Of a stretch of DNA of 64,000 bases, positions 1 through 64,000 are shown piece by piece (position 1 is the first letter of the stretch; each line of letters starts with the position of its first letter). A program made the translations under genes and the position numbers. The stretch is taken from the NCBI GenBank assembly GCA_963621995.1, contig CAVFFZ010000001.1, positions 134,522-198,521 of the forward strand, in the 5' to 3' direction. Under the pieces are notes generated by a model. It was not told the origin of the DNA. It saw nothing but the letters and a program-made list of their open reading frames with translations, and ran no database searches. Origin of the DNA: Lachnospiraceae bacterium (lineage in GTDB: Bacteria; Bacillota; Clostridia; TANB77; CAG-508).

Positions 1-1
1 T

Positions 2-318
2 TTTGACTTAGTGCAACAAATACGAAAAAATAGACAACGACCCACTAGAACAGGAAGAAAAAGTATATTTCAAGGTAAAGTTTATTGTAATGATTGTAAA
101 GCAAAAAGGAAGAAAATGAATTAAAATCAAAAGTAGAAAAATTTACAAAATATTTATCGGAGATACACGATTTTCATAAAGGCGATGGTAAATATGAACG
201 TAAAATTGACATTTATTATAATGGTGTTGGAATAATTGGTGTTCCAACTACACCAGAAGATATGGAAGAATTATATCAAAAATATAAAAAACAAAAAGAA
301 TTTATAAAAGCATCATAA
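2..318 (+). pseudogene. Fragment resembling the C-terminal zinc-ribbon and coiled-coil region of a large serine recombinase. It reads ...GKVYCNDCKAKRKKMN then stops, and continues in the +1 frame to 318. It is 5'-truncated by the window edge and frameshifted.
   Basis: Frame 2 translation FDLVQQIRKNRQRPTRTGRKSIFQGKVYCNDCKAK resembles the first CxxC of a recombinase zinc ribbon. A stop at 122-124 is followed by an open +1 frame to 318. It lies tail-to-tail with the resolvase-domain ORF at 351-749. Confidence 0.3.
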
Positions 319-350
319 TTACAGCAAAATGGCGACTCCAGTAATTGTCC

Positions 351-752
<402 letters not shown>

Positions 753-922
753 TTATGAATAGAAAGGCAACTAAAAAAGTGCCACATAGCATAGTTTTAG
801 CTATTAGCACTTTTAGAGTTTTAATATTTATTATTACTATCTCTTTAATTCTCTTTTTATAACACAAATAAACCAATATAGTATAATTTTTAAAAAACTC
901 TAAAATGCTTTACCGCTCTATG

Positions 923-1270
<348 letters not shown>

Positions 1271-1562
1271 AAACGGTTTAAAGTTTTTGTGTTGCCAAAT
1301 TCTCATAATCTTGAAATTAAGTTATATCAAGTATTATAGAGAGTTCGACGAAAACTTGTCTTGGTGTGAACAGCGTAGTTATCTACAACTTCCTGGCTCT
1401 CATAACAATTGGTACAAATATCAATCAACTTCTGTAATTAATTTAGCATAAAAGTTATAAATTTTCAAGTAATTATTTGGAAAACATAAAAGAACTGTTA
1501 AAGTGTTAAAGACAAAGGAAAGGTACAAAGACACTTTACCTCTGATATCTCTTTTTCATCTA

Positions 1563-3248
1563 TTAGAACTCCTTTTTGCTTTTTATATAATCACTATATT
1601 TTTTTACAAGTATGTTATTTATTTTTTTCCAGAGTTTATATTTACACTTTTTCCTTGCAGGGCATTTCTTACAATTTGGACATTGTGGCGCTTTTATTTT
1701 CTTCAAAAACACATCCGTATTAAATACAATATAATTTACTTCGTTTATTTTTTTACTTTTAGATTTTTTACTAATTACATCTTTTAGCTCATTTAAATAA
1801 ATTTTTTCAAATTGGTCGATATCACTTTTTAATTTTTCATCTATGTATTCAATAGTTTCTTCATATCTTTTTAAGTTTATTAAATAAATAATAAAAACGT
1901 AAAAATAATCCAAAGCAAAATACTCACCTTTTATCAAGCAATTTATTCCCATCAAATTACTAGGTTTAATTAAATCCATATATTTTATATTTTTTGAACA
2001 TTCATAAAATATTTTCTCAAACTCTATATTTTCTTGTTTTTCAAATAGATTGAAATATATATTTTTAATTTTCTTCATATTAACAGAAATTCTTAGATTA
2101 ATTGGTTTAATAGTTTCTATTTCTGAAAAATTTGGAATATAAACCTTAAATGTGTTAAATCCCATCATTGAATAATCTTTAATATATATATTCATTTTAT
2201 TTTTCTTTGCAATCTCTAGGATAGTTTTTAATGCTTCCTTATTACCTTTTACATTCTTAAAAGGAAGCTCTTTTATATCTATTTCATTATCTACAAACAT
2301 GCTATTGGGATGAATACCAGCATTTGATGAATAACATTTCAACCAATTATTTTGTAAAAATTCTTCACCATATTCTTCTTTATATTTTTCATAACCATTA
2401 TTTATATTTTTCATCTTTGCTTCAATGTTTTCTTTTTTTAACCCTTGAAATGCTTCTGTAATACATCTTTGTAAGGCAATATTAAAATTTGGATCCGAAC
2501 CAACCGTAAATAAATATTTTGTGTTTCCTTTAAGTAGCATAAGACCAACAACAGGGAATTTACCACCTAATGAGCAATCTTTTATTTTATATTCAAATCC
2601 CATGTTTTTCAACTCTCTTAATTGCTCACTTATCGGATACTGTTCTGAGTTTTTTATCATAATATTTTTTACTTTTATTTCTTCAAACATTATTTTTTTA
2701 TAACAATATCTTTCAAATATTTCGCAAATTCCTTGTACTAATGCTTCTTCCTTTGAGTTTCCTGAGCAAAGACCATTAGAATGCGTTAAAAAATTAATTA
2801 ATCTTATTGGTAAATCTTCTTTTTCATTATTTATTATATTTTCAAACGATGTATAATATCTATACTTATCATTATATTTTATTAAGTCATTTAATGAATT
2901 CACCTCAATAAATTCAGAAAACTTATTGTAAAATTCATTATGTTCAAGATATTTTTCATCTTTATAAATTAACATATCCTCTTTATTTAAAAATGTTGAT
3001 TTTAACAAGAAATTTGCTTGCAATCTTTCCATAAATTCTGCATATGCACTTGCTAACGCATATTCTTTGGTTATGCCTTTACCATTTGTTCCAATTTCTT
3101 TTATTTCTTTTAATTCCACCCTAGTTGAATAAAATGAATTATTAATATTAATAATTTCTTTTTCTACTACGTTAATTTCAAACTTTTTTAATATTTTTTT
3201 TATTTTTTTTACTGTTTCTTCTGGTTTACATTCTTTTCTATTATACAT
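1563..3248 (-). CDS. ycaO: YcaO-domain protein, E. coli YcaO-like, standalone and non-TOMM type
   Basis: NGKGITKEYALASAYAEFMERL, SNGLCSGNSKEEALVQGICEIFERY and DCSLGGKFPVVGLML match the conserved blocks of E. coli YcaO (CFTNGKGATKKAALASALGEYFERL; SNGMSAGNTRNEARVQGLSEVFERY; DGSLGGQYPVICVVL). Confidence 0.8.
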   Translation of the reverse strand: MYNRKECKPEETVKKIKKILKKFEINVVEKEIININNSFYSTRVELKEIKEIGTNGKGITKEYALASAYAEFMERLQANFLLKSTFLNKEDMLIYKDEKYLEHNEFYNKFSEFIEVNSLNDLIKYNDKYRYYTSFENIINNEKEDLPIRLINFLTHSNGLCSGNSKEEALVQGICEIFERYCYKKIMFEEIKVKNIMIKNSEQYPISEQLRELKNMGFEYKIKDCSLGGKFPVVGLMLLKGNTKYLFTVGSDPNFNIALQRCITEAFQGLKKENIEAKMKNINNGYEKYKEEYGEEFLQNNWLKCYSSNAGIHPNSMFVDNEIDIKELPFKNVKGNKEALKTILEIAKKNKMNIYIKDYSMMGFNTFKVYIPNFSEIETIKPINLRISVNMKKIKNIYFNLFEKQENIEFEKIFYECSKNIKYMDLIKPSNLMGINCLIKGEYFALDYFYVFIIYLINLKRYEETIEYIDEKLKSDIDQFEKIYLNELKDVISKKSKSKKINEVNYIVFNTDVFLKKIKAPQCPNCKKCPARKKCKYKLWKKINNILVKKYSDYIKSKKEF

Positions 3249-3265
3249 CTTTTAACTCTTCCCTT

Positions 3266-3302
3266 TATAAAAATAAGAGAAGCCTATTCAATTAGACTTC
3301 TC
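3266..3302 (-). terminator. Intrinsic terminator-like hairpin (GAGAAGTCTAATTGAATAGGCTTCTC plus T-run) between the small ORF and ycaO
   Basis: 8-bp stem followed by TTATTTTTAT on the minus strand, 18 nt upstream of the ycaO ATG. Confidence 0.45.
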
Positions 3303-3311
3303 ATGTTTTAC

Positions 3312-3383
3312 TTAGTCTTGGCAATAGTTTCCGCCTAATTCTCTAATCATTGTTTTGTCATTTGCCTTTTCATTAATGACCAT
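3312..3383 (-). CDS. Unannotated 23-codon ORF MVINEKANDKTMIRELGGNYCQD. It is a candidate precursor-like peptide with an ELGG motif followed by a short Cys-containing tail.
   Basis: Read directly from the minus strand between the PEP-utilising gene stop (3397) and the terminator/ycaO. There is no strong Shine-Dalgarno sequence, so translational coupling to the upstream gene is possible. Confidence 0.3.
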   Translation of the reverse strand: MVINEKANDKTMIRELGGNYCQD

Positions 3384-3396
3384 TAATGGAGACTTT

Positions 3397-5193
3397 TTAC
3401 TTTTCAAAATCTTCTTTATAGCTTTTATCATCCTTAATCACCTCCTTTTCTTTTTTTTTTGTTTTTTCATATATTCTACTTGAACATACTTCACCTGTAG
3501 TGCCATTTACATAGATTTCATTTTCGTCTCGCAAAGCTTTTAAAGCCTTCCTCCCAACTCCAGTTACACAAGGAATTCCTAATTCTCTAGCAATAATAGC
3601 TGAATGGCATAACATTCCTCCTACAGCTGTAACCAAACCAGATGATCTAGACATAATATCTAGCCAATCAGGATCTGTAAACATTGATATTAATATATCT
3701 CCATCATTCCATTTTTCTATATCTTTTAAATTTCTATAATAAGCTGATTTTCCTATTACTTCTCCTGTTGATGCTGGAGAACCTACAAAGATTTCTTCAT
3801 CAGAATTTGTTAAAGTTTTATTTTTCTCCATAGAAACTTCTCTTGTAACAGGTCTGTATTGCAATAATATCAATTCTCCATCTATAACACACCACTCCAT
3901 ATCAGCCGTGTCTCCATTAAACTTAGCTAGTGCGTTTTGAATATCTAATAATTGCTTTCCTATATAATCGTTAGTTTTTATTCCATCTTGTGTACCATTA
4001 GTTCTATTCCATTCTTCTCTTATTGGAGTCTCTTTTCCAGAAACTAATTTTTCGCCATTTCCTTTTTTCCATTCTAAAATACCTTTATCTTCACTTTGTC
4101 CTATCCAAACTCCTGATATTTCTGGCTCAATAAATTCTTGTATTATAACATTCATATTTGGTTGTTGTAAGTTATTTATTTCAATATATTTTTTTACCCT
4201 ATCATTCTTTACAGATTGCTTTACATCTCTTACTCTATCTATAATATTTTTCTTTTCAACATTTAAATATGAATCAAACATTCCAGCAAAAGAGTGTATT
4301 CCACCATCTTCTGCATTAGCAGAACTTCTAACAGCATATTTTTTATTTTCATCAAGTAAATTTTTAATTTCATTATCTTCTATTTCAACATAATAAGGTA
4401 TAACATAAGTTTTAGGTATCTTAATTTCACTTGCTCTTAATTTTGCCAATCCCAATGCTTTTCCACCTATCATATCTTTCAATTCGTCTTCCAAACCTGA
4501 TTCATAAAGCTTTGCCAAATATTCTATTGGTACAATTTTCATTTTTTTCAAATCTTCTTTTGCTCTTTTTACTAGTGTTTTTTTATGTATTAACATTAGG
4601 TTTTGATCTGGTTCATCTATATATTCTAATTCTAATGGATAAAGAGGTCTAATTCGTTTCATAGAATAAAGTCTTTGTTCATCTTGCCATTTTTTCATTA
4701 CCAAATACTTTTTCATTTCTTCATCATTAGGTAATTGTAGATTCTGTTCTTTTAATATCGTTTTTCCATCGACTGATAAATATGCTCTATCTATCTTTTT
4801 AACAATATCTAGATAATCTTTTCCATATTTCTTTTTTATATCTTCTATTATTTTTTCACTAAATGAACTATTTTCATTTAGTGCTTCTACTAAGCAAAAA
4901 TACGCCAAACCTCGTAATGAATAATTTACTTTCTTTTCATATTCTTCTGCCTTATCTCTCAATTTAAATTGTCCTTCTGCCTTTGCTCTCAGCATTTGAA
5001 ATAATTCGTCTATTTCTTTTGCAGTTCTTTCTTTGCTAACATACTCAATTATAGAATTTACTTCATTCATATAATCACTATCATGTATAGCTTCCATTAA
5101 ATTTCTGAAATAAAATGTTTCAGCATCTTTTGTTATAAAGTTGTCCACTTTTTCTTTAAAAAGTTTAAAATCCTCTACACTAACTTCTCTCAT
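3397..5193 (-). CDS. PEP-utilising enzyme family protein of PEP synthase/rifampicin-phosphotransferase-like architecture. It has an ATP-grasp PEP/pyruvate-binding module plus a C-terminal phospho-His swivel domain, with a ~220-aa unknown N-terminal region.
   Basis: GGKALGLAKL (PPDK_N-type nucleotide-binding loop) and TAVGGMLCHSAIIARELGIPCVTGV (PEP-utilising mobile-domain His motif). Confidence 0.7.
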   Translation of the reverse strand: MREVSVEDFKLFKEKVDNFITKDAETFYFRNLMEAIHDSDYMNEVNSIIEYVSKERTAKEIDELFQMLRAKAEGQFKLRDKAEEYEKKVNYSLRGLAYFCLVEALNENSSFSEKIIEDIKKKYGKDYLDIVKKIDRAYLSVDGKTILKEQNLQLPNDEEMKKYLVMKKWQDEQRLYSMKRIRPLYPLELEYIDEPDQNLMLIHKKTLVKRAKEDLKKMKIVPIEYLAKLYESGLEDELKDMIGGKALGLAKLRASEIKIPKTYVIPYYVEIEDNEIKNLLDENKKYAVRSSANAEDGGIHSFAGMFDSYLNVEKKNIIDRVRDVKQSVKNDRVKKYIEINNLQQPNMNVIIQEFIEPEISGVWIGQSEDKGILEWKKGNGEKLVSGKETPIREEWNRTNGTQDGIKTNDYIGKQLLDIQNALAKFNGDTADMEWCVIDGELILLQYRPVTREVSMEKNKTLTNSDEEIFVGSPASTGEVIGKSAYYRNLKDIEKWNDGDILISMFTDPDWLDIMSRSSGLVTAVGGMLCHSAIIARELGIPCVTGVGRKALKALRDENEIYVNGTTGEVCSSRIYEKTKKKEKEVIKDDKSYKEDFEK

Positions 5194-5206
5194 ACTTTCC
5201 TCCTAA

Positions 5207-6478
5207 TTATATATCAATTATTTTATCTCTTTTTAATGCAATTAACAATTCCTTTGTTTCATTATAAAGTTTAGGTTTAATTTTTGCAATATATTCTCCT
5301 GTATAATTTCCATCAATAATTTTTAATATATTTAAAGTTGCTTTATTACATTGCCTTAAAGGATGTGCTATTAAAATATAACGATTATATTTTTCTTTTC
5401 TCACATTTTTTATTTTTAATTTTAATTTTTTGTTTTTTATTTCATTCCATATTTGGATTTCATTTTTTTCTAATAACTCATCGCAGGATTCTTTCCAAAA
5501 TTTGCCACTTAATTCTGCTTTGCACCCTCCTCTACATTTTAATAATTCATTACAGTTTTTGCATCTTAATGGTAACCAGCTCATTTTTTGAAATTTTTTA
5601 TTTTCTCTACATTTCCATATTTTTTCAAATTTATCATTTTTCATATTTCCCAAAACAAAATTTGAGCTTGCACAAATCTTAACATCTCCATTAGCCTCTA
5701 TAGCACAAAATTTATAGCCTGCTCCGCAACCATGGCATAAATACCTGTACTTATCTTCTAATTGGCAAAAAGCAATACAATTACTTATTTTAATATCAAA
5801 GCCTTCATTATTTAGTTGATTTACTATTTCAATCATATTTTTCAAATTATCCTTTGTGTAGTTTTTTCCATTTCCGATATAATTTAGTCGTGCAACTGTT
5901 AGTTTCCAATTGTATTTTTCACACAATGTTGCTAGAGACTTTATATTATTATATTCTGTGTTTTCTGGAACAGTAGTACAATTTATATTTATTGATATGT
6001 TTTTAAAATCTTCTTCCACATATTTTAACCCATTAATAATTTGTTTGTAGCAATCCTTTTGAGAAAGTTTATTATGTGTTTTTTCGTTTCCATGTATAGA
6101 TACACCTAATGAATTAATATACTTTAATACTTTTCTTATATTTTCTTGTTCTAATAATACACCATTTGTAATTAGTATCTGATTAAATCCTAATTCATAT
6201 CCATACTCTAACAATTCTTCTAAGTATTTATATAATAATGGTTCGCCACCAGTATAATATATATTACATACACCTATTAATTTTAATTCTTTCAATATTT
6301 TTTTTGCAAGTTCAAAATCCATGTCTACACAACTATTATTTTCTGATTGAGAACAAAATTTACAGCTTAACATACATTTACTAGTTATTTTCATATATAC
6401 AGATATTGGATTTTTTAAGGTCTTTAAATTTATTTTTTTCCTTGTATCAACATTTCCATATTTATATATTTGATTCAT
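5207..6478 (-). CDS. Radical SAM enzyme with a C-terminal SPASM domain (peptide/protein-modifying maturase type). It has an ~80-aa C-terminal extension.
   Basis: CMLSCKFC (CxxxCxxC), GGEPLL, CHGCGAGYKFCAIEANGDVKICASS...CKNCNELLKCRGGCKA auxiliary cluster motifs. Confidence 0.8.
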   Translation of the reverse strand: MNQIYKYGNVDTRKKINLKTLKNPISVYMKITSKCMLSCKFCSQSENNSCVDMDFELAKKILKELKLIGVCNIYYTGGEPLLYKYLEELLEYGYELGFNQILITNGVLLEQENIRKVLKYINSLGVSIHGNEKTHNKLSQKDCYKQIINGLKYVEEDFKNISININCTTVPENTEYNNIKSLATLCEKYNWKLTVARLNYIGNGKNYTKDNLKNMIEIVNQLNNEGFDIKISNCIAFCQLEDKYRYLCHGCGAGYKFCAIEANGDVKICASSNFVLGNMKNDKFEKIWKCRENKKFQKMSWLPLRCKNCNELLKCRGGCKAELSGKFWKESCDELLEKNEIQIWNEIKNKKLKLKIKNVRKEKYNRYILIAHPLRQCNKATLNILKIIDGNYTGEYIAKIKPKLYNETKELLIALKRDKIIDI

Positions 6479-6714
6479 TATAATTACCTTTCTTTTTCAA
6501 TTTCTCTATGTGTGAGAATCTCATAAGTTTTATATTTTTTATCATATCTAATTCTTCTTTTGATATTTCATTATTTTTAGATAAGATCCTTAATTTTTGC
6601 AATATATATAACTCTCTTAAAATTTTTTCTTCATTGTCATCTGGCGAATGTATATAACTTAATGTATGAAATTTAAATATTCCTTCTCCACTTATTCTAG
6701 AACTTTTTCTAAGA

Positions 6715-6939
6715 TTACCGTGACTTATCCTTCAAAATAATTTCACTAGTTTTTGTTTTATCAGTGTTTATTTCTTTTACTTTTGCTAGATTTATTAACA
6801 AATATAATTTATCACTTTCACTATATTTCTCTCTAATTTCTTTTTTAAACTTTAGAATATCTTTTTCAAAATTTTCATTGCCATAAATGTTTTTTATTAA
6901 AACTACGATTGCTTCATTTCCAAATAAATAGTTTATCAT
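6715..6939 (-). CDS. Hypothetical 74-aa protein without Cys. A second frame is open across its 3' end into the start of the rSAM/SPASM gene.
   Basis: ORF track. An overlapping 89-codon open frame at 6462-6731 overlaps both this ORF and the downstream gene start. Confidence 0.35.
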   Translation of the reverse strand: MINYLFGNEAIVVLIKNIYGNENFEKDILKFKKEIREKYSESDKLYLLINLAKVKEINTDKTKTSEIILKDKSR

Positions 6940-7148
6940 ATTTGCTAAAGACTCAAAACTTGTTTCAAACTCACTATTCGTTTTTAGCTGATTTTCATAA
7001 AGTTTCTTGCATCAATTACTCCATATAATTTTATACTTCCTAATTTACTTCTTTGTATTTTATCATATATCTCTGGAAATTTTTTTTGACTTTCTGGTTT
7101 TAACATCAAATAATCATATTTTACCATAACACATTTTACTTATATATT

Positions 7149-7967
7149 TTAATAAAACTCTATTGCATTATATTCTGTAATAGCTCTTGAATCGTTAATT
7201 AAAATTATTCTTCCTTTCCATTTTTTATTTTTATTCAAAAATTGTTCAATTATTTTTTGTAAGTTTTCTTTACTTAATGGTTTTAAACTTTTATCTCTTC
7301 GTTTTTCACCACATAAATTGTTTATTTTTAAATAAATTCTATCTCCTAATTTATCTAAGATATCAGCAAATTTTTGCATATCTTCATAATTAAAATTATT
7401 ATACGCCACAAAAGTAACAATTGTTCTTACACTTTTATATTTAGATGATAAAGCAATAGTTTTTAAAACATTGTCCCAACATAAATTTGAATTTTTTATT
7501 CCTGCTGTAGTGATAGCTTCTTCTTTTGTTAATCCCTTTAAAGAAACTCCTAAAACATCAACTAAATTTTTCTTTAATAATTTTTCTACAATAGCTGGTA
7601 ACGAACCATTTGTATCTAAAAACACAATTCCATTATTTTGTTTAACAATCTGTAATTCCTCTTCTAAATAAATATTTAGACAAGGTTCTCCACCAGTAAA
7701 TTTAAACATATTTCCTTTTTTTATTAATTCTAATACTCTTAATCTAAAATCTTTAATTTCCATATAATTAGCTTTATGCTCTGTCTTCACTGCATATTTA
7801 CAAAATGCACAAGAAAAATTACACTTGCTATATGCCATTGCATGTGAATTTCTAGTATCGAATTTTTCACTTCTGTCTATGCACTTAGGAGCAAAAAAAT
7901 TTTCACCTATACTTACATCAATTTTCATTTCCTTCTCCATAATATTATTTTTTACAATAAAAGACAA
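7149..7967 (-). CDS. Small radical SAM protein (272 aa) with a PflA/QueE/NrdG-like core
   Basis: CNFSCAFC CxxxCxxC motif, FTGGEPCL, FLDTNGS. Confidence 0.7.
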   Translation of the reverse strand: MSFIVKNNIMEKEMKIDVSIGENFFAPKCIDRSEKFDTRNSHAMAYSKCNFSCAFCKYAVKTEHKANYMEIKDFRLRVLELIKKGNMFKFTGGEPCLNIYLEEELQIVKQNNGIVFLDTNGSLPAIVEKLLKKNLVDVLGVSLKGLTKEEAITTAGIKNSNLCWDNVLKTIALSSKYKSVRTIVTFVAYNNFNYEDMQKFADILDKLGDRIYLKINNLCGEKRRDKSLKPLSKENLQKIIEQFLNKNKKWKGRIILINDSRAITEYNAIEFY

Positions 7968-7984
7968 GGGGACATATCCACTTG

Positions 7985-8030
7985 TCTTTTGTTGTTTTAA
8001 CTATTATCATCGATTACTATATTAACATAA
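7985..8030 (-). terminator. Terminator hairpin AAAAGACAAGgggacatatccaCTTGTCTTTTGTTGTTTT downstream of the 8061-8861 gene
   Basis: 10-bp perfect stem plus T-rich tail on the minus strand. Confidence 0.5.
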
Positions 8031-8060
8031 TTTTATTGTATTGTCAATATTTTCAATTTA

Positions 8061-8861
8061 TTAGTTAATATCTCTCTTTTTGTTCTTATTCGCTTTGCTT
8101 TCATCTGGTATTATTACCTTTCTATAAATATTATTAGCTATTTCATTATCGTTGTCATCAAATATTCCGTTTCTATATAAATCATCACTAACAATTTTAT
8201 AATTTTCACTTTTATCATAGCAAATTTTTTTGTGAAAGTGGCTCATAATACTATGCCAAAAGCTTTTGAATCTCTGTAATTCTTGTTTTAGTTTTTCTTT
8301 TTCAGTTTGTAACTTGCCTATAATCTTATCTTTAGTAGATAGTTCCTTTTTTAAATTGCCGATTTCATTATCTTTTAGTCCTATTTCATATTTAAGTGAA
8401 CGGTTTTCCTTTTCTATTTCAAGGCTAGAATGTTCAAAATCTTTAATTGCCATATTTAAGCCATTTACATTTCTTACTGTCTGGGTTATATCTTTTACAT
8501 CTTCTGTATAATTTTTGATTTTTTGAACATCTTCATTTGAAATAAGCATATTGTTTTTCTTTAGTTTAGCAGGCTTTAAATTATTTAAAATCTTATCTAT
8601 ATCCTTACTTGTATTTTCAATCTCTCTAGTTTGAATATTAGCTTTTTCAAGTCTTTGTTCTTTTTGCCTTAGTTGTTTCTTAATTTTTCTATAATTAACC
8701 ATTTCATTAACATTGATGTCTTGATTTCTACCTTTTTGCTTTTCTTTTAGTCTAGTATTAACCTCATAAAACTTGTTATATGACTTAATACAAGCATTTC
8801 TCATTTTATCTTGTATTTCTGTTAAAGATGTTTTTGTAAATAGCTTAGTTTTCCCAACCAA
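8061..8861 (-). CDS. Hypothetical coiled-coil protein (266 aa) next to the integrase, possibly mobile-element associated
   Basis: Charged heptad-rich sequence with no recognisable catalytic motif. Confidence 0.4.
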   Translation of the reverse strand: MVGKTKLFTKTSLTEIQDKMRNACIKSYNKFYEVNTRLKEKQKGRNQDINVNEMVNYRKIKKQLRQKEQRLEKANIQTREIENTSKDIDKILNNLKPAKLKKNNMLISNEDVQKIKNYTEDVKDITQTVRNVNGLNMAIKDFEHSSLEIEKENRSLKYEIGLKDNEIGNLKKELSTKDKIIGKLQTEKEKLKQELQRFKSFWHSIMSHFHKKICYDKSENYKIVSDDLYRNGIFDDNDNEIANNIYRKVIIPDESKANKNKKRDIN

Positions 8862-9200
8862 TGAAATAATCGTTCTAAATAGCTTGTATCAAGGAATACA
8901 GGCTATCTTATTATTCTTCACTGTTTATATTTTTGAATAATTTTAAATATTTAATTTTCACTAGAGTACCAATGCTTTTCACGATTTTTCATTTTTCTTA
9001 ATTTTTAATTTTCTAAACTACCAACTAAACAAGCGACATTATTTTTTTCTATAATTAAATTTTGTTTATTTGATAAAGTGATTTTTTTAACAAATTCTTA
9101 TTTTTGAAAAATACGAAACTCATATATACTAGATATATCAATGACTTACGAGAAATAAATTTGTTTAGTTGATAGCTTGAAATTTGTAATAACTTAGTAA

Positions 9201-10424
9201 TTATCTTTCATTTTCAATGTTATTTTCTTTGTTTTTTTCACTTAATAAACTGTTTCCAATTAAATTCTCATTTAAGTAATATTGATTTACTTTGTCAATT
9301 TCTCTTTCCTTATATTTATCAAAAACTGACGTATATGTATTTAATGTAACACTGATGTTTTTATGACCCATTAATCTTTGAACTACTACTGAAGCGACAC
9401 CACTTTCAATACAACGTGTTCCAAAGGTATGCCTTAAAGAATGACTAGAAATATCAGTAACATTAAATTCTTTTTTGAAAATTCTTTTTAACTCATTATT
9501 TATAGTAGAACGTCTGCAATATTTACTATTATAAGGTTTAAAAAGTAGTTTTTCTTCATTATTTATTTGAGTGTCTGCAATTTTCATTTGTTCTATAATA
9601 TAAGGATAAAGAAAATACGGAATAGGCAATATTCTTTTTCCTGCATAAGTCTTTGTTTTATTTCCCATTATAATATTACCTTTTTCGTCTGTTGTTAATG
9701 TTCTATGAATATTTATCCTTTTATGTTGTAAGTCAATATCGTGTATTGTAAGTGCCAATGCTTCGCCAATTCTTAAACCTGTATACATTTGAATTAAAAA
9801 TACATTTCTATACTTAAATTCATTTATAGGTTTATCAATAAGAAAATTTGTAAATTGCTGTTGTTCTTTTACTGTTAATGCACGTACAATTTTATCTTCT
9901 TTATCACTTTTTGGTTGAATAACATTTGCCATAGGGTTTTGTGTTATATATCCCTTATTCATTGCAGTAGTAAAAGCCTGATTTAATTGTTGATATGCCT
10001 TTTCTATCATTGAATTACTTAAATGCTTTAGAGAGTTTAAGTATTCTTGTAATTCGTCTTGTTTTATTGTATCAATGTTTTTATTTCCAAGTGATAGTTT
10101 TTCTAATTGCTGTATTGAGTGCAAAGTACGTCCATATTGTGCTGGAGAAATTTGATTTGTATTATATTTTAAGTTTAAATTTTGCTTTAAAATCTCACAT
10201 AGTGGTATTCCGTTGTGTTCAATATATAATGGGTTTTCTTTTTGATACATAACAGTATCTAAATATCTTCTTGCATCTTCTTCGGTTTTAAAACTTTTAG
10301 TTTTTAACTGCAATTTTCCTGTCTTTATGACATACTCTCTATATTGTGCGTTCCAACATTTTCTTTGTTTATTAAAAAATACATATCCTTCACTACTTCC
10401 TTTTTCTGCCATATTACACACCAC
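9201..10424 (-). CDS. int: Site-specific tyrosine recombinase / phage-type integrase
   Basis: C-terminal HSLRHTFGTRCIESGVASVVVQRLMGHKNISVTLNTYTSV (R...HxxR...Y catalytic region) and RILPIP box. Confidence 0.85.
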   Translation of the reverse strand: MVCNMAEKGSSEGYVFFNKQRKCWNAQYREYVIKTGKLQLKTKSFKTEEDARRYLDTVMYQKENPLYIEHNGIPLCEILKQNLNLKYNTNQISPAQYGRTLHSIQQLEKLSLGNKNIDTIKQDELQEYLNSLKHLSNSMIEKAYQQLNQAFTTAMNKGYITQNPMANVIQPKSDKEDKIVRALTVKEQQQFTNFLIDKPINEFKYRNVFLIQMYTGLRIGEALALTIHDIDLQHKRINIHRTLTTDEKGNIIMGNKTKTYAGKRILPIPYFLYPYIIEQMKIADTQINNEEKLLFKPYNSKYCRRSTINNELKRIFKKEFNVTDISSHSLRHTFGTRCIESGVASVVVQRLMGHKNISVTLNTYTSVFDKYKEREIDKVNQYYLNENLIGNSLLSEKNKENNIENER

Positions 10425-10663
10425 CTTTTTTGTTCATTTTCCAAAGTAAGTATGCTGCCAAAGTAACAACTTTTCTTTTACCTAAAAGTACAATACGAGT
10501 ACTTTTGACATCTCTTAGATCCGTTTAACAAAATACAATATAATTGTAATATAATATAAATTTTTCAAAGTGCTCGTAAACATATAGCTTTTGACGAACA
10601 GCTATATACAATTAATTGGCTATATTATATCACGATTTCAAGAAATGTCAAATATTTACAAAT

Positions 10664-10945
10664 TTATATTTTTTTCAAATATTCTTCTAACTCTGATAAT
10701 TTTATCTTTTTAGATAAGTTTGAAATATACACATCATTTGAATAATTGAAAACTAAAAAAGTAATACTTTTAATAATCACTTTATGTGGCTCAATATATG
10801 TAAGATTAGTTTTTTCTAATTTCCTAATGCTACCATTTATAAAAGTAGGGGTAACTTTAGCAAATTCACATATAAATTCAAGTCTCTGTTTTAGACATTC
10901 TTCAAATTGTAATTCTTGTTTAATTATTTTCAATTTATACACCAT
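10664..10945 (-). CDS. Small conserved hypothetical protein, paralog B, transcribed immediately upstream of the integrase
   Basis: Alignable with the ORF at 923-1234 (INGSIRKLEKTNLTYIEPHKVIIKSITFLVFN...LSEL). Confidence 0.5.
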   Translation of the reverse strand: MVYKLKIIKQELQFEECLKQRLEFICEFAKVTPTFINGSIRKLEKTNLTYIEPHKVIIKSITFLVFNYSNDVYISNLSKKIKLSELEEYLKKI

Positions 10946-11059
10946 CCTTTCGTTTGGATGATTTTAATATTGTTTTTAGACAACAAAAAAATCAACCAGA
11001 TTTATTTTCTGATTGATTTTGTATCAATTCTGTTCTATTAGTTCGAACAGAAACGTCAT

Positions 11060-11145
11060 TGGTGGGCAGGGATGGATTCGAACCATCGTACTCGTATGAG
11101 AACAGATTTACAGTCTGCCGCCTTTAGCCACTCGGCCACCTACCC
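11060..11145 (-). tRNA. tRNA-Tyr (GUA), long variable arm, CCA encoded
   Basis: The reverse complement folds as GGGTAGG acceptor / GGCCGAGTGGCTAAAGGCGGCAGACTGTAAATCTG anticodon arm (GTA) / long variable arm / GGTTCGAATCC T-arm / CCCTGCCCACCA. Confidence 0.85.
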
Positions 11146-11172
11146 ATATATTAAATTGTATATAAATAAAAT

Positions 11173-11248
11173 GGTGCTCCCTCAAGGATTCGAACCTTGG
11201 ACCCACCGGTTATGAGCCGGTTGCTCTGACCAACTGAGCTAAGGGAGC
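11173..11248 (-). tRNA. tRNA-Met (CAU), elongator type with a G1-C72 pair; Ile2-lysidine not excluded
   Basis: Reverse complement: GCTCCCTTAGCTCAGTTGGTCAGAGCAACCGGCTCATAACCGGTGGGTCCAAGGTTCGAATCCTTGAGGGAGCACCA. Confidence 0.85.
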
Positions 11249-11268
11249 ATGTGTTTAACACAAGTTTG

Positions 11269-11297
11269 ATTATACAAAACTTTTAACTTGTTGTCAA
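11269..11297 (-). promoter_or_regulatory. Sigma-A type promoter for the tRNA-Met/tRNA-Tyr unit (TTGACA-17-TATAAT)
   Basis: The minus strand reads TTGACAacaagttaaaagttttgTATAATcaaacttgtgttaaacac directly upstream of the tRNA-Met 5' end. Confidence 0.6.
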
Positions 11298-11435
11298 TAG
11301 ATTATTTAAATTTTTTTATTTATTTTTTACTTTTTTTATTATAAACTAATTTTTTATTTTTATAATATTATAAAGTAGGTTAGAAACACTAAATCTCTAA
11401 CCTACTTTTGACATTCACTAATATTAAGATTTATA

Positions 11436-12329
11436 TTATCTTTGTTCTCCTTTACCTTCTGGTAATGCTGGAACATCTAATACAACTCTAATTTTGAAAG
11501 CATATCTAATAGCTCTACCTATTTTGCTTTCTTTAATTCTTTGCCATAAAGATGGTTTAACTTCAAATCTAGTTTCTTCTATGTATTGTTTATTTTCTTC
11601 TACTGCTGGTTCTTCTGCCATTTCTTCAATTTCTACTGTTTCTTCTTGTGGTGTTGGAATTAATTTTAATGCATCCGCAATTTCAATTCCAATATAGCTT
11701 AATGCTTTTGATCTATCTTCAATTCTTTCCATATCTATTTCTATATGTAAGTTTGATTCTAGATTTACAATTCTTGCATTTACTAATTTAACTGCATCTT
11801 GATAATTTTGAGATGTCTTTGTTCTTGCTTTTCCTATTATTTCTAATGTTTCTACTATATCTTCTGGTAAATTTTTAGAAGCTTCTTTAAATTCTTGTTT
11901 CCATCCGTCTTCTTTAGCTGTTGCTACTTCTAAAGCTTCTTTTAATTCTCCTGCTAATGCAATATTTGCTTCTCTTTGACGAATTAATTCTTCTATTTGT
12001 TTTGTATTTTCTTCAAATTGATTTGTAGCATATTCTACTAAGCCATAAGCAGCTTTATATACACTTGCTGGGAAATTCTTTTTCTTTGGATATTCCACCA
12101 AATAAGTTTTTATTGATTCTATTAAATCTTTAAAATATGTATCATCATCTAATTGGATAATTTGTTTTTTACTTTTTGGATTAATTAATTTTTGTACTTT
12201 ATCAATATTTGATAACATCTTTTCTTCTGTGATTACCATTCTCACATTTACTATGCCAGATCTAGACATTGTAAACTCCTCCTTTTTCCTACGTATTGCT
12301 ATATTATATGTTTTTCTACAAAAAAACAC
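11436..12329 (-). CDS. Hypothetical protein; the likely start is the internal MSRSGIV
   Basis: ORF track with a strong downstream hairpin terminator at 11370-11410. No family recognised. Confidence 0.4.
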   Translation of the reverse strand: MFFCRKTYNIAIRRKKEEFTMSRSGIVNVRMVITEEKMLSNIDKVQKLINPKSKKQIIQLDDDTYFKDLIESIKTYLVEYPKKKNFPASVYKAAYGLVEYATNQFEENTKQIEELIRQREANIALAGELKEALEVATAKEDGWKQEFKEASKNLPEDIVETLEIIGKARTKTSQNYQDAVKLVNARIVNLESNLHIEIDMERIEDRSKALSYIGIEIADALKLIPTPQEETVEIEEMAEEPAVEENKQYIEETRFEVKPSLWQRIKESKIGRAIRYAFKIRVVLDVPALPEGKGEQR

Positions 12330-12476
12330 AATAGGAATTATAATATTTTATAATTTAACTTCATTTTTATTTTAATACAATATATTACAATCTGTCAATA
12401 GCAAAATTGTTATTTCCGTAAATATTTTTTTAATTTTAGGAAATTTTTCCACATGCTATTTTTATAAAATATTAAT

Positions 12477-14345
12477 TTATTTATCTTTATTCATTTCCAC
12501 ATATCTTTTAATTTTCATTGTAGTTGTTTTTGCGAATTCATCTTTCTTTATTTCTAGTTTTTTTATTGCTTTATATGATGTTAATTTATGATTTACTTCT
12601 TTTATTTTTTCCCATATAATATCATGAATTTGTTCATCTGTTAGTTCACCTTTATGTTCTTTTTGAATTTCTTCTAGGTTTGGTATTACTTTTGCAGTAA
12701 TAATTAATTCTTTTTCTCCTTCAACTTCTTTTCCATATACCATACATTCTTTTATTTCTGGTATATCACCTAACATTAATTCTATTTCTTCTGGATAAAT
12801 ATTTTTTCCATTTTGAGTTACTATTACATTTTTTATTCTTCCTGTTATATATAGGAAACCATCTTTATCTAGGTAACCTACATCACCAGAATGGAACCAT
12901 CTATTTCCTTCTTCATCTGTTTCTATAACTTCATTTGTTGCTTTTTGGTCTTCATAATATCCAAGCATTAATGTTTCACTCTTTATTAATACTTCCCCTT
13001 CTCCTTTTTCGTTTGGATTATCTATTTTTAATTCTGCACAAACAACAGCTTTTCCAGCTGAACCTACCCTTGAATCATATTGTGGTGTAAGTGCTGCTAT
13101 AGGCGCAGTTTCTGTTAGACCATAGCCTTGAAGGAATATTATTCCTAAATCTTGCATCCATTTTCCTACTTTTGGATCTATTGGAGCTGCTGCTGAAACA
13201 ACAAATCTTAATTTTCCCCCTAGATTTTCATATATTTCTTTAAATACGGTTTTCTTTATATCTACTCCAACATTTTTTAATGCATTTGTTATTTGCATCA
13301 TTGAATTTACCATTGCTGTTTTTCCACTTTTATCTATTGTTTGATTTATTTTCTTGTAAAGGTTTTCTATTAATAAAGGAACTGCAAGTAATGCTGTTGG
13401 TTTTGTTTCTTTTAAGTTAGGTACTATATATTTTAGTCCTTGACACACTGCAATAGAAGAACCTCTTGCAACTGGAAGCAAGAAACCTATTGTAGATTCA
13501 TATGTATGGTGTAAAGGTAATATAGAAAAGAATCTATCTGTTTCATGTATTTTTACATATGGATTTACTGCATTAATATTTTGAGCTAAATTTTTATTAC
13601 ATATCATTACACCTTTTGAGTTAGATGTAGTTCCCGAAGTAAATATTAACACTTTAAATTCTTCTGGATCTATTTCTATTTTAGTAAAAGAGTTATCGCC
13701 TTTTTCTATTATTTTCTTTCCTTGTTCAACAATTGTATTAAATCCTACTTCTCTACCAACTAATTTATCATCTGAATTCATTTGTATAAAGTATTTTACT
13801 TGTGGAAGTTTATCTTCAACTTTTCTTATTACATCTGATTTTTTAGTAGAATATATAACTGCTGTTGCATTAGCACGTTTTATAACATTTTCTATTTCAT
13901 TTGTTGGCAATTCTTTATCAACAGGTACTGCAATTCCAACACCACAAAGCATAGCCATGTATGAAACATACCAATGATATGTGTTTTCACCAATAATAAC
14001 TACTCTTTCATTTTTTAGATTATATTTTTTAGTTAGCGCTGTTCCTAATGCTATTACATCATTTGCAAATTCCTTATATGTAATTTTTGTAAATTCTCCC
14101 TTTGGTGTAAATTTTTCCAACATAAATATATTATCTGCGTATTTTTCTCTTGCCATATCAAATATTTCTTTTATTGTTTTATAATCTGTTGTCTCATATC
14201 CTCTTTGTTTTCTTTTTTGTGCTATTACTTGTTTTTTTTGCAATCTTTCATAGTCTAATTTTACTTCTTCAATTTTTTCTACATCTTTCATTTTTATTTT
14301 TTTAAATTTAAAATTTGGTATTTTAAAATCATTCAATATTCTCAT
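12477..14345 (-). CDS. fadD: Long-chain fatty-acid--CoA ligase (AMP-dependent synthetase)
   Basis: LIFTSGTTSNSKGV AMP-binding motif, YGLTE and GDVGY motifs. Confidence 0.8.
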   Translation of the reverse strand: MRILNDFKIPNFKFKKIKMKDVEKIEEVKLDYERLQKKQVIAQKRKQRGYETTDYKTIKEIFDMAREKYADNIFMLEKFTPKGEFTKITYKEFANDVIALGTALTKKYNLKNERVVIIGENTYHWYVSYMAMLCGVGIAVPVDKELPTNEIENVIKRANATAVIYSTKKSDVIRKVEDKLPQVKYFIQMNSDDKLVGREVGFNTIVEQGKKIIEKGDNSFTKIEIDPEEFKVLIFTSGTTSNSKGVMICNKNLAQNINAVNPYVKIHETDRFFSILPLHHTYESTIGFLLPVARGSSIAVCQGLKYIVPNLKETKPTALLAVPLLIENLYKKINQTIDKSGKTAMVNSMMQITNALKNVGVDIKKTVFKEIYENLGGKLRFVVSAAAPIDPKVGKWMQDLGIIFLQGYGLTETAPIAALTPQYDSRVGSAGKAVVCAELKIDNPNEKGEGEVLIKSETLMLGYYEDQKATNEVIETDEEGNRWFHSGDVGYLDKDGFLYITGRIKNVIVTQNGKNIYPEEIELMLGDIPEIKECMVYGKEVEGEKELIITAKVIPNLEEIQKEHKGELTDEQIHDIIWEKIKEVNHKLTSYKAIKKLEIKKDEFAKTTTMKIKRYVEMNKDK

Positions 14346-14346
14346 T

Positions 14347-14973
14347 TTACTTCTCCTTTTTTTGTAACTTTGTAATAAATGTTTTTTCTATTTCTTTATA
14401 TAATTCCATTACTTCTATTTCTTCTTTATTTCTTAATTTGTATATTAAACTTGAACAAACAAATCCAAATATTCCCGAAGCTACTACATTTGGATCTAAT
14501 TTTCCTATTTCTCCGTTCTTAATTCCCTCTTTTACTATTTTTTCTATCATTTCAATATATTCAAACACTATACTACGGCACATTTTTGAACGTTCACTAG
14601 TTCCCCATATTTCACTTAATATAATAGTTATAAAATTTTCATATTTAACTAATACTTTTATTTGTATTAATATTATTGCTTTTATTTTATCTATAGAATT
14701 AGTTAATTTATCTGTTTTTATTTCTATACTATTTTTTAAAAGTTTTATGCCTTCTTCTACTAGGAATTTAAATATTTCTTCCTTACTAGAAAAGTGATAA
14801 TATAAAGTTCCTTTTGCAACTCCAACAGTTGCAGTTATTTCTTCTATGCTTGTAGCATCATAACCTTTTTCTGCAAATAACTTCATAGAGGTTTCAAATA
14901 TTTTTCTTTTTGTTTTATTCATTTTTTCACCCTTATATAAAAATCTTTTATTATTATATAATCTTCTTTCCAT
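14347..14973 (-). CDS. TetR/AcrR family transcriptional regulator, overlapping the start of fadD; the likely start is the internal MNKTKRK
   Basis: N-terminal HTH RKIFETSMKLFAEKGYDATSIEEITATVGVAKGTLYYHF. Confidence 0.75.
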   Translation of the reverse strand: MERRLYNNKRFLYKGEKMNKTKRKIFETSMKLFAEKGYDATSIEEITATVGVAKGTLYYHFSSKEEIFKFLVEEGIKLLKNSIEIKTDKLTNSIDKIKAIILIQIKVLVKYENFITIILSEIWGTSERSKMCRSIVFEYIEMIEKIVKEGIKNGEIGKLDPNVVASGIFGFVCSSLIYKLRNKEEIEVMELYKEIEKTFITKLQKKEK

Positions 14974-15102
14974 TTTTGCAAGTAAATTTTGCTATTTGAC
15001 TATGCATTCAAATATATTCTAAAATATAAAAAATAGGAGGATTTTTTTTGCTACTTTTAAGTAACATTTTTTATCCTCCTAATTTTTTATTAATTTTTTT
15101 CT

Positions 15103-16113
15103 TTATCCTTGTCTCTTTCCATCTAATGTATCTAAGTTATCAAGTGCTTTTCCTGTTCCTAAAGCAACACATGACACTGCATCTTGTGCTATCATTACAT
15201 TTATTCCTGTTTTTTCTTGTAACAATTTATCTAGTCCATCAACTAAACAACCTCCACCTGTCATATATATTCCTCTATCACTAATATCTGCTGCAAGTTC
15301 TGGTGGTGTTTTTTCTAACACTGAATGAACTGCATCTACTATCATCATTGCAGGTTCCAATAGTGCTTCAAGCATTTCACTTGAATGTATAGTTATTGTT
15401 TTTGGAAGCCCAGTTAGTAAGTCTCTTCCTCTTACTTCCATTTCTGTATCTTGTATTTTAGGATACACACAACCTACATTTATTTTTAAATCTTCTGCTG
15501 TTCTTTCTCCTATCATAACATTATGTTTTTTCTTTATATATTTCACAATATGCTCATCAAATTTATCTCCTGCCACTTTTAAAGAAGTACTAACAACGCT
15601 ACCACCTAAAGAAATGACTGCTATATCTGTTGTTCCTCCACCAATATCTACTACCATATTTCCGCATGGTTTTGAAATATCTATTCCTGCACCTATAGCT
15701 GCTGCTATTGGTTCTTCTATTAAATATACTTTTCTTGCCCCTGCTTGTGATGCTGCATCTATTACAGCCTTTTTTTCTACCTCTGTTACTCTTGAAGGAA
15801 TACATATCATTATTCTTGGTGCAAATACAAACTTGCCACATACTTTGCTTATAAAATATTTTAACATTTTTTCAGTTTCTGTATAGCTCGAAATAACTCC
15901 TTCTCTTAAAGGTCTTGTTGCTACTATATTTCCTGGGGTTCTTCCAAGCATTCTTCTTGCTTCTTTTCCTACTGCTAATACATTTCCTGTATTATTGTCT
16001 ACTGCTACTACTGATGGTTCACGAAGCACTATTCCTTTTCCTTTTACATATGCTATTACAGTTGCTGTTCCTAAATCTATTCCTATATCTTGTCCCAATC
16101 CAAACATTTGCAT
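15103..16113 (-). CDS. mreB: Rod shape-determining actin homologue MreB/Mbl
   Basis: DIGIDLGTATVIAYVKGKGIVLREPSVVAV and DIGGGTTDIAVISLGG motifs. Confidence 0.9.
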   Translation of the reverse strand: MQMFGLGQDIGIDLGTATVIAYVKGKGIVLREPSVVAVDNNTGNVLAVGKEARRMLGRTPGNIVATRPLREGVISSYTETEKMLKYFISKVCGKFVFAPRIMICIPSRVTEVEKKAVIDAASQAGARKVYLIEEPIAAAIGAGIDISKPCGNMVVDIGGGTTDIAVISLGGSVVSTSLKVAGDKFDEHIVKYIKKKHNVMIGERTAEDLKINVGCVYPKIQDTEMEVRGRDLLTGLPKTITIHSSEMLEALLEPAMMIVDAVHSVLEKTPPELAADISDRGIYMTGGGCLVDGLDKLLQEKTGINVMIAQDAVSCVALGTGKALDNLDTLDGKRQG

Positions 16114-16386
16114 CTTCCTTTCAGTATATATTGTCCACCTTTATTTCTTTTTATTACAAATCTGTTACAATTATATTACGTTTTTTTTGAAATAGCAATC
16201 CTTTTTTTTAATTTCGTATTTTTTAATAGTATATTGTATATTTTTCTTATATAAAAATAAGAATTTGTATATAATTTAATTATACAAACTCTAAATTTTA
16301 TATTTTCGCGTTAAGAACTTTATAATATATCTATGCTATGTAAAATGAAAAACTTTAAAAAATCCTATTTTTTATTTAAATAAACT

Positions 16387-16866
16387 CTAAACAAAATAAA
16401 GTAATATTAATGCTGATATCATTGCAGCTAAACCTCTTTCTGTATCAGATAGTTTATCTTCCTCTTTTACATTATTCTCTTCAAGTATTTTTTCATCTAC
16501 TATATTTATAACAGCTTTATCTACTCTATTATAATTAAAATGAACTTCAAATTCTTTTTCATCTTTTGCATCTATTTTATCTATTTTTATATATTTTGTT
16601 CCCATTAAAACATTATGCTTAGAATAACATGCTATTTCTATGTACTTATTTTCTATACTCGTTTCTGTATTATTTGTAACTTTTACTTTTGCTTTTCCAT
16701 TTATAGACGTTGCTTCTACTTTTGCTTCTACTGGAATTGTTGTTAATATTTCCACACTTTTATATTTATATGTTGTATTTATTGCAATATATATCATAAC
16801 TTGTGAAAATATAAAAAACAAAACTACTAATAACAAATAGATAAAAAATGTTTTCATTCTTGCCAT
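16387..16866 (-). CDS. Hypothetical membrane-anchored protein
   Basis: N-terminal TM helix, then a beta-rich domain. Confidence 0.4.
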   Translation of the reverse strand: MARMKTFFIYLLLVVLFFIFSQVMIYIAINTTYKYKSVEILTTIPVEAKVEATSINGKAKVKVTNNTETSIENKYIEIACYSKHNVLMGTKYIKIDKIDAKDEKEFEVHFNYNRVDKAVINIVDEKILEENNVKEEDKLSDTERGLAAMISALILLYFV

Positions 16867-16892
16867 TTTTTATTCTCCATCCTATTTTATTT

Positions 16893-17549
16893 TTACAATT
16901 TTCTAAATACACCAGCTACTTTTCCTAAAATTTCACAATTTGGAACTATTATTGGATCCATTGTGCTATTTTCTGGTTGCAAACGAATATGATCTTTTTC
17001 TTTATAAAATGTTTTTACTGTTGCTTCCTCTCCAATCAGAGCTACTACTATTTCTCCATTATTGGCTACATTTTGCTTTTTAACTAAAATATAGTCACCA
17101 TTTAAAATGCCGGCTTCTATCATACTTTCTCCACGAACTGTAAGCATAAAGCTTTCTGAATTTCCAACAAAATCTATTGGAATTGGGAAAGTATCTGTAA
17201 TATTTTCTACAGCTAAAATTGGTTCACCCGCTGTTATTTTACCTATAACTGGCACTTCTACCATTTCTCTTCCTGAATAGAAGTTTTTATCTTCTTTTAT
17301 TTTTTCTTTATTGTCTGCTCCTTTTAATAAGCGAAGCGTTCTTCCTTTTTGGTCTTCTTTTTTTATGTACCCTTTTTCAGCAAGTTTTGCTAGATAACCA
17401 TGTACTGTTGCTGTTGAGCTTAATCCAACAGCCTTTCCTATTTCTCTAACTGATGGTGGATATCCCTTTTCGTCAACTTGTTTTTCAATAAATTTTAATA
17501 TTGATTTTTCTCTTCTATTTAATTGCATAGGATCTTTCTTTGCCTTCAT
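16893..17549 (-). CDS. lexA: LexA repressor
   Basis: N-terminal winged helix ([21 protein letters not shown]) and S24 peptidase core ([22 protein letters not shown]). Confidence 0.9.
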
Positions 17550-17937
17550 TTACATCACTCCTAATTTTAATTTTCTATATCATATCATACAAACAAAATG
17601 ATGTCAAACAAAAGTTTTAATTTTCTAAATATTTTTAAACCTATCCTGAAACTTACTTTAATAAACTCAAAAAGCTAACCAAATCTCTATTTATTTGAGA
17701 TTTTGACTAGTTTTTTTGAAATCTACTAATAATTTATATATATCTTTTTGTAGCATTTTTTTTATAATATCTTCTTTATTACTAACCATTTTCTCTCCTA
17801 CTATCATTTTTTCTAATTTTTAGATTATTTAGTGTTATATTTTTTAACAAGCACTTTTGTTTTTTGTATAAAGTGTGTAATTTTAAAAAAAATGAATAAC
17901 CTTTTATAGTTATTCTCACTTTTCAGTTTGCCTTTTC

Positions 17938-18372
17938 TTATTTTATTCTTTCATATGTTACATATTCATAATCAAAAGGATTGGCTTCATTTTTTATTCC
18001 TTGCTCTTTTTTAACAATTTGCCATTCATCTTTACTTATTTCTGGAAAATAAACATCTCCATCAAATTCTTCATTAATATGTGTTATATACATTTTACTT
18101 GCATATGGTATTAACAATTTATATATTGTAGCACCACCTATTACAAAATTTTCTTCTTCAGAACTAATATATTTATCCAACATAGAAATATCTTCTAATG
18201 TTTCTACATTTTCATTTTCTACATTCATTTCCATATCATTGCATAATATTACGTGTTTTCTATTTGGTAACACTCTGCCTAATGATTCAAAAGTTCTTCT
18301 TCCCATTATTATGGTATGACCTATAGTTAAAGATTTAAATCTTTTTAAATCTTCTGGTAAATATTATCCTCC
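17938..18372 (-). pseudogene. folA: Dihydrofolate reductase lacking its first ~20 codons. The upstream frame runs into an inserted palindromic element and a stop.
   Basis: YLPEDLKRFKSLTIGHTIIMGRRTFESLG...VIGGATIY match DHFR. Bacillus DHFR begins ~21 residues earlier (MISFIFAMDANRLIGKDNDLPW). An in-frame TAA sits inside the repeat at 18371-18425. Confidence 0.6.
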
Positions 18373-18425
18373 GAACATTAGGGACGGTCCTTTTCGTTCC
18401 GAAATTGGAACACTAGGGACGCTCC
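18371..18425. repeat. 55-nt compound palindromic element (GGGACGGTCC core), orientation 1
   Basis: ccgaacattaGGGACGGTCCttttCGTTCCgaaatTGGAACactaGGGACGCTCC. Inverted copies are at 18461-18511 and 36102-36154. Confidence 0.7.
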
Positions 18426-18432
18426 TATTATT

Positions 18433-18868
18433 TTATTCTTTCTTTATAACATTTTTAAAAGGAATGTCCCCATGTTCCGATTTCGGAACGAAAAGGACCG
18501 TCCCTTGTGTTATATATCCTTCTATTTCAAAATCTTCTACTTTGAAATCATAGAAATTTTTAGTTGGATTTTTTATAACTAATTTTGGATGTACATCCAT
18601 ACTTTCTGCTTCTATTAATTTTTCTATTAATGGAACATGTCTATCATATATATGACAATCTCCTATATTGTGTGTTAAAGTTCCTACTTCTAAACCTGCT
18701 ACTTGTGCAAACATGCAAAGAAGTGCTACATATTGCATAGTATTCCATCCATTGGCTGCAACCATAAATTCCTTTCCTACATCATATACATTAGTTACTC
18801 CAACTAATGATATATAACTTGCTTTATTTCTTTTTATATACTTTATGTAAGGAGCAAAAGTGCCCCGT
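18433..18868 (-). pseudogene. thyA: Thymidylate synthase (ThyA) C-terminal remnant. The reading frame enters and leaves through repeat elements, and the PCH nucleophile region and N-terminal half are absent.
   Basis: LEVGTLTHNIGDCHIYDRH and FYDFKVEDFEIEGY match the ThyA C-terminus. The last codons (GTVLFVPKSEHGD...) are encoded by the repeat. The upstream frame stays open only to a TGA at ~18868, passing through the repeat at 18851-18882. Confidence 0.55.
18461..18511. repeat. 55-nt compound palindromic element, orientation 2. It forms an inverted pair with 18371-18425 around a 35-bp AT-rich spacer.
   Basis: GGAATGTCCCCATGTTCCGATTTCGGAACGAAAAGGACCGTCCCTTGTG. Confidence 0.7.
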
Positions 18869-18882
18869 CCCCAAATGTCCTT
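18851..18882. repeat. 29-32-nt GC-rich element GGAGCAAAAGTGCCCCGTCCCCAAATGTCC. Related copies are at 52679-52707 and 55962-55990.
   Basis: Direct sequence comparison. Confidence 0.6.
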
Positions 18883-19772
18883 TAATCAAACCATTTTGGC
18901 ACATATTCTTCTTCATGCTCTCCAAGTTCTTGCATGTAGCCATTTTTGAAATCTAATAAGTAAAAATATTTTTCTATTTCTTTATACTCTCTTTTAGTTA
19001 ATTTTCTATTTATTAGCTCATCTTCTTTTGCCTTGTATGTAGGAAAATATTGTGCCATTACATCTATATATATTTCTTCTGGAATGTTTTCTTTTATCCA
19101 TTTTAAAACATTTTTGCTGTTTTGAATATGATTCGGAAGTACTAAATGTCTTATCATTACTCCTTTTTTTATCATTCCATCTTCATCAAATATAGGTCCC
19201 CCTACTTGGTTTATCATTTCTAATATTGCTTTACTTGCAATTTTAAAATAATTTGGTGCTTTTGAATATTTCACGGCTATCTCATTTGAATAATATTTTA
19301 AGTCTGGCAAATATACATCTATATATCCCTTTAAATCTTTTATTGTCTCTACATTTTCATACCCATTTGAATTGTATATTATAGGAACATTTAATCCATT
19401 TTTTCTTGCAATCTTAATTGCTTCTATTATTTGATACACATACATCGTTGGTGTTACTAAATTTATATTATGAACCCCCGCTTCTTGCTGTTTTATCATA
19501 ATACTTGCAATCTCTTCTATTGTAATTTCATATCCTTTTCCTAATTGGCTTATTTCATAGTTTTGGCAAAATTTGCATGATAAATTACAATTAGAAAAAA
19601 ATATTGTTCCAGAACCATTTGTGCCACTTATGCATGGCTCTTCATACATATGTGTTGACACTAATGCAATTTTTATTTTGTCATTACATTTGCATCTTCC
19701 TGATTTTTCCTTTAACCTATTTACTTTACATTTATGTGGACATACATTACATTCTATTAATTGTTCTAACAT
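18882..19772 (-). CDS. Radical SAM protein of the PflX-like / pyruvate formate-lyase activating-enzyme-related family
   Basis: CNLSCKFCQN CxxxCxxC motif, ~300 aa, and a Cys-rich N-terminus (CNVCPHKCKV...CKC). Confidence 0.6.
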   Translation of the reverse strand: MLEQLIECNVCPHKCKVNRLKEKSGRCKCNDKIKIALVSTHMYEEPCISGTNGSGTIFFSNCNLSCKFCQNYEISQLGKGYEITIEEIASIMIKQQEAGVHNINLVTPTMYVYQIIEAIKIARKNGLNVPIIYNSNGYENVETIKDLKGYIDVYLPDLKYYSNEIAVKYSKAPNYFKIASKAILEMINQVGGPIFDEDGMIKKGVMIRHLVLPNHIQNSKNVLKWIKENIPEEIYIDVMAQYFPTYKAKEDELINRKLTKREYKEIEKYFYLLDFKNGYMQELGEHEEEYVPKWFD

Positions 19773-19857
19773 TTTTACCTCTTTTATTTAAATATTTATA
19801 TATAGTTTACCAGATTTTTTACATTTTTTGTATCATTTCATAAATTTTATGTTATAA

Positions 19858-20616
19858 TTGTTAAAGTTTTTAAGGAGTGATTTTTATATGGCATATTGTG
19901 AACAAGAATTTGATTTAACTATTAGAGATATTAATTCTAATTTAGAACTTTCTAATAAAGGTATTTTATCTTTTTTTGAAAATATTGGTGGTTTCCAATC
20001 TAATGAAGCTGGTCTTGGTATAAAAAATATCGAACAAACAAGATTAAGTTGGATTCTTCTACATTGGAAAATTAAAGTTTTAAAAAATATTAAATATGAT
20101 GGTAACCCAGTTAAAGTTAGAACATGGTCTAGAGGTATTAAAAAAGCTTGTTGTATGCGTGATTTTGAGCTTTATGACAGTAATAATAAATTATGCGTTA
20201 TTGGTACTTCAAAATGGACCTTAATTCATTTTGATAAAGGAATAGTTAGATTAACAGATGATTTAGTTCATAAATATATATATGATCCTAAATCTGTGTT
20301 TGGTGATGATTTTGAGTTCAAAAAAATTGTTGAGCCTGATAATTATTCTAGCATATATGAATACACTGTTTCTAGAAGAGATATTGATATTAATAATCAT
20401 ATGCATAATACTTATTATTTAGATTTAGCTTATGAAGCTCTTCCAAAAGATGTATATGAAAATAATACTTTTAACAATTTTGAAATAATGTATAAAACTT
20501 CTGCCTTGCTTGGTGAAAAATTAAAATGCTTCTACTCTTTTGTAAATGGTGAACATTTTGTTACTATAAAAAGTGAAGATGAATCTAAACTTCATGCTAT
20601 TATTAAATTTTATTAG
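19858..20616 (+). CDS. Acyl-ACP thioesterase; the likely start is MAYCEQEF at ~19888
   Basis: Two hot-dog-like halves and conserved NxHxxN-type residues (DINNHMHNTYY); typical ~245-aa length. Confidence 0.6.
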   Translation: MLKFLRSDFYMAYCEQEFDLTIRDINSNLELSNKGILSFFENIGGFQSNEAGLGIKNIEQTRLSWILLHWKIKVLKNIKYDGNPVKVRTWSRGIKKACCMRDFELYDSNNKLCVIGTSKWTLIHFDKGIVRLTDDLVHKYIYDPKSVFGDDFEFKKIVEPDNYSSIYEYTVSRRDIDINNHMHNTYYLDLAYEALPKDVYENNTFNNFEIMYKTSALLGEKLKCFYSFVNGEHFVTIKSEDESKLHAIIKFY

Positions 20617-20630
20617 TAAAACTATTATTA

Positions 20631-20749
20631 GAACAAAAGAGACATGATTAATATTTTTAGACATTTTAAAAACTTTTCATGTCTCGTCTTTGTTCGGTCG
20701 CCAAATTTTATGTAATAAAATTTGTGTGGAATGTTTAGCGAAGCATTTT
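20631..20749 (+). repeat. ~118-nt hairpin-rich repeat element, copy 1, orientation A. It ends on the first base of the NUDIX stop codon.
   Basis: GAACAAAAGAGACATGATTAATATTTTTAGACATTTTAAAAACTTTTCATGTCTCGTCTTTGTTCGGTCGCCAAATTTTATGTAATAAAATTTGTGTGGAATGTTTAGCGAAGCATTTT. Other copies are at 21393, 25973 and 56180. Confidence 0.8.
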
Positions 20750-21339
20750 CACTTATATATTTGTCTTTCGTTTTCTTTATTTTCTCTAATTCTATAATTA
20801 ACAAATTCATTTAAAACAGTTAGCATTTCTCTATTAAAATTTTCCCTTTTAATATCGTCTGTTTTATTATTTTCTATTAAATATCTTATAACAGATAAAT
20901 TTTCAAAAGAAATGCTAAAATTTCCACCTTTTTCATTTTGACTTAACATCTGTTTTTCTTCATTTACTTTTTCTTTTGTCTCTCCAAAATAGAAATAAGT
21001 AACAGTTAATCTATTAATATGTTTTCCAAGCTTTCTATCATAATAATTTCTATTATAATTATCTATTCTTAAAAATGGTTCCTCTTTCAATGCAACTTTT
21101 TCTATTCCACTCTCTTCTAATATTTCTCTCTTTAAAGCTTCTATTGTTTTTTCTTCTTCTATTTTTCCTCCTGGAAGCATTAATATTCCTGCATACTTTA
21201 CTAATAGTGCCTTGCCTTGCTCATCTAATATAACTCCTCTTGTTTTTTGTACTTTTCTTTCAATTTCTTCTTCCAACAAGTGATCCTCATTATATTTTAT
21301 TATTTTCACTATTTTTCCCCGTTTCATATTTTTTATCAT
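20749..21339 (-). CDS. NUDIX hydrolase
   Basis: Nudix box GGKIEEEKTIEALKREILEESGI (GX5EX7REUXEEXGU). Confidence 0.85.
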   Translation of the reverse strand: MIKNMKRGKIVKIIKYNEDHLLEEEIERKVQKTRGVILDEQGKALLVKYAGILMLPGGKIEEEKTIEALKREILEESGIEKVALKEEPFLRIDNYNRNYYDRKLGKHINRLTVTYFYFGETKEKVNEEKQMLSQNEKGGNFSISFENLSVIRYLIENNKTDDIKRENFNREMLTVLNEFVNYRIRENKENERQIYK

Positions 21340-21392
21340 ATTATCATAATTTTATTTCTTTTTCAACAAAACTTTCTATTATTTTTTTACAT

Positions 21393-21512
21393 GAACAAAA
21401 GAGGCATGATTAATATTTTTAGACATTTTAGAAAACTTTTCATGCTTCCTCTTTGTTCAACCGCCAAATTTTATGCAATAAAATTTGGGTGGAATGTTTT
21501 GTGAAGCATTTT
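21393..21512 (+). repeat. ~118-nt repeat element, copy 2, orientation A, upstream of the NUDIX gene
   Basis: GAACAAAAGAGGCATGATTAATATTTTTAGACATTTTAGAAAACTTTTCATGCTTCCTCTTTGTTCAACCGCCAAATTTTATGCAATAAAATTTGGGTGGAATGTTTTGTGAAGCATTTT. Confidence 0.8.
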
Positions 21513-21569
21513 ATATTCTATGAAAGTTTGGAAAACTTTCATAGAATATAAAAAAGTAGACAAAATTGT

Positions 21570-22871
21570 CTACTTTTCTCTTTCTACCTCTTCTTTAACA
21601 TATTCCATAGCTTTCATATATTCAATAGAGTTTAGTTTTATATATCCCATATAATATTCTAACATATTTCCCATTAGATTACATCTCTTTATTCTATATC
21701 CATTTTGTCTATTTTCTAATATTGTGTAACTTGGTGTCATTTCTTTTAATTCTTTTAAAAACTCCTCTTTGTTTTCTACACTAGGAAATATTCTCTCTTT
21801 TCCTGATCTTTTATCATGTGCTGCTGGTCCATTTGCTCTTGATAATTCTTCTCTATAAATAGAACGAAGTTGTAATTCAAATGTATATTCAGGATTATCT
21901 AAGTATTGAAATTTTATATGATCAGCTATATACCCATTTTCTTTATCTTTTCTTTTATATCCATCTTTTGGTATTTCGACATTTAAGTCTTGTAAGATTT
22001 GAGGATTATTTAATAGGTAATTTGCAAAATCTTTTTCTACTTCGATGCAACACATATCATTATATTTTGTTAGTTCTTTAGTTGAAGCTTCTTTTCTTTT
22101 TTCTATAACTCTTTGTATTCTTTTATTTTCTGTTTTTAATTCATCTGGTACATTTGCAATAACTATTTTAAAAGCTCTTAAATCTTTAGCTTTTAAATAT
22201 TCCATTGGTTTATGTAATTTTTCTTGCATTGCTTTATCTTCTTGTACTTCTTCTACACATTCCCAATGTAACAAGTTTTTTTCCGCCTTTTTTTCTCTTA
22301 TTGTAGCTTCTTTGCCATATTGTTCCTCTATGCTATTTATTATTTTTTCATTTTTTTCTAATTCTCCGTTTTGTAGTCTTATTTTAGCAACTCTTAAACA
22401 TGCTGTTTTCATGTTGTCACTTAATTGTTTTTCTTTCGCTAAATCTTGTATTTGTTCAAAAGATTTTATATCTTTATAAAACAGATTGTTTATTTTCTCT
22501 TGTATTTCTTTGCTTCTATCTATTTCACTATTTTGATCTATTTTACTTATTATTAAATTGCATAGTCTTTGTTTTTCTTCTAAACTAATTCCTTCTATTG
22601 CATATAATTTACAAAGTCTTTCTATCTCTAATTTATCTATTTTTCCTTTTAAGCTCCTTAAAGATTTTTCTCTTCCTCTTGGAGGTTCTATTGAAACTCC
22701 TTGATACCTATCAATAAACAAGTTGACTATTTGTAAAAAAGTTTGCTCCACCCTTTGCCTGTATTCTTCATTATGTTTCAATCCTAACTGTTGCTCATAT
22801 GAAATTTGGTCGGGTGACTTATCTACTTTGTAACGACTTTTTATTGTATCTATCATTTTTAATTTTTTCAC
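21570..22871 (-). CDS. Hypothetical 433-aa protein with RelA/SpoT-like (alarmone-synthetase type nucleotidyltransferase) signature blocks at both ends of a ~200-aa charged insertion
   Basis: N-terminal PRGREKSLRSLKGKIDKL resembles the RSH Syn block GRVKxxxSIxxKxxRK. C-terminal GYIADHIKFQYLDNPEYTFELQLRS resembles GYRSLH...EIQIRT. The DxxGxR Mg-binding block is not evident. Confidence 0.35.
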   Translation of the reverse strand: MKKLKMIDTIKSRYKVDKSPDQISYEQQLGLKHNEEYRQRVEQTFLQIVNLFIDRYQGVSIEPPRGREKSLRSLKGKIDKLEIERLCKLYAIEGISLEEKQRLCNLIISKIDQNSEIDRSKEIQEKINNLFYKDIKSFEQIQDLAKEKQLSDNMKTACLRVAKIRLQNGELEKNEKIINSIEEQYGKEATIREKKAEKNLLHWECVEEVQEDKAMQEKLHKPMEYLKAKDLRAFKIVIANVPDELKTENKRIQRVIEKRKEASTKELTKYNDMCCIEVEKDFANYLLNNPQILQDLNVEIPKDGYKRKDKENGYIADHIKFQYLDNPEYTFELQLRSIYREELSRANGPAAHDKRSGKERIFPSVENKEEFLKELKEMTPSYTILENRQNGYRIKRCNLMGNMLEYYMGYIKLNSIEYMKAMEYVKEEVEREK

Positions 22872-23034
22872 CTTCCTTTCAGCTAATATATTATATAATA
22901 TTTATTCAAAAAAGTCCATACTAATCACTAAATTTATTTTACATAATTTCTACATTTTTCTTTATTTTGTAACATTTTTCTTTGTTTTCTCATAATATGT
23001 ACTATAAATCTTTTAAATTAAGGAGGCTTTAAAT

Positions 23035-23388
23035 ATGTATAATTGTAAGTACAAAAGATGCTGTTGTCAAAATAATTTTGATCAAAATGTTTTAGAAACA
23101 ATTTGTAATGATTATGGTGTTGCAGCTGATTATTATACTAAAAAAGATGATAATGCATGTAATTGCGGCTTTGAACAAGGTGAATCTGTTTTTCCTCAAA
23201 ATCCTTTACTTGCACAAAGTTACGTTCCTATTCAGACAATAGATAAAACTTTTACTCCATGTGTTGGTTTAAAAATGGGCACTATTTTTCCTGAGCTTGT
23301 TAGCCCATATTCGCCATGTCAATCTGTTGAAGAAAATGCTTTTATAAAAGCTATGAATACTATTGGAGAGGGGTGTAACAAATGTTAG
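23035..23388 (+). CDS. cotJA: Spore coat protein CotJA
   Basis: Small Cys-rich protein heading a cotJA-cotJB-cotJC arrangement. Confidence 0.6.
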   Translation: MYNCKYKRCCCQNNFDQNVLETICNDYGVAADYYTKKDDNACNCGFEQGESVFPQNPLLAQSYVPIQTIDKTFTPCVGLKMGTIFPELVSPYSPCQSVEENAFIKAMNTIGEGCNKC

Positions 23389-23879
23389 AAAATGAAAATA
23401 GAAATTGTGGTTGTGGATTCTTAAGTAATAACAACCATATGATGAATAATAATGCTAATATGATGGTAGAAAATACTGACTATCCTAACGCTATGCCTAC
23501 AACTGCTGGAATTGGTATGAATTCAAATAATAATAATTGTTGTTGTAGTCCAAGTTGCAACACTCCAAGAGTTCCTGTATATTCTTATGAATTTACTAAT
23601 ATCGGGGCTGAAGAAACTTGTGAGGAAGAACAAGAAACTAGAGAAGAAATTCTTCAAAAAATTCGTTGTTTAAAATTTGCAATCGTAGAACTTGCAGAGT
23701 ATTTAGATACACACCCAGGAGATGAAAAAGCTCTTTGTCTTCACAGAGAATATGCTACTAAACTTAACGAATTAATGGAACAATATCAAAAGGTATTTGG
23801 ACCTCTTACTATAGCTTTTCCATGTAATAAATGGAGATGGCTTGAAGGACCTTGGCCTTGGGAAAGGGGGAGTTTTTAA
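23382..23879 (+). CDS. cotJB: Spore coat protein CotJB
   Basis: Conserved CotJB C-terminal block LKFAIVELAEYLDTHPGDEKAL...EQYQKVFGPLT. Confidence 0.7.
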   Translation: MLENENRNCGCGFLSNNNHMMNNNANMMVENTDYPNAMPTTAGIGMNSNNNNCCCSPSCNTPRVPVYSYEFTNIGAEETCEEEQETREEILQKIRCLKFAIVELAEYLDTHPGDEKALCLHREYATKLNELMEQYQKVFGPLTIAFPCNKWRWLEGPWPWERGSF

Positions 23880-24490
23880 TGTGGACTTATAATAAAGTAT
23901 TACAATACCCAATAAATATAAAATGTCCAAATCCTAGACTTGCTAAATATATAATTTCTCAATATGGTGGACCTGATGGAGAGCTTGGTGCTTCTCTTCG
24001 TTATTTATCTCAAAGATTTGCTATGCCAGATGAAAATGCAAAAGCAATTTTAAATGATATAGGTACAGAAGAATTAGCTCACTTAGAAATGGTTGGAAGT
24101 TTAGTACATCAATTAACAGATGGTGTTTGCCCTGAAGAATTAGAAAAAGCTGGACTTGGTGCCTATTATACAGACCATGGGGTAGATGTTTACCCTAGTT
24201 CAGCTGCTGGTAATCCTTGGACAGCAAGCTATATAGCTGCTAAAGGCGATCCTATTGCAAACCTTCAAGAAGACTTAGCAGCAGAACAAAAAGCTAGAGC
24301 AACTTATGAAAAATTAATTGATCTTTCAAAAGATGACCCTGAAGTTTTGGATGTCCTTCGTTTCTTACGTCAAAGAGAAATTGTTCACTTCCAAAGATTC
24401 GGTGAAGCTCTTCGTGGAGTTCAAGATAAATTAGCTGAAAAGAAATTTTATATGGCTAATTGCACTAAAAAAATGTGTGATAATAACTAG
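23852..24490 (+). CDS. cotJC: Spore coat protein CotJC (manganese catalase-like)
   Basis: MWTYNKVLQYPINIKCPNPRLAKYIISQYGGPDGELGASLRYLSQR matches the CotJC N-terminus. Confidence 0.85.
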   Translation: MALGKGEFLMWTYNKVLQYPINIKCPNPRLAKYIISQYGGPDGELGASLRYLSQRFAMPDENAKAILNDIGTEELAHLEMVGSLVHQLTDGVCPEELEKAGLGAYYTDHGVDVYPSSAAGNPWTASYIAAKGDPIANLQEDLAAEQKARATYEKLIDLSKDDPEVLDVLRFLRQREIVHFQRFGEALRGVQDKLAEKKFYMANCTKKMCDNN

Positions 24491-24696
24491 CTTCTAAAAC
24501 AATATTCGAATAAATTCATATAAATTTTATTTTTTCAAGAGTTTAAACACATTTAATTTATTTTATATAAAATGGTGGAAATTTATTTTGAATTCCCACC
24601 ATTTCATTTTTTATTTTCCAATATTTATCTTATATTCTATTGCCTACTCTAATTTTACCTGAGTATATTTAAGTATTAATGTCAATTTTCACAAAT

Positions 24697-25788
24697 TTAT
24701 ACATTAAATCTAAATAACACTATATCTCCGTCTTGCATTACATATTCTTTCCCTTCTGAGCGAACTAATCCTTTTTCCTTACATGCAAGCATAGAACCTT
24801 CTCTTATTAAATCATCATAAGAAACAACCTCTGCACGTATAAAGCCTCTTTCTATGTCTGAATGGATTTTTCCTGCTGCTTGTGGTGCTTTTGTTCCTTT
24901 TTTTATTGTCCAAGCTCTTACTTCTGGCTCTCCTGCTGTTAAGAAGCTCATTAAACCTAATAAATCATAACTTGTTTTTACAACTTTGTCTAATCCAGAT
25001 TCACTAAGTCCTAATGCTTCTAGCATTTCCTTCTTATCATTACCTTCTAGGCTAGATAATTCTTCTTCTATTTTTACACAAAGTGGAATTACTTTTGCAT
25101 TTTCTGTCTTAGCAAATTCTTCTACTTCTTTTACCATTTCATCATTTTCCGCATCTTCAATTTGTTCTTCTGAAACATTTGCTATATATAAAACTGGTTT
25201 TGAAGTAAGTAAATATAAATCTTTTATTTGTTCTTTTTCTTCGTCTGTAAGTTCTACTGTTCTTGCACATTTTCCTTGTTCTAAGGCTACTTTTATTTTT
25301 TCTAATACTTCTATTTCATCTGCTACCTTTTTATCCGCTTTTAATCTTTTTTTAGCACTATCTAATCTTTTTTCTACCATTTCCATATCTGAAAAGATTA
25401 ATTCTAAATTTATTGTTTCTATATCCCTTAGTGGAGCTATACTTCCATCTACATGGACAATGTTTGAATCTTCGAAGCATCTTACCACATGTGCTATTGC
25501 ATCTACTTCTCTAATATGTGATAGGAACTTATTTCCTAACCCTTCTCCCTTACTTGCTCCCTTTACTAAACCTGCTATATCAACAAATTCTATTATTGCG
25601 TGTGTTGTTTTTTCTGGTTTATACATTTGGGTTAATTTATCTAATCTTTCATCTGGTACAGGTACAACTCCTACATTTGGTTCTATTGTACAAAATGGAT
25701 AGTTTGCACATTCTGCCCCTGCATTTGTTATGCTATTAAATAATGTTGATTTTCCTACGTTTGGAAGTCCTACTATTCCTATTTTCAT
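24697..25788 (-). CDS. ychF: Ribosome-binding ATPase YchF (Obg-family GTPase)
   Basis: MKIGIVGLPNVGKSTLFN P-loop and TGS-like C-terminus. Confidence 0.9.
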   Translation of the reverse strand: MKIGIVGLPNVGKSTLFNSITNAGAECANYPFCTIEPNVGVVPVPDERLDKLTQMYKPEKTTHAIIEFVDIAGLVKGASKGEGLGNKFLSHIREVDAIAHVVRCFEDSNIVHVDGSIAPLRDIETINLELIFSDMEMVEKRLDSAKKRLKADKKVADEIEVLEKIKVALEQGKCARTVELTDEEKEQIKDLYLLTSKPVLYIANVSEEQIEDAENDEMVKEVEEFAKTENAKVIPLCVKIEEELSSLEGNDKKEMLEALGLSESGLDKVVKTSYDLLGLMSFLTAGEPEVRAWTIKKGTKAPQAAGKIHSDIERGFIRAEVVSYDDLIREGSMLACKEKGLVRSEGKEYVMQDGDIVLFRFNV

Positions 25789-25824
25789 TTATATTTCCTT
25801 CTTTCTTATTTTTTGCTTATTTTT

Positions 25825-25900
25825 TGGAGCTACTAACCAGAATCGAACTGGTGACCTCTACCTTACCAAGGTAGCACTCTACCTACTGAGCTATAGTAGC
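25825..25900 (-). tRNA. tRNA-Thr (GGU), CCA encoded
   Basis: Reverse complement GCTACTATAGCTCAGTAGGTAGAGTGCTACCTTGGTAAGGTAGAGGTCACCAGTTCGATTCTGGTTAGTAGCTCCA; anticodon loop TTGGTAA. Confidence 0.85.
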
Positions 25901-25972
25901 AAATATTATGAGTTCCATTATTGACACTCATTTTTAAATTCTAGAAAAGTTCTCTAAACTTTTCCAGAATTT

Positions 25973-26088
25973 AAAATGCTTTGCTAAACATTCCATCTAA
26001 ATCTTATTACATAAAATTTGGCAGTCGAACAAAAACAAGGCATGAAATTTTTTAATGTCTAAAAATATTAATCATACCTCTTTTGTTC
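25973..26088 (-). repeat. ~118-nt repeat element, copy 3. It is in orientation A relative to sigH and ends exactly one base before the sigH stop codon.
   Basis: Minus strand reads GAACAAAAGAGGTATGATTAATATTTTTAGACATTAAAAAATTTCATGCCTTGTTTTTGTTCGACTGCCAAATTTTATGTAATAAGATTTAGATGGAATGTTTAGCAAAGCATTTT. Confidence 0.8.
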
Positions 26089-26766
26089 TTATGCTTCATC
26101 TCCTATACTTTTTATTGCTTTTTTTCTTATTCTTTGAATAGCATTATCTATTGACTTTACAGGAGCGTCTAACTTTTCTGCAATTTGAACATAGCTTTCT
26201 CCTTGCATATATCTATTTAATACCTTTTTTTCGAAATCACTTAAAGATTTATCTATAGCAACTTCTACTGTTTTATAATATTCTTTTTTAGTTATTGTAT
26301 CTAATGGATCTTCTATTTGATGTGAATCAAATATGTCTAATAAGTTTGAATCTTCATCATCTTCATATGCTGCTGTATTTAAAGATAAATATGAATTAAG
26401 TGGCATATGTTTTTGTCTATTAGATGACTTTATTGCTGTAATTAGTTGTCTTTCAATACATAAGTTGGCAAATGTTTTAAAAGAATTTTGCATTTCTGGA
26501 TTATAATTTTTTACTGCTTTAAATAATCCTATTAAACCTTCTTGTACTATATCTTCTTTTTCTGCACCAATCATAAAGAATTTGCTTACTTTCATATTAA
26601 CTAATTCTTTATATTTTTCAATAAGAAACTCAAGAGCAAATTTATCCCCAGACTTAATTACAGTAATTAAGTCCTCATCACTCATGTTTTTATAATTGTC
26701 TGTAACTGAAAAATATAGGTTACTCTTTTTCATATTGTTTTTTATTCCCCTTTTGTTGAATTTCAT
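26089..26766 (-). CDS. sigH: Sporulation sigma factor SigH (Spo0H)
   Basis: Sigma-70 region 2 (EDIVQEGLIGLFKAVKNYNP), FKTFANLCIERQLITAIKSSNRQKH block and region 4 HTH (ESYVQIAEKLDAPVKSIDNAIQRIRKK). Confidence 0.8.
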   Translation of the reverse strand: MKFNKRGIKNNMKKSNLYFSVTDNYKNMSDEDLITVIKSGDKFALEFLIEKYKELVNMKVSKFFMIGAEKEDIVQEGLIGLFKAVKNYNPEMQNSFKTFANLCIERQLITAIKSSNRQKHMPLNSYLSLNTAAYEDDEDSNLLDIFDSHQIEDPLDTITKKEYYKTVEVAIDKSLSDFEKKVLNRYMQGESYVQIAEKLDAPVKSIDNAIQRIRKKAIKSIGDEA

Positions 26767-26890
26767 TATTTAGCTGTATTATATGGCAGTTTTTCTTAGA
26801 ATGTCAAGAGTTTTTTGACTTTTTATTGCTATTTTTTTGTTATTATATTATAATTATAAAAAAATTTTTAATTTAAAAGGAGTTTTACAC

Positions 26891-28597
26891 ATGGCTTTTG
26901 ACGGAATAGTTCTAAATTCTGTAGTATCGGAATTAAATACATGTTTAATAAATGGAAAAATAAACAAAATATACATGCCTAATTCAAATGAAATTTTATT
27001 AGGTATTTATTCTGGTGGAAAGAATTATTGTTTACTTTGTAACATCTCATCAAATAGTTATCGTACACATTTAACTACAACTAGCAAGCCAAACCCATTA
27101 AATGCTCCTAATTTTTGTATGTTACTTAGAAAACATTTAGTAGGTTCTAAAATTATAAATATTTCTACTTTAAGTTTAGAAAGAATTGTTACAATTGAAT
27201 TAGAAGGCTATAACGAACTAAATGATAAATTAAGAAAAAAATTAATAATTGAACTTATGGGAAAACATAGCAATATAATTTTATTAAATCAGAATAATAA
27301 AATTATAGATAGTATCAGGCATTTGGATATTTCTTCTGGTTCTCTTCGTGATATTTTACCTGCAAGAGAATATGTATTGCCAAATAATGATACTAAGATG
27401 GATTTTTACAATACCTCTAAGGAAGATTTCATGAATATCATTAATAATAATAATATAATTAGATCAATTACTAATAACTACACTGGTTTTAGTAATAGTT
27501 TCATATCTTCTATTTTAGAAAATTTGAATATTACTAATGAAAATTTTTCTAAAAACGACCTTTCTGCTTTATACGATACTATTAGGTCTATTTTGTTTAA
27601 TATTGAAACCAATAATGTTAAATTAATAAATTATAATATTAACGATTATGTAATAACTTCCTTTAATACTGAACCTTTACAAGTTAATTTCTTCTTAGAT
27701 GATTTTTATAGTAAAAAAGAAGAAAAAGATAATATAAGCACTTATAGGAATAGTCTTTTAAAATTAGTCTTAACTGCTTTAAAGAAAATATCTAAAAAAC
27801 TTGATAATATAAACTTAAAATTAAAAGAATGTGATAACATGGATAAATATAGGATTTATGGTGAACTTATTACTTCTAATTTATATAGATTAGACTCTAA
27901 TCAAAACTCCGAAAGTGTTGTTTTAGAAAATTATTACGATAATAATAATAAAATTACAATTCCTTTAGATAAAACATTTTCTATTTCTTATAATGCTAAA
28001 AAATTCTTTAAAAAGTATCATAAATTGAAAAATACTTTAGAAATTGTAAGCGTTCAAAAACAAGATACTATAAAGGAAATAGATTATTTAGAAAGTATAG
28101 TTTATGAATTAGAAAGTGCTAATTCAATTTCTGATTTAAATGAAATATATTTAGAAATTTCTGAGAATGGTATTTTTAAAGGAAAAGAAAAAGCTAATAT
28201 TAAGAAAAATAAAATTAATAAGAAAAAAGTTCACAATGAGTATGAACCAATTGTTTACACTGTAGATGGCTTTGCTCTATATGTTGGAAAAAACAATAAA
28301 CAAAATGATTATATAACTACTAAACTTGGAAAAAACGAAGACTATTGGTTTCATACTAAAGATATCCGTGGAAGCCACTGTCTGCTTAAATGCAATGGAA
28401 AAAGTGTAAAAGAACATACTCTGGTAGCTTGTTGCCAGATAGCTGCATTTCACAGTAAAGCAAAACTTTCTTCAAATGTACCTGTTGACTACTGCTTTGT
28501 AAAATATGTTAAAAAGCCTAACGGAAGTAAACCTGGTATGGTTATTTATACTAACAATAAAACAATGAATGTTAATCCTACTCCAAAAGCTCTTTAA
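26891..28597 (+). CDS. rqcH: RqcH / NFACT-family (fibronectin-binding protein A-like) ribosome quality-control protein
   Basis: N-terminus MAFDGIVLNSVVSELNTCLINGKINKIYMP; ~570-aa length with NFACT-R C-terminal region. Confidence 0.8.
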   Translation: MAFDGIVLNSVVSELNTCLINGKINKIYMPNSNEILLGIYSGGKNYCLLCNISSNSYRTHLTTTSKPNPLNAPNFCMLLRKHLVGSKIINISTLSLERIVTIELEGYNELNDKLRKKLIIELMGKHSNIILLNQNNKIIDSIRHLDISSGSLRDILPAREYVLPNNDTKMDFYNTSKEDFMNIINNNNIIRSITNNYTGFSNSFISSILENLNITNENFSKNDLSALYDTIRSILFNIETNNVKLINYNINDYVITSFNTEPLQVNFFLDDFYSKKEEKDNISTYRNSLLKLVLTALKKISKKLDNINLKLKECDNMDKYRIYGELITSNLYRLDSNQNSESVVLENYYDNNNKITIPLDKTFSISYNAKKFFKKYHKLKNTLEIVSVQKQDTIKEIDYLESIVYELESANSISDLNEIYLEISENGIFKGKEKANIKKNKINKKKVHNEYEPIVYTVDGFALYVGKNNKQNDYITTKLGKNEDYWFHTKDIRGSHCLLKCNGKSVKEHTLVACCQIAAFHSKAKLSSNVPVDYCFVKYVKKPNGSKPGMVIYTNNKTMNVNPTPKAL

Positions 28598-28624
28598 AAT
28601 TCAGAAATGGAGCAATTAAATTAT

Positions 28625-28672
28625 TAGAGGGTGGGTCGATTTAGTTTAACCAAAGTCTAAATTGACCCGCCC
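28625..28672. terminator. Bidirectional terminator hairpin AGGGTGGGTCGATTTAG...CTAAATTGACCCGCCCT between convergent genes
   Basis: 17-bp stem with two G-U pairs. Confidence 0.6.
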
Positions 28673-28714
28673 TTAATAGTTTAATCTTACACGTTCCTAA
28701 TAATATTTTTTAAT

Positions 28715-28960
28715 TTAGTCTCTTACTTTATATTCTATTTTTTCCATAAATGGAAACATTTCATATATTCTTTTTTTAGTAAGCATTTCCATTACTGGAT
28801 GAGGATTTTTTTCGTGAATTGATAAAAGTTTTTGTGTATAGCAATTATCTGCTGTTTTAAATAACATATATCTATTCCTTACATAAGTATAATATAGCTC
28901 ATACCCCTCATCTAATTCTTTTTCAAATCTTTCAAATGTATATTTATCTTTTCCGTCCAT
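28715..28960 (-). CDS. Hypothetical 81-aa protein
   Basis: ORF track only. Confidence 0.35.
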   Translation of the reverse strand: MDGKDKYTFERFEKELDEGYELYYTYVRNRYMLFKTADNCYTQKLLSIHEKNPHPVMEMLTKKRIYEMFPFMEKIEYKVRD

Positions 28961-28973
28961 AATTTCTTCCTTT

Positions 28974-29837
28974 TTATTCTATAGCATTGTCTGGCAATGT
29001 TTCTTCTAAACTTTGCCTATTTTTATCTAATTCTATTTGTTTTTCTTGTATATTTCTTATTGCTGCATTTTCATTGATATTTGCTTTTAATTTTCCTACA
29101 AATTTATCTCTTTGCGTTCCTATATAATGTTCCTGTTCACTTGCAATATTACGTTCATTTGTACACATTTCTATAGTATCTGCTACAATTTTTTCATCAA
29201 ATAGATTAATTTCTTTTTTAGTAATAGCAGGTAATTCTAGTATTGCTTTATTTAAAATCAAATTTACTTCATCTTCAAAAATTTGTTTTGCATGTTCTAT
29301 ATAAGCTTTTTCTTCTATTTCATTTTCTATATTAAATTCAATTTTCATAATTAATGCTTTTTTAGATGATTGTATTTCAGAAACTACAATTTCTCTTATT
29401 TCCTTTATACATTCCTCATTTTCTTTTTGGAATTTCATTTTGTTTTTTAAATTTATATCTTTTTTTTCTTTTTTTTCAGTTTCATTTAAATCATTGTCTT
29501 TCATTTTTTTACTTTTTTTTGTTGCAAACATGCTTATTAATATATTAGAAATTTTTTCTTTCATATTATTACATTTTGCTTCAAAAGCTAGTTCTTTTAA
29601 TCTATTTATTGAATATTTATCTTCTTCATAATCTTTTTTAGCATACCTTACTATATCGTTTAACATTATTGCAAATTTTCGATTATTTCCTACTATACTC
29701 CCTATACTAGTTAAATATTTTTTATATGCTTCTTCATAATCTAAGTAAATATTCTCTACTATTTCATTAATCTCTTGTGGCACATTTTGTCCATCTAAGT
29801 ATCTTCTAATTTTTTCTATTATTTGTCTTTCCTCCAT
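28974..29837 (-). CDS. Hypothetical 287-aa charged / coiled-coil protein
   Basis: ORF track; no recognisable motif. Confidence 0.4.
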   Translation of the reverse strand: MEERQIIEKIRRYLDGQNVPQEINEIVENIYLDYEEAYKKYLTSIGSIVGNNRKFAIMLNDIVRYAKKDYEEDKYSINRLKELAFEAKCNNMKEKISNILISMFATKKSKKMKDNDLNETEKKEKKDINLKNKMKFQKENEECIKEIREIVVSEIQSSKKALIMKIEFNIENEIEEKAYIEHAKQIFEDEVNLILNKAILELPAITKKEINLFDEKIVADTIEMCTNERNIASEQEHYIGTQRDKFVGKLKANINENAAIRNIQEKQIELDKNRQSLEETLPDNAIE

Positions 29838-29908
29838 TTTATTCCTCTTTGTTTTTCAATTATATTTAGCATGTATACAATATCTACTCTAATATTCATT
29901 CTTGCATG

Positions 29909-31906
29909 CTATTTTGCCATATCTTCAAATTCTTTTTCTGTTATAATTGTTATTCCTAGTTCTTGTGCTTTTGCAAGTTTTGAACCTGCATCTTCACCTG
30001 CTAGGACATATGATGTTTTTTTAGACACAGAAGATGATGTTTTTCCACCATATTTTTCTATTAAATCCTCTGCTTCTTTTCTAGAATATTTTTCTAGTGC
30101 TCCTGTTAATACAAAAATTTTTCCTTCAAAACGATTATCTATATTATCTTCTTGCAAACTTTCCATATTTACGCCTAAATTTTCAAGTTTTTTAATAATA
30201 TCTTTAGTTTGCTCTTGCGAAAAAAATTCTATAATGTTATTTGCTGTAATTTCTCCAATATCATCTGTTAAAGCTAAATTTTCAAAGCTTGCATTTGAAA
30301 GTTCTTCCATTGTTTTATATTTTTTTGCCAAAACTTTTGCTGCTTTAATTCCTACTTGCCTTATTCCTAATGCATTTATTACATGGAATAAGTCTTGTTT
30401 TTTGCTTTTTTCTATTGAATCTATCAAATTTTGAGCAAATTTCTTTCCATTTTTCTTTAATGATGCAACATCTTCTAAACTTAAAGTATAAATATCTGCT
30501 ATATTTTTTATTAAACCTTTTTCTATTAATTGTTCTACTATTTTATATCCTAGCCCATCTATATCCATTGCTTCTTTAGAGACAAAATGGACTATACTTC
30601 TTAAAAGTTGTGCAGGGCATTCTATTCCTATGCACCTTGTTGCAGCTTCGCCTTCTACTCTTACTGCTTGTGCTCCACATACTGGGCAAACTTTAGGCAT
30701 TTCAAATTCTTTTTCTTTCCCTGTTCTTTTTTCTTTTACAACTTTTATTACTTCTGGTATAACATCACCTTGTTTTTGAATAACAACTGTATCCCCAATT
30801 TTTAAGTCTTTTTCTTTTATAAAGTCTTCGTTGTGAAGTGTTGTTTTTGATATTGTTGAGCCTGCAACTTTTACTGGCTCTAATATTGCCATTGGCGTTA
30901 TTACACCGGTTCTTCCTACTTGGCAAACTATATCTTTTAATATAGTTTCTTTTGCTTCTGGTGGATATTTGTAAGCTATTGCCCACTTTGGTGTTTTGTA
31001 TGTTGTTCCTAATTTTTCTCTAAACGAAAGTGAATCTACTTTTACAACTGCGCCATCTATACCAAATGATAAGTTTTCCCTATCTTCCCCTATTTTATTA
31101 ATTGCTTCTTCTACTTCTTGTTGATTTTTGCATAATATTCTTACAGGATTTACATTAAAGCCTAATTTTTCTAAATAATTTAGTTCATCATAATGTGAAT
31201 TAAATTTACCATCATCCCATTTTTGTACATTAAATATAAATATATCTAATGGTCTTTCTTCTGTTACTTTTGAATTTAATTGCCTTAAAGAACCTGCCGC
31301 TGCATTTCTTGCATTTGCAAATAATTTTTTTCCTAATACTTCTTGTTCTTCGTTTAATTTTTCAAATTCTTTTGTTCCAATAAAAACTTCTCCACGCACA
31401 GTTATTGTTACTTTTTCGTTTAACACTTTTGGAATACTTTTTATAGTTCTCAAATTATCTGTAACATCTTCTCCAATTAAGCCATTTCCTCTTGTTGCTC
31501 CTCTTACAAACACACCATCTACATATTCTAAAGCTGTTGATAAACCATCAATTTTAGTTTCTACAACATAACGTAATTCTTCATTTTCTTCTATTGCTTG
31601 TTTTTTTATTCTATCATCAAATTCTCTTAGTTCTTCAAAAGAAAATACATCTTGAAGACTTTGAAGTGGTACTTCATGAACTACTTCTTTAAAACCTTCT
31701 TTAACATGTCCACCTACTTTTTGTGTTAATGAATCCTTGGTTATAAGCTCTGGGAACTCTTTTTCTAAAGCTTTTAGTCTATTCATCATCATGTCGTACT
31801 TGTAGTCTGTTATTTCTGGCTTGTCCTCATCATAATATTTATTGGCATAATACTCTAATTTTTCTCTTAATTCTTTTATTTGTTTTTTAGCTTCTTCTAA
31901 ATTCAT
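29909..31906 (-). CDS. ligA: NAD-dependent DNA ligase LigA
   Basis: KIDGLS adenylation motif, four-Cys zinc finger (CPVCGAQAVRVEGEAATRCIGIECPAQ), HhH and BRCT regions. Confidence 0.95.
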   Translation of the reverse strand: MNLEEAKKQIKELREKLEYYANKYYDEDKPEITDYKYDMMMNRLKALEKEFPELITKDSLTQKVGGHVKEGFKEVVHEVPLQSLQDVFSFEELREFDDRIKKQAIEENEELRYVVETKIDGLSTALEYVDGVFVRGATRGNGLIGEDVTDNLRTIKSIPKVLNEKVTITVRGEVFIGTKEFEKLNEEQEVLGKKLFANARNAAAGSLRQLNSKVTEERPLDIFIFNVQKWDDGKFNSHYDELNYLEKLGFNVNPVRILCKNQQEVEEAINKIGEDRENLSFGIDGAVVKVDSLSFREKLGTTYKTPKWAIAYKYPPEAKETILKDIVCQVGRTGVITPMAILEPVKVAGSTISKTTLHNEDFIKEKDLKIGDTVVIQKQGDVIPEVIKVVKEKRTGKEKEFEMPKVCPVCGAQAVRVEGEAATRCIGIECPAQLLRSIVHFVSKEAMDIDGLGYKIVEQLIEKGLIKNIADIYTLSLEDVASLKKNGKKFAQNLIDSIEKSKKQDLFHVINALGIRQVGIKAAKVLAKKYKTMEELSNASFENLALTDDIGEITANNIIEFFSQEQTKDIIKKLENLGVNMESLQEDNIDNRFEGKIFVLTGALEKYSRKEAEDLIEKYGGKTSSSVSKKTSYVLAGEDAGSKLAKAQELGITIITEKEFEDMAK

Positions 31907-32125
31907 TTTTTCCTCCTAGGAAACTTTAAAATAAAATGTTTTCAAAATTTCTTTTTTTATTATATACAAAAGATAAAAAAAAATAAATAGTATTTTTTAA
32001 TATCCTGTAAAATTTTAATTTTCTCTTACACCTTGCAGTTACTTTACAAAATTGCATTTACTTTTTTACTTCATGGAATTTTTAATTTGGTTCATTTTTC
32101 CCTTTCTAACTATATAACCTCTATG

Positions 32126-32650
32126 CTATGCATAAAAACCGTATAAAATTTCTTCTTCATTTACATTATTTTCTTTCATGTAATCATCACATCTTTTTTC
32201 TAGTAATTTAAAATTGCAACATCTATCTTGTAAGTCTTTGTTGGCATGTCCATTTGAAATTATATAATATAAATTTCTTGCTCTATTTTGAATTCGTAAA
32301 GTATTTAAATCAATCCAATTCATTTGATTTATAATCATATTTTTATATTTTATATCCTCTATTTTATCTATTTCTATTTTTTCTAAATAACTACTTGGTA
32401 TAGGTATCATATTATTTAAATTTATTCCGCCTAGTCTACCATTATCTATTTTTAAAAAGTCTTGCATGTTTTTCATTATTAAATGTTTCTTTTTTGGTGA
32501 TGTTAAAGGTGCAAAAAAATTCTTACCATTTACATTTAGTATAACTCCTATAAATGGTCTATTTTCCTTTTCATTTTCTATGTATGGTATTTTAGGTTCA
32601 TAATAATGTAAATAATTACAATATTCTATATCTGCTTTGTATAAATTCAT
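32126..32650 (-). CDS. toxN: ToxN/AbiQ-family endoribonuclease toxin (type III TA toxin fold); the likely start is MNLYKADIEY
   Basis: PFIGVILNVNGKNFFAPLTSPKKKH, LGGINLNNMIPI and CNFKLLEKRCDDY align with ToxN (AFIGIVLEIQGHKYLAPLTSPKKWH; LGLINLKFMIPI; CDFAVLEEKYRDY). Confidence 0.8.
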   Translation of the reverse strand: MNLYKADIEYCNYLHYYEPKIPYIENEKENRPFIGVILNVNGKNFFAPLTSPKKKHLIMKNMQDFLKIDNGRLGGINLNNMIPIPSSYLEKIEIDKIEDIKYKNMIINQMNWIDLNTLRIQNRARNLYYIISNGHANKDLQDRCCNFKLLEKRCDDYMKENNVNEEEILYGFYA

Positions 32651-32749
32651 ATTACAATGCATAATTAAAACATTTAAAATACTTTAATTATTTGCTCCTT
32701 TCCTTTTTATTTTTTACTTTCTAGGCATTATTAATAAAAGTCAAAATCT

Positions 32750-32959
32750 TTATAGATTTGCACTTTTGTGTATTATTCTTTTTATTATAACTAATTTTTC
32801 TTTTTTCTGGATTTCATAAAAGATTAAAGAATTTTTATAGATTTTAAATCTGTTTTTAGTTTTTTTATATTTAACCCCTATATATGGAAAATAAGATAAA
32901 TTATAAATCGATTTTTCTATATCTATTCTAAAATTTTCTGCTGCTATTGGATTTTTCAA
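32750..32959 (-). CDS. RelE/ParE-superfamily toxin-like protein, short
   Basis: C-terminal block KNSLIFYEIQKKEKLVIIKRIIHKS resembles the ParE/RelE YRIIYxI...VxIxRIxHRK pattern. Confidence 0.5.
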   Translation of the reverse strand: MKNPIAAENFRIDIEKSIYNLSYFPYIGVKYKKTKNRFKIYKNSLIFYEIQKKEKLVIIKRIIHKSANL

Positions 32960-33012
32960 TTTAATTTTAATATAATTTGAAATTCGATTTATATTCTTTA
33001 TCGATAAATTTG

Positions 33013-33204
33013 CTATACTCTACGATGTAGTTTATAATATTTTTCTCCTAAAAGTTGCCCCCAAACTTCATCATGTGAATATAATTTATTTCCATTCCTT
33101 TTTTGTTCTTCATCTACTTCTGCTAGTAGTCTGTCTATTCTATCTTCTTCCTCTTTTGTAAAGAATGCTTCATTTCCTACAATTCGCATATGTATTTTCT
33201 CCAT
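33013..33204 (-). CDS. Small antitoxin-like protein (63 aa) heading the three-gene module
   Basis: Its position and size are typical of a type II antitoxin upstream of a ParE/RelE gene. No specific family recognised. Confidence 0.35.
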   Translation of the reverse strand: MEKIHMRIVGNEAFFTKEEEDRIDRLLAEVDEEQKRNGNKLYSHDEVWGQLLGEKYYKLHRRV

Positions 33205-33377
33205 CCATTTTTTTGTTTAATTCTATATCATTTTTACTTATAAGTCAATTATTTTTATGTAAATTCTCAAAGAAATTTTCGACAAATTTCATCATAAAAC
33301 ATTATCTTATAGCCGTGTTCCAAAACCGAGAAAAAGTAACAATTATGGACTGTCCCCAATTGCTACTTTCTTACTTC

Positions 33378-35993
33378 TTATGACATTTTTTCTTTAATTT
33401 TAACCAATGTGTTTAGTGCATCTATTGGTGTTAATACGTTTAAGTCTATTTTATCTATCTCTTGTGCAAGTTCTGCTAATTTATAGTTGCCCATATCTAA
33501 TTGTCCTTCAACTTGCTTTTTACTTTCTATTTGTTTTCCATTTAAGATATTTTTTCTTTCTAATGAACGTAATATTTCATTTGCTCTTTTAGTTACATCT
33601 TTTGGAACTCCTGCTAAACGTGCAACATGAACGCCATAACTTTCATCTGTTCCACCATTTACTATTTTTCTTAAAAAGATAATGTCTTCTCCTTTTTCTT
33701 TAACGGCTATAGAATAATTTTTTATTCCTTCTAATTTGTTTTCTAAGTCTGTTAATTCATGATAATGTGTTGCAAATAGTGTTTTCGCACCACATCTTTC
33801 TTTGTCTGCTATGTATTCTGCGACAGCCCATGCAATAGAAAGTCCATCATATGTAGAAGTTCCTCTTCCTATTTCGTCAAGTATTACTAAACTATTTGAA
33901 GTTGCATTTTTTAGTATTGTCGCTACTTCCATCATTTCTACCATAAAAGTACTCTGTCCCATACTTAAATCGTCTGAAGCACCGACTCTTGTAAATATTT
34001 TGTCTACAACTCCTATTTTTGCATAACTTGCAGGAACAAATGAACCTATTTGAGCCATTAGTGTAATTAATGCTACTTGTCTCATATATGTAGATTTACC
34101 TGCCATATTAGGTCCTGTAATTATCGCAAGTCTTGAATCTGCTTTATCTAAATATGTATCATTTTGAACAAAACTTCCTGATGGTAACATTTTTTCTATA
34201 ACAGGATGACGTCCGTCTTTTATATCTATTACTCCACTATTATCAACTATTGGTTCTACATAGTTCATATCTTCTGCAACTTGTGCTAATGAGCATAAAA
34301 CGTCTAATATAGAAATTACTTCTGATGATTTTTGTATTCTTCTTATTTTTCCTTCTATATCGTTTCTTATTTCAACAAACGCATTATATTCTAAGTTTAT
34401 AACTCTTTCTTCTGCACCTAAAATTTGATTTTCCAAATTTTTAAGTTCTTCTGTTATGTATCTTTCACCATTTGTTAATGTTTGTTTACGAATATATCTG
34501 TCTGGCACTAAATTCATATTTGATTTTGTTACTTCTAAATAATAACCAAATACTCTATTAAATCCTATTTTTAAGCCTTTTATTCCTGTTTGTTCTCTTT
34601 CTTTTGCTTCCAACTCAACTAGCCATGTTTTTCCTTGTGTTGATGCTTTTTTTAGTTGGTCTATTTCTTCATTATAGCCTACTTTTATTAAATTTCCTTC
34701 TTTTATTGACATTGGTGGTTCATCTACAATTGCTTCTTCTATTAAGTCATGAATATCTGTTAATTCGTCTAAATTTTCATATAAGTGTCTTAATAATTTT
34801 GCATTTGTATTTTCCAATACTTTTTTAACTAAAGGAAGTTGCTTTGTTGAATTTTTAAGAGAAATCATATCTCTACCTGTTGCATTTCCATATGCTATTC
34901 TTCCAGCTAGTCGTTCCATATCATAAACTTTTTTAAGAGCTTCTATAGCATCTCCTCTTAAAATGATATTATCTTTTAGTTCTTTTACCGCTTCTAATCT
35001 GTTATTTATCTCCCATACATCTACTAATGGGTCATTAAGCCATCTTCTAAGCATTCTACCTCCCATTGATGTAGAAGTTTTGTCTAAAACCCACAAAAGC
35101 GTACCTTTTTTAGATTTATCTCTCATTTTTTCTGTTATTTCTAAGTTTCTTCTTGCACTAATATCTAATGACATATATTTTGTAGTAGTATAAACTATTA
35201 TTTTATTTATATGGTCTAAATTAGTTTTCTGTGTTTCTATTAAATACTCTAATAATCCATTTATTGAAGATACTATTAATTCTTTATCTTCTAAGCTTTC
35301 TATTTTTTCTTCATGGTCATTTGCAAATAAATAGTTTTGTAATAATTTTTCTGTATCTTTTGAAAAAGCTTCTTCTTTTACTCTTGAAATATATACTTCA
35401 AAACGTTCTTTTATTTTAGATATTTCTTCTAAAGAATCATACATGAAAGGGTTTACTATTATTTCTGCAGGATTAAACTTAGAAATTTCATCTAATAATT
35501 TTGGAAAATTATTATTTTCTGCAATTTGCGTTGTTCTAAAATCACCTGTTGAAACGTCGCAAACACTTACTCCATAATATAAACCTGTTTTGTATACACT
35601 CATTATATAATTATTTTTCTTTTCGTCTAATAAATTACTTTCTATAACGGTTCCTGGCGTTACTACACGAATAACCCCTCTTTTAACAATTCCTTTTGCT
35701 TGTTTTGGATCTTCTAATTGTTCACAAATGGCAACTTTATAACCTTTTTCAATCAGTTTTGCAATATATGTATCTGCAGCATGAAATGGAATACCACACA
35801 TCGGCGCACGCTCTTCTTGTCCACATAGCTTACCTGTAAGTGTCAGTTCTAATTCCTTTGATGCTTTAATTGCATCATCAAAAAACATTTCATAAAAGTC
35901 ACCTAAACGATAGAATAATATACAATCTTGATATTCTTCTTTTGTATTTAAGTATTCTTGCATCATAGGTGAAAATTCTGATTTTTCTGCCAT
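33378..35993 (-). CDS. mutS: DNA mismatch repair protein MutS
   Basis: N-terminal mismatch-binding domain (PMMQEYLNTKEEYQDCILFYRLGDFYEMFFDDA) and Walker A GPNMAGKSTYMRQ. Confidence 0.95.
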   Translation of the reverse strand: MAEKSEFSPMMQEYLNTKEEYQDCILFYRLGDFYEMFFDDAIKASKELELTLTGKLCGQEERAPMCGIPFHAADTYIAKLIEKGYKVAICEQLEDPKQAKGIVKRGVIRVVTPGTVIESNLLDEKKNNYIMSVYKTGLYYGVSVCDVSTGDFRTTQIAENNNFPKLLDEISKFNPAEIIVNPFMYDSLEEISKIKERFEVYISRVKEEAFSKDTEKLLQNYLFANDHEEKIESLEDKELIVSSINGLLEYLIETQKTNLDHINKIIVYTTTKYMSLDISARRNLEITEKMRDKSKKGTLLWVLDKTSTSMGGRMLRRWLNDPLVDVWEINNRLEAVKELKDNIILRGDAIEALKKVYDMERLAGRIAYGNATGRDMISLKNSTKQLPLVKKVLENTNAKLLRHLYENLDELTDIHDLIEEAIVDEPPMSIKEGNLIKVGYNEEIDQLKKASTQGKTWLVELEAKEREQTGIKGLKIGFNRVFGYYLEVTKSNMNLVPDRYIRKQTLTNGERYITEELKNLENQILGAEERVINLEYNAFVEIRNDIEGKIRRIQKSSEVISILDVLCSLAQVAEDMNYVEPIVDNSGVIDIKDGRHPVIEKMLPSGSFVQNDTYLDKADSRLAIITGPNMAGKSTYMRQVALITLMAQIGSFVPASYAKIGVVDKIFTRVGASDDLSMGQSTFMVEMMEVATILKNATSNSLVILDEIGRGTSTYDGLSIAWAVAEYIADKERCGAKTLFATHYHELTDLENKLEGIKNYSIAVKEKGEDIIFLRKIVNGGTDESYGVHVARLAGVPKDVTKRANEILRSLERKNILNGKQIESKKQVEGQLDMGNYKLAELAQEIDKIDLNVLTPIDALNTLVKIKEKMS

Positions 35994-36101
35994 CTTTTAT
36001 TACTCCTTTATTTGTATTTTCTATATTATTTTTTGTAACTTTTTGTACCTGTTCTGCTTTTTTAACTTTTTTACTTAAGTCGATAAAAACATAATTAAGC
36101 A

Positions 36102-36154
36102 GGAATGTCCCCTATGTTCCGAATTTGGAACGAAAAGGACCGTCCCTAGTGTTC
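36102..36154. repeat. 55-nt compound palindromic element, copy 3. It overlaps the miaB stop codon and its last three codons.
   Basis: GGAATGTCCCCTATGTTCCGAATTTGGAACGAAAAGGACCGTCCCTAGTGTTC. The miaB TAG lies at 36146-36148 inside the element. Confidence 0.7.
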
Positions 36155-37561
36155 TCCTTTTAAATACCACATATGTTCGGAAATTATTTTTACATCTATC
36201 ATTTTTCCTATTAGACTTTCGTTTCCTTCAAAAACAACTACTTTATTTGAATCTGTTCTACCTGTTAACATTTCTTCATTGTTTTTGCTTGTTCCTTCAA
36301 CAAATATTTTTTGCACTGTTCCTATATATGTTTGATTATTTTCAGCTATTTGACTTTCTACTAGAGCTTTTAGTTTGTCAAAATTCTTATGTTTTATTTC
36401 TTCTGGTATTTGGTTTTCCATTTTATCTGCTGGTGTTCCAACTCTTCTTGAATATATAAACATAAATACTTGTTCAAATTTTACTTTTCTTACCACATCT
36501 AGTGTGTCTTCAAATTCTTCTGCAGTCTCTCCTGGGAACCCTACTATTATGTCTGTTGTAAATCTTACATTTGGTATTTTTTCTCTTATTTTATTTACTA
36601 AATCTAAATATTGTTCTTTAGTATATTTTCTATTCATTCTTTTTAATACTTCTGTACTTCCAGATTGAAGAGGTAAATGTACTAATTTGCAAACTTTATC
36701 GCAATCACGTATTGCTTCTATTACGTCATTTGTAAAATCCTTTGGGTGTGGTGATACAAAGCGTATTCTGTCTATTCCATCAATTTTATTTACTGCTCTT
36801 AAAAGTGTTGCAAATGAGTTGATTCCTTCATATTCTTCAAATTCTATATTTTTTTCACGTTCTACTCTTAAGTATGAATTAACATTTTGACCTAAAAGTG
36901 TCACTTCTTTATATCCTTGTTTAACTAAATCTCTTATTTCTTCTATTATATCCCTTGGATTTCTACTTCTTTCTCTTCCTCTCACATATGGAACTATACA
37001 ATATGTACAGAAGTTATTACATCCATTCATAATTGTAACAGATGCTTTAGTTTTATCATTTCTAGAAATAGGTAGTCCTTCTATAACCTCACCATCTATA
37101 TCTAATATATCTCTTATTTTTCTATTTTCTTCTATTGATTCATATAAGTCTTTTGGAAATTTATGAAGTGTATGTGTACCCAATATTATATCTACATATG
37201 GATAACTTTCTTTTAACTTTTTAATAATATGTTCTTCTTGCATCATACAGCCACCAATTGCAATAATTGTACCTTTTTCTTCTTTTTGTTTTTTTACTTC
37301 TCCTACTTTTCCAAAAAGTTTTTCCTCTGCATTCTCACGTACACAACATGTATTAAATAAAACTAAATCTGCCTCTTTCATATTTTCTGTTCTTGCATAA
37401 TTCATTTTTTCAAGCATACCACATAATTTTTCAGAATCATTTTCATTTAATTGGCATCCCATTGTCATTATGTAGTATTTTAAATTTTTATTTTTATTTT
37501 CATTTATTTTATTTACTTTTTCTATATATTTTAGCTCTTCATCTATATTTACTGGTTTCAC
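36146..37561 (-). CDS. miaB: tRNA-i6A37 methylthiotransferase MiaB (radical SAM MTTase)
   Basis: MTTase N-terminal domain (MTMGCQLNENDSEKLCGML), rSAM CNNFCTYC motif and TRAM domain. Confidence 0.85.
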   Translation of the reverse strand: MKPVNIDEELKYIEKVNKINENKNKNLKYYIMTMGCQLNENDSEKLCGMLEKMNYARTENMKEADLVLFNTCCVRENAEEKLFGKVGEVKKQKEEKGTIIAIGGCMMQEEHIIKKLKESYPYVDIILGTHTLHKFPKDLYESIEENRKIRDILDIDGEVIEGLPISRNDKTKASVTIMNGCNNFCTYCIVPYVRGRERSRNPRDIIEEIRDLVKQGYKEVTLLGQNVNSYLRVEREKNIEFEEYEGINSFATLLRAVNKIDGIDRIRFVSPHPKDFTNDVIEAIRDCDKVCKLVHLPLQSGSTEVLKRMNRKYTKEQYLDLVNKIREKIPNVRFTTDIIVGFPGETAEEFEDTLDVVRKVKFEQVFMFIYSRRVGTPADKMENQIPEEIKHKNFDKLKALVESQIAENNQTYIGTVQKIFVEGTSKNNEEMLTGRTDSNKVVVFEGNESLIGKMIDVKIISEHMWYLKGEH

Positions 37562-37690
37562 TTTTTTCTCCTTGTTTTCTACTTTTTTACTTGCCTATTA
37601 TATATTAATTTTAGTTTTTTTTCAATAGAAAAAGCCTATAAATTTCGGCACAAAAAAAGAATGGTTGATTTCCATTCTAATTTATACTTC

Positions 37691-37891
37691 TTATTGAAGT
37701 CCATATTTTTTCTTGAATTTATCTGCTCTACCACCAGTTGTTTCTCTTTTTAGGTTACCTGTCCAATATGGATGACATTTTGAACAAACGTCAACTTTCA
37801 TATCAGCTTTTGTTGAATTTGTTTTCATTACATTTCCACAAGCACATGTTATTGTTGCTTCTGTATATTCTGGGTGTATTCCTTCTTTCAT
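37691..37891 (-). CDS. rpmE: 50S ribosomal protein L31
   Basis: MKEGIHPEY...CACGN...CSKCHPYWTG matches L31 type A. Confidence 0.85.
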   Translation of the reverse strand: MKEGIHPEYTEATITCACGNVMKTNSTKADMKVDVCSKCHPYWTGNLKRETTGGRADKFKKKYGLQ

Positions 37892-37983
37892 TATGTATTC
37901 ACCTCTTCCTCTCTTTATTAACAAAATATCGTCATTTATAATAACATATTTTTTTAAATTTTTCAATACTTTTTTTGTTTTTT

Positions 37984-38139
37984 AATTATTTATTTTCCAT
38001 TTCTTGTTTTTGTACATATTGTGCTGATGCTTGCAATTCTTGTTCTAAAGAATTTTTATTTACAATCTTTATTACTACATTAAATAAGCATGCTACTAAT
38101 ACTACAAAAAGCAGTAATTTTTTCCAAATTTTAGCGACC
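37984..38139 (-). CDS. Unannotated small membrane protein (51 aa), MVAKIWKKLLLFVVLVACLFNVVIKIVNKNSLEQELQASAQYVQKQEMENK
   Basis: Good Shine-Dalgarno (GAGAGGGAAAGAAAATG), a single TM helix, below the ORF-track size cutoff. Confidence 0.4.
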
Positions 38140-38252
38140 ATTTTCTTTCCCTCTCAATTTGTTTTACATATTAATTATACTATATTTTTTTATTTTGTCA
38201 ACTGCTTATATTTTTTTACATTCTTGGATATACTACTCAAAGAGGAGTTTTT

Positions 38253-38945
38253 ATGAAAAAATATAGTTTTTTAATATGTATTATTATTGCTATTATAATT
38301 ATAGCCTTAATTTTTTTCTTTACAAATAAAAATAACAACAAAAATATTGAAGGTAATACTTTAAATATTCAAACTAATACTTCTACCCAAAGAACTTCAA
38401 CCAATGTTAATCAAGAAATAGCTGAAAATAGAATTACCAATATTATTGAAAATCAAAATGAAATTTCAGCTAATATTGCTAATAATAATTCAACTAATAA
38501 TGAAATTTCTTCTTACTCTACTGAACTTAAGGATAAATCTGAAGGTAGATTAGTAAATATTGGCATAACTTGTTCTACATTAAATGGTACTATTGTTCAT
38601 TCTGGAGAAACTTTTTCTTTCAATCAAGTTGTTGGAAAGCCTACTGCTGAAAGAGGATATCAAGAAGCTAGTGTAATTATAGATCATAAAACTGAAAAAG
38701 GCATTGGTGGTGGTAATTGTCAGGTAAGCAGTACTTTATATAATGCTGTGCTTGAAGCAGGTAATTTAACTATTATAGAAAGACATGAACATGGGAAAGA
38801 TGTAACTTACGTTCCCGATGGTAGAGATGCAGCCGTTTCTTATGGTTCTTTAGATTTTAAATTTCGTAATGATTTAAATTATGACATCCGTATAGAAGCC
38901 TCCACCGATAATAATTCTATTAGTATAATTCTTCTAAAAGCTTAA
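38253..38945 (+). CDS. VanW-domain protein
   Basis: Membrane anchor plus VanW-like block (TCSTLNGTIVHSGETFSFNQVVG...GGGNCQVSSTLYNAVLEAG). Confidence 0.7.
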   Translation: MKKYSFLICIIIAIIIIALIFFFTNKNNNKNIEGNTLNIQTNTSTQRTSTNVNQEIAENRITNIIENQNEISANIANNNSTNNEISSYSTELKDKSEGRLVNIGITCSTLNGTIVHSGETFSFNQVVGKPTAERGYQEASVIIDHKTEKGIGGGNCQVSSTLYNAVLEAGNLTIIERHEHGKDVTYVPDGRDAAVSYGSLDFKFRNDLNYDIRIEASTDNNSISIILLKA

Positions 38946-39078
38946 TTTTAATACTTTTTTCATTATATTTCATACACAAACGTAATGAAACTAAAAGATG
39001 TTTATAAATTTTATATTATAAACATTTTTTTAGTTTTTTTTCATATATATAAATTAACTAATATTGGAGGTTTTATTA

Positions 39079-40286
39079 TGAAAAAAATATTATATACAAT
39101 ACTATCTCTTTTTCTAGTATTTACGTTTTTGTTTACTCCTTGTAGCTTTGCCACTTCTTCTTTTATATGGTCAGAAGACACCTTCACTACTTCTACTACC
39201 CCAGATTCTACAAATCTTAATTTAGAATCTGAAAGTTGTATTTTAATAGAGCAGACTTCCGGAAAAATCTTATATGAAAAAAATTCTCATGAACAATTAC
39301 GACCTGCTTCTGTTACTAAAGTTATGACTATTTTACTTATTATGGAAGCTTTAGATAGTGGTAAAATTTCCTTAACTGATAAAGTACCCTGTAGTGAAAA
39401 TGCAAGTAAAATGGGTGGTTCTCAAATATGGCTTGATGTACGTGAAGAATTAACAGTAGATGAAATGTTAAAGGCAATTTGTGTTGTTTCTGCAAATGAT
39501 TGTACTGTTGCTATGGCTGAATTTTTAGCTGGTTCAACTGAAGCTTTCGTAGATAAAATGAATGCTCGTGCTAAAGAATTAGGAATGAATGGTACCTGTT
39601 TTAAAAATTGTCATGGTTTAGACGAAGATGGTCATTTAACATCTAGTTATGACATTTCTTTAATGTCTAGAGAACTATTGCAAAATCATCCTTCTATTAC
39701 AAAATATACTACTATTTGGATGGATTCTTTAAGAGATGGCAAATCAACTCTTACTAATACAAATAAATTGATTAGAAATTATAAAGGTGCAACTGGATTA
39801 AAAACTGGTTCTACTGGCCTTGCTCTATATAATTTATCTGCAAGTGCAACTAGAGATAATCTTTCACTTATCGCAGTTATTATGAAAGCTCCTTCTACTA
39901 AAATTCGTTTTGAAGAAGCTCAAAAATTACTAGACTATGGATTTAATAATTATTCATATGTACAATTTGCAAAAAAAGATTCTATTTTAAAATCCATAAA
40001 TGTTAGCAAGGGGGTGCTATCTTCTATAGATGTAGTTTACGAAAATGATTCTGGTTGCCTACTTGAAAAGGGAAAAGATAAAAAAATTGAACAAGTACTA
40101 AGTATTCCTGAATGTGTTAGTGCTCCTATTACTAAAGGTCAAAAATTAGGTGATATAACTTATTTTCTAGATGGCGAAGCTATAGCAAGTACAAATTTAA
40201 TTGCAGATAAAGATGTAAAAAAGGTAAATTTAAGTAATATGTTTGAATTTCTATTTTTCTCATGGTTTAGATTATTAAGAGAATAA
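39079..40286 (+). CDS. dacF: Serine-type D-Ala-D-Ala carboxypeptidase (DacF/PBP5-like)
   Basis: Signal peptide, SVTK (SxxK), SAND (SxN) and KTG motifs. Confidence 0.85.
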
Positions 40287-40408
40287 TTATAACAATTTCT
40301 GCCATATTTATCTTCAACAGAAAGTTATCATACTATGATAACTTTCCTAGAATATAAAAAGAATTTCTATACACTATCATTTGTATAGAAATTCTTTTCT
40401 TTTATTTA

Positions 40409-40855
40409 TTATTCATCTTCTCCATATTTTTCATCATATTCTTGTTGAGCCTCAACAGCTTCTAAAAATGCAACTTTTGCTTCTTCTGCTGCAAGTAAAG
40501 CTAATGTTACAGATTGTTCTGCATATTCTAATTGATTATCAATGTATTTTGATAATTTATCTTTATCATGTGCTTCTTTTCTTTCTTGTATATTTTCTTT
40601 TGCTACTTTGAAATTCATTTGAGCCTTTAAAAGTTCACTTGATATTTTTCCTTTTCCTCTTTCAGATGCAATTCTGCATTGTTCTTTAGCAGCTTCTAAT
40701 CCACTTTTTGCATCTTCCATTTTTGCAGATAATGTATCTTTTGCTTCCATTCCAGCAATAATTGCAGTATCTGTTTCATCTTTAATTTTTGATTTTAATT
40801 TTTTCATTTTCTCATTAAATTCTTCCATTTTTTGTTTTCTTTCTTCTTTAGTCAT
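40409..40855 (-). CDS. Hypothetical coiled-coil protein (148 aa)
   Basis: ORF track; charged helical sequence. Confidence 0.4.
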   Translation of the reverse strand: MTKEERKQKMEEFNEKMKKLKSKIKDETDTAIIAGMEAKDTLSAKMEDAKSGLEAAKEQCRIASERGKGKISSELLKAQMNFKVAKENIQERKEAHDKDKLSKYIDNQLEYAEQSVTLALLAAEEAKVAFLEAVEAQQEYDEKYGEDE

Positions 40856-41076
40856 ACTAACTACCTCCTAATAATATAAATGAATATTTATCTTTAGATA
40901 ACTTCATTTGGTTTTATAATTATATATCATAAGTTTATGAACAATTTATGAACTCTACTAATTCTAATTTTAGCTCATTCGCTAAAATTAATCCAGTAGT
41001 ATCTCGTTATACTACCAATTATGAATTGCAGGAAGCTTTATTAGCCGCACATGATTGATATCCCGTGCGATTTCTT

Positions 41077-41664
41077 TTATTCATCTATATTTGTATTTTC
41101 ATCATTATATTCTAAAGGTATATCTTCATAATCAAATTCATATTTCATAGGTTTATTTCTTTTAGGATGAAATTTATTTGTATTTGGAACTACTACTGTT
41201 CCACTTTTTTCCGCTTTTATTTTTTCTGTAGTATATTCTTTTTCCTTTTTGCATAATTGTTTATTTAAAATATCATTGGTTTTTTCTATTAAATCTGGCA
41301 CATAATCTAATAGTCTATCTATTGTAGAACTATGACTTACTGGTAAAAGTTTTACATTATTTTCTTGTATTACTAAAAAAGCTACTGGAGTAATACTTAC
41401 TCCTGCTCCACTTCCACCTCCAAATGGTAATTTATATTGAATCTGTTCATCTTTGTCTTTTCTACTATACTCATCTATTGCTTCTGTTTTAAATTCGCTT
41501 CCTCCAGCCGCAAAACCAAACCCCACTTTTGAAATTGGAATTATTATTATATTATTTGAGGTTTCTATAGGTTCTCCTATTATAGTATTTACATCTACCA
41601 TATCTCTAATACTATTCATTGCTGTAAGCATAAGCCCTTCTATTGGATGTTCGTTCATTTTCAT
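41077..41664 (-). CDS. ytfJ: Sporulation protein YtfJ/GerW family
   Basis: IPISKVGFGFAAGGSEF block characteristic of GerW/YtfJ. Confidence 0.75.
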   Translation of the reverse strand: MKMNEHPIEGLMLTAMNSIRDMVDVNTIIGEPIETSNNIIIIPISKVGFGFAAGGSEFKTEAIDEYSRKDKDEQIQYKLPFGGGSGAGVSITPVAFLVIQENNVKLLPVSHSSTIDRLLDYVPDLIEKTNDILNKQLCKKEKEYTTEKIKAEKSGTVVVPNTNKFHPKRNKPMKYEFDYEDIPLEYNDENTNIDE

Positions 41665-42286
41665 TACTTCCTTTCCTTACAAAATTTAACATACTAAAAA
41701 TAATATGTACAATTTTAATGTAAATTATACCTTCAAACTTAATGTTATACTCATTTTTATCTTGATATTTTGGGTTAACAATAAAATAACATGTATTTAT
41801 ATTGTTCTTTTCTGTAATATGTGGCAATACAATGCCTATAATACTTGCAATCACAGCAACTAAGTAAGATGTTAATACAGCATCTATTGTTCCTATATTT
41901 ATATTTAATTTTATATTTTTTACTTTTATTTGTATATTTTTAATTAAATTTACTATTTTTATATTTATATTTTCTTTATTTTTTAGTTTTTGGAAATCTA
42001 CCTTTGGCAAACTTTTACTAGAACTAATTTTCTTTATTCTCTTACTATTCAAGTTAATCCATAAAATAGGTATTTTATTAAAAAAATATATACCTATTTT
42101 TATTTTATAGTTGTTATTTAATCTTTTTACATCTCTTTCTTTTTTGTTCTCTAATATTAAATTTGTTACTTTTATTTGTATTGTAGATAATAACATAATT
42201 GTAGTAAAGAAAAGAATTATAATTATTAATCCTAAAAAAATAAAAACTAATACCATCTTTTTCTCCTTTGGTATTAGTTTTTCCAT
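41612..42286 (-). CDS. Membrane protein of the YtfI-like (DUF2953) family
   Basis: N-terminal TM helix and position upstream of ytfJ. Confidence 0.5.
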   Translation of the reverse strand: MEKLIPKEKKMVLVFIFLGLIIIILFFTTIMLLSTIQIKVTNLILENKKERDVKRLNNNYKIKIGIYFFNKIPILWINLNSKRIKKISSSKSLPKVDFQKLKNKENINIKIVNLIKNIQIKVKNIKLNINIGTIDAVLTSYLVAVIASIIGIVLPHITEKNNINTCYFIVNPKYQDKNEYNIKFEGIIYIKIVHIIFSMLNFVRKGSNENERTSNRRAYAYSNE

Positions 42287-42399
42287 TTATTTCTTTTTTA
42301 AACTTTTTATCTTCATTTTATTTGTTTATTTCTAAAGCATATCAACTTTTTTAAGATATTTGTTTGGAATATATTTTTAGTTATATTGTTTCATTTTTT

Positions 42400-43158
42400 C
42401 TAAGCACTCTTTCTTTTTGCTTTTTCTACAACTATATCTCCAAATAATTCTTCTTGAGATGTTATTACTTTACTTCTTCTAGATAATTCCAAAAGTCCTG
42501 TAAAAGCTGTTACAACTTCATTTTTATTACTTTCAGAAACTTTATATAATTTGTTAAAAATAAATTTTGGTTTTCTTAAAAGTTCTCTAAACATTTCTTT
42601 TACTTTGCTTCCAACTGTATATGTATCTGTAATAGCTATTTTTTCAATATTTTTTGCATTTTGATTTAAGCGATTTTTGTTGCTTTCTACTATTTTAGTA
42701 TATAATTCTATAATTGTTTCTTTTTTGTATTCTCTTTCTAATTTTTGTTTTGGTAATTCTATATTTTCTTGTAATTTAAAGCATCTTTTACTATTTTGCT
42801 CATAAAATTCTCTTATCTTTTTTGATATTTCCTTATATTTTTTATATTCAATAATTCTTTGTAATAGTTCTTCTTCTGTTAATTCTCTCTCATCTTCCAC
42901 TTCTGTTGGCAACAAATTTTTAGATTTTATATAAAGAAGTGTAGAGGCCATAATTAAAAATTCACTAGTTACTTCTAAATTTATTTCTTCCATTTGACTA
43001 ATATATGCAATATATTGATCTGTTATTTCACTTAATTTTATATCATATATATCCATTTTATTTTTGTCTATTAAATGGCATAATAAATCAAGTGGTCCTT
43101 CAAAATTTTCTAATTTAATTGCATATTTATTAGTCTCTAATGTTAATACATTTTGCAT
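42400..43158 (-). CDS. scpA: Segregation and condensation protein A (ScpA)
   Basis: LENFEGPLDLLCHLIDKNKMDIYDIKLSEITDQYIAYI kleisin N-terminal motif. Confidence 0.85.
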   Translation of the reverse strand: MQNVLTLETNKYAIKLENFEGPLDLLCHLIDKNKMDIYDIKLSEITDQYIAYISQMEEINLEVTSEFLIMASTLLYIKSKNLLPTEVEDERELTEEELLQRIIEYKKYKEISKKIREFYEQNSKRCFKLQENIELPKQKLEREYKKETIIELYTKIVESNKNRLNQNAKNIEKIAITDTYTVGSKVKEMFRELLRKPKFIFNKLYKVSESNKNEVVTAFTGLLELSRRSKVITSQEELFGDIVVEKAKRKSA

Positions 43159-43245
43159 TTTTTATCTCCATTTCCTTTGGCTTACTTATTACTTTTTTCA
43201 TTTATTTTTTCCATGTCTATATTTATACTTTATTTGTTTTTTGCT

Positions 43246-43725
43246 TTATTCCTCTATCTTTTGCATTGCGTTTTTTATGCTTTCTTCTCTATATCCTTTT
43301 TTTAATAAGTATCCTTTTATTTCTGCTTCATCCATATTGGCAATCTTTTTTAGTACAATATTATCTGCTGATTTTTGTTCATATTCTTCTAATTCTTCAA
43401 TATTTTTTGAAACATATTCTTCTACCATAGAATTTGATATTCCTTTTGATATTAACTTATATTTTATTTCTTTTATAGAAAGATTTTTAAGTGCCATATA
43501 TTCATCAACTGTCCTTTTGATATAATTTTCGTCACTTATATATCCATTTTCTTTTAATTCTTCTATTATGTCTTCTAACATATTTTCATCTATTAGTGTT
43601 TTAAATTTTGTTTTTACCTCTCTAATAGTTCTCTTTTTATATATTACATATTTTAATACTTTCGTTTTTTCTTTATCATATTCTTCTATGGTATACATAT
43701 AATTTTTCCTTACTACTTTTTTCAC
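43246..43725 (-). CDS. recX: Regulatory protein RecX
   Basis: ~160-aa helical repeat protein immediately downstream of recA. Confidence 0.6.
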   Translation of the reverse strand: MKKVVRKNYMYTIEEYDKEKTKVLKYVIYKKRTIREVKTKFKTLIDENMLEDIIEELKENGYISDENYIKRTVDEYMALKNLSIKEIKYKLISKGISNSMVEEYVSKNIEELEEYEQKSADNIVLKKIANMDEAEIKGYLLKKGYREESIKNAMQKIEE

Positions 43726-43735
43726 ATTTTATATT

Positions 43736-44809
43736 TTATTCTTCATCTTCGTCTTTTTCTGTTTCTTCACCTAAGCTCTTTTCAAAAGCTTCATTGAAGT
43801 TTGCTCTTATTTTTTCTTCTATTTCTTTAGCTATTTCTGGATTGTCTTGTAAATATTTTTTAACATTTTCTCTACCTTGACCAATTCTTTCTCCATTGTA
43901 GCTAAACCAAGAACCACTTTTTTCTATTATGTTTAGATTAACAGCTATATCTAATATATTTCCTTCCTTTGAAATACCTTTTCCATATACTATATCAAAT
44001 TCTGCCTCTCTAAATGGTGGAGCAACTTTATTTTTTACAACCTTAACTCTTGCACGGTTTCCTACTACTTCTCCGTCTTGTTTAATATTTTCTACTTTTC
44101 TAATATCTAGACGAACTGATGCATAGTATTTTAATGCTCTACCACCAGCTGTTGTCTCAGGATTACCAAACATAACTCCTACTTTTTCTCTTAATTGGTT
44201 TATAAATATAATAACTGATTTTGATTTATTTATAGCACCTGCTAATTTTCTTAATGCTTGTGACATAAGTCTTGCTTGAAGACCAATATGTGAGTCTCCC
44301 ATATCTCCATCTATTTCTGCTTTTGGTACTAGTGCTGCAACAGAGTCAATAACTATAACGTCTAATGCTCCACTTCTAACTAATGCTTCTGCTATTTCTA
44401 ATGCTTGTTCACCTGTATCTGGTTGAGATACTATTAAATTATCTATATCTACACCTAAATGTTTAGCATATACAGGATCTAATGCATGTTCTGCATCTAT
44501 AAATGCTGCTTCTCCACCTAATTTTTGCGCTTCTGCAATCATATGTAATGCTAATGTTGTTTTTCCAGAAGATTCTGGCCCATATACTTCTATTATTCTT
44601 CCTCTAGGAATTCCTCCTATACCTAATGCTATATCTAAGCTTAATGCTCCTGTTGGTATAGCTTCTACATTCATTGCTTGGAAATCTCCTAGTTTCATTA
44701 CAGAACCTTTTCCAAATTGTTTTTCTATTTGTCCTAATGCAGCTTCTAGTGCTCTCATTTTCTCTGAATTTTCTTTTTCCATTATTTTTCCTCCTAATCC
44801 GTTTTTCAA
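43736..44809 (-). CDS. recA: Recombinase RecA; the likely start is the internal MEKEN
   Basis: [20 protein letters not shown] Walker A and a conserved RecA core throughout. Confidence 0.95.
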
Positions 44810-44941
44810 ACGCTTGTTTGTATTTATTATATACTAAGATATTTTTTTGTCAAGCATTTTTTTTAATTTTTTTATTTTATTTTTATATGTGAATTTATGC
44901 ATATTAAAAACTCTATTGTAATTGAATTTTAGTATTTGTTT

Positions 44942-46528
44942 TTATATTCGATACCAATTTTCCAAACCATAATAACTAAAGTAATTATTTCCTTTTATTT
45001 CTCCAGCTAAATTTTGATTTTTAACTATGTTAGTTCTTCCTCGATATATTCCAATAAATGGTTGTTCATCAAAAAATATATTTACTATTCTTTCATATTT
45101 TTCTTTTAGTGTTTGATCTTCTTTTATATTTTTTATTTGCGATAATATTTCATTTATCTCATTATTAGAGTAATTTTGTAAATTATTTTCTCCCAAAAAT
45201 GAAGTTAAATCTGGACTATATGAATTATAAACACCCGTTAATATCATTTCATAACTTTTATTTTCTAATATTTGTTTATATTTACTGTCTGATACCTTTT
45301 GTATAGTCACGTTTATTCCTATATCTTGTAACTGATTTTTTATATTTTCTGCAACTGCTACTCTTTTTACATTTGAACTATTAACAGTAAGTGTAAGATT
45401 TAGGCTTTTAGTTTTATAATTTTCTGTTTTTTGCCAACGTTTATTTTTATATTCCCATCCATTATCTTCTAATATTTTTTTAGATTGTTCAGGATTATAT
45501 CCTGAACTATTTGTTTCTCTATTGTATAAATAATTTCCATAGTCTAAAGGGAACTCCGCTACATAACCCTGGTTATTATATATGCTAGACAATATATTTG
45601 TTTTTTCTATTGCATAATTTATTGCCTTTCTTACATTTGAATCTTTTAATACTGCATTCTGACAATTAAATGCTAAGTAATCAAACTCCCTTGATTTTAC
45701 TTGTGTATTTGCATATCCTATTGTTCCTATATATTGCTCTAAATTTTCATTTTCTGTTGTGAATATATCTACATTACCTAATTTGAAACTATTATATAAT
45801 TCGCCAACTTCACTATATTGTTTTATGTATATTTTTTCAATTTTTGAATCTTTATTTTTTATATTCCACCATTTTAAATTTTTTTCAAGTACTATATATG
45901 AACTATCTATTTTAGATATTTTGTACATACCTGTTCCCTGAGGAATTTTAGCTGATTCATAAAAATCTTCTCCTAAATAATAATTGTTTGGCATAATAGG
46001 AAATGTAAGATTATATTCAAAAAATGGTACTTCTTCACTTAGATTAATTTTTACTGTACTTGCATCTAAAATTTCTACACTTATGACTTTTTCTACATTA
46101 TAAGAATATATAGATTTTCCTTCTTTTAACCTATCTATTGTAAATTGAATATCTTTAGCTATTAAAGGACTTCCATCATGCCATTTTTTATTATTGTCTA
46201 TTTTTACAACATACGTTGTATCAGATGTTTTTGAACATTCTGTAGCTAAACACATTTCTAATTTGTAGTCTTCTGTTACATTCATTAATGGTTCAAATAT
46301 AAGTTTTCCTATATTTAAAACTTCTTTATTATTTGAAATTAAAGGATTTATTGTATCGTAGTTTGAAATTCCGAGTCTTAAATCTTTAACTTCTGTAGTT
46401 TCTTCTACAACATTTTCTTCTATGTTATTTTGCTTGTCCTCTTTTTTAAAATAAATCATATAGATAGCAAAAATAACAATAACTACAACAAATATAATAA
46501 AGATATATTTAAAGAAATTTGATTTCAT
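44942..46528 (-). CDS. ABC transporter substrate-binding protein, family 5 (Opp/Dpp-like), membrane anchored
   Basis: N-terminal TM/lipo-like anchor; ~500-aa SBP_bac_5-like architecture. Confidence 0.55.
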   Translation of the reverse strand: MKSNFFKYIFIIFVVVIVIFAIYMIYFKKEDKQNNIEENVVEETTEVKDLRLGISNYDTINPLISNNKEVLNIGKLIFEPLMNVTEDYKLEMCLATECSKTSDTTYVVKIDNNKKWHDGSPLIAKDIQFTIDRLKEGKSIYSYNVEKVISVEILDASTVKINLSEEVPFFEYNLTFPIMPNNYYLGEDFYESAKIPQGTGMYKISKIDSSYIVLEKNLKWWNIKNKDSKIEKIYIKQYSEVGELYNSFKLGNVDIFTTENENLEQYIGTIGYANTQVKSREFDYLAFNCQNAVLKDSNVRKAINYAIEKTNILSSIYNNQGYVAEFPLDYGNYLYNRETNSSGYNPEQSKKILEDNGWEYKNKRWQKTENYKTKSLNLTLTVNSSNVKRVAVAENIKNQLQDIGINVTIQKVSDSKYKQILENKSYEMILTGVYNSYSPDLTSFLGENNLQNYSNNEINEILSQIKNIKEDQTLKEKYERIVNIFFDEQPFIGIYRGRTNIVKNQNLAGEIKGNNYFSYYGLENWYRI

Positions 46529-46708
46529 AATTCACCTCTTATTTTTTCTTTATCATATAAGATATTATCTTTTTTTGCAATATTTATTCAATTTTTATTT
46601 TGTTTATTTTGGAAATAATTAAGATTAAAAAATTATATATGATTTAAAAAATCTAAATTTGCATTTAGAATTTTAAAAACTCTAAATGCAAATTTAAATA
46701 CTTTTTTA

Positions 46709-46972
46709 TTATTTTCTTGACTCTACAATAATTTTTATACCAGTTCTGTCTTCTCCTTCAACTTCAACTTCCGCAAATGCTGGTATACATACTAAATCCA
46801 CTCCTGCTGGTGCTACAAAACCTCTAGCTATAGCTACCGCCTTTACTGCTTGATTTAATGCTCCTGCTCCAATTGCTTGCATTTCTGCTTTGTTTTCTTC
46901 TTTTACCAAACCTGCTATAGCTCCTGCTACTGAATTTGGGTTTGATTTTGATGAAATCTTTAAAACTTCCAT
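46709..46972 (-). CDS. spoVS: Stage V sporulation protein S
   Basis: MEVLKISSKSNPNSVAGAIAGL...AIGAGALNQAVKAVAIARGF is a near-canonical SpoVS sequence. Confidence 0.9.
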   Translation of the reverse strand: MEVLKISSKSNPNSVAGAIAGLVKEENKAEMQAIGAGALNQAVKAVAIARGFVAPAGVDLVCIPAFAEVEVEGEDRTGIKIIVESRK

Positions 46973-47102
46973 TTTTTGCCTCCTATAATTTTATTTTTAT
47001 TTGAATTACAGGTATAGTTATAATATAAAAATTTCAAAATGTCTAGTAGTTTTTGGTAAAAAATGGAAAAAATTTTCTTTCAATTTTGCTATTTTTCGCC
47101 AT

Positions 47103-47876
47103 TTATTTTATATTTACTCTTTCTACTGATACAGCTCGACAATTTTCGTCATTTATTTCTATTATACAGCCATTAAGAATACAATTTCCCTCTGCTAATT
47201 TATATCTTTCTGGAAGTGATGTTACAAATCTTTTTACAGACACGTCTACATCCATTCCTATTACAGAATTTTTTGGTCCAGTCATCCCTATATCTGTAAT
47301 ATATGCTGTTCCTTTTGCAGTTACTTCCTCATCTGCTGTTTGTACGTGTGTATGTGTTCCAAATATTGCTGTAACTTTCCCATCTAAAAAATATTTCATT
47401 GCTATCTTTTCTGCGGTTGCCTCTGCATGGAAATCTACAATTATTATATCTGCTTTTTCTTTTACTTCATTTAATATATCTTCAATTTTAGAAAAAGGGT
47501 TATCTGATTGAACTCCCATATCTGTTCTTCCTATTAAATTAACTACACATATATTTTTTCCATTTTGACTATATATGTGGTAGCCTTTTCCTACAACTCC
47601 TCTAGAGTAGTTTGCTGGTCTATTTATTAAATCATCATCTATAAATGTAAATATATCTTTTTTACCCCATGTATGATTTCCCATAGTAATTGCGTTTACA
47701 TTTAGTCTTTTTAAATCATTGAAAATAGCTGTTGTTATTCCCATTCCTCCCGCTGAATTTTCTGCATTTACAATTACAAAATCTATTTTAGCTTCTTGCC
47801 TTAATTTAGGCAAAACTTCTTTTAATTTTCTGACTCCACTTTCTCCTACTAAATCTCCTACTGCTAACACTCTCAT
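47103..47876 (-). CDS. ymdB: YmdB-like metallophosphoesterase (2',3'-cyclic-nucleotide phosphodiesterase family)
   Basis: MRVLAVGDLVGESG...VIVNAENSAGGMGIT...MGNHTWGKK. Confidence 0.8.
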   Translation of the reverse strand: MRVLAVGDLVGESGVRKLKEVLPKLRQEAKIDFVIVNAENSAGGMGITTAIFNDLKRLNVNAITMGNHTWGKKDIFTFIDDDLINRPANYSRGVVGKGYHIYSQNGKNICVVNLIGRTDMGVQSDNPFSKIEDILNEVKEKADIIIVDFHAEATAEKIAMKYFLDGKVTAIFGTHTHVQTADEEVTAKGTAYITDIGMTGPKNSVIGMDVDVSVKRFVTSLPERYKLAEGNCILNGCIIEINDENCRAVSVERVNIK

Positions 47877-47895
47877 TTTATCGCCTTCCTTCTTT

Positions 47896-48615
47896 TTATT
47901 TCACTACAATTATATCATAACCTATAAATAGCCCACTCTCTACTACGCCATCTATTTGTAATAATTTTTCTTCTAAATCTGCTTCTATTTTATTAAACCA
48001 AACATGAATTATAAAATTTCCGTTATCTGTTATAAGTGGTTTATCTTCATTGTTTGACATTCTTAATTCTACTTTTGCTACATCTAGCTTTAATAAATTT
48101 TCCTTTACTTCTTCTACTTTATCCTGCTTTACTTCTATTGGAACAGGATGCTTTTCTCCAAGTCTTTCTACAAATTTTGAATTATCTACTAATATATAAT
48201 TTTCATTTGAACTTTTTATATTTAATTTTTCTTTATATAATGCTGCTCCCATTCCTTTTATAAGCCAATTGTGAGAATCTATTTCATCTGCTCCGTCGAA
48301 GCACCAATCAGGCTTATTTTCTTCTAATGTAATAGTTTTAATATTTAATTCATTGCATAAATCCTCAATAATTTTTGAAGTAGGAATAGCTTTTATTTGT
48401 AAATTTTCTTCTTTTACTTTTTTAGCTATCTCTAATACTGTTTGGTATGAAGTGCTTCCAGAACCAAAACCTATTACTTCTCCATCTTTTACTCTTGTTG
48501 CCATTCTTTTGGCTAATTTTATTTTTTCTTCTTTATTACTTACATTATTTTTCCAATCAAACTCTTGCATTTTTCCTCCTATGTTCCATTGAAGACATTT
48601 CCTTTTGAAGTCCAT
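47896..48615 (-). CDS. rpiA: Ribose-5-phosphate isomerase A
   Basis: VIGFGSGST, DGADEID, IKGMGAALYKEKL blocks. Confidence 0.8.
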   Translation of the reverse strand: MDFKRKCLQWNIGGKMQEFDWKNNVSNKEEKIKLAKRMATRVKDGEVIGFGSGSTSYQTVLEIAKKVKEENLQIKAIPTSKIIEDLCNELNIKTITLEENKPDWCFDGADEIDSHNWLIKGMGAALYKEKLNIKSSNENYILVDNSKFVERLGEKHPVPIEVKQDKVEEVKENLLKLDVAKVELRMSNNEDKPLITDNGNFIIHVWFNKIEADLEEKLLQIDGVVESGLFIGYDIIVVK

Positions 48616-48710
48616 TGTAGTAGATAAAATACTCCAAAAGGACTTTATGCACCAAAAGGAAATCTTCCTAATGGGTATTGACTGTTTTTTTGCTCCGTCC
48701 CCAAAAACAG

Positions 48711-51700
48711 TTACTCTATACTTTTTAAACTTTCTATCATGTCTATTTTCTTTAATGAGAAATATGTTACCACATTTACCATTAATGTAAATACTATTGT
48801 AATTATAATAGCATATAAATAGCTAATTGGCTTTATTTCTTTTCCAAATCTTATTACATTTATTTCACACGTTTTTATTATAAACATATTTAACAAATAT
48901 CCGCCCAATAAACCAAGTATTATTCCTATTACTGTTAATATCACTGTTTCTCTTGTTACATAATCATATACTTCTTTATCGTAAAATCCAAGTACTTTTA
49001 TTGTAGCAAGTTCTCTTATTCTTTCGCTAATATTTACATTTGATAGGTTATATAATACTACAAATGCAAGTAATCCTGCTGATATTATTAAAATTACTAC
49101 TACATAATTTAATGAGTTCATCATGTCTTTCATTAAACTTTCCATATTTGAGTTTAATGCTACTGCATTTACATTTTCATCTTTTAGCAATTCTTTTGCC
49201 ATTTCTTTTTCTTGTTCTTCATCTTTTACACTATTTTGAACATATAGTACATTTGTATTGTATTCTCCATATGTCTCTTCATATAGTTCTTTTGGCATAT
49301 ATACATAATGATAAATGTAGTTTTCTACAATATTAGAAATTTCAAATTCTTTTTGGTTATTATCGTTATCTTTTAATGTGATTTTTTCTCCTTGTTTTAC
49401 ATTTAGAAGTTGCGCAACTTTATCTGTAATAGCTATTTTTCCTTCTTCTAATTGTATTTTTTCTTTTTCCTTTGTATCTATTAATTGAATTACATTTTCT
49501 ATTTTCTCGTCTTTTGGAACTATAATTTGTATGTCTTCTTCTTTTTCTCCATTTACTAAAGTTCCTGATGTCATATATGTTTCTACTACCTTACTTACTT
49601 CTTCTTTTTTCTCTAGTCTTTGTATAAACTCTTGCACGCTTTCGTTTTGAGTACTATTTTTCAAACTAATTTGCATATCATAATGATATATTTTTTGATA
49701 TTGGCTTGGTATTATTGCAGATATTGCGTCTTTTATTCCAAAGCCTGTTAAAATAAGTGCTGTACAGCCTGCAATTCCTATAATTGTCATTAAAAATCTT
49801 TTCTTGTAACGGAATATATTTCGAACTGTTACTTTTTGGTTAAATTTTAAATGTTTCCATATAAATGGTATTTTTTCTAAAAGAACTCTCTTTCCTGGGT
49901 TTGGTGCTTTTGGTCTCATAAGTTCTGAAGGAGTTTCCCCTAAAGAGCTTAAAACTGTATATAATGTAGCTCCTATTATACATATACTTGCAAGTCCAAG
50001 TCCTAATATAGCATAATACCAATTAAATTTAATTACTAAATCTGGCAATGAGTACATCATATTATACATCATTAATATTATTCTTGGAAGTAGCTGAAAT
50101 CCTACTAACATTCCAAAAACTCCACCTACAATACATGCTATTCCTGCATATAACAAATATTTCATTGCTATTTGCATTTTGTTATATCCTAGTGCTTTTA
50201 ATGTACCTATTTGAACTCTTTGCTCTTCTACCATTCTTGTCATAGATGTTAAAGAAATTAAAGTTGCTATAACAAAGAACACTATTGGAAATACTTTTCC
50301 TAAATTTTCTATACTTTTACTATCTTGTACATAGTTGCTATAACCTGTATTTGACTCCCTGTCTAAAATATACCATGTTGGATGATCTATTTTATCTATT
50401 TCTTCTTTTGCATCTGAAATTTTTTTCTCTGCTTCTTTTATTTTGTCATTATACTCATTTCTATTTTTATTTAATTCTTCTTTTCCTTCTTCTAATTCTT
50501 TTTTTGAAGTATTTATTTTTTGCTGTGCAGTTTTAAATTCAGCATTTGCCTGCTCCCTTGAATTACTTAATGTTTCTTCTTGTTTAGCTAATTTCTCTTT
50601 TGCTTGTTTTAGTTCTTCTGTTCCTTCTTGTAATTTTGTATTTATTGTACTTATTCCATTTTCTATTTGGTTTATTCCCTTTTCTACTTGTTTCTTATTT
50701 ACATTTAAATTTTCTATTGTTTCCTCTAAACTAGCTTTTTGTATTTGTAAATTTGTTATTTGCTCTTGTGTTAAAGTTGTATTTTTTAAGCTTTCTAATA
50801 TATTTTGATATTGCTTTTCTAGTGTGCTAATATTTGTATTTAATTCATTTAAATTATTTTGCATATCTTCTTTTTGAGCGTTTAAGTTTTCAATTTGCTT
50901 GTTTGCTTCTTCTTCCTGTTTTGGCATATTTTGTTCTTGAATGGCAATTTCATTTTTTGCCTCTTCTAATTGTTTTTCTGCAGTTTGAAATTTACTTTCA
51001 GCTTCAGCCTTTTCATTATTTAAAGTATTTTGTGCAGATTCTATTTCATTTTCTCCTCTTGTTATCTCATTTTCTGCATCTGTTAATTTTTGTTCTGCAG
51101 TTTGTTTTTCTTCTTCTAGCTCTTCTTCTGCTTCTTGCAGTTTTTCTTCTGCCTCTTTTCTTACCTCTTCATATCTTGCATTTTGCCTTTGTTCTTTTAT
51201 TTTTTCCACTTCATCTTTTGCTTTCTGAATATAATTTTTGTATTCTTGTGAAGAAGTTTCCATTTTGCTTGCATTTTTTAATGTAATATAAATTTGTGTG
51301 TATACCTCACTTTCAAAGCTTTCTTTTGGCAAATATAAATTATAGCTTACCTTTCCAGAACCTAATTTAGAAGAATCTCTTTCCCTTGAAATATACAAAG
51401 GACTTTCCATAGTTCCAACAATTGTAATCTCTTTTTCTTTTATTATACTATCTTCATCTGTTTCAATTGTTAAAGTGTCTCCTATATTTTTATTTTTTAA
51501 TTTACAAAATGTTTCCTCTACTAAACATTCATTAGCATTTTGTGGCATTCTTCCTTCAAGTAAAGTTACTATATTTACACTATCTAATGACAATACTTTT
51601 GTTACAATTTCAGTATCTTCATAGTTTAATAAAACATCTTCACTATATTCACCATAAACATTTTCTATTTTATCTATTTTCTTTAAAGCTTTTATATCTT

Positions 51701-51911
51701 CATCAGTTAAACCTAATGTTGAAATTACCTCTATATCATATACATTATTTTCGTCAAATCTTTTATCTAATGTATAAATCATATCCGGGCTTGCTGCTCT
51801 AATTCCTGCAAAAAAGCCCACACCTAAAAAAGCCATTAATAAAATGGATATAAAACGTTTATATGTGTTTTTTATTTCTTTTAAGCTATCTTTTATTAGT
51901 GCCTTTTTCAT
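48711..51911 (-). CDS. FtsX-like ABC transporter permease with a very long extracytoplasmic coiled-coil domain (1066 aa)
   Basis: Two FtsX permease modules flank a ~350-aa heptad-rich segment. It is paired with the ATPase gene upstream. Confidence 0.7.
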   Translation of the reverse strand: MKKALIKDSLKEIKNTYKRFISILLMAFLGVGFFAGIRAASPDMIYTLDKRFDENNVYDIEVISTLGLTDEDIKALKKIDKIENVYGEYSEDVLLNYEDTEIVTKVLSLDSVNIVTLLEGRMPQNANECLVEETFCKLKNKNIGDTLTIETDEDSIIKEKEITIVGTMESPLYISRERDSSKLGSGKVSYNLYLPKESFESEVYTQIYITLKNASKMETSSQEYKNYIQKAKDEVEKIKEQRQNARYEEVRKEAEEKLQEAEEELEEEKQTAEQKLTDAENEITRGENEIESAQNTLNNEKAEAESKFQTAEKQLEEAKNEIAIQEQNMPKQEEEANKQIENLNAQKEDMQNNLNELNTNISTLEKQYQNILESLKNTTLTQEQITNLQIQKASLEETIENLNVNKKQVEKGINQIENGISTINTKLQEGTEELKQAKEKLAKQEETLSNSREQANAEFKTAQQKINTSKKELEEGKEELNKNRNEYNDKIKEAEKKISDAKEEIDKIDHPTWYILDRESNTGYSNYVQDSKSIENLGKVFPIVFFVIATLISLTSMTRMVEEQRVQIGTLKALGYNKMQIAMKYLLYAGIACIVGGVFGMLVGFQLLPRIILMMYNMMYSLPDLVIKFNWYYAILGLGLASICIIGATLYTVLSSLGETPSELMRPKAPNPGKRVLLEKIPFIWKHLKFNQKVTVRNIFRYKKRFLMTIIGIAGCTALILTGFGIKDAISAIIPSQYQKIYHYDMQISLKNSTQNESVQEFIQRLEKKEEVSKVVETYMTSGTLVNGEKEEDIQIIVPKDEKIENVIQLIDTKEKEKIQLEEGKIAITDKVAQLLNVKQGEKITLKDNDNNQKEFEISNIVENYIYHYVYMPKELYEETYGEYNTNVLYVQNSVKDEEQEKEMAKELLKDENVNAVALNSNMESLMKDMMNSLNYVVVILIISAGLLAFVVLYNLSNVNISERIRELATIKVLGFYDKEVYDYVTRETVILTVIGIILGLLGGYLLNMFIIKTCEINVIRFGKEIKPISYLYAIIITIVFTLMVNVVTYFSLKKIDMIESLKSIE

Positions 51912-51957
51912 ATTTAATCACTTTCCTCTTTCTTGTTATAAATCTAGTTTTAAAAAA

Positions 51958-52665
51958 TTACCATTCAATTTCTTCTATAGGTGTTGGATTTTCATTTATT
52001 ATAATATTTTCAGCTTTTCCATTTTTAAACTGAATTACTTTGTCTGCCATTGGAGCTATAGCCGAATTGTGTGTAATAATTATAACTGTCATATTTTCTT
52101 TTCTACAAGTATTTTGTAATAACTCTAATATTTGTTTTCCTGTTTTATAATCTAATGCACCTGTTGGTTCGTCACATAAAAGTAGCTTAGGATTTTTAGC
52201 TATTGCTCTTGCTATTGCAACTCTTTGCTGCTCTCCACCAGATAATTGTGAAGGAAAGTTTCTAACTCTATCTTTTAACCCTACCTTTTTCATTATTGTT
52301 TCTGGATTTAAAGAATCTTTACAAATTTGTGTTGCAAGTTCTACGTTTTCTATTGCTGTTAAATTTTGAACTAAATTGTAAAATTGAAATACAAAGCCTA
52401 TATCTTCTCTTCTATACTTTACAAGTTCTTTTTTCTTTAATGTTGAAACGTTTTTTCCATCTACAATTACATCTCCTGAAGTTGCTGTATCCATTCCCCC
52501 TAAAATATTCAAACAAGTAGTTTTACCTGCTCCAGAGGGACCTACTATAACTACTAATTCGCCTTTTTCTATTGTAAAATTTGTGTTGTCTAATGCTTTA
52601 ATAGTAACTTCACCCATTTTATATTCTTTCTTTACATTTTTAAACTCTATATATGACATTTTCAT
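51958..52665 (-). CDS. ABC transporter ATP-binding protein (MacB/LolD-like)
   Basis: [16 protein letters not shown] Walker [15 protein letters not shown] signature, [12 protein letters not shown] Walker B. Confidence 0.9.
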
Positions 52666-52678
52666 TTTCCTTTCTCAG

Positions 52679-52707
52679 GACATTTGGGGACGGGTCACTT
52701 TTGTCCT
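52679..52707. repeat. 29-nt GC-rich element (ACATTTGGGGACGGGTCACTTTTGTCC)
   Basis: Reverse complement matches the elements at 18851 and 55962. Confidence 0.55.
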
Positions 52708-53054
52708 TTACATAATTTTTGTATTTAATTCATTTTCTATTTTTATATCATATTTTTAATCTTTTTACTATATTTTTTACAGATATTTCATATTTTATAG
52801 TAAAACACAATAATAAATGTTTTACAAATGTCATATTTATATTCTACAGAAGTAGAAATATTGTATTTTTTTTGTAAATTTTACAATATTTCTATTTTTA
52901 TATGTTATAATAAAAATATGTTACGATTCAATAATAATTTTTAGTGTCCGTTTAAATAAGATATAAAGCTTTATCATTTTTGGACATATTTTTCTTTAAT
53001 GAGCTGTAACAAAAATAGAGATAAAATTTTTATATTATTTTAAGGAGGATTATT

Positions 53055-53738
53055 ATGATTAGTGAAGGAAATCAAGAACCAATCTCTCAAGAAGTAAAAA
53101 ATGACTTTTTACCAAAAACTTTCTTTTGGATGTTTTTAGGATTATTAGGCACTGCTATTGTAGCATGGTATACTTACTCTTCTGGGTTATTTGTAAGCAT
53201 ATTAACTGGTGGTAGCTTTGGAGCTTTATTAATTGCAGAAGTTGTAGTCGTTTTAGTATTTTCACTTTTATTTAGAAAACTTTCGCCTACTGTTGCAGGC
53301 ATTCTATTTTTTGTTTATGCTGCTATTAATGGTGTTAGTTTATCTACAATATTTGTAGTATTTGAGCTAAACTCTGTTGTATTACTATTTGTAGCATCAG
53401 CTTTATTATTTGGAGCATTTGCTTTGTATGGCTACAAAACATCAAAAGACTTAAGTAATTGGCGTACATTACTTTTTGGAACTCTAATTGCTGGTTTAAT
53501 TGTAAGTATCATTAATTTATTTATTGGTAATACTATGTTAGATATTATTCTAGACTGGGTTATACTTTTAGTATTCTTTGGAATTACAACATATGATATG
53601 AACAAAATTAAACAATTATATTTGGATGAAAATCTAGATAAAAATAAATTGCATATATATGGTGCAATGGAACTATACTTAGACTTTATAAATATATTTT
53701 TACGTATCCTTTCTATATTTGGAAAGAGAAGAGATTAA
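53055..53738 (+). CDS. Bax inhibitor-1/YccA family membrane protein
   Basis: Seven-TM profile, ~225 aa, conserved N-terminal region. Confidence 0.7.
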   Translation: MISEGNQEPISQEVKNDFLPKTFFWMFLGLLGTAIVAWYTYSSGLFVSILTGGSFGALLIAEVVVVLVFSLLFRKLSPTVAGILFFVYAAINGVSLSTIFVVFELNSVVLLFVASALLFGAFALYGYKTSKDLSNWRTLLFGTLIAGLIVSIINLFIGNTMLDIILDWVILLVFFGITTYDMNKIKQLYLDENLDKNKLHIYGAMELYLDFINIFLRILSIFGKRRD

Positions 53739-53794
53739 ATTTTATAAATTAGAAAAATCACTAGCTTGTTGTAACATCAAAAATGTTTTAATTA

Positions 53795-53832
53795 AAGGGA
53801 CGTCCCTAATCGATTAGGGATGTCCTTTTTTT
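53795..53832. terminator. Near-perfect palindrome AAAGGGACGTCCCTAATCG|ATTAGGGATGTCCTTTTT, a bidirectional terminator of the GGGACG family
   Basis: Direct inspection; A-run and T-run on either side. Confidence 0.6.
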
Positions 53833-53850
53833 AAAAAATATTTCTTACTT

Positions 53851-54420
53851 TGTTTACAACGTAATGGCTTCCACCTTTATTTTGTACATCTTCTACCATA
53901 CTGACTATCATTAACTGCCTATCACTATTTTCATCTGCTATAAATGCATTAAACCAGCCTATTTCTCTTCCTTCTTTAATAGCTTGCTAAAGTTGTTCTG
54001 TTATATAAAGGTTTTGCTTCATCATTTAATAACTCATCCCATTTATTTACTGTTATTCCTAAACTAAAATCATTTGAGTTAAATGTTGGTGTGCTTACTA
54101 ATGCTAAAATTTCTCCTGTTTTAGCATCTATTGTAGAAACCCTTACTTTGTAATTATCATTTAAACTTGGAAAAATAAGATTTGATGACCATTTAATTTT
54201 GTATGTTCCCTCTTTCTTTTCTAAATTGGCTGTATTAGAAAAACTAATTTCTCCTACAACAGTGCTCATTACTGTTGTATACACTATTTCTGCGTTATTC
54301 TGCTATTTAGTTGTTTTTGCAATATTTATATCTATAGAACTTAATTCTATTCCCTCATATATATTTTTATTTCTATTTATAAAATTTTCTTTTTCTGTAT
54401 TGTTCAAGACCAATGAATAC
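53851..54420 (-). pseudogene. Penicillin-binding protein remnant. Pieces of the dimerisation/transpeptidase N-terminal region and the PBP C-terminus lie in different frames; most of the ~2 kb gene is missing.
   Basis: NKWDELLNDEAKPLYNRTTLASY (pre-SxxK PBP block) followed by a stop. In another frame GWFNAFIADENSDRQLMIVSMVEDVQNKGGSHYVVNKVRNIF resembles a PBP C-terminus. Confidence 0.5.
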
Positions 54421-54423
54421 ATT

Positions 54424-55650
54424 TTAAATTCTTTTTCCAATATAGCTATTTTTCTTTCCTCTTTTTACAACTATATATGTATTTTCTATAAACATAGTGT
54501 CGTCTACAACCGTATTTACATCTGTTATTTTTTCTCCATTTATTGATACAGCATTATTTGACACAAATTCTCTTGCTTCTCTTTTACTTGATGTAGCACC
54601 TAATGTTACTAATAAATCTAAAATATTTTGATTTGCTTCTACCTCTTTTATGTCTTCATTTCCAATTAGTTCTTCAATATCTTTTTTGCTTAAATCAGCA
54701 AATTTATTGTTAAATAGATGATCTGCTAAATTTACTGCTTTTTCATATTCTTCTTTTCCATGCAAGAAAGTAATAATTTCTCTCGCCAATGCTTTGTGTG
54801 CCTCTCTTAATTCTGGATGTTCATTGTTTTTTCTTTCATATTCTTCAATTTCTTCTTTAGAAAGGAATGTATAAATTTTCAGGTAATCTATTACCATGCA
54901 ATCTTCAACATTTGTAAAGAATTGATATAGTTTGTAACTTGAGGTTTTTTCTTTATCTAACCATAGTGCATTTCCTTCACTTTTTCCAAATTTCTTTCCT
55001 TGTGAATCTGTAACAAGTGGCATTGTAAATGCATATACTTCATCTCCTGTAGCTTTTCTAATTAAATCTATGCCAGCTGTAATATTTCCCCATTGGTCAG
55101 AACCTGCACATTGCATATCCACACCTTTATTTTCATGTAGCCATTTAAAATCTAATGCTTGTAAAATCATATATGAAAATTCTGTATATGTAATTCCACT
55201 ATCTAATCTTCTTCTAATTATATCTTTATCTAACATGTAATTTATATTGAAAAATTTTCCATAGTCTCTTAAAAAATCTATTACATTTATATCTTTGTAC
55301 CAATCATTGTTATTTACAACTTCAAACCCAAATATCTTTTCAACTTGTGCTTTTAAGCTTTCAAAATTGTGTCTTACCTCTTCTTTAGAAATCATTGCTC
55401 TTTCTGTAGTAGGACGTGGATCTCCTATCATTCCTGTTCCACCACCTACTAATAAAATTGGATGATGTCCTGCTTCTTTTAATCTTTTTGAAATTAGAAA
55501 GCTTGATAAATGTCCTACATGAAGGCTATCTGCTGTTGGATCTGTTCCAATATAGAAAGTAAGTCCTCCTTTATTTAATTTTTCTTCTAATTCTGGACTT
55601 GATATGTCTTTTATAAGTCCTCTCCATTTTAAATCTTCAACTAATGTCAT
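54424..55650 (-). CDS. tyrS: Tyrosyl-tRNA synthetase
   Basis: HVGH (HIGH) motif in PTADSLHVGHL, KFGKS (KMSKS) motif, S4 C-terminal domain. Confidence 0.95.
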   Translation of the reverse strand: MTLVEDLKWRGLIKDISSPELEEKLNKGGLTFYIGTDPTADSLHVGHLSSFLISKRLKEAGHHPILLVGGGTGMIGDPRPTTERAMISKEEVRHNFESLKAQVEKIFGFEVVNNNDWYKDINVIDFLRDYGKFFNINYMLDKDIIRRRLDSGITYTEFSYMILQALDFKWLHENKGVDMQCAGSDQWGNITAGIDLIRKATGDEVYAFTMPLVTDSQGKKFGKSEGNALWLDKEKTSSYKLYQFFTNVEDCMVIDYLKIYTFLSKEEIEEYERKNNEHPELREAHKALAREIITFLHGKEEYEKAVNLADHLFNNKFADLSKKDIEELIGNEDIKEVEANQNILDLLVTLGATSSKREAREFVSNNAVSINGEKITDVNTVVDDTMFIENTYIVVKRGKKNSYIGKRI

Positions 55651-55654
55651 TTTA

Positions 55655-55945
55655 TTTCCTCCTTTTAACTTTAAACAAAAAAGCCAAATGCATCCTGTTA
55701 AAGGACGATTTGACTCGTGGTACCACCTTTATTTACTTATTTTTAATAAGCCTTATTTAGCTGTTCGTAGCTTAAACGTTAATTACTATAAGAATTGTAA
55801 TTCATAATTTTATATGCTAATAGTTTGCACCAACCACTATTTCTCTAAAGTTACTATAAAATTACTACTAGGTTTCTTTTTAAAGTGCAATTAAATTAAT
55901 TATGTTTGTATTATACTATATATTTTTTTGCATTGCAAGTAAATG
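55655..55945 (-). ncRNA. T-box riboswitch leader with a Tyr (UAC) specifier and its promoter (TTGCAA-17-TATAAT) upstream of tyrS
   Basis: AAAGGTGGTACCACGAGTCAAATCGTCC T-box sequence, an overlapping terminator/antiterminator, a stem I AGAGA/AGTGG region, and GCTACGAAC as the candidate specifier. Confidence 0.75.
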
Positions 55946-55961
55946 ATTATTTTTTTATGTA

Positions 55962-55990
55962 AAGGACAAAAGTGCCCCGTCCCCATGGTA
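55962..55990. repeat. 29-nt GC-rich element (GGACAAAAGTGCCCCGTCCCCATGGTATT)
   Basis: Matches 18851 and 52679. Confidence 0.55.
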
Positions 55991-56179
55991 TTTTTTCCCA
56001 TTTTTCCTTCTTCATTTATTTATATTAGTTATTTTGGCTAAACACAAAAAAATAACACTTTCTTCAAGTGTTGTTCGTTAATCATTGCTTTCTTCACAAT
56101 GTCCGTTTCCATTCTTTTTTTATAATAACACAATTTAATACATTTGTCAAAAAAGAATTTTAAGAAATTTTAATATTAA

Positions 56180-56297
56180 AAATCTTTGCTAAACATTCCA
56201 CACGAATTTTATTTCATAAAATTTGGTGGTTGAACAAAGACGAGGCATGAAAAGTTTTCTAAAATGTCTAAAAATATCAATCATGCCTCTTTTGTTC
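56180..56297 (-). repeat. ~118-nt repeat element, copy 4. It is in orientation A relative to the gene at 56300-57811 and ends 2 nt before that gene's stop codon.
   Basis: Minus strand reads GAACAAAAGAGGCATGATTGATATTTTTAGACATTTTAGAAAACTTTTCATGCCTCGTCTTTGTTCAACCACCAAATTTTATGAAATAAAATTCGTGTGGAATGTTTAGCAAAGATTT. Confidence 0.8.
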
Positions 56298-56299
56298 TT

Positions 56300-57811
56300 T
56301 TACATTTGATTTGTTGTATTACTTATAACATTTGTTGTAGTTGTATTACTTATAGCATTAGTTGTAGTATTCGTTATTACATTTGTTGTAGTTTCGTTAA
56401 TTGTATTCGTTTTGTTATTTGACTTTGTCTCATCATTTAATTCTTCTAAATCTACATATTGATTCATATATTCAATTACATTATATGATGTTCCATTAAA
56501 CACCATTGTATATTCTTCTCTACCATTATTTATTACATAATAAACATTTTCTAAAGCCGTTGCTACTAATTCTTTTCCTAAATAATTAACTATTCCATAT
56601 ATTGATTTTTTTCTTTTATTTTCATCTTCAGTTATTTTTGAGACTACAATTCCTTTTATATCTGGAATTATTAATGTGCTATTAGAAGTATTGTTATTTG
56701 TTATACAACCTAATGAATCATATTCTATTGGTAATATTATATTTCCCTTTTTGTCATACATACCCCATTTACCATTTTGTTTTACTGGTATTGCATTATT
56801 AAATAACAAATACGGATTTTTAATATCACTATTTTGGAATTGTGTTGCATCTATACCTATTTCATCATATTCTAAATATATTAATATTTTTCCGTTTTTC
56901 TCTATAACACCTTTTTTATTATTATTTGTTGCTAAATATAAATTCAAATCTTTATCTATTTGTTTTAAACTATCATATTGTGGACTTACTTTTGTATCTC
57001 CATCTGCTGTAATAATTCCTACTTTATTTTCTGGAGTTTTTACTATAAATTCTTGTGTACTTTCTATAAATTCAATGTCAGTATATTTAGTTCCTACAAT
57101 TTCTTTGTCTCCTAATTTATATATACCATATCTTATATCTTTACTATTAGCATTTCTATCTGTATTATCTATATTTTGTATTATCATTAGTCCATATAAT
57201 AAAGCTTTTTGGTTTTTAAAGTCTGTAGCCACTGCAGATGTATTATAATTTTGTGTATAGTAATTTGCTAAATATGACAATGTATATATTGTTATTTTAT
57301 TTTGTTCTTGATTCCTTGTTATTTGTATATTACAAGCTAAACTAAGACCTTCAGCTGTAATATAAAGTTTTTTATTCATTCTTATTACTGGTTTTTCTAT
57401 TGTATAATATTCATAATCTACCTCATCTATAGGGGTTTTATAAATTATATTTGAATCTTTTTCAAATGTACATACTTCGTTTTCTCCCTCTAGATATCCT
57501 TTTGAAGTATCCTCACTATATTGTTTATATCCACTGTTATAATATTTATATCCTATCATAGGAGCAATATCTTCTAAAGATACATACACTGTATCTCCTT
57601 CATAAACAAATAAATCATTTTTTGACGAAACTTTCTTATCATCTATATAAAATTTGAACAATTGACCTTCTAAATAATATATTGTTATAAATAAGATTAT
57701 ACTAATTACAAAAAGCATAATAATTATTATTGTTATAAGTTTCATTGTCTTTTTATTTTTTCTATCTTTTTCTTCTTGATTTGTTCCTATAATTTCCATA
57801 AAATCCTCCAT
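56300..57811 (-). CDS. Membrane-anchored hypothetical protein (503 aa) with a C-terminal tandem Thr/Asn-rich low-complexity repeat
   Basis: N-terminal TM helix. The C-terminal NTINETTTNVITNTTTNAISNTTTTNVISNTTNQM is encoded by imperfect ~24-nt tandem DNA repeats at 56300-56420. Confidence 0.45.
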   Translation of the reverse strand: MEDFMEIIGTNQEEKDRKNKKTMKLITIIIIMLFVISIILFITIYYLEGQLFKFYIDDKKVSSKNDLFVYEGDTVYVSLEDIAPMIGYKYYNSGYKQYSEDTSKGYLEGENEVCTFEKDSNIIYKTPIDEVDYEYYTIEKPVIRMNKKLYITAEGLSLACNIQITRNQEQNKITIYTLSYLANYYTQNYNTSAVATDFKNQKALLYGLMIIQNIDNTDRNANSKDIRYGIYKLGDKEIVGTKYTDIEFIESTQEFIVKTPENKVGIITADGDTKVSPQYDSLKQIDKDLNLYLATNNNKKGVIEKNGKILIYLEYDEIGIDATQFQNSDIKNPYLLFNNAIPVKQNGKWGMYDKKGNIILPIEYDSLGCITNNNTSNSTLIIPDIKGIVVSKITEDENKRKKSIYGIVNYLGKELVATALENVYYVINNGREEYTMVFNGTSYNVIEYMNQYVDLEELNDETKSNNKTNTINETTTNVITNTTTNAISNTTTTNVISNTTNQM

Positions 57812-57825
57812 TATTTTCTTTTGTT

Positions 57826-59746
<1,921 letters not shown>

Positions 59747-59805
59747 AAATATTCCTTCTTTCTTTTTTTATTTAAGCCCCTATTTTTATTTTTGAATTTT
59801 GCTTT

Positions 59806-59834
59806 GTGGTAAAAAAGACCGTCCCTTTTTTAAC
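59806..59834. repeat. REP hairpin GTGGTAAAAAAGACCGTCCCTTTTTTAAC, an inverted partner of 58966-58994, overlapping the queA stop codon
   Basis: The queA TAA lies at 59830-59832 inside the element. Confidence 0.7.
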
Positions 59835-60855
59835 AAATAAACATTGCATCACCAAAACTAAAGAAACGATATTTTTCTTCTACTGCATGTTTATATGCTT
59901 CCATTATATAGTCTTTTCCTGCTAACGCTGATACTAGCATTATTAAAGTTGATTCTGGTAAATGAAAATTTGTAATTAAGCAATCTATACATTTGAATTT
60001 ATAGCCCGGATATATAAATATATTTGTGTCGCCTTCTGTTTCTTTTACTAATCCATTTTCATCTGCTACTGATTCTAGTACTCTACAAGACGTTGTTCCT
60101 ACTGCTATTATTCTTCCTCCATTTTTCTTTGTATTATTTATTTTTTCTGCATCTTCATGTTTTATATAATAATGTTCACTATGCATGTCATGTTCTTCTA
60201 TATTTTCTACTTTTACTGGTCTAAATGTTCCTATTCCAACATGAAGTGTTACATTAGCAATTTCTACACCTTTTTCCTTTATTTTTTCTAGTAGCTCTTC
60301 AGTAAAATGAAGTCCTGCTGTAGGAGCTGCTGCTGATCCTTCATATTTTGCATATACTGTTTGATATCTGGATTTATCATCTAATTTTTCTTTTATATAT
60401 GGTGGTAGTGGCATTAAACCAATTTTATCTAATATTTCATTGAATATTCCTTCATATTCAAATTTTACTTTTCTATTTCCGCCTTCCATTATTTCTAGTA
60501 TTTCTGCTTTAAGTAATCCATTTCCAAAAATAACTTTTGTTCCTATTTTTAGTCTTCTTCCTGGATGTACCATTACTTCCCAAATATCTCCTTCTATTCT
60601 TTTTAATAATAGAAATTCAATATGTACTCCTGTTTCTTCTTTTATTCCATATAATCTTGCTGGTATTACTTTTGTGTTGTTTCTAACCAAGCAATCTCCT
60701 GGTTTCAAGTAATCTAGTATATCTTTAAATATTTTATCTTCTATTGTTTTATTTTCTCTGTTTAGTACCATTAGGCGTGATGCACTTCTGTCTTTTATTG
60801 GAACTTGTGAAATTAACTCTTGTGGTAATTCATAATTAAAATCTGATACTTTCAT
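59830..60855 (-). CDS. queA: S-adenosylmethionine:tRNA ribosyltransferase-isomerase
   Basis: [32 protein letters not shown]-terminus and conserved core. Confidence 0.95.
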
Positions 60856-60924
60856 TTTTATTCCTTTCTAAAAAAACTGATTGTTATTTTTCATTTATAT
60901 TATTTGCCTTCTATGCTAGTCTGC

Positions 60925-62310
60925 TTATTCTCCTCTAAATAAATTAACTATTTTGGTAAATACATTATTTAGTTCTTCCATAACATTTTCAGGCTCTTTT
61001 AATTCACTTAGTTTATGAGAATATTCAAAATCTGATGCTTTTGCTGGTTTCTTCGTAAATATTTCTTCTGGAAGCCCTATCTTTCCTGAAGTAGTATTTA
61101 TATTTTTATTCATATAATCTTGATACCATTCTTTAAGACCTATTAGTTTCTTATTTTCATATCCATATTTTTCATAATCATGTAATTCTGGTCTTTCCAT
61201 TCCGTATTCTTCTGTATTTCTTTCTAATGTATGTAAAAACTCATGCATTAAAACTTCTTCTGGAAAAGTATTAATCCTAGTATCATATTTATATACATAA
61301 TTTTTATCATCATCTGGAAGTCTAATATTTGAATATCCTAAGCCTCTGTATTCCATAGCTCCAAGTCCTATCCAATCATTTACAGGAATTGCCTTTTGTT
61401 GATTTATATCTCCTGTTCTAAAAGCTACAAATATATGATCATACTTTCCTTCTTTTATATATGGGTCTAGCACATCTTTTATATTGTATCCTGATACATA
61501 ATAACCATTTTCTTCATCGTAAGATAATTGTGTAATTGGCGTAGTAACTTCTTCTATTTTATATGTTACTCTTATTTTATTATAGCTCATTTCTTGCATA
61601 GAACTTTGAAAACGTCTCATACAAATTGAAATATCATCTTTATCTGTTTGTGTCAAACTCAATTTAACATTTTTATTATCTATATTTACATCAACATAGT
61701 CAAACAACAAACATAAGAAATTCCATGTATTGCTTTCATCTTGAAATCCAGATTCTATTGTAAAATCTGAGAACCATGCAGTTCCTATGGTAGTATCTTC
61801 ATTTCCTCCTAATCTAAAACCTAAATCTATTTTTTCTTTATTTTTAGAATTGAAATAAAGGGTTACTTCTGTCCAATCCGTTGTCCCTGTCACATTATCT
61901 GATTTTATCAATCCATCTTTAATACATATATGTGCCCCTGCATCTGTATTTTCTTTGCTTGTTCTTACATTTTGCGTTTTTATTTTGCACGTTACTTTAT
62001 AAGGTGTATTTGGAGTTACATTTATCGTTTTATAAAACATAGCATCATTATAATTTGTATTTTCTATTTTATAACTGTTTGTATTTCCATATTTTACGTT
62101 ACTATCCCTTTCAAAGTTGGAAAATCCCATATTATATTCTGCTTTTATATAGTCATTAAAATTATATTTTTGGTATATCGTATATGCCATATATATAAGT
62201 ATTACAAAAACAACAATTGAAATGATATTTTTTATTAAATTAAAACTTTTTTTCTTTTGCATTTTTCCCTCCAATAACTTTATGTCTTTAATTATAACAC
62301 GATAATACAT
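60925..62310 (-). CDS. Membrane-anchored hypothetical protein with an HExxH motif (HEFLHTLE); putative zinc metallopeptidase-like
   Basis: N-terminal TM helix. HEFLH followed by a glutamate three residues later in the C-terminal third. Confidence 0.4.
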   Translation of the reverse strand: MYYRVIIKDIKLLEGKMQKKKSFNLIKNIISIVVFVILIYMAYTIYQKYNFNDYIKAEYNMGFSNFERDSNVKYGNTNSYKIENTNYNDAMFYKTINVTPNTPYKVTCKIKTQNVRTSKENTDAGAHICIKDGLIKSDNVTGTTDWTEVTLYFNSKNKEKIDLGFRLGGNEDTTIGTAWFSDFTIESGFQDESNTWNFLCLLFDYVDVNIDNKNVKLSLTQTDKDDISICMRRFQSSMQEMSYNKIRVTYKIEEVTTPITQLSYDEENGYYVSGYNIKDVLDPYIKEGKYDHIFVAFRTGDINQQKAIPVNDWIGLGAMEYRGLGYSNIRLPDDDKNYVYKYDTRINTFPEEVLMHEFLHTLERNTEEYGMERPELHDYEKYGYENKKLIGLKEWYQDYMNKNINTTSGKIGLPEEIFTKKPAKASDFEYSHKLSELKEPENVMEELNNVFTKIVNLFRGE

Positions 62311-62335
62311 TTAAAAACAAGTTATATATAAAAAA

Positions 62336-62406
62336 TGTGGCAAAAGGGTCGGTCTTTTTTGCCACACATTTTTTATGTGGCAAAAAAGGCCGACCCTTTT
62401 GCCACA
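62336..62406. repeat. Pair of inverted REP hairpins (TGTGGCAAAAGGGTCGGTCTTTTTTGCCACA / TGTGGCAAAAAAGGCCGACCCTTTTGCCACA) forming a 71-nt super-palindrome
   Basis: Direct inspection; same family as the REPs flanking the RAYT. Confidence 0.75.
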
Positions 62407-62412
62407 TTTAAT

Positions 62413-64000
62413 TTATATTTTTTCTACTTCTATTTGAAGTTTTTCGCCATTTATTGATGTTTCTGTGTAATTGTTTCTTTCAGCATTGTATATAATTTCG
62501 TTTGCTAATGTATCTCTTTGAATTTGCTCTGCAAACTTTTTAATTACATTTTTTAACATTTCATTTCCAGCAACATAAAGGTTAATTCTATCTAATACTT
62601 CAAATCCACTATCTTTTCTCATATTTTGTACTTTAGATAAAATTTCTCTTACATACCCCTCTTCTTTTAGTTCTTCAGTAATTGTAGTTTCTAATACAAC
62701 ACCAATTTCACCTTCGCCTGCAAATGCAAATCCATCTTTTCCTTGCATTGTAATTAAAAGATTTTCGCTATTTAATGATATTGTTTCTTCTCCTACTTTT
62801 ATTACTTCTTCTTCACCTTTTTGAATTTTTAGTGCAAGTTCCATTTGATTTTTCTTTGCTATTTCTTGTTTAATTTGTGGTATTAATTTTCCATAAGTTC
62901 TTCCTAATACTGGTAGATTTGGTTTAATTTCAAAATTAACATACTTTGACATTTGGGCTCCAAACTCTACTTTTTTGATGTTTAATTCATCTTTTACTAT
63001 ATCTGCATAGTATTTTGGAAGCGTACTTACTGAAATTAGCATTTCTGAAAGTGGTTGTCTATTTTTAATATTTGCACTATTTCTTGCACTTCTTCCTAAT
63101 TTTACTATTGTATAAGCTAAGTCCATTTCTTTTTCTAAGACTTTATCTATAGCACTTTCATCTGCTTCTGGCCAAGTACATAAATGTATACTTTCTGGAG
63201 CATTTTTGTCTAAGTTCACTACTAAGTTTTGATAAATTTCTTCTGTAATAAATGGTACAAATGGTGCACAAATTTTTGCTAAAGTAGTTAATACTTTATA
63301 TAGTGTTACATATGCGCCTATTTTATCTTCTGTTAGAGACTCACTCCAATATCTTTCTCTGTTTCTACGTACATACCAGTTAGATAAGTTGTCTGTAAAT
63401 TCTTCTATTTCTATTGCAGCATTTGTTATATCGTATTTATCTAATTTTTCTTCTATATCTTTTATTAATGTATTTAATTTAGAAATTATCCATTTATCCA
63501 TTACATTTTCTGATTTGAAATCTACATATTCTAATGGGTTAAATTTATCTATTTCTGCATAAAGTACATAGAATGAGTAAACATTCCATAATGTAGACAA
63601 GAATTTTCTTTGTGTTTCTTCTACATCTTTTATAGAAAATCTTGTTGGTAGCCATGGTGCTGAAGATGTATAGAAATGCCATCTTGTAGCATCTGCTCCT
63701 ACTGAATTTAATACTTCAAATGGATCTACAACATTTCCTAAATGTTTAGACATTTTTAAACCTTTGCTATCTAAAACGTGTCCTAATACTATACAATTTT
63801 CAAATGGGTTTGTATCAAATATACATGTTGAAATTGCTAAAAGAGTATAGAACCATCCTCTAGTTTGGTCAACAGCTTCTGATATAAATTGAGCTGGGAA
63901 GTTTTTATCAAACAATTCCTTATTTTCAAATGGGTAATGTAATTGTGCAAAAGGCATAGATCCTGAATCAAACCAGCAGTCTATAACTTCTTTTTCTCTT
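62413..64000 (-). CDS. ileS: Class I aminoacyl-tRNA synthetase, C-terminal part (most likely isoleucyl-tRNA synthetase); the 5' end lies beyond the window
   Basis: [12 protein letters not shown] (KMSKS) and an anticodon-binding domain. The ORF is open to the window edge. Confidence 0.7.

Follow-up and report, generated by a model that had tools for sequence, protein, structure and literature searches.

The YcaO protein of E. coli (EcYcaO), the thioamidase that modifies the backbone of uL16 at Met82, is of a long form and has neither an E1-like nor a TfuA partner. It is acidic (pI 4.4) and complementary to uL16, and non-acidic members of its group are located in putative RiPP clusters (PMC13063428). 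Thioamidation of uL16, dating from 2026, is the only function assigned to the E. coli-type clade. In the YcaO-dependent RiPP pathways (TOMM/LAP, cyanobactins, thioamitides, thiovarsolins and bottromycin) a precursor consisting of a leader and a core is encoded beside a YcaO that activates backbone amides with ATP, and in the case of bottromycin the YcaO stands alone. In the PQQ and mycofactocin systems, a SPASM radical SAM enzyme is combined with a short precursor that has an invariant C-terminal motif, and some genomes have peptidases nearby. The maturases SuiB, CteB, SkfB, PqqE, MftC and PapB share a radical SAM core and a full SPASM domain, while rifampin phosphotransferase (RPH) and PigC/RedH/HapC couple an ATP-grasp domain to a swivel His domain and have no PEP/pyruvate domain.

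Here, we have analysed a window of 64,000 nucleotides from a Lachnospiraceae bacterium (contig CAVFFZ010000001.1, positions 134,522 to 198,521) in which relatives of these enzymes are encoded side by side. The segment is probably a RiPP-type operon travelling as the cargo of an integrative island that targets tRNA genes. Its features are as follows (L numbers denote loci of other genomes).

1362..1366, minus strand: distal end of the island, ending in ...GTTCACACCA, where homology to L002, L003 and L005 ceases
1563–3248, minus strand: E. coli-type YcaO (PF02624, 150 bits) with conserved ATP/Mg motifs and a C-terminal CPxC..C..C motif
3277..3302, minus strand: hairpin and U-run immediately 3' of the precursor stop codon (z = -3.0)
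3312–3431, minus strand: candidate precursor peptide of 39 aa, MIKAIKKILKSKKSPLMVINEKANDKTMIRELGGNYCQD, between the dikinase and YcaO genes and overlapping the dikinase stop codon
3397–5193, minus strand: dikinase-type phosphotransferase (PPDK_N, PF01326, 107 bits; swivel domain, PF00391, 74 bits)
5207–6478, minus strand: predicted radical SAM/SPASM peptide maturase (PF04055, 65.5 bits; PF13186, 32.2 bits, cut-off 21.5)
6480..7127, minus strand: pseudogene of a 221–223-aa protein, appearing as ORFs of 47, 74 and 46 aa (6462–7127), with faint NDK-like features
7149–7967, minus strand: small radical SAM enzyme, 272 aa when read from TTG, with CxxxCxxC and no auxiliary domain
7959..7990, minus strand: stable 5' leader hairpin with a U-run behind it (-23.6 kcal/mol, z = -5.0); L002 has it as well
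8019..8047, minus strand: promoter-like site upstream of the operon, TTGACA-17-TAATAT with an extended TG, its sequence kept in L002
8061..8861, minus strand: coiled-coil protein of 266 aa, an island gene outside the conserved cluster
9201–10424, minus strand: tyrosine integrase of the island (PF00589, 102 bits)
10664..10945, minus strand: island protein of 93 aa, a paralogue of the 103-aa ORF at 923–1234
11060–11145, minus strand: tRNA-Tyr, the 3' end of which is the proximal island boundary

The genes follow each other in the order small radical SAM enzyme, decayed 223-aa gene, SPASM radical SAM enzyme, dikinase, 39-aa precursor, hairpin and YcaO, and the single promoter-like site that was found lies upstream of the operon. 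The initial annotation had described six co-oriented genes on the minus strand; the four enzymes are where it placed them, but the small ORFs are not genes of their own. In tblastn, the 47-, 74- and 46-aa ORFs align to one protein of 221–223 aa in three frames and across a stop codon (44–47% identity); they are frameshifted remnants of a single gene. This gene is intact in L085 and L089 and is absent from the corresponding position in L032. Compared with L005, the window copy shows indels of 1, 13, 23, 1, 1 and 2 nt, and in L002 the region is mostly deleted. As a conserved component has become a pseudogene here, it is possible that the ancestral product is not made from the window copy. Purifying selection acts on the enzymes (dN/dS of 0.14–0.29 against L002 and L005). 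For the small radical SAM enzyme the value is 0.25–0.29, and its orthologues, located within the L032 and L089 clusters, are 54–61% identical; it more likely starts at the ATG at 7928 after GGAGAAGGAA, giving 259 aa. The 5' leader hairpin is possibly an attenuator, and the hairpin behind the precursor gene would be an attenuator or a terminator. Counterparts of the latter are found 3' of the peptide gene in loci of types A and C (see below), with diverged sequences.

The integrase gene is found about 640 bp from tRNA-Tyr, beside the 3' end of the tRNA, and the segment is placed differently in relatives, as is the case for tRNA-targeting islands: the same cargo is next to tRNA-Leu(CAG) in L002 and next to tRNA-Leu(TAG) in L004. 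Homology to three related genomes ends exactly at 1362 and at about 8067/8451, and both the flanks and the neighbouring tRNAs differ. Elsewhere, the cluster is also found on a relaxase/serine-recombinase element. The sharp homology breaks together with the different flanks and tRNAs bear out the earlier suggestion that the cluster is horizontally acquired cargo. The integrase and tRNA-Tyr are confirmed as well; the recombinase remnant at 351–749 lies outside the island and belongs to a second, degraded one. As for a flanking direct repeat, only ...CACCA is common to the tRNA-Tyr end and the distal end, and the comparison of flanking repeats in L002 gives a match of 11/17. No protease, transporter or immunity gene is present within the island.

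Among 50 other loci containing a dikinase homologue, 28 contain a YcaO; radical SAM/SPASM genes are present in about 36 and a homologous peptide in about 31, with several of the loci that miss partners being truncated by contig ends. In about 30 genomes the dikinase, SPASM enzyme and YcaO are conserved together, with identities of about 40% and in three architectural types, an association that is far beyond chance. The genes thus constitute one conserved functional unit rather than a collection of housekeeping neighbours, in agreement with the way they were initially grouped. Type A, to which the window belongs, is carried by mobile elements, and types B and C are located in the chromosomes of uncultured gut Bacilli. 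Type C dikinases are 46–100% identical to one another; in most type C loci the last 25 or so residues of the precursor hardly vary, and all type C loci retain the core motif. About 20 dikinase homologues are accompanied neither by a YcaO nor by a recognisable peptide, so that the family as a whole is not confined to this pathway.

The only PDB relatives of the window YcaO are EcYcaO and two archaeal thioamide-forming YcaOs. EcYcaO (PDB entry 4Q84) is the closest solved relative (E = 3.5e-31, residues 5–381); the two proteins have the TNGKG, SAxxExxER and SNGxxxGNxxEAxxQGxxExxER motifs and the long form in common, and the ATP/Mg motifs of the window protein are intact when aligned to 4Q84. Of the NCBIfam models, YcaO_for_S12 scores far above SagD, and the cut-off of the SagD-family model TIGR03604 is not reached (60 bits versus 219). 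E1-like, Ocin-ThiF, TfuA or dehydrogenase partners are not encoded among the island ORFs, and a TfuA domain is absent both from all island ORFs and from the related clusters inspected. The YcaO is therefore of the E. coli type and not of the azoline-forming TOMM type, as had been stated. Compared with EcYcaO it is basic (computed pI 9.04), it is encoded on a mobile element next to a small precursor ORF, and it contains an additional C-terminal Cys4 motif as well as two family-invariant cysteines (Cys225 and Cys262). As in bottromycin the YcaO stands alone; compared with the known YcaO RiPPs, the window cluster contains no cyclodehydratase partner, FMN dehydrogenase or TfuA. Instead, the YcaO is partnered by a dikinase and SPASM radical SAM enzymes, a pairing that we did not find described.

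The SPASM domain assigned to the larger radical SAM enzyme is genuine. Its PF13186 score exceeds the cut-off, both the radical SAM CxxxCxxC and the canonical CX2CX5CX3C motif are intact, and 26 sequences all share ten cysteines (C35, C39, C42, C238, C251, C269, C306, C309, C315 and C319). The AF2 model (pLDDT 93) is closest in fold to SuiB, SkfB, CteB and anSME, and the family is tight, with 99 matches at E <= 1e-20. In this model, residues from about 350 to 423 form a C-terminal beta-beta-beta-alpha-alpha-alpha domain (its secondary structure elements spanning 359–417) that by its predicted topology is RRE-like; by sequence (Pfam), an RRE was not detected in the enzymes. A leader-binding RRE-type domain is thus predicted here as for the SPASM/twitch RiPP maturases, yet here it would be located at the C-terminus, whereas in those systems it is N-terminal or a separate protein, and the window enzyme does not fall under any equivalog model. 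Its best matches among peptide-modifying NCBIfam models are PqqE and MftC. The cluster nevertheless differs from those of PQQ and mycofactocin in having a YcaO and a dikinase, in the absence of PqqB, PqqC, MftD and MftE homologues and in its mobile context.

The dikinase consists of an acidic helical N-domain (residues 1–230), an ATP-grasp domain (PPDK_N) and a swivel phosphohistidine domain (AF2 pLDDT 85). It stops about 30 residues past the swivel domain, and the PEP/pyruvate TIM-barrel domain PF02896 is absent, as in RPH and PigC/RedH/HapC. The two domain matches, the ATP-grasp and the catalytic histidine confirm that this is a PEP-utilising swivel enzyme, as first annotated. His530 is invariant in 15 sequences, where it is located within GG(M/F/L)LCH(S/T/A)AI, and with this motif conserved a relay of the beta-phosphoryl group from ATP through the histidine is expected. 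The best folds for the model are PPDK and the Listeria rifampin phosphotransferase, with 5FBS, 5HV1 and PPDK 1KBL as the top PDB sequence and fold matches. None of the NCBIfam equivalog cut-offs is reached, including those for rifampin phosphotransferase (NF041857, 142 bits versus 999) and PigC (136 versus 1300). In contrast to RPH, the helical putative substrate domain is N-terminal and not inserted or central, and in contrast to both RPH and PigC/RedH/HapC the presumed substrate is a ribosomal peptide. We know of no PPDK-type dikinase that acts on a peptide, which makes the role of this enzyme the least firmly assigned in the pathway.

The substrate was initially given as unknown, but the 39-aa ORF between the dikinase and YcaO genes had been overlooked and is likely to be the substrate of the operon. 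It is preceded by a strong AGGAGG ribosome-binding site, and about 31 other loci have a homologue encoded beside a dikinase or YcaO. The peptide has a basic leader (MIKxIKKhhK...) and a C-terminal core, LGGNYCQD, which in the family takes the form G-x-x-x-C-[Q/S/R]-D. The basic N-terminal motif and the core are kept in all types, and precursors of types B and C carry an extra C-terminal 'xC'. Only synonymous changes are seen in the last eight codons when compared with L006 and L032. A short ORF beside modifying enzymes, a leader/core organization and evolution under selection are all features of RiPP precursors.

The chemistry of each step can be proposed from homology. The leader would dock onto the enzymes, and there are two candidate sites: in the SPASM enzyme the RRE-like domain at the C-terminus, and in the dikinase the N-domain, which is helical and acidic. 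With ATP, the YcaO would phosphorylate a backbone amide oxygen of the core, resulting in a thioamide, which fits the closest characterized relatives (EcYcaO and the archaeal McrA enzymes), or alternatively in a thiazoline at the invariant cysteine. The SPASM enzyme would take an H atom from the core to yield a crosslink or an oxidation, a carbon link from Cys to Asp or Tyr being one candidate. The dikinase may relay the beta-phosphate of ATP via His530 to a peptide oxygen, most probably that of the carboxylate of the invariant aspartate (the C-terminal residue here), which would be activated for further bond formation. The product would be a small modified peptide or a fragment cut from the precursor.

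Neither a curated Pfam or NCBIfam family covering the whole system nor a literature description of the combination of YcaO, dikinase and radical SAM/SPASM enzymes was found. This agrees with the earlier view that the combination is not a described RiPP class, and the best reading is that of an uncharacterized RiPP-type pathway. More specifically, and only tentatively, the dikinase, an E. coli-type, TfuA-independent YcaO and the SPASM enzyme could define a new RiPP class, the first with a PPDK-type dikinase acting on a ribosomal peptide, in which the invariant Tyr-Cys-Gln-Asp at the C-terminus is turned into a small sulfur heterocycle or thioamide that could serve as a cofactor or signal. Such a cofactor or signal would be common to many uncultured gut Bacilli and Clostridia. 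If confirmed, the pathway would add a RiPP class with a His-swivel dikinase, a type of enzyme so far not encountered in the maturation of peptides. It would also provide the E. coli-type YcaO clade with a natural peptide substrate and point to a conserved metabolite of abundant, largely uncultured human and animal gut Bacillota. As the system is small (four enzymes and a 39-aa peptide), it can be tested directly using synthetic genes.

The peptide might also be only a scaffold from whose invariant C-terminal residues a small PQQ/mycofactocin-like cofactor or signal, and not an antibiotic, is released. We regard this as rather unlikely, even if several observations point that way: the core, as seen in type C, has diverged less than the enzymes, the SPASM enzyme resembles PqqE and MftC, types B and C are chromosomal, the island has no transporter or immunity gene, and exopeptidase families S51, M18 and M20, which include Asp-specific enzymes, adjoin clusters elsewhere. 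Yet type A resides on mobile elements, which more typically carry traits for competition or accessory functions than the genes of a core cofactor, there is no dedicated peptidase in the window, and a cofactor-dependent enzyme was not seen nearby. It is less probable still that the cluster is decaying in the window and survives there only as a remnant without function. The frameshifted 223-aa gene would suggest so, and close relatives decay further: L004 is a degraded copy in which the N-terminus of the YcaO is lost, the SPASM gene is truncated and a G-to-D change affects the core, and L006 has a short YcaO ORF. Against this, neither the peptide nor any of the four enzymes is truncated, the core is intact, the dN/dS values given above are low, the promoter and hairpins are retained, L002 dropped the pseudogene while keeping all else, and L032 does without the gene at that position.

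An anti-phage or anti-plasmid defence module, in which viperin-like radical SAM enzymes and nucleotide or phosphotransfer enzymes make modified nucleotides, is very improbable. The mobile context, the faintly NDK-like decayed neighbour, PADLOC pVip matches of both radical SAM proteins (73.6 and 43.3 bits) and the presence of viperins among the radical SAM PDB sequence matches would fit such a module, but the pVip similarity reflects the generic radical SAM core, and the scores with the viperin model NF038283 (57.7 and 38.5 bits) stay below its cut-off of 180. The YcaO and dikinase have no PADLOC match, and the SPASM domain, RRE-like domain, conserved precursor and YcaO are hallmarks of peptide maturation. 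A role of the YcaO in modifying a housekeeping protein, ribosomal or otherwise, by analogy with EcYcaO and uL16 and with the other genes as unrelated neighbours, is largely refuted and scarcely credible. EcYcaO is indeed the top NCBIfam and PDB match; however, the score for the uL16 thioamidase equivalog NF040716 is 194 bits versus a cut-off of 700, the pI differs from that of the acidic E. coli enzyme (PMC13063428), the gene belongs to a mobile island that relatives lack or have at other sites, and its conservation is strictly linked to that of the peptide, dikinase and SPASM enzyme.

Types B and C, compared with the window cluster, additionally encode a class I/II PLP aminotransferase and a SAM methyltransferase, and in this respect they resemble daptide pathways. 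Daptides are remodelled at their C-terminus by oxidative decarboxylation, transamination and methylation; their pathways, however, have no YcaO, dikinase or SPASM enzymes. The methyltransferase of types B and C gives a weak match to daptide_MTase (38.6 bits).

The four enzyme genes of the initial annotation were recovered at their proposed positions on the minus strand by Pfam and NCBIfam searches, and a 39-amino-acid ORF that had been missed lies among them. The operon comprises the following features.

1563-3248, minus strand, YcaO (PF02624, 150 bits)
3312-3431, minus strand, 39-amino-acid candidate precursor peptide, sequence MIKAIKKILKSKKSPLMVINEKANDKTMIRELGGNYCQD
3397-5193, minus strand, PEP-utiliser family dikinase with PPDK_N and a mobile phosphohistidine domain, without a PEP/pyruvate domain
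5207-6478, minus strand, radical SAM/SPASM protein (PF13186 and Cys motifs)
6480-7127, minus strand, pseudogene of a conserved 221-223-amino-acid protein
7149-7967, minus strand, small radical SAM protein, with the ATG at 7928 as probable start, 3' of GGAGAAGGAA

The window is AT-rich (G+C about 25%). The same locus is present in contig CAVKZG010000002.1 (assembly GCA_963660865.1, a spore-forming Clostridia genome), and the MAG 'Clostridium sp. CAG:245' is among the close relatives. The stretch between a promoter-like site and the first gene contains, at 7959-7990 on the minus strand, a highly stable hairpin (z = -5.0) with a U-run. This hairpin is also kept in L002, a locus from another genome, and may be a leader attenuator. 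An Rfam scan of window positions 1-12500 returned two tRNAs and nothing else.

A scan taking one genome per species yielded about 50 full-length relatives of the dikinase, helical N-domain included, nearly all of them in gut-derived MAGs (Clostridia, Bacilli, Erysipelotrichaceae and related groups); plasmid and phage collections contained no member of the family. By ORF clustering, YcaO is found in 28 of these loci and radical SAM/SPASM genes in about 36, several of the loci that lack one or the other being contig ends. YcaO, SPASM enzyme, dikinase and peptide thus occur together in many related loci, and the neighbourhood is indeed co-conserved. Three types of cluster can be distinguished.

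Type A (that of the window): small radical SAM protein, (223-amino-acid gene), SPASM enzyme, dikinase, peptide with a CQD end, YcaO
Type B: two SPASM enzymes, CSDxC-ending peptide, HisC/CobD-like PLP enzyme, B12-type radical SAM enzyme, dikinase, YcaO
Type C: as type B, with a TehB-like methyltransferase and an S51 peptidase, sometimes a GNAT protein

Comparison of the three types gives a common core of SPASM enzyme, dikinase, YcaO and peptide. In clusters of types B and C (for example L018 3988-13800) the S51 peptidase is PepE-like and the peptides carry an additional C-terminal 'xC'; this end and the extra genes are reminiscent of daptide-style remodelling of the C-terminus. A GHKL protein (HATPase_c_5; L007 5643-6401) adjoins one type B cluster. 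AgrC-like peptide-sensing kinases typically carry this domain, and its presence hints that in some hosts the product is perhaps a signal. Shortly downstream of a type A cluster, an MbnB/TglH/ChrH (DUF692) gene is located between mutS and mutL (L085 15787-16614).

The substrate had initially been left unknown, and the 39-amino-acid ORF provides a candidate. It is preceded by AAAAGGAGG and shares 35 nt with the 3' end of the dikinase gene. A profile built from this peptide and a few relatives, run on the small ORFs of related loci, identified homologous ORFs adjoining the dikinase or YcaO in about 31 other loci. All share a basic N-terminal motif (M-I/V-x-x-I/L-K-K-h-F/L-K/R...), and their C-termini take three forms, LGGNYCQD, E(L/C)GGNYCSDxC and SMAG(N/H)G(N/D)CSD(C/Q/A)C, with G(-4), C(0) and D(+2) kept across all three cluster types. 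In L004 the core carries a G-to-D change (DGNYCQD). The last eight codons differ only synonymously between the window and loci L006 and L032, the DNA identity of which to the window over the cluster is 65-70%; the peptide core is under purifying selection. A stable hairpin with a U-run directly follows the peptide stop codon, and other loci of types A and C have counterparts 3' of their peptide genes, although the sequence has diverged. None of three precursor variants matched an NCBIfam family, and phmmer against 1.84 billion representatives retrieved only two close relatives of the peptide, which is too short for remote detection.

The catalytic motifs of the enzymes are intact. The proposed SPASM domain is genuine: PF13186 scores over its cut-off, 26 homologues all keep the CX2CX5CX3C motif and the Cys residues upstream of it, and the predicted fold agrees (AF2 model, pLDDT 93), with SuiB, SkfB, CteB and anSME as nearest structures. 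The dikinase model (pLDDT 85) consists of a helical N-domain, an ATP-grasp domain and a swivel domain with the invariant His530, and is best matched by PPDK and the Listeria rifampin phosphotransferase. The dikinase is acidic (pI 5.4) and the peptide leader is basic (pI 10.2). No significant match to an RRE or another known domain came from sequence searches with the C-terminus of the SPASM enzyme, the N-domain of the dikinase or the C-domain of YcaO.

The PDB relatives of the window YcaO are EcYcaO (E = 3.5e-31), archaeal MJ1094 and the 6CI7 chain, and no others; we take the latter two to be McrA-glycine thioamidation enzymes. The NCBIfam ranking is YcaO_for_S12 (194 bits), McrA-thioamidation (83) and SagD (60), all below cut-off. 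The ATP/Mg motifs align with those of EcYcaO. Cys225 and Cys262, invariant throughout the family, correspond to Gly and Thr of EcYcaO. A C-terminal motif, P-x-C-P-x-C-x2-C-x5/6-C-(K/R)-Y-K-x-W (window 1563-1700), is kept in types A and B; type C proteins lack it and have instead 100-150 additional amino acids at the N-terminus. More distant EcYcaO-like proteins with 33-34% identity occur in other unexplored clusters (L083 1183-13454 and L081 1-11797), one of which contains three radical SAM genes (one B12-binding), a U32 peptidase, an MFS transporter and a 42-amino-acid peptide with an FWAWA end. The other cluster, that of Anaerocolumna sp. MB42-C2, encodes a PCP, an AMP-ligase, a carbamoyltransferase and a decarboxylase. 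The distant relatives in Anaerocolumna and on a 3.7-Mb contig belong to clusters of another kind without a dikinase and are uninformative for this system.

EcYcaO thioamidates Met82 of uL16 in vitro with ATP, Mg and sulfide sufficing and no partner protein, TfuA for instance, added (Rice et al. 2026, PMC13063428). That the window YcaO likewise modifies a housekeeping protein is hardly credible. While EcYcaO is very acidic, with a pI of 4.4, the window YcaO has a pI of 9.0, and non-acidic members of the EcYcaO similarity group sit in putative RiPP clusters (PMC13063428). A defence module is very improbable, the pVip matches being generic. Instead, we infer, as the most likely reading, a pathway in which the leader would guide maturation of the C-terminal core. 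YcaO would activate a backbone amide using ATP, leading either to a thioamide, the product of its closest characterised relatives, or to formation of a thiazoline at the invariant Cys. The SPASM enzyme would form a radical crosslink or an oxidation, and the β-phosphate of ATP would pass via His530 of the dikinase to a peptide oxygen, for which a carboxylate of the invariant Asp is the favoured target. Dikinase and peptide occur without YcaO in L050 (9965-11855) and L028 (9998-11860). The L050 peptide (...HMGGSYGTDIC) retains GG.Y..D, and Gly replaces the otherwise invariant Cys. With Asp kept and Cys lost next to dikinase and peptide alone, this locus hints, as a single and weak case, at such a division of labour; the neighbours of the pair are uninformative.

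The peptide could also serve as a scaffold from which a small molecule is made, which would refine maturation of the core and not contradict it. The core is conserved beyond the enzymes: in most type C loci the last 25 or so precursor residues are almost invariant, and the core motif is present in all, while type C dikinases are mutually 46-100% identical. In addition, the SPASM enzyme resembles PqqE and MftC, and S51, M18 and M20 peptidases are encoded nearby. We regard this variant as possible, though rather unlikely. Decay of the window copy is less likely still; its enzymes are under purifying selection (dN/dS 0.14-0.29).

The assertion that the operon is not a described RiPP class agrees with the searches. 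No Pfam family or NCBIfam equivalog accounts for the peptide, and none defines the enzymes; full-text literature searches, which do not reach the image in Fig. S33 of PMC13063428 (putative RiPP clusters with EcYcaO-like enzymes), turned up no YcaO-dikinase-radical SAM peptide pathway. The closest systems, EcYcaO, stand-alone YcaO RiPPs, RPH/PigC dikinases, SPASM maturases and PQQ/mycofactocin, each have only a single part in common with this one. The cluster is a candidate new RiPP class, compact, widespread among gut Bacillota and immediately testable, and its dikinase would be an enzyme type new to peptide maturation.

The 'small ORFs' of 47, 74 and 46 amino acids do not stand as genes, and a role as precursor peptides or accessory proteins is rejected, since all three are fragments of a single frameshifted gene. 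They align in three frames, through a stop codon, to a single protein of 221-223 amino acids encoded between the two radical SAM genes and intact in L085/L086 (L085 7030-7695) and L089/L090 (L089 7031-7702). Indels of 1, 13, 23, 1, 1 and 2 nt separate the region from the 93%-identical L005, most of it is gone from L002, and in L032 the gap between the two flanking genes is 60 nt. The likeness of this protein to NDK is faint (Pfam NDK E = 0.14; motif LHCPD versus IHGSD in NDK), and it may act with the dikinase as a phosphohistidine partner. Weak homologues are found at L007 14452-15219 and L032 14042-14569.

L002, L003 and L005 cease to match the window exactly at 1362, right after ...GTTCACACCA; the opposite limit of the homology lies at about 8067 for L002 and 8451 for L005, and the flanks past both limits are unrelated. 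Three different tRNAs, all with a long variable arm (class II), lie next to the cargo.

Window 11060-11145, tRNA-Tyr
L002 1130-1214, tRNA-Leu(CAG)
L004 8199-8281, tRNA-Leu(TAG)

The window and L002 share about 80 nt of homologous sequence after the tRNA, and L004 also matches in the stretch next to it. This conserved stretch and the limit at 1362 delimit an island at 1362-11059, containing a 93-amino-acid ORF, an integrase, a coiled-coil protein and the operon. No long att direct repeat matching the 3' end of tRNA-Tyr was found; only ...CACCA is clearly common with the distal end. The type A cluster of L089/L090 (66% identical) is located between a MobC/relaxase module and large serine recombinases. 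The differing flanks, the three tRNAs and this relaxase/recombinase setting bear out the earlier suggestion of horizontal transfer, and the cluster as mobile cargo is well supported. The L004 copy (9876-13274) is 98% identical and decayed, with a 466-bp deletion that removes the YcaO N-terminus and a truncated SPASM gene. Just past the island end, AGACAAGTTTTCGTCGAACTCTCTATAA resembles the island start after tRNA-Tyr and is followed by a 103-amino-acid paralogue of the 93-amino-acid ORF (923-1234) and a truncated serine-recombinase N-domain (351-749; PF00239, E = 1.7e-26), so that window 1-1361 looks like a second, degraded island in tandem.

What the first reader, a model, noticed from the sequence alone, without database searches (positions are those of the whole stretch)
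3249..3396. Hidden 23-codon ORF (MVINEKANDKTMIRELGG-NYCQD) with its own terminator between the PEP-utilising gene and ycaO
The 148-bp gap contains a short ORF on the operon strand that ends in ...ELGG followed by NYCQD. This resembles a double-glycine-type leader junction followed by a tiny Cys-containing core. A stem-loop plus T-run sits between it and ycaO; attenuator-like hairpins after precursor genes are common in peptide-modification operons. It is below any ORF-caller threshold and would be missed by standard annotation. The lack of a clear Shine-Dalgarno sequence is a caveat.
Basis: seen in the sequence. Interest (0 to 1): 0.6.

Follow-up and report, generated by a model that had tools for sequence, protein, structure and literature searches.

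The report
Conserved 39-codon modified-peptide precursor gene
The short reading frame is a real, strongly conserved 39-residue gene of human-gut Clostridia whose invariant tail (GGNYCQD) is most likely the substrate of the three neighbouring peptide-modifying enzymes, an enzyme combination that no paper or curated family found here describes.

Summary
The ORF and the hairpin plus T-run are real. However, the gene is 39 codons, not 23. It starts at ATG 3431, behind a canonical AAGGAGGTG ribosome-binding site, and overlaps the last 35 nt of the PEP-utilising gene.

The peptide (MIKAIKKILKSKKSPLMVINEKANDKTMIRELGGNYCQD) belongs to a family of about 70 sequence clusters ending in GGNYCxD or GGNYCxDxC. 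G34, N35, Y36, C37 and D39 never change across 21 distinct DNA versions, although their codons vary synonymously; dN/dS is 0.05-0.37.

Through at least five gene orders the peptide gene stays with an E. coli-type YcaO and rSAM/SPASM enzyme(s). A rifampin-phosphotransferase-like His-swivel kinase accompanies them in all but one locus. One-Cys peptides co-occur with one SPASM enzyme and two-Cys peptides with two.

In all six diverged loci with the window's gene order, a hairpin plus T-run of unrelated sequence follows the peptide gene.

The gene is not hidden: GenBank lists it as a hypothetical protein (CDA59116.1, Clostridium sp. CAG:245). A double-glycine export leader is not supported.

Best reading: it is the precursor of an uncharacterised RiPP-like product, and the hairpin is a leaky terminator. 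The chemistry is inferred, not shown.

The parts
3312..3431 (-). 39-codon precursor-like gene plus stop codon (MIKAIKKILKSKKSPLMVINEKANDKTMIRELGGNYCQD*). Codons 1-12 overlap the 3' end of the PEP-utiliser gene in another frame.
   Evidence: Called as a gene on related contigs. Exact sequence in GenBank as CDA59116.1. dN/dS 0.05-0.37.
3439..3447 (-). Shine-Dalgarno sequence AAGGAGGTG of the peptide gene, with a 9-nt spacer from GGAGG to the ATG at 3431.
   Evidence: GGAGGTG or GGGGGTG sits at the same distance in 13 of the 16 loci shown; L010, L030 and L013 are the exceptions.
3336..3431 (-). Leader-like part (residues 1-32). It comprises a Lys-rich N-terminal segment MIKAIKKILKSKK, a conserved Leu18 and a variable middle.
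   Evidence: Alignments. K14 is invariant and L18 nearly invariant in A2. Met17 is not conserved.
3315..3335 (-). Invariant C-terminal motif GGNYCQD, the putative core and site of modification.
   Evidence: G34, N35, Y36, C37 and D39 are invariant in 68 family members. In 21 distinct DNA versions these codons show only synonymous variation.
3267..3302 (-). Hairpin (3302-3277) plus T-run (3276-3267), starting 10 nt after the stop codon. Proposed leaky intrinsic terminator or attenuator, or an mRNA 3'-end stabiliser, placed before ycaO.
   Evidence: An equivalent hairpin plus T-run of unrelated sequence is present in all six diverged loci with the same gene order (z -3.3 to -7.4). Only 18 nt remain before the ycaO ATG (3249-3266), leaving no room for a promoter.
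1563..3248 (-). YcaO, 561 aa, E. coli-YcaO type with a C-terminal helical domain and a CxxCxxCx5C motif.
   Evidence: Pfam YcaO 1e-43. Best PDB match is 4Q84, 4e-55. AF2 pLDDT 91.9, Foldseek TM 0.70 over the full length to 4Q85/4Q86. The ATP/Mg residues S71/E75/E78 of EcYcaO align with S67/E71/E74. pI 9.0.
3397..5193 (-). PEP-utiliser/PPDK-type phosphotransferase, 598 aa. It has an unknown N-terminal domain of about 240 aa, an ATP-grasp domain and a C-terminal swivelling His domain.
   Evidence: Pfam PPDK_N and PEP-utilizers. Best PDB match is rifampin phosphotransferase 5FBS. His530 in GGMLCH aligns with the residue I count as His825 of RPH-Lm.
5207..6478 (-). Radical SAM/SPASM enzyme, 423 aa ('SPASM_A'), with a C-terminal extension of about 90 aa of unknown fold.
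   Evidence: Pfam Radical_SAM and SPASM. The profile's best PDB relatives are SkfB (1.5e-27) and CteB (2.4e-21).
7149..7967 (-). Second radical SAM enzyme, 272 aa, NrdG/QueE-like, without a SPASM domain. It co-occurs with the one-Cys peptide type.
6715..7023 (-). Remnant of a 223-aa gene that is intact in related clusters (L005, L087).
   Evidence: tblastn gives 47% identity over 90 aa only. A 74-aa ORF with no Pfam hit.

Best explanation
The 39-codon gene encodes the precursor (substrate) peptide of an uncharacterised ribosomal-peptide modification system, a RiPP-type cluster.

Shown:
- The gene has a canonical ribosome-binding site and is under purifying selection.
- The N-terminal 30 or so residues vary, while the C-terminal G-N-Y-C-x-D is invariant.
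- The gene co-travels with YcaO, rSAM/SPASM enzyme(s) and, in all but one locus, the PPDK-type phosphotransferase, through several gene orders.
- The number of Cys in the peptide tail matches the number of SPASM enzymes.
- A hairpin plus T-run always follows the gene when ycaO lies downstream.

Inferred:
- The Lys-rich leader docks the peptide on the enzymes.
- The rSAM/SPASM enzyme, whose closest solved relatives are the thioether formers SkfB and CteB, links Cys37 to a nearby carbon. The invariant Asp39 or Asn35 are the obvious acceptors, by analogy with Cys-Asp links made by PapB and QhpD.
- The E. coli-type YcaO uses ATP to activate a backbone amide in the motif. This would give a thioamide, as EcYcaO does at Met82-Gly83 of uL16; the [L/M/V/I/C]-G-G step is analogous. 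A thiazoline at Tyr36-Cys37 is the alternative.
- The RPH-like kinase transfers a phosphate via His530 to a hydroxyl or carboxyl of the motif, with the invariant Tyr36 as the prime candidate.
- The hairpin is a leaky terminator. It gives abundant precursor transcript and a lower level of read-through ycaO message, because no promoter fits in the 18 nt before ycaO.
- No conserved protease or exporter gene was recognised, and the core is invariant across bacterial classes. The product is therefore more likely a conserved small signalling or cofactor-like molecule than a diversifying bacteriocin.
For: - ORF, SD and overlap.
- Conservation at 53% and 50% YcaO identity.
- Family of about 70 clusters at 90% identity and 31 representatives at 50% identity in 1.84 billion proteins.
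- Invariant G34, N35, Y36, C37 and D39.
- dN/dS 0.05-0.37. All synonymous codons are used at invariant residues in 21 DNA versions.
- SD conserved.
- Five or more gene orders keep the peptide with the enzymes. In L011 the peptide stays upstream of ycaO although the kinase gene has moved.
- Presence/absence matrix: one Cys goes with one SPASM plus rSAM272; two Cys go with two SPASM. There are no exceptions among complete loci.
- YcaO loci without the kinase and SPASM genes lack the peptide.
- Hairpins.
- Enzyme assignments.
- EcYcaO function, and the note that non-acidic members of its group sit in RiPP-like contexts: PMC13063428. These YcaOs are basic, pI 8-9.4.
Against: - No chemistry, mass spectrometry or expression data exist. 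Every modification proposed is by analogy.
- No recognisable RiPP recognition element was found in the window's enzymes by Pfam, by hhalign (probability 9%) or by single-sequence AF2 (pLDDT 45).
- No protease, transporter or immunity gene was recognised in the conserved set (most neighbours were judged from precomputed Pfam listings). It is unclear how, or whether, a leader is removed.
- A related cluster type (L021-L029) has the same enzymes but no GGNYC peptide within the DNA fetched.
- An invariant core is atypical of antimicrobial RiPPs.
- Some strains carry decayed clusters (L002/L003, L010; frameshifted peptides P0125, P0192, P0193).
Confidence: 0.75

Rival explanations
1. The peptide is a scaffold or carrier rather than the source of a peptide product. 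Chemistry is done on its C-terminal residues to release a small molecule, as with the pearlin/TglA, PQQ or mycofactocin logic. Alternatively it is a non-substrate accessory subunit whose conserved Cys-containing tail binds a metal or Fe-S cluster or delivers sulfur to the YcaO.
For: - The core is invariant across Clostridia and Bacilli, which is typical of cofactor precursors.
- No conserved protease or exporter was seen.
- The modified motif lies at the extreme C-terminus.
- EcYcaO-type enzymes lack a known sulfur donor (PMC13063428).
- The YcaO carries three invariant Cys at its C-terminus.
Against: - The C-terminus itself is not conserved: D39 is terminal in one type, while xC follows it in the other. 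That argues against pearlin-like C-terminal extension chemistry.
- At 39 aa it is far too small for a ThiS/MoaD beta-grasp carrier, and GG is not C-terminal.
- The match between Cys count and SPASM count fits a substrate better than a subunit.
Confidence: 0.15
2. The ORF is a cis-acting regulatory leader peptide. Its translation controls formation of the downstream hairpin and hence ycaO expression (classical attenuation), and the peptide itself has no function.
For: - The hairpin starts only 10 nt after the stop codon, so a terminating ribosome could interfere with the 5' arm.
- ycaO has no promoter of its own in the 18-nt gap.
Against: - The peptide gene keeps its sequence in clusters where it is not upstream of ycaO: after ycaO in L092/L097, convergent in L090, before SPASM in L083, and before an aminotransferase gene with no hairpin in L013-L017.
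- Amino-acid invariance across classes, with a strong SD, goes beyond what attenuation leaders show.
- There is no alternative anti-terminator pairing.
Confidence: 0.04
3. It is a double-glycine-leader bacteriocin or pheromone. The leader is cut after GG by a C39 peptidase-ABC exporter, releasing a modified pentapeptide NYCQD.
For: - G33-G34 is nearly invariant.
- E/Q-L-G-G loosely recalls E-L-x-x-I-x-G-G leaders (the latter recalled from general knowledge).
Against: - Position -4 is E/Q, not hydrophobic.
- The first G is S in several members and D in L010.
- The residues after GG are invariant rather than variable.
- No Peptidase_C39 or ABC exporter appears in the Pfam listings around any related locus.
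- Neither Pfam nor NCBIfam recognises the peptide.
Confidence: 0.08
4. Chance ORF in an AT-rich intergenic spacer, with an ordinary operon-internal hairpin.
For: Short ORFs are abundant in this sequence: 126 of at least 20 aa in 12 kb.
Against: Conservation, dN/dS, the SD, co-migration with the enzymes, and gene calls in thousands of contigs.
Confidence: 0.01

Closest known systems
E. coli YcaO (EcYcaO), backbone thioamidation of ribosomal protein uL16 at Met82 (Rice et al. 2026, PMC13063428)
   Same: - The window's YcaO is far closer to EcYcaO than to azoline-forming or methanogen YcaOs. The profile E-value is 4e-55, against 7e-18 for MJ1094 and 1e-5 for LynD.
- There is a full-length structural match including the C-terminal helical domain (TM 0.70).
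- The ATP/Mg residues are retained.
- No TfuA partner was seen.
- The paper notes that a few non-acidic members of the EcYcaO group sit in putative RiPP clusters.
   Different: - EcYcaO is acidic (pI 4.4), recognises a folded protein and has no nearby peptide gene.
- These enzymes are basic (pI 8-9.4) and are encoded next to a conserved 39-aa peptide.
- They carry a C-terminal CxxCxxCx5C motif.
- Whether the paper's Figure S33 clusters include this family could not be read, because it is held only as an image.
Sactipeptide/ranthipeptide-type rSAM/SPASM maturases (SkfB, CteB, PapB; QhpD for Cys-Asp/Glu links)
   Same: - The rSAM/SPASM architecture.
- The best solved relatives are SkfB (1.5e-27) and CteB (2.4e-21).
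- The substrate tail has an invariant Cys and an invariant Asp two residues away.
- The number of Cys tracks the number of SPASM enzymes.
   Different: - Scores against the curated families are far below their cut-offs: PapB 54 vs 340 bits, SkfB 58 vs 300 bits.
- The precursor is unrelated to SCIFF or Skf peptides.
- A YcaO and a His-swivel kinase are part of the set, which no described sacti- or ranthipeptide cluster has (to my knowledge).
- Thioether formation has not been shown.
Rifampin phosphotransferase (RPH) and PigC/RedH: ATP-grasp plus swivelling phospho-His enzymes acting on small molecules
   Same: - ATP-grasp (PPDK_N) and a C-terminal mobile His domain.
- The catalytic His is conserved (His530 aligned with His825).
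- No PEP/pyruvate TIM-barrel domain was detected (only PPDK_N and PEP-utilizers matched).
- The best PDB hit is RPH-Lm 5FBS.
   Different: - The RIF-binding domain is absent. Instead there is a unique N-terminal domain of about 240 aa with no Pfam match.
- All curated family scores are far below their cut-offs.
- A ribosomal peptide as substrate would be new for this enzyme type; no paper linking it with YcaO was found.
Leaky terminators after structural genes of lantibiotic/bacteriocin operons (for example after nisA; general knowledge, not tested here)
   Same: A hairpin plus T-run lies immediately after the precursor gene and before enzyme gene(s) that lack a promoter of their own. The structure, not the sequence, is conserved across six loci.
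   Different: - The precursor gene here is in the middle of the operon, after three enzyme genes, not first.
- Termination efficiency is untested.
- The hairpin is absent in the two-Cys clusters where another gene follows directly.
Peptide-derived cofactors made by rSAM/SPASM enzymes (PQQ/PqqA-PqqE, mycofactocin/MftA-MftC)
   Same: - A small precursor with an invariant C-terminal motif containing Tyr.
- The rSAM/SPASM enzyme gives weak hits to PqqE and MftC (1e-23 and 2e-23).
- No exporter or immunity gene was recognised.
- The core is conserved across classes.
   Different: - All scores are below the family cut-offs.
- No PqqD-type RRE was detected in the window's enzymes.
- No dependent dehydrogenases are nearby.
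- The YcaO and kinase have no counterpart in those pathways.

Membership tests
RiPP precursor peptide (generic definition) | Small ribosomally translated gene with its own translation signals | tested here: met
   39-codon ORF with AAGGAGGTG 9 nt upstream of the ATG. The SD is conserved in most homologous loci. Translation itself was not measured.
RiPP precursor peptide (generic definition) | Protein-level purifying selection with a leader/core architecture | tested here: met
   dN/dS 0.05-0.37. The core GNYCxD is invariant with synonymous-only codon variation. The N-terminal two-thirds are variable.
RiPP precursor peptide (generic definition) | Consistent co-localisation and co-evolution with tailoring enzymes | tested here: met
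   Every locus with enough flanking DNA has YcaO and an rSAM/SPASM gene next to the peptide, and all but L083 also have the kinase, across at least 5 gene orders. The Cys count matches the SPASM count.
RiPP precursor peptide (generic definition) | Demonstrated post-translational modification of the peptide | not testable with these tools
   Needs MS of the native or heterologously co-expressed peptide.
RiPP precursor peptide (generic definition) | A leader-binding domain (RRE) in at least one enzyme (common, not obligatory) | tested here: inconclusive
   In two-Cys clusters, the SPASM_B N-terminus aligns with the N-terminal parts of CteB and SuiB, which I recall hold their RREs. For the window's enzymes there is no Pfam hit, hhalign probability is 9% and single-sequence AF2 gives pLDDT 45.
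Double-glycine (GG) leader peptides processed by C39 peptidase/PCAT exporters | GG/GA/GS at positions -2 and -1 | tested here: met
   G33-G34. G34 is invariant and G33 is at least 90% conserved (S in some members, D in L010).
Double-glycine (GG) leader peptides processed by C39 peptidase/PCAT exporters | Conserved hydrophobic residues at -4, -7 and -12, with E at -8 (consensus recalled from general knowledge) | tested here: not met
   Position -4 is E/Q, -3 is L/M/C/V/I and -8 is T/A/K. The register does not fit.
Double-glycine (GG) leader peptides processed by C39 peptidase/PCAT exporters | Cognate C39-peptidase ABC transporter, or a stand-alone C39 peptidase, in the cluster | tested here: not met
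   No Peptidase_C39 or adjacent ABC exporter appears in the Pfam listings of the called genes of L001-L006 and L087-L098, nor among the window's cluster genes.
Double-glycine (GG) leader peptides processed by C39 peptidase/PCAT exporters | Variable core after the cleavage site | tested here: not met
   The residues after GG (N-Y-C-x-D) are the most conserved part of the peptide.
TOMM/LAP azol(in)e peptides | SagD-type cyclodehydratase YcaO with an E1-like/Ocin-ThiF partner and an FMN dehydrogenase | tested here: not met
   TIGR03604 SagD scores 60 bits against a cut-off of 219. No partner or dehydrogenase domain was seen among the neighbours. The closest structure is EcYcaO, not LynD or McbD.
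TOMM/LAP azol(in)e peptides | Core rich in Cys/Ser/Thr | tested here: not met
   There is one Cys (type a) or two (type b). Position 38 is variable: Q, S, E, G, T, N or R.
Thioamidated RiPPs (YcaO-TfuA) | TfuA encoded next to YcaO | tested here: not met
   No TfuA domain was seen in any neighbourhood listing. EcYcaO, a thioamide former, also lacks TfuA, so thioamidation is not excluded.
Sactipeptides/ranthipeptides | rSAM/SPASM maturase related to known thioether formers | tested here: met
   The best PDB relatives are SkfB (1.5e-27) and CteB (2.4e-21). However, scores are below every curated family cut-off.
Sactipeptides/ranthipeptides | Cys-to-carbon thioether in the product | not testable with these tools
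   Needs MS/MS or NMR of the modified peptide.
Intrinsic (rho-independent) terminator | Stable G+C-containing stem-loop directly followed by a T-run | tested here: met
   10-bp stem with 4 G-C pairs, loop of 6, then TTATTTTTAT. z = -4.7. The structure is conserved with different sequences in 6 loci.
Intrinsic (rho-independent) terminator | Transcripts actually end there (partial termination) | not testable with these tools
   Needs term-seq or RNA-seq.
uL16-modifying EcYcaO group | Highly acidic YcaO (pI about 4.4) with no adjacent peptide gene | tested here: not met
   pI is 9.0 for the window enzyme and 7.5-9.4 for 22 of the 24 homologues aligned. The peptide gene is adjacent.
Anti-phage viperin (pVip) | Viperin-family rSAM that passes the family threshold | tested here: not met
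   The PADLOC pVip hits cover only the generic rSAM core. NCBIfam viperin_w_prok scores 57.7 bits against a cut-off of 180. A SPASM domain is present, which I recall viperins lack.

The most novel reading that the evidence does not exclude
The invariant heptapeptide GGNYCxD is the precursor of a conserved small product, cofactor-like or signal-like, of abundant human-gut Firmicutes. It would be made by a previously undescribed enzyme trio:
- An E. coli-type YcaO acting on a dedicated peptide. This would be the first natural small-peptide substrate for that clade, possibly thioamidating the residue before Gly-Gly as EcYcaO does at Met82-Gly83 of uL16.
- A rifampin-phosphotransferase-type His-swivel kinase acting on a ribosomal peptide, for example on the invariant Tyr.
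- A thioether-type rSAM/SPASM enzyme joining Cys37 to Asp39 or Asn35.

Together these would define a new RiPP class.
Probability: 0.35. Interest if true: 0.8.

Novelty: new variant of a known kind. Interest (0 to 1): 0.62.

Why it matters
- The exact peptide is carried on at least 1000 metagenomic contigs from a common gut Clostridium lineage, and relatives occur in Bacilli and Erysipelotrichaceae MAGs. If there is a product, it would be widespread in the gut.
- The cluster links three enzyme types that the papers and curated families searched here do not describe together.
- It offers a tractable small-peptide substrate for the E. coli-type YcaO clade, whose only assigned function (uL16 thioamidation) dates from 2026 and whose sulfur source is unknown.
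- It would also be the first peptide substrate, to my knowledge, for an RPH/PigC-type phosphotransferase.
- The core is 7 residues long and invariant, so heterologous co-expression with MS read-out is straightforward.

Tried and rejected
A 41-aa version found only 5 close relatives. An alignment of locus-derived peptides was needed to reach the family.
2. Pfam and NCBIfam have no model for the peptide. All enzyme hits fall below the specific family cut-offs.
3. Literature searches found nothing on this family. They covered YcaO with PEP-utilising, PPDK, water dikinase or rifampin phosphotransferase, and the motif strings GGNYC, GNYCQD and GNYCSD. The single GGNYC text hit is an unrelated PRRSV vaccine paper. 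The only related statement is in PMC13063428, and its Figure S33 is an unreadable image.
4. RRE detection in the window's SPASM C-terminal extension and the kinase N-terminal domain was inconclusive: Pfam at E up to 10 gave nothing meaningful, hhalign against the SPASM_B N-terminus gave probability 9%, and single-sequence AF2 gave pLDDT 45, which is unusable.
5. Rfam found no known RNA family in 3200-3500.
6. The anti-phage defence reading gave only generic rSAM-core hits to pVip and was rejected.
7. The prophage reading of the flanking integrase region found no megablast match in the phage collection. No att-like direct repeats flank the cluster.
8. A ThiS-like sulfur-carrier reading of the 'GG' was rejected on size and on the position of GG.
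Full report
**Observation.**
All genes in this part of the window are on the minus strand.
- The PEP-utilising gene is 3397-5193 (598 aa) and ycaO is 1563-3248 (561 aa). The gap between them is 148 bp, as stated.
- However, the frame is open for 16 more codons. The full ORF is 3312-3431 and encodes MIKAIKKILKSKKSPLMVINEKANDKTMIRELGGNYCQD.
- Its ATG at 3431 is preceded by AAGGAGGTG at 3439-3447. The ORF overlaps the last 35 nt of the PEP-utiliser gene in another frame.
- No ribosome-binding site precedes the internal ATG.
- The consensus scan finds a terminator-like site at 3302-3277: a 10-bp stem with 4 G-C pairs and a loop of 6, followed by TTATTTTTAT. It folds at -15 kcal/mol, z = -4.7 against dinucleotide shuffles.
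- Rfam finds no known RNA there.
- A 39-codon ORF alone means little in this sequence, which has 126 ORFs of at least 20 aa in 12 kb. Everything rests on comparative evidence.

**Neighbourhood.**
- Upstream on the same strand lie a radical SAM/SPASM enzyme (5207-6478, 423 aa) and a second radical SAM enzyme (7149-7967, 272 aa, NrdG/QueE-like).
- A remnant of a 223-aa gene that is intact in relatives lies at 6715-7023.
- The intergenic distance is 13 nt between the SPASM and kinase genes. The kinase and peptide genes overlap, so the four genes look like one operon that continues into ycaO.
- None of the enzymes reaches the cut-off of any specific NCBIfam family. Neither Pfam nor NCBIfam recognises the peptide.

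**Conservation of the peptide.**
- The YcaO has 555 homologues with E <= 1e-10.
- On contigs encoding YcaOs of 87% and 53% identity, a 39-aa gene is called at exactly the same place. It reads MIKAIKKILKSKKSPLMVINEKASDKTMVRELGGNYCQD and MLKAIKMMLRGKKSPLIIINDKASDKAMSKQLGGNYCQD respectively.
- A scan of one genome per species identifies the window's lineage as Clostridium sp. CAG:245 or close uncultured gut Clostridia.
- A motif scan of all fetched loci finds the peptide wherever the YcaO is accompanied by the kinase and SPASM genes, and nowhere else.
- A profile built from these peptides retrieves about 70 clusters at 90% identity from 5.8 billion proteins. It retrieves 31 representatives at 50% identity from 1.84 billion.
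- Two types exist: ...[QE]LGGNYCQD* (38-41 aa, Clostridia) and ...GGNYC[SQEGTN]DxC* (35-56 aa, mostly Bacilli-type MAGs).
- In 68 aligned members G34, N35, Y36, C37 and D39 are invariant and G33 is at least 90% conserved. Rare variants outside that set have GGDYC.
- The N-terminal Lys-rich segment (M-I/L-K-x-I/L-K-K-I/L-...) is loosely conserved in both types. This holds even where it does not overlap another gene, as in L011, L013 and L083.

**Coding constraint.**
- For seven diverged one-Cys genes, Nei-Gojobori dN/dS is 0.05-0.37 in the 19 of 21 pairs where it could be computed. Synonymous sites are near saturation.
- In 21 distinct DNA versions of the tail, the codons are GGA/GGT/GGG/GGC for G34, AAT/AAC for N35, TAT/TAC for Y36, TGC/TGT for C37 and GAT/GAC for D39, with no amino-acid change.
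- The SD (GGAGGTG or GGGGGTG) sits at the same distance from the ATG in 13 of the 16 loci shown.

**Linkage to the enzymes.**
The peptide gene keeps company with YcaO and rSAM/SPASM genes, and in all but one locus with the kinase gene, through at least five gene orders:
- SPASM-kinase-peptide-YcaO (window, L001, L005, L087).
- SPASM-peptide-YcaO-kinase (L011).
- SPASM-SPASM-peptide-aminotransferase-B12 rSAM-kinase, with a convergent YcaO (L013-L017).
- SPASM-SPASM-kinase-peptide, with a convergent YcaO (L090).
- SPASM-SPASM-kinase-YcaO-peptide-methyltransferase (L092, L097).
- Kinase-peptide-YcaO-SPASM-SPASM (L094).
- Peptide-SPASM-SPASM-YcaO, without the kinase (L083).

A presence/absence matrix shows a strict rule among complete loci:
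- One-Cys tails (GGNYCQD*) occur with one SPASM enzyme plus the 272-aa rSAM.
- Two-Cys tails (GGNYCxDxC*) occur with two SPASM enzymes plus a second small ORF (see below).

This co-variation of substrate-like features with enzyme content is the strongest indirect argument that the peptide is the substrate.

**The hairpin.**
- In all six diverged loci with the window's gene order, the peptide stop codon is followed within 5-16 nt by a stable hairpin and a T-run. The stems have unrelated sequences, -11 to -26 kcal/mol, z -3.3 to -7.4.
- The structure, not the sequence, is therefore what is conserved.
- In the window only 18 nt separate the T-run from the ycaO ATG, and they contain its ribosome-binding site. 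ycaO therefore cannot have its own promoter there and must be expressed by read-through.
- The simplest reading is a leaky terminator, or a 3'-end stabiliser after processing, that raises precursor transcript over ycaO transcript. This is known for lantibiotic operons (general knowledge).
- In the two-Cys clusters where an aminotransferase gene follows directly there is no hairpin. The element therefore belongs to this gene order, not to the family as a whole.

**What the enzymes are.**

*YcaO.*
- The family profile matches E. coli YcaO (4Q84) at 4e-55. This compares with 7e-18 for the methanogen thioamide-forming enzyme and 1e-5 to 1e-7 for azoline-forming LynD, TruD and MusD.
- A confident AF2 model (pLDDT 91.9) superposes on EcYcaO over its full length, including the C-terminal helical domain (TM 0.70).
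- EcYcaO residues S71, E75 and E78, which I recall as ATP/Mg ligands from Dunbar et al. 2014, align with S67, E71 and E74. These are invariant in the family.
- EcYcaO was shown in 2026 to thioamidate Met82 of ribosomal protein uL16. The same paper notes that the few non-acidic enzymes in its group lie in RiPP-like contexts (PMC13063428).
- The enzymes here are basic, pI 8-9.4.
- They also carry a C-terminal CxxCxxCx5C motif with three invariant Cys.

*Kinase.*
- It has PPDK_N (ATP-grasp) and the mobile His domain but no PEP/pyruvate barrel match.
- Its best solved relative is rifampin phosphotransferase.
- His530 in GGMLCH aligns with the residue I count as His825 in the 5FBS chain, which I recall as the phospho-carrier histidine.
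- Its first 240 or so residues match nothing.

*rSAM/SPASM.*
- The profiles are closest to the thioether-forming RiPP maturases SkfB (1.5e-27) and CteB (2.4e-21).
- In the second SPASM enzyme of two-Cys clusters, the alignment to CteB and SuiB extends into the N-terminal regions of those proteins, which I recall hold their peptide-binding domains.

**Most likely mechanism (inferred).**
1. The peptide is translated from 3431.
2. The leader docks it to the enzymes.
3. The SPASM enzyme links Cys37 to a neighbouring carbon. The invariant Asp39 or Asn35 would give a Cys-Asp or Cys-Asn thioether like those made by PapB, QhpD or NxxcB (general knowledge).
4. The YcaO activates a backbone amide. By homology a thioamide is the favoured outcome. 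The [L/M/V/I/C]32-Gly33 step resembles Met82-Gly83 of uL16, which would explain GG conservation without invoking a protease. A Tyr36-Cys37 thiazoline is the alternative.
5. The kinase phosphorylates a hydroxyl or carboxyl of the motif, with Tyr36 the obvious candidate.

None of these steps has been shown. No protease, exporter or immunity gene was recognised in the conserved set (most neighbours were judged from precomputed Pfam listings), and the core is identical across bacterial classes. This points to a conserved small signalling or cofactor-like product rather than a diversifying antibiotic.

**The double-glycine idea.**
- GG is nearly invariant, but the surrounding residues do not fit the leader consensus: position -4 is E/Q.
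- The residues after GG are the most conserved in the peptide.
- G33 is S in several members.
- No C39 peptidase or PCAT appears in the Pfam listings around any locus.
- I therefore do not file it as a double-glycine leader. Cleavage after GG remains possible but is unsupported.

**Not hidden.**
The exact peptide is GenBank CDA59116.1, 'unknown [Clostridium sp. CAG:245]'. It is called on at least 1000 contigs, the longest being 1.77 Mb. Relatives are annotated 'hypothetical protein'.

**Novelty.**
- No curated family or paper in the searched library describes the peptide motif or the YcaO plus His-swivel-kinase plus SPASM combination.
- The nearest prior statement is the generic remark in PMC13063428. 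Its Figure S33 could not be read.
- I rate it a new variant of a known kind: a RiPP-type cluster, probably a new class. The main caveat is that all the chemistry is inferred.

Noticed in passing
L013:16445-16603(-), L014:16467-16616(-), L017:16525-16662(-), L021-L029, L083:4441-4626, L090:3545-3754, L092:2014-2157, L097:1238-1405, L094:5078-6844: A second conserved small ORF of about 40-50 aa, with the motif ..[IL][KR]ELRPxMTQCR[IVM][IV]Q[VIL][DE].. and Lys-rich tails. It lies directly upstream of the first SPASM gene in all two-Cys clusters. In L094 the same motif (..IRKLRGDITECRIIQLE..) is fused to the C-terminus of the YcaO, which suggests an adaptor or accessory role rather than a second precursor. 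It is absent from the window's one-Cys cluster type.
   Followed up: partly
L021-L023, L026-L029: A third cluster type in Erysipelotrichaceae and Bacilli MAGs, with a 633-aa YcaO. It has the kinase, two SPASM enzymes, a B12-type rSAM, an aminotransferase and the TQC small ORF, but no GGNYC peptide within the DNA fetched. Its substrate is unknown; the TQC peptide, or a distal gene, could serve.
   Followed up: partly
window 1563-1700 (YcaO residues 518-540): The YcaO C-terminus carries APQCPNCKKCPARKKCKYKLW. Of this CxxCxxCx5C motif, C523, C526 and C535 are invariant in 24 homologues. This includes two acidic YcaOs not linked to the peptide (P0027, P0073). It could be an Fe-S or Zn site, conceivably relevant to sulfur delivery for thioamidation.
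   Followed up: no
window 6715-7023: Only a 74-aa ORF or 90-aa tblastn remnant remains of a 223-aa gene (no Pfam match) that is intact between the two rSAM genes in L005/L006 and L087-L089. The accessory gene has been lost in this lineage.
   Followed up: partly
window 351-1234 and 8061-11248: The cluster is bracketed by mobile-element genes:
- a tyrosine integrase (9201-10424) next to tRNA-Tyr (11060-11145) and tRNA-Met (11172-11248);
- a truncated serine-recombinase ORF (351-749);
- two paralogous small ORFs (923-1234 and 10664-10945, 40% identical).

Close relatives of the cluster sit in other contexts: next to thioredoxin reductase in L001-L003, next to mutS in L087, and next to integrases or IS elements in L090 and L097. 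The cluster therefore appears to be mobile. No att repeats and no phage match were found.
   Followed up: partly
L002/L003, L004, L010; proteins P0125, P0192, P0193, P0197: Signs of decay appear in some strains.
- The SPASM gene is truncated or split in L002-L004.
- L010 has a mutated SD, a G33D change, loss of most of the SPASM gene and loss of the first 150 or so codons of ycaO.
- Several contigs carry frameshifted peptide genes.

The system is dispensable in part of the population.
   Followed up: partly
L087:12013-12840, L088/L089:10699-11526: A gene of the MbnB/TglH/ChrH (DUF692) family, which is another peptide-modifying enzyme family, lies between mutS and mutL a few kb downstream of the cluster in one lineage.
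   Followed up: no
window 1255-1277 (-): A second terminator-like hairpin plus T-run (ACCGTTTCAAAAAATGAGGCGGT CTTTTTTTTG) lies 286 nt downstream of the ycaO stop. It is the likely end of the operon, and a possible bidirectional partner is found on the plus strand at 1241-1258.
   Followed up: no
L094:9392-10291: In one metagenomic contig the cluster is immediately followed by a gene for a SMODS (CBASS-type nucleotidyltransferase) domain protein. This is probably only a neighbour on a mobile island.
   Followed up: no

Follow-up and report, generated by a model that had tools for sequence, protein, structure and literature searches.

The 64,000-nt stretch of DNA analysed here, hereafter the window, holds four copies (c1 to c4) of a repeat whose full unit is AT-rich and non-coding, contains no ORF, measures about 145-160 nt and is built of four modules, A-B-C-D. 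Module A is a 66-nt hairpin in which a GAACAA/TTGTTC outer stem encloses an inner stem that varies and contains G+C, closed by a ~30-nt loop, while B is a short AT hairpin, C a linker and D a long AT-rich hairpin. All four copies were recovered where a first-pass annotation had placed them, c1 and c2 on the plus strand and c3 and c4 on the minus strand, with a mean column identity of 88% and nhmmer E-values of 1e-37 to 1e-41. That annotation described a three-hairpin unit of ~118 nt; c2 and c3 each have a fourth hairpin, D, lying outside the coordinates it gave.

Copy c1 (20631-20749) is of type A-B-C, without D (A 20631-20695, B/C 20699-20749), and lies between a convergent thioesterase gene (TAG 20614-20616) on one side and a NUDIX gene (TGA 20749-20751) on the other. 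Copy c2 (21393-21552) is a full unit, with A at 21393-21458, B at 21461-21496, a small C hairpin at ~21497-21512 and D at 21510-21552. It is antisense to the minus-strand genes on its flanks, and its D end abuts the T-tract of an intrinsic terminator found by the terminator scan (21550-21579, minus strand), which is the native terminator of the upstream 399/433-aa gene. Copy c3 (25932-26088), also a full unit, comprises A at 26027-26088, a degenerate B at 25989-26024 and D at 25933-25975; its D end abuts the T-run of a terminator-like hairpin read from the sequence on the plus strand (25908-25935, ATGAGT...ACTCAT followed by TTTTT). Copy c4 (56176-56297; A 56232-56297, B 56194-56229) is again of type A-B-C without D, follows the gene of a 503-aa WG-repeat protein and is itself followed directly by what reads, by eye, as a putative tyrS promoter. 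A sensitive search of the window yielded no further full copy and a single relic, the 3' arm of a D hairpin (AACTTTCCTAGAATATAAAAA, 40336-40360, plus strand; modD E = 0.002), after which come an A-tract, a hairpin and a T-tract that form a bidirectional terminator, with convergent genes on either side.

In a search of the whole window against Rfam only three tRNAs reached the gathering threshold, leaving the element unmatched, and at E up to 10 the surroundings of c1 and c2 gave chance microRNA-like matches only. The consensus had zero blastn matches among plasmid and phage records, and no specific account of a repeat like this from Clostridia turned up in the literature searched. The earlier remark that the element is undescribed stands as far as these searches reach. 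No convincing promoter was seen by eye inside the element, a promoter scan giving weak matches within D only, and ToxI-like tandem repeats upstream of a ToxN gene were looked for and not found.

The window copies belong to a large family: nhmmer gave 184-275 matches (at least 184 family members) in 816 kb from 23 species of uncultured Clostridia, all represented by fragmented MAGs, and these are counts for the fetched loci, not genome totals. The architectures ABD, AB and A were found 47, 34 and 27 times, and GAACAA/TTGTTC, at the foot of A, is the sole invariant motif of the unit; both the counts of A-containing forms and the invariance of this outer stem are biased, because the pattern used to bait the loci has parts of hairpin A built into it. 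Copies occur singly, truncated, or in head-to-tail arrays of up to three units, which mix subfamilies while keeping all units in the same direction, and one 8-kb locus can contain as many as five matches. Unbaited copies are truncated from both ends, and LINE-like reverse transcription, with its one-sided truncation, was rejected on this ground. Identity is higher within genomes (means 0.70-0.93, top pairs up to 0.99) than between them (mean 0.72), loop sequences are conserved within subfamilies, and the family amplifies as lineage-specific subfamilies. The small third hairpin (AATGTTT-agcg-AAGCATT) had been listed as common to the four window copies; within the family it is restricted to the window-type subfamily.

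Stem covariation had been claimed from the four window copies. Among these only c1 shows it, as a two-sided change from G-C to A-T; the variants of c2 and c3 are G-T wobbles. It becomes convincing only once 97 units from other genomes are included. In these units 97.4% of cells are paired and 20 of 34 pairs show two-sided changes; none of 500 shuffles scored as high, and slid controls were 39-58% paired. The G-T wobbles favour folding of the GAAC... strand (42 vs 19 A-C mismatches; MFE was also used), and this better-folding strand is antisense to the targeted terminator or upstream gene in most copies. The outer ends of the unit, AGAACAAAAG... and ...CCTATAATA, are not complementary to each other, meaning that outer terminal inverted repeats are absent; the inverted repeats lie inside modules A, B and D, and the end hairpins D and A are dissimilar.

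Nearly all oriented elements (125/126) are intergenic. Their D end faces a gene 3' end in 83 cases vs 26, which is about three quarters of oriented copies, and 28 copies lie in convergent spacers vs 8 in divergent ones. Some are found in 5' leaders in either orientation, for instance between the promoter and the RBS at locus L061 and after a T-box terminator at L104. Replication and transcription are inseparable as causes of the orientation, because the GC skew of a locus tracks its gene strand (correlation 0.95), and the polarity of whichever terminator is targeted accounts for most of the bias. Within convergent and divergent spacers together a residual orientation bias of 31:5 was noted, which is only a hint.

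The main result concerns the position of the element relative to intrinsic terminators. Read as D'-C'-B'-A', the element has its D end immediately following the T-tract of a pre-existing terminator, with the junction between A and T. Six or more T occur in the 9 nt abutting D' at 59 of 69 D ends, and 49 of the 69 combine this with a hairpin at least as strong as -6 kcal/mol; the same feature was found at 14% of control T-rich intergenic sites (293/2137) and at one A end in 107. When D ends were defined by regular expression, a terminator was adjacent in 72 of 98, giving about 71-73% of D-ended copies overall, and the terminator scan placed terminators ending exactly at the element boundary in the window and at L045 and L052. 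The element supplies no T-tract of its own: the T6 tract of the terminator by c2 is the same in the empty sites of L117 and L119, and the T-run at the L019/L069 site is not longer in the filled than in the empty locus. The flank after D begins with T followed by A5-7, and the target is T5-8 followed by A^T, behind a hairpin. In 34 cases the D end is directly followed by the GAAC of the next unit, and in such arrays the next unit follows the T-rich tail (TTTTGTTC) of the previous A hairpin. At offsets 1-3, the flank can pair with the D stem in 58-60 of 86 copies, and an internal C occurs only where the flank begins with G. Placement behind terminators could in part result from selection, such insertions being harmless; the zero-distance junctions argue for targeting, short of proof. 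Because the dominant arrangement puts the element behind an intact terminator, copies should rarely be transcribed from the upstream gene.

Comparison of orthologous sites shows that the element is gained and lost. Copy c2 is missing from the orthologous spacer in L117, L119 and L114, and further pairs of filled and empty sites are L061 vs L112, L019 vs L069 and L032 vs L112; at the site of c3, the related species L027 has the A hairpin alone at the same spot as the full unit of the window. No target-site duplication was found in the pairs for c2, L019/L069, L061/L112 and L032/L112. On the A side, the base before the element is A in 90% of copies, with farther positions at background composition. 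Of the two readings first offered for the repeat, a site-selective MITE is apt insofar as it is non-coding, multi-copy, present or absent at orthologous sites and highly non-random in placement; on the other hand, it has neither outer terminal inverted repeats nor a target-site duplication, and the site selected is a terminator T-tract, not a stop codon.

The contacts with stop codons reported for three window copies are nevertheless real. The TAA of sigH (26089-26091) directly abuts c3, the TAA of the 503-aa protein gene (56300-56302) ends the reading frame 2 nt from c4, and the TGA of the NUDIX gene overlaps the last base of c1; the SigH identity itself is supported (NCBIfam 246 bits vs a cut-off of 208). 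In other genomes the A end is at most 8 nt from a same-sense stop in 11 copies against 3.5 expected (z = 4.4). Such contact involves only the A end and only the minority of copies that are sense to the gene, and is probably a side effect of terminator-directed placement. It would arise on antisense entry into a terminator where the A-tract and the stop codon adjoin, as at c3 (GCATAA^AAAAA-hairpin), and presumably also because the A/T-rich A end closes any reading frame that is truncated. Judged from its sequence, hairpin A appears to be built like a bidirectional terminator, with an A-rich run, a G+C stem (GAGGCATGA/TCATGCCTC) and a tail that reads TTTTGTTC on the reverse and GTCTTTGTTC on the forward strand; its loop of ~30 nt, unusual in an intrinsic terminator, is beyond the 3-8 nt of the terminator scan, which does not call it. 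Where the native terminator was lost, as at c1, hairpin A probably acts as one: in the relatives L114, L117 and L119 that position is taken by a native bidirectional terminator, and the NUDIX C-terminus is different.

We consider it probable that these repeats are a non-autonomous, non-coding, multi-hairpin mobile element of uncultured gut Clostridia that targets terminator tails. Integration would recognise a hairpin plus T-tract, probably aided by pairing of the target T-tract with the internal A-run of 3-5 nt after D'. In about two thirds of copies the D stem runs on into the flank for 3-4 bp. The enzyme responsible would act in trans and leave no duplication, our best guess, unproven, being a single-strand DNA (HUH-type) transposase. 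The orientation of the element would follow the polarity of the targeted terminator. Further units land directly behind the A hairpin tail, giving rise to head-to-tail arrays of mixed subfamilies. The wobble bias toward the GAAC... strand is at odds with a simple model that takes the terminator-sense strand as the active single one. More tentatively, this may be a new kind of miniature element, whose internal A-run pairs with the T-tract of a single-stranded terminator, which integrates at A^T with no duplication and whose own terminator-like hairpin becomes the next landing pad. It is likewise possible, and we put it no higher, that such a "terminator train" is moved by an enzyme or RNA route not yet linked to this type of targeting, neither group II machinery nor the resident RAYT.

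A mobilising gene was looked for and not found. No transposase-like gene lies next to an element in 113 loci; the genes between neighbouring elements, including those flanked by inverted copies (L062, L082), encode DprA, sortase, SpoIVB, thioredoxin and others, with no transposase among them, and clustering of all 816 locus ORFs returned only orthologous housekeeping sets rather than a multi-copy gene. Neither tnpA or tnpB nor a full-length IS with matching ends was found in the 816 kb of loci or in the window. The sole HUH gene of the window (58997-59746, 2.7 kb from c4) encodes a 249-aa RAYT-like Y1_Tnp protein, whose best NCBIfam match is REP-associated tyrosine transposase (67 bits, under the curated cut-off of 80 bits). 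It is rather improbable that this enzyme moves the repeat as a REP/BIME-type sequence of its own genome. The gene is near c4, its conservation between queA and tgt, across species sharing only about 50% identity, is as expected of a domesticated single-copy RAYT, and A-B-D shares intergenic hairpins, mosaic arrays and the lack of duplication with REP/BIME sequences. However, the inverted copies on either side of the gene belong to a different hairpin, of GGGACGRCC core (window, L060, L121, L124), by the usual rule its cognate REPs, the fetched RAYT loci are without any A, B or D module, and A-B-D is AT-rich, four times the length of a REP and uniform in direction within arrays. That the element is a retro-mobile passenger using class C group II intron machinery, or another reverse transcriptase, would account for integration behind terminators but seems still more doubtful. 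The site and orientation rule is the same as that of class C introns, and the A-run after D' could pair with the T-tract as EBS does with IBS, yet no group II intron or other ribozyme model matched, even at E up to 10, a 5' end of the group II type (GUGYG) is absent when read by eye, and 145 nt is far below the size needed for reverse splicing. Furthermore, the 55 window ORFs scanned have no Pfam reverse-transcriptase match, the fetched loci hold no multi-copy protein family, and modules are lost from either end, not from one end only.

The other reading first offered, a 3'-UTR RNA element, amounts to a selected cis-acting RNA at gene 3' ends, acting in stability or as a back-up terminator, with its structure kept for mRNA function. 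Pairing conserved through compensatory changes, the tolerance of G-U wobbles on one strand, the sense position of c3 and c4 between a stop codon and the next signal, the place of c1 at the site of a native terminator in relatives and the A-run/stem/T-run layout of hairpin A would all suit it. We nevertheless hold it to be unlikely: about three quarters of oriented copies turn the D end toward the upstream gene and an intact terminator stands before 71-73% of D ends, which should leave most copies outside mRNA, and the better-folding strand is mostly antisense to the upstream gene. Copies in 5' leaders in both orientations (L061, L104) and orthologous genes that manage without the element point the same way, and the conserved subfamily loops, together with near-identical copies within genomes, indicate copying rather than convergent selection. 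As a description of the family, the 3'-UTR proposal is thus mostly unsupported, save that the A hairpin may serve as a terminator, as at c1. That the copies are small trans-acting RNA genes is very improbable. Their multi-hairpin fold is stable and conserved, but they have no conserved upstream promoter (flanks are at background composition beyond -1) and no terminator after D in the forward direction, occur at high density with common truncated forms and arrays, and are absent at orthologous sites.

Several known systems resemble a mobile element directed to terminator tails. Class C group II introns enter directly behind Rho-independent terminators, with a preference for the lagging-strand template, as stated in PMC8919778 with reference to Robart et al. 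2007. The likeness lies in insertion just past the terminator T-tract, in the orientation of the terminator, so that genes stay intact and the insert is rarely transcribed; our element differs in its ~145 nt, without an Rfam ribozyme match or a reverse transcriptase ORF, and in bringing along a terminator-like hairpin from which arrays are seeded. In IS200, the hairpin at the left end is a Rho-independent terminator that is bidirectional (PMC4513863). IS200/IS605 elements and their miniature derivatives (PATEs) likewise have no terminal inverted repeats, make no duplication, bear hairpins at both ends and insert 3' of a short target. Theirs is a fixed tetra- or pentanucleotide, against a hairpin plus T-tract for the element, whose D and A hairpins also differ from each other; the loci and window provided no tnpA or tnpB with matching ends. 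REP/BIME/REPIN sequences also form intergenic hairpins at gene 3' ends in mosaic module arrays, with compensatory changes, no target duplication and a RAYT-like gene in the same genome. A REP, though, is a G+C-rich imperfect palindrome of 20-40 nt with a 5' tetranucleotide, unlike the ~145-nt AT-rich element; the hairpins beside the RAYT-like gene are others, with a GC core, and REP arrays alternate where ours are uniformly oriented.

Pneumococcal BOX (boxA-boxB-boxC) and bcr1 of the Bacillus cereus group are non-coding intergenic repeats of 100-200 nt with separable hairpin modules and stable RNA folds, and their module content varies between copies as it does here. bcr1 duplicates a TTTAT target, and the ends of BOX are inverted repeats; we know of no sequence similarity between either and the element, nor of a description of either at terminator tails. 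Correia elements of Neisseria can supply terminators, but have 26-bp inverted-repeat ends and duplicate TA, neither of which is seen here. The closest parallel to landing on stop codons is provided by mycobacterial MIRUs, which overlap flanking stop and start codons; these lie inside operons and are translated, unlike the element.

Small interspersed hairpin repeats are common in bacteria, and their choice of site is rarely understood. Here a 145-nt element with neither ribozyme nor gene shows the precise placement just behind terminators that had until now been documented for class C group II introns. Should true targeting lie behind it, terminator tails would offer a general safe harbour that unrelated mobile elements recognise. 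The element is also a testable handle on the recognition of single-stranded hairpin-plus-T-tract DNA. Mobile DNA may also replace or multiply terminators, c1 being an example. On the practical side, repeats of this kind break metagenome assemblies of abundant uncultured gut Clostridia, and their strong covariation means that they could be mistaken for structured regulatory RNA.

The GAAC/GTTC motifs and the A^T junction also brought integron attC sites, Helitron ends and the target of IS91 (GTTC/CTTG) into consideration; the motifs do not fit attC R-boxes.

The four repeat copies in the window lie where the first-pass annotation had placed them (c1 at 20631-20749 and c2 at 21393-21512 on the plus strand, c3 at 25973-26088 and c4 at 56180-56297 on the minus strand), with a mean column identity of 88% in their alignment. 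A profile built from the four copies yielded E-values of 1e-37 to 1e-41 at those sites and nowhere else in the window, and a more sensitive profile search of the window added only a relic at 40336-40360. Copies c2 and c3 run on into a fourth, long AT-rich hairpin that had been omitted and reach 21393-21552 and 25932-26088 with it; c4 spans 56176-56297. The unit comprises four modules: A, a 66-nt hairpin (GAACAAAAG, inner stem, loop of ~30 nt, inner stem, CGTCTTTGTTC); B, a short AT hairpin; C, a linker, which in units of the window-type subfamily alone folds into one more small hairpin; and D, TATATTATAGGAAGTTC...GAACTTTCCTATAATATA.

Applied to a single genome of each species, a pattern describing hairpin A matched at least 111 eight-kb blocks; those listed come from 23 MAGs of uncultured Clostridia or Clostridium of human, Hadza and mouse gut, plus one chance match in a Saccharibacteria MAG. 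Profile searches gave 184-275 hits in the 816 kb of listed blocks. Among these loci the architectures are ABD (47), AB (34), A alone (27) and D alone (15), and head-to-tail arrays of at most three units also occur, single arrays in some cases combining subfamilies with wholly different A inner stems (GAGGCATGA, GTGGGCTGA, GCGGAC, CGGAAAGCC). Identity among units averages 0.70-0.93 within single genomes, where the closest pairs reach 0.99, and is lower between genomes, with a mean of 0.72; this indicates lineage-specific amplification. The window's own copies, whose identity is no more than 0.85, are comparatively old. The family appears to be previously undescribed, although small non-autonomous hairpin repeats are known as a general kind; what is unusual about it is a sharply defined preference for terminator tails and a self-seeding mode of array formation.

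Comparison with orthologous loci in related species, reached via the NUDIX protein, showed that the element is gained and lost. Copy c2 is absent from these loci, where the site reads terminator-TTTTTT-AATAG..., while the window has the terminator and TTTTTT followed by the 160-nt element and ATGTAAAA...; the NUDIX promoter downstream is intact in every one of these loci. At the c1 site the relatives have a native bidirectional terminator between convergent genes, in place of which the window has the element, and the C-terminus of the window's NUDIX protein is altered there. At the c3 position, hairpin A stands alone in one related species, and the fetched loci yielded three more filled/empty pairs. 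No target duplication was seen in any filled/empty pair compared, nor are there inverted repeats at the outer ends of the element.

Nearly all oriented elements (125 of 126) are intergenic, with the D end towards a gene 3' end in 83 cases versus 26; in co-directional spacers they lie antisense to the orientation first proposed (46 versus 14), and convergent spacers hold 28 copies, divergent ones 8. With the element read from its D side, at least six T occur in the 9 nt abutting D' in 59 of 69 cases, and at 49 of these 69 D ends the T tail lies no more than 6 nt from the end of a hairpin at least as stable as -6 kcal/mol. An independent regex definition of D ends gave T tail plus hairpin in 72 of 98, while such a hairpin accompanies 14% of 2137 other T-rich intergenic sites and only 1 of 107 A ends. 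A terminator scan called terminators whose ends coincide with the element boundary, both in the window and in loci L045 and L052. The T-tract is native and not carried in by the element, since it is T6 in both the filled and the empty c2 site and no longer in the filled than in the empty member of another pair (L019/L069). The suggestion of a site-selective mobile element is supported, except that the site is a terminator and not a stop codon.

The flank after ...CCTATAATA begins with T, then five to seven A, and the base before GAAC is A in 90% of copies, with composition further out at background; this puts the junction where the T-tract ends, with A on one side and T on the other. Arrays form behind the element's own A hairpin: in 34 cases the GAAC of another unit follows D directly, so that in the opposite reading direction the new unit lies directly behind the TTTTGTTC tail of the preceding A hairpin. 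In roughly two thirds of copies, pairing of the D stem goes on for 3-4 bp beyond the element, into the flank, and a rare internal C at the D-stem/flank position occurs only where the flank starts with G, suggesting that the target tail pairs with an internal run of the element. In locus L104 (1700-2080), an element separates the terminator of a T-box-like leader from the start codon of a probable thrS gene and is oriented such that hairpin A most resembles a terminator; expression would then rely on read-through, unless A is a poor terminator.

The contacts with stop codons are real: c3 abuts the sigH TAA, 2 nt separate c4 from the TAA of the gene for a 503-aa protein, and c1 overlaps the NUDIX TGA by one base, its last. 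In the other genomes, a stop codon of the same sense is found no more than 8 nt from the A end 11 times against 3.5 expected, and no more than 3 nt away 8 times against 1.6, with no such excess in the same count at D ends. These contacts follow from the terminator targeting rule: entry from the antisense side, at a terminator whose A-tract starts at a stop codon, would leave the element's far end on that codon, as exemplified by c3 (GCATAA^AAAAA-ATGAGT...ACTCAT). Some ORFs enter the element and are stopped by its in-frame TAA after 21 nt; reading frames that the element truncates are thus also closed by its A/T-rich A end. Orientation is that of the majority in c1 and c2 and of the minority in c3 and c4, the gene-rich, G-rich strand of the window being the minus strand. 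Locus GC skew predicts element orientation 98 to 27, but the skew itself correlates 0.95 with gene strand. The polarity of the terminators that are targeted accounts for most of the orientation bias; what is left, 31:5 in convergent and divergent spacers, hints that one strand is preferred, but is confounded.

The pairing of the element is conserved. Over 97 distinct units (window and loci), standard pairs fill 97.4% of cells and 20 of 34 pairs have changed on both sides, including one at the foot of B (G-C in 44, C-G in 37) and one inside B (A-U in 54, U-A in 42); none of 500 shuffles reached the observed values, and slid controls were 39-58% paired. The outer stem of A is invariant, which is partly ascertainment because the scan pattern fixed it, though flank copies outside the pattern also retain it. 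Compensatory changes had been claimed among the four window copies themselves; a true two-sided change is found only in c1, the variants of c2 and c3 being G-T wobbles. Read on the strand written GAAC..., the 97-unit alignment has 42 G-T wobbles against 19 A-C mismatches, and this strand also folds more stably. In most copies, however, it is the antisense strand of the terminator that is targeted; the asymmetry is at odds with the orientation data, and no model we considered accounts for it. The proposal of a 3'-UTR RNA element is largely unsupported, the usual placement being behind an intact terminator.

The element comes and goes at terminator tails without duplication, keeps its pairing and seeds arrays behind its own A hairpin; we infer that it would be moved in trans by an enzyme recognising a hairpin plus a T-tract. 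Class C group II introns follow the same site rule, with a documented lagging-template bias (PMC8919778), but the element has no ribozyme features. The lack of inverted-repeat ends and of duplication, together with terminal hairpins, points to single-strand (HUH-type) transposition; for the terminal hairpins, the IS200 left-end hairpin, a bidirectional terminator (PMC4513863), offers a comparison. The window does encode a Y1 (HUH) protein of 249 aa (58997-59746, minus strand; Pfam Y1_Tnp, E = 6e-14) between queA and tgt, whose best NCBIfam match is REP-associated tyrosine transposase (67 bits, cut-off 80). The inverted GC-core hairpins on either side of its gene (TGTGGYAAAAAAGRCYGKCCCTTTTGCCACA, 58966-58994 and 59806-59832) belong to another family, so the protein is probably not the mobiliser; no other candidate was seen among the window ORFs or the genes of the fetched loci. 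Relatives whose protein identity is only about 50% keep the queA-Y1-tgt order, and in each of them GGGACGRCC-core hairpins of its own flank the gene; the gene with its hairpins looks like a domesticated RAYT/REP system. To our knowledge, such systems are rarely discussed in Clostridia.

For the host, an element behind an intact terminator, the common arrangement, should be largely silent. At c1 the native terminator is gone, and c4 lies between a stop codon and the putative promoter that follows. Nothing else that resembles a terminator is left at these two sites, and hairpin A probably ends transcription there, although its long loop speaks for caution.

Other repeats are also present. A RAYT-type hairpin doublet lies downstream of ileS (62337-62405), and G+C-core palindromic hairpins of the types GGGACGGTCC / GCCCCGTCCCC occur at 18381, 18416, 18495, 18851, 36137, 53797 and 55974, in a genome of 27% G+C (26.8% in the window). 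Related hairpins in other MAGs, e.g. AGGATTTGGGGACGGCCCCAAAATCCT, sometimes form the terminator beside a D end (L097, L055). A further interspersed repeat, AATGTCGCGTTGGGGACGTTTCCTTTGGGACATT, was found in L032 (about 2100-2190), L112 (about 1830-1880), L036, L029 and L044, in the last as a long inverted pair, and not in the window.

Among the genes, CotJ and SigH represent sporulation and help to assign the window to uncultured gut Clostridia; around ychF its sequence is identical to that of a MAG contig (GCA_963656305.1). The gene at 32126-32662 (minus strand; Pfam E = 3e-47) encodes the ToxN-family toxin of a type III toxin-antitoxin system; Tandem Repeats Finder detected no clear ToxI-like repeat array in its 700-nt upstream spacer. 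Positions 351-11248 are likely an integrated island, with a serine-recombinase fragment (351-749), a RiPP-like cluster at 1563-7967 (a YcaO protein, two radical SAM proteins and a PEP-utilising enzyme) and, adjoining two tRNA genes (11063-11248), a tyrosine integrase (9201-10424). In the region 17938-18765, the thymidylate synthase ORF has only 110 aa, matching just the C-terminal third of its family, and the DHFR ORF has 122 aa; the GC-core hairpins at 18381, 18416 and 18495 lie between them and, apparently, inside thyA, which suggests disruption by repeat insertion, or a frameshift.

What the first reader, a model, noticed from the sequence alone, without database searches (positions are those of the whole stretch)
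32126..33204. ToxN/AbiQ toxin without a ToxI RNA array, chained behind a ParE/RelE-like gene and a small antitoxin-like gene
The ORF at 32126-32650 matches ToxN (type III toxin) at the N-terminal FIGxxLxxxGxxYxAPLTSPKK block, the central LGxINLxxMIPI block and the C-terminal CxFxxLEEKxxDY block. Type III systems normally carry 2-5.5 tandem ~36-nt toxI repeats plus a terminator immediately upstream of toxN. Here the 87 bp upstream is non-repetitive and is followed directly by a ParE/RelE-like 69-aa ORF and a 63-aa antitoxin-like ORF, all co-directional. Either ToxN is held in check by a protein antitoxin (a type II-like solution for a type III toxin), or this is a tripartite anti-phage module, or the toxN is inactive. 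The module sits between mutS and ligA where Clostridia usually have mutL-miaA-hfq.
Basis: partly seen in the sequence, partly recalled or inferred. Interest (0 to 1): 0.75.

Follow-up and report, generated by a model that had tools for sequence, protein, structure and literature searches.

The report
ToxN toxin gene lacking its RNA antitoxin
This gut Clostridia genome has an apparently active ToxN/AbiQ RNA-cutting toxin gene with no sign of the repeated RNA antitoxin that normally restrains such toxins, and the small toxin-antitoxin pair beside it is a separate, decaying cassette rather than its keeper.

Summary
All genes are on the minus strand.

- **toxN:** 32126-32650 encodes a full-length ToxN/AbiQ protein (Pfam 3e-47). 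Its predicted fold matches solved ToxN/AbiQ structures, and the catalytic residues are kept.
- **No antitoxin RNA:** no ToxI-type tandem array was found next to the gene or anywhere in the 64 kb window.
- **Not a one-off:** 31 more distant ToxN relatives carry a classic 34-37 nt x ~3 array. The 36 closest species-level relatives carry none and form one clade.
- **Conserved position:** in 30 of those 36 genomes toxN lies next to mutS and/or ligA.
- **Selection:** toxN is under strong purifying selection (dN/dS 0.01-0.2).
- **The upstream pair:** these two small genes are an ordinary RelB-like/ParE cassette.
  - The ParE gene is frameshifted in this window.
  - A RelB-like gene is detectable at only 7 of 37 array-less loci.
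  - No trace of the cassette is found in the basal lineages.
  - The cassette also occurs on its own without toxN.

It is therefore very unlikely to be ToxN's antitoxin or an obligate third component, and toxN is not inactive. How this clade tolerates ToxN is unresolved. My best guess is restrained expression, possibly combined with a change in the protein itself. This is a new variant of a known kind.

The parts
33378..35993 (-). mutS, the upstream flanking core gene
   Evidence: Pfam MutS domains I-V, E down to 3e-88. Found upstream of toxN in many related loci.
33220..33248 (-). Promoter-like site TTGACT-17-TAGAAT in front of the RelB-like gene; the likely promoter of the cassette and, by read-through, of toxN
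   Evidence: 10 of 12 consensus match. A similar TTGACA/TTGACT promoter-like sequence is visible by eye in L011, L013, L015 and L017. Function is inferred.
33013..33204 (-). RelB/DUF6290-like antitoxin-like ORF, 63 aa (58 aa if it starts at the second ATG, 33189, as in the relatives)
   Evidence: Sub-threshold matches to DUF6290 (E 0.004) and RelB_antitoxin (E 0.025). Its 3' end overlaps the start of the ParE reading frame. Homologues pair with ParE genes at loci with and without toxN.
32750..33038 (-). ParE-like toxin pseudogene. One extra T at 33006-33008 breaks the frame. The 69-aa ORF at 32750-32959 is its 3' remnant.
   Evidence: The 90-residue frame of L002/L003 matches PF05016 over profile positions 2-86 of 89 (E 2e-11). 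The window matches only positions 22-86. The alignment shows AAATTTATCG here against AAATTATCG in five relatives. The upstream frame reads ...INYIVEYSKFIDKEYKSNFKLY*. An ATT start at 33038, placed after the AGGAG, is my inference.
32801..32828 (-). 28-nt stretch TTTAATCTTTTATGAAATCCAGAAAAAA (encodes FLIFYEIQ), conserved at nucleotide level in this ParE subfamily
   Evidence: Single match in the window, none expected by chance. Kept with 5 or fewer mismatches upstream of toxN in 21 loci, including loci with a broken ParE. Also present in ParE genes with no toxN nearby.
32736..32767 (-). AT-rich hairpin over the ParE stop codon, followed by TTTTATT; a weak terminator or attenuator before toxN
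   Evidence: Predicted in the minimum-free-energy fold. A hairpin sits at the same place with different stem sequences in other lineages. It does not meet the G+C-rich terminator rule.
32695..32703 (-). Shine-Dalgarno-like GGAAAGGAG, 44 nt ahead of the toxN ATG
   Evidence: Read from the sequence. In other lineages a GAAAGGAA-type site lies a few nt before the ATG.
32661..32691 (-). 15-bp AT-rich hairpin between the Shine-Dalgarno-like site and the toxN start, found in this lineage only
   Evidence: Inverted repeat I9 and minimum-free-energy fold. Present in L001-L005 and L083, absent from other lineages.
32126..32650 (-). toxN: ToxN/AbiQ-family endoribonuclease, 174 aa, member of the array-less clade
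   Evidence: PF13958 3e-47, AbiQ 7e-38. PDB sequence hits 4ATO 6e-24 and 2XD0 2e-19. AF2 model pLDDT 91.7. Foldseek TM 0.74-0.82 to 2XD0, 7D8O, 4ATO and 4GLK. dN/dS 0.09-0.16 against the closest relatives.
31907..32125 (-). toxN-ligA spacer with a conserved promoter-like TTGTATATAAT (31959-31969); no repeat array
   Evidence: TRF on this spacer finds only a weak 19-nt low-complexity match that is absent from L001-L005. The fold is not better than shuffled sequence (z -0.23).
29909..31906 (-). ligA, the downstream flanking core gene
   Evidence: Pfam NAD-dependent ligase domains, E 1e-88. Follows toxN in most related loci.

Best explanation
Two independent elements lie side by side.

**(a) A type II cassette.** A RelB-like antitoxin gene and a ParE-family toxin gene were inserted between mutS and toxN in one sub-lineage and are now decaying. 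In this genome the ParE gene is frameshifted.

**(b) A stand-alone toxN.** It belongs to a clade of ToxN/AbiQ endoribonucleases that lost the ToxI repeat array once. In this group of uncultured gut Clostridia it has stayed at a fixed chromosomal site just upstream of ligA.

Shown here:
- There is no array and no single ToxI-like unit.
- The catalytic residues and the fold are intact.
- The gene is under strong purifying selection.
- No partner gene is conserved across the clade.
- toxN persists in lineages with no detectable RelB-like or ParE gene.

Inferred:
- ToxN is still an active RNA-cleaving enzyme, most likely used in phage defence or stress response.
- It is not restrained by a locally encoded RNA or protein antitoxin. 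Restraint more likely comes from limited expression, possibly together with a clade-specific change in the protein.
- In this genome, limited expression would arise from read-through from the cassette promoter at 33220-33248, past a weak hairpin, followed by translation from a Shine-Dalgarno-like site displaced 44 nt from the ATG by an AT hairpin.
- The candidate protein change is a conserved acidic C-terminal tail.
For: **Array present in relatives, absent in this clade.** TRF found 34-37 nt x 2.2-3.3 arrays upstream of toxN in 31 more distant loci (at most 49% identity). It found none in the 36 loci at 47-95% identity (L001-L035 and L037). The ToxI covariance model scored 38-51 bits on positive controls and at most about 15 bits in the window and in 42 array-less loci.

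**One clade.** On a neighbour-joining tree the array-less genes group together, nested among array-bearing ToxN genes.

**Synteny.** 30 of the 36 loci, and the frameshifted L052, have mutS and/or ligA next to toxN. Identity to the window is 80-99% for MutS, 71-98% for LigA and 47-95% for ToxN.

**Selection.** dN/dS is 0.01-0.2 in every subgroup, and 0.02-0.04 in the ParE-less group L024-L028.

**Active site.** Active-site K33/T52/S53/K55 and RNA-positioning Y110/Q117 of E. coli ToxN (PMC8860590) correspond to R31, T50, S51, K53, Y102 and Q109 here. These are conserved across the clade.

**Structure.** AF2 pLDDT is 91.7, and the Foldseek top hits are the four solved ToxN/AbiQ structures.

**The cassette is separate.**
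- A tblastn search found the RelB-like gene only in the window and L001-L006.
- ParE is an open 90-residue frame in L001-L003 and L005.
- It is frameshifted in the window and L004, and reduced to stop-interrupted or 3' fragments in about 17 loci.
- No trace was detected in about 15 loci, which include the basal L024-L028 and L033-L034.
- The same gene pair stands alone in L081, L088 and L090.

**No RNA element inside toxN.** Synonymous sites show no suppressed region (observed/expected ratio 0.68-1.0).

**Little room for a leader RNA.** In L013, L033 and L034, by eye, the spacer before toxN is only a terminator-like hairpin, a promoter-like site and a ribosome-binding site.
Against: - No known ToxN/AbiQ is reported to be tolerated without its RNA antitoxin. 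A solo active toxin needs an explanation I cannot supply from sequence alone.
- L013 and the paralogues L019 and L022 show promoter-like and/or strong Shine-Dalgarno-like signals directly before toxN (by eye). Low expression therefore cannot be the general answer.
- Only 3 kb either side of each related locus, and 64 kb here, were searched. A trans-encoded antitoxin elsewhere in these genomes is not excluded.
- The extra T in ParE could be an assembly error.
- The tree has no support values.
- The weak hairpin and the displaced Shine-Dalgarno-like site are predictions only. The leader fold is not better than shuffled sequence (z -0.68).
Confidence: 0.6

Rival explanations
1. The RelB-like protein (or the ParE remnant) is a protein antitoxin for ToxN, that is, a type II-style solution for a type III toxin.
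For: The three genes are co-directional and probably share one promoter. The RelB-like ORF remains intact here although ParE is broken. The RelB-like/ParE/toxN arrangement recurs with ToxN identities from 95% down to about 66% (L002, L003, L083, L096, L084, L085).
Against: The RelB-like gene is undetectable upstream of 30 of 37 array-less toxN genes, which remain intact and constrained. Basal lineages have mutS followed directly by toxN, so array loss predates the cassette. The same antitoxin family serves stand-alone ParE genes and carries no extra domain in the loci that contain toxN.
Confidence: 0.06
2. The RelB-like gene, ParE and ToxN form one three-part anti-phage module that needs all three components.
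For: The adjacency recurs in several lineages.
Against: ParE is frameshifted here and in L004, fragmentary in about 17 species and undetected in about 15, while toxN stays under purifying selection. The pair also exists without toxN.
Confidence: 0.06
3. A non-repeated RNA made from the toxN leader, including the conserved 28-nt ParE-derived stretch and the hairpin, acts as a single-copy antitoxin.
For: The 28-nt stretch and a hairpin with varying stem sequence are retained upstream of toxN even where ParE is dead (L010, L011, L012, L018, L021). The two Ile codons within it are ATC in most of these lineages, whereas Ile codons elsewhere in toxN are mostly ATA or ATT. The upstream 180 nt diverge less than toxN synonymous sites in close pairs (3.5-7% against 9-14%).
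Against: The same 23-nt core sits in ParE genes with no toxN nearby (L081, L088, L090, L093). It is absent from about 16 array-less loci, including L013, L016, L024-L028 and L033-L034. The leader does not fold better than shuffled sequence.
Confidence: 0.08
4. The protein inhibits itself. The conserved acidic C-terminal tail (..NxxxEEEILY), which appeared in the same clade that lost the array, occupies the RNA groove or active site as a built-in antitoxin until a trigger releases it.
For: The tail residues are conserved in the array-less clade (E165 and E167 89%, Y170 96%). In the array-bearing sister sequences these positions are mostly alignment gaps, because the sequences are shorter. The tail has a median charge of -3, while the core charge is unchanged at +9. 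AF2 places residues 161-170 with pLDDT 93 and a beta-bridge at L169.
Against: ToxN of Pectobacterium, which does have ToxI, also ends in an acidic tail. I could not read the model coordinates, so no contact with T50/S51/K53 has been shown. The tail may simply be structural.
Confidence: 0.12
5. The antitoxin is encoded in trans elsewhere in the genome, or ToxN has been domesticated as a non-toxic housekeeping RNase that is inherited together with ligA.
For: Stable synteny across about 30 species and strong purifying selection resemble a core gene. No local partner is conserved.
Against: ToxN evolves much faster than its neighbours (47% identity where MutS is 81%). Some genomes carry three or four paralogues in unrelated contexts (L011/L019/L022/L030 and L020/L023/L032). 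One species has a frameshifted copy (L052). These features are more typical of accessory or defence genes. No array lies within 64 kb.
Confidence: 0.2

Closest known systems
ToxIN of Bacillus thuringiensis / AbiQ-antiQ of Lactococcus (ToxIN family of type III toxin-antitoxin systems; PDB 4ATO, 4GLK)
   Same: Same protein family, fold and active-site motif (APLTSPK). The sister clade of this gene carries arrays with the unit AAAAAGCGGTG...CCC..GGG.., 34-37 nt x about 3.
   Different: There is no repeat array and no single ToxI-like unit near the gene. The position is chromosomal and syntenic rather than on a plasmid or mobile element. The protein carries a conserved acidic C-terminal extension.
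ToxIN of Pectobacterium atrosepticum and E. coli (PDB 2XD0, 7D8O)
   Same: Catalytic K33/T52/S53/K55 and Y110/Q117 equivalents are kept. TM-score 0.75-0.82.
   Different: Only 29% identity. No 36-nt x 5.5 toxI array and no G+C-rich terminator before toxN.
RelBE/ParDE-type type II toxin-antitoxin cassettes
   Same: A small acidic ORF overlaps the start of a ParE_toxin-domain gene, with a promoter-like site upstream.
   Different: The toxin gene is frameshifted in this genome. The similarity of the antitoxin to known families is below threshold. The cassette abuts a type III-family toxin gene.
Fused or self-inhibited toxins such as CapRel(SJ46), listed as PMC9712102; what follows about it is my recollection, as I did not read the paper
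   Same: A possible analogy only: a toxin with no separate antitoxin, restrained by its own C-terminal region.
   Different: There the C-terminal part is a whole antitoxin domain with an experimentally shown trigger. Here it is a tail of roughly 10-15 residues with no functional evidence.

Membership tests
ToxN/AbiQ toxin family (Pfam PF13958) | Full-length match to the family profile above the curated cut-off | tested here: met
   161.1 bits against a cut-off of 25, profile positions 1-159 of 159. PADLOC AbiQ 7e-38.
ToxN/AbiQ toxin family (Pfam PF13958) | ToxN fold | tested here: met
   AF2 pLDDT 91.7, pTM 0.88. Foldseek TM 0.74-0.82 to 2XD0, 7D8O, 4ATO and 4GLK, probability 1.00.
ToxN/AbiQ toxin family (Pfam PF13958) | Catalytic residues (Lys/Arg33, Thr52, Ser53, Lys55) and RNA-positioning Tyr110 and Gln117 | tested here: met
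   R31, T50, S51, K53, Y102 and Q109, mapped through the alignment to 2XD0. Residue roles come from PMC8860590. Conserved in the 18- and 80-sequence alignments.
ToxN/AbiQ toxin family (Pfam PF13958) | Sequence-specific endoribonuclease activity and toxicity | not testable with these tools
   Needs an enzyme assay and a kill/rescue assay.
Type III toxin-antitoxin system (ToxIN type) | Tandem array of about 31-60-nt repeats immediately upstream of the toxin gene | tested here: not met
   TRF and repeat search. ToxI covariance model: at most 14.5 bits in the window against 38-51 bits for true units.
Type III toxin-antitoxin system (ToxIN type) | Intrinsic terminator between the antitoxin RNA and the toxin gene | tested here: inconclusive
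   A weak AT-rich hairpin plus TTTTATT lies at 32736-32767. It fails the G+C-rich terminator rule and follows a ParE remnant, not an RNA array.
Type III toxin-antitoxin system (ToxIN type) | RNA antitoxin that binds and inhibits the toxin | not testable with these tools
   No candidate RNA is conserved across the clade.
Type II ParDE/RelBE cassette | Intact ParE/RelE-superfamily toxin gene | tested here: not met
   PF05016 matches only profile positions 22-86 in the window. The frame is broken by an extra T at 33006-33008. The frame is open and full length in L002 and L003 (E 2e-11).
Type II ParDE/RelBE cassette | Small antitoxin gene directly upstream of the toxin gene, overlapping or abutting it | tested here: met
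   The 3' end of the 63-aa ORF overlaps the ParE reading frame. The same pairing occurs at loci with and without toxN.
Type II ParDE/RelBE cassette | Antitoxin homologous to a known antitoxin family | tested here: inconclusive
   DUF6290 E 0.003-0.004 (about 18 bits against a cut-off of 27). RelB_antitoxin E 0.025 (15 bits against 50). No PDB relative, even with a profile.

The most novel reading that the evidence does not exclude
In this clade the RNA antitoxin has been replaced by the protein itself. The conserved acidic C-terminal tail (EEEILY), which appeared together with loss of the ToxI array, would act as an intramolecular pseudo-substrate that keeps ToxN off until a phage or stress signal displaces it. 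That would make this a single-gene, self-restrained descendant of a type III toxin-antitoxin system, fixed in the core genome next to ligA.
Probability: 0.12. Interest if true: 0.8.

Novelty: new variant of a known kind. Interest (0 to 1): 0.6.

Why it matters
Type III toxin-antitoxin systems are defined by a repeat RNA that both inhibits the toxin and is processed by it. Surveys such as Blower et al. 2012 (PMC3401426) required a tandem repeat array when they called such loci. Array-less relatives would therefore have been missed by design.

Here a whole clade of ToxN genes lacks any array, keeps an intact active site, is under strong purifying selection, and sits at a fixed core-genome site in some 30 gut Clostridia species. 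Either ToxN toxicity can be tamed by means other than ToxI, or ToxN can be kept for a non-suicidal role. Either answer would change how single-gene "AbiQ" hits from defence-finding tools are interpreted.

The locus also gives a simple experimental handle: one gene, with or without its tail, its leader and its neighbours.

Tried and rejected
- **Rfam.** The scan of 31000-34000 found nothing. It also misses the genuine sister-clade arrays, so it is not informative. I used my own covariance model instead.
- **28-nt ParE-derived stretch as a toxN-specific RNA antitoxin.** Weakened, because a metagenome scan found the same core in ParE genes with no toxN nearby.
- **RNA element hidden inside the toxN coding sequence.** Synonymous-site analysis showed no constrained region.
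- **Antisense-RNA control.** A near-consensus antisense promoter-like site (TTGGCA-16-TATAAT, 32241-32268, plus strand) occurs only in the window and L001-L003 and L005. L004 has TTCGCA. It is not conserved in the rest of the clade.
- **Array downstream of toxN.** Only L024, L026 and L027 show a 31-nt x 2.1 hairpin repeat there. The window has only a weak 19-nt low-complexity match that its closest relatives lack.
- **Loss of RNA-binding charge.** The core net charge is the same in array-less and array-bearing proteins (+9 against +9.5).
- **Homology of the 63-aa protein.** PDB and Pfam searches, including a 10-sequence profile, gave nothing significant.
- **Literature.** Searches for array-less or orphan ToxN found no description. 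One search was swamped by 'toxicity' matches.
- **Phage collection.** Only distant (43% or lower) ToxN homologues were found.
Full report
**What is there.** All genes in the region are on the minus strand, in this order:

| Feature | Coordinates |
|---|---|
| mutS | 33378-35993 |
| 63-aa ORF | 33013-33204 |
| 69-aa ORF | 32750-32959 |
| toxN | 32126-32650 |
| ligA | 29909-31906 |

An upstream in-frame ATG at 32662 exists only in this lineage.

The toxN product matches Pfam ToxN_toxin over the whole profile (E 3.3e-47, 161 bits against a cut-off of 25). It also matches the PADLOC AbiQ model (7e-38). By sequence it hits the four solved ToxN/AbiQ proteins: 4ATO 6e-24, 2XD0 2e-19, 7D8O 5e-18 and 4GLK 3e-9. 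An AlphaFold2 model built on an 80-sequence alignment has pLDDT 91.7 and pTM 0.88. Its best structural matches are those same four entries, with TM 0.74-0.82.

**Is the array really absent?** Yes.
- Tandem Repeats Finder at its lowest score and a seed-7 repeat search over 31800-33500 found only AT-rich low-complexity matches.
- Nothing array-like appears anywhere in the 64 kb window.
- Rfam finds nothing, but it also fails on genuine arrays of related loci, so it is not a valid test.
- I therefore extracted 40 distinct ToxI units from array-bearing relatives and built a covariance model. The units begin AAAAAGCGGTG, and their CCC/GGG-type stems change in a compensatory way between loci. The model scores true units at 38-51 bits.
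- With filters off, its best score in the window is 14.5 bits (E 0.47), inside mutS. Nothing was found in 42 array-less loci.

**Comparative picture.** A scan of one genome per species returned 80 loci that encode ToxN relatives.
- Upstream of toxN, 31 loci have a 34-37 nt x 2.2-3.3 array. All are at 49% protein identity or less.
- None of the 36 closest loci (L001-L035 and L037; 47-95% identity) has an array.
- On a neighbour-joining tree, which has no support values, the array-less genes form one clade nested among array-bearing ones.
- 30 of these 36 loci have mutS upstream and/or ligA downstream of toxN. The same is true of L052, where toxN is frameshifted.
- Identity to the window is 80-99% for MutS, 71-98% for LigA and 47-95% for ToxN.
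- The ligA promoter-like sequence (ACTATTTATTTTTTT..TTTTGTATATAAT) follows the toxN stop codon almost directly in several lineages. That leaves no room for a downstream RNA gene there.
- The genomes are uncultured Clostridia/Clostridiaceae MAGs from human, rabbit and mouse guts.

**Is toxN functional?**
- Residues at the active site of E. coli ToxN are K33, T52, S53 and K55. Y110 and Q117 help hold the RNA (PMC8860590).
- Through the alignment to 2XD0 these map to R31, T50, S51, K53, Y102 and Q109. Arginine at the first position is a known variant.
- These residues are conserved across the clade.
- Pairwise dN/dS is 0.01-0.2 in all seven subgroups. It is 0.02-0.04 in L024-L028, which have no neighbouring cassette at all.
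- The "inactive toxN" reading is therefore rejected.

**The two small genes.**
- In L002 and L003 the ParE-like reading frame is 90 residues and matches PF05016 over profile positions 2-86 of 89 (E 2e-11).
- The reading frame probably begins a little further upstream, at an ATT placed six nt after an AGGAG, giving (M)INYIVEYSKLS... This start is my inference.
- In the window, one extra T (AAATTTATCG against AAATTATCG in five relatives) shifts the frame, and translation would stop after about 23 codons.
- L004 has a different frameshift.
- The 63-aa ORF (58 aa from the second ATG, as in the relatives) has only sub-threshold similarity to DUF6290 and RelB. It has no solved relative. Calling it an antitoxin rests on its position.
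- Related small acidic ORFs sit directly upstream of ParE genes, both next to toxN (L083, L084, L096) and away from any toxN (L081, L088, L090).

**Are they ToxN's partners?** The distribution argues against it.

| State across the 37 array-less loci (window plus 36) | Loci |
|---|---|
| RelB-like gene detected within 1.5 kb upstream | 7 (window, L001-L006) |
| ParE an open full-length frame | L001-L003, L005 |
| ParE frameshifted | window, L004 |
| ParE reduced to stop-interrupted or 3' fragments | about 17 loci |
| No trace of ParE | about 15 loci |

The loci with no trace include the basal L033-L034 and L024-L028. There mutS is followed by toxN after only about 120-200 nt. Array loss and the mutS-toxN-ligA arrangement therefore predate the arrival of the cassette. 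toxN has also outlived the cassette repeatedly. A gene needed to neutralise a toxin cannot be lost this often while the toxin stays intact and constrained.

**Other candidates for a local antitoxin that I tested.**
1. *The 28-nt ParE stretch.* A 28-nt stretch of the ParE gene (32801-32828) and a hairpin with varying stem sequence persist upstream of toxN even where ParE is dead. However, a metagenome scan found the same core in ParE genes with no toxN nearby. The stretch is also missing from about 16 array-less loci.
2. *An element inside toxN.* No region of toxN shows suppressed synonymous change.
3. *An antisense RNA.* The near-consensus antisense promoter-like site inside toxN is confined to this lineage.
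4. *A downstream array.* Downstream repeats exist only in L024, L026 and L027.

**What does distinguish the clade?**
- The core net charge equals that of array-bearing relatives (+9 against +9.5).
- The array-less proteins are slightly longer (median 173 against 166 residues) and end in a conserved acidic tail of the form NxxxEEEILY.
- The tail is modelled with pLDDT 93.
- A few residues that are basic in array-bearing proteins are replaced. Position 15 is Arg in 25 of 30 array-bearing sequences but His here. Position 126 is mostly Lys there but Asn here.
- This is a correlation only. Pectobacterium ToxN also has an acidic C-terminus, and I could not inspect the model coordinates.

**How it most likely works in this genome.**
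- A promoter-like site (TTGACT-17-TAGAAT, 33248-33220) precedes the RelB-like gene.
- The only structure between the ParE remnant and toxN is a weak AT-rich hairpin (32736-32767).
- The Shine-Dalgarno-like GGAAAGGAG lies 44 nt before the toxN ATG. A 15-bp AT hairpin found only in this lineage separates the two.
- I infer low-level, read-through expression of an active nuclease.
- This cannot be the general answer. Other members, such as L013, L019 and L022, show promoter-like and/or strong Shine-Dalgarno-like signals directly before toxN, judged by eye.
- Self-protection across the clade therefore remains unexplained. The open options are an intrinsic change in the protein, a trans factor, or a non-toxic role.

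**Novelty.** The papers I could search describe ToxN/AbiQ only together with repeat RNAs. The main survey required a repeat array to call a locus (PMC3401426). I found no description of an array-less, syntenic ToxN clade. I file the gene as a member of the ToxN/AbiQ protein family. I do not file the locus as a type III toxin-antitoxin system, because the defining array was tested for and is absent.

Noticed in passing
window 32801-32828 (-); also L006-L012, L014, L015, L017, L018, L021, L035, L037, L081, L088, L090, L093: A 23-28 nt stretch of the ParE gene (TTAATCTTTTAYGAAATCCAAGA, encoding LIFYEIQE) is nearly invariant at nucleotide level across lineages whose flanking codons have diverged freely. 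It includes two ATC Ile codons, which are rare in toxN of the same genomes. It survives in dead ParE remnants. The cause is unknown; gene conversion between copies or an RNA- or DNA-level function are possibilities.
   Followed up: partly
window 32661-32691 (-): A 15-bp AT-rich hairpin lies between the Shine-Dalgarno-like site and the toxN start codon. It occurs only in this lineage (window, L001-L005, L083) and pushes that site 44 nt from the ATG. It might bridge or block translation initiation.
   Followed up: partly
window 32241-32268 (+): A near-consensus promoter-like site (TTGGCA-16-TATAAT, 11 of 12) lies antisense inside toxN. It is present in L001-L003 and L005. L004 has TTCGCA, and it is not conserved in other lineages.
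   Followed up: yes
L024, L026 and L027, 43-113 nt after the toxN stop codon: A 31-nt x 2.1 tandem repeat of hairpins (TGTCCCAGAAATATCAAGGATAAGTGAGACA, with a compensatory GTCTCA/TGAGAC against GTCCCA/TGGGAC change) sits between toxN and ligA, after the ligA promoter-like sequence. It could be a ligA leader element or an unusually placed antitoxin-like array. It is absent from the window.
   Followed up: partly
L058, L060, L066, L076 (Erysipelotrichaceae and an unnamed bacterium): A second, separate group of ToxN genes without a detectable array. By eye, a short ORF with a hydrophobic stretch (for example MLQRIMRSNHKSTWKQRIVVWSYVVTFGLVKSAMKQKENVRN) lies just upstream.
   Followed up: no
L019, L022, L023, L032: Array-less toxN paralogues that are not at the mutS-ligA site. 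A co-directional upstream ORF (listed as 187 aa in L032) ends within about 35 nt of toxN. The L032 protein has weak SpoVT_C/GAF similarity (E 0.08-0.26). It may be a protein partner in that subgroup.
   Followed up: partly
L011/L019/L022/L030 (one MAG) and L020/L023/L032 (another MAG): Single genomes carry three or four array-less toxN paralogues, one at the mutS-ligA site and the others in unrelated contexts.
   Followed up: no
L052: In one species the toxN between mutS and ligA is frameshifted (a 76-aa ORF, with 69% identity overall by tblastn). The gene is therefore dispensable in at least one lineage.
   Followed up: no
window 33378-37561 and the whole window: On the minus strand a MiaB-like radical-SAM gene (36146-37561) precedes mutS. 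mutS is followed by the cassette, toxN and ligA rather than by mutL. No MutL-like protein is among the large ORFs of the 64 kb window that I scanned.
   Followed up: partly
window 31990-32110 (-): The toxN-ligA spacer of the window holds roughly 100 nt that its closest relatives L001-L004 lack. L009 has a long inverted repeat in the equivalent ligA leader. This spacer seems prone to small insertions.
   Followed up: no
L049, about 60-250 nt upstream of toxN: An array-less ToxN outside the main clade is preceded by a G+C-rich, non-repeated stretch that starts with AAAAAAAGTGGTG, resembling the start of a ToxI unit. It may be a degenerate or single-copy antitoxin. The ToxI model did not score it.
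   Followed up: partly
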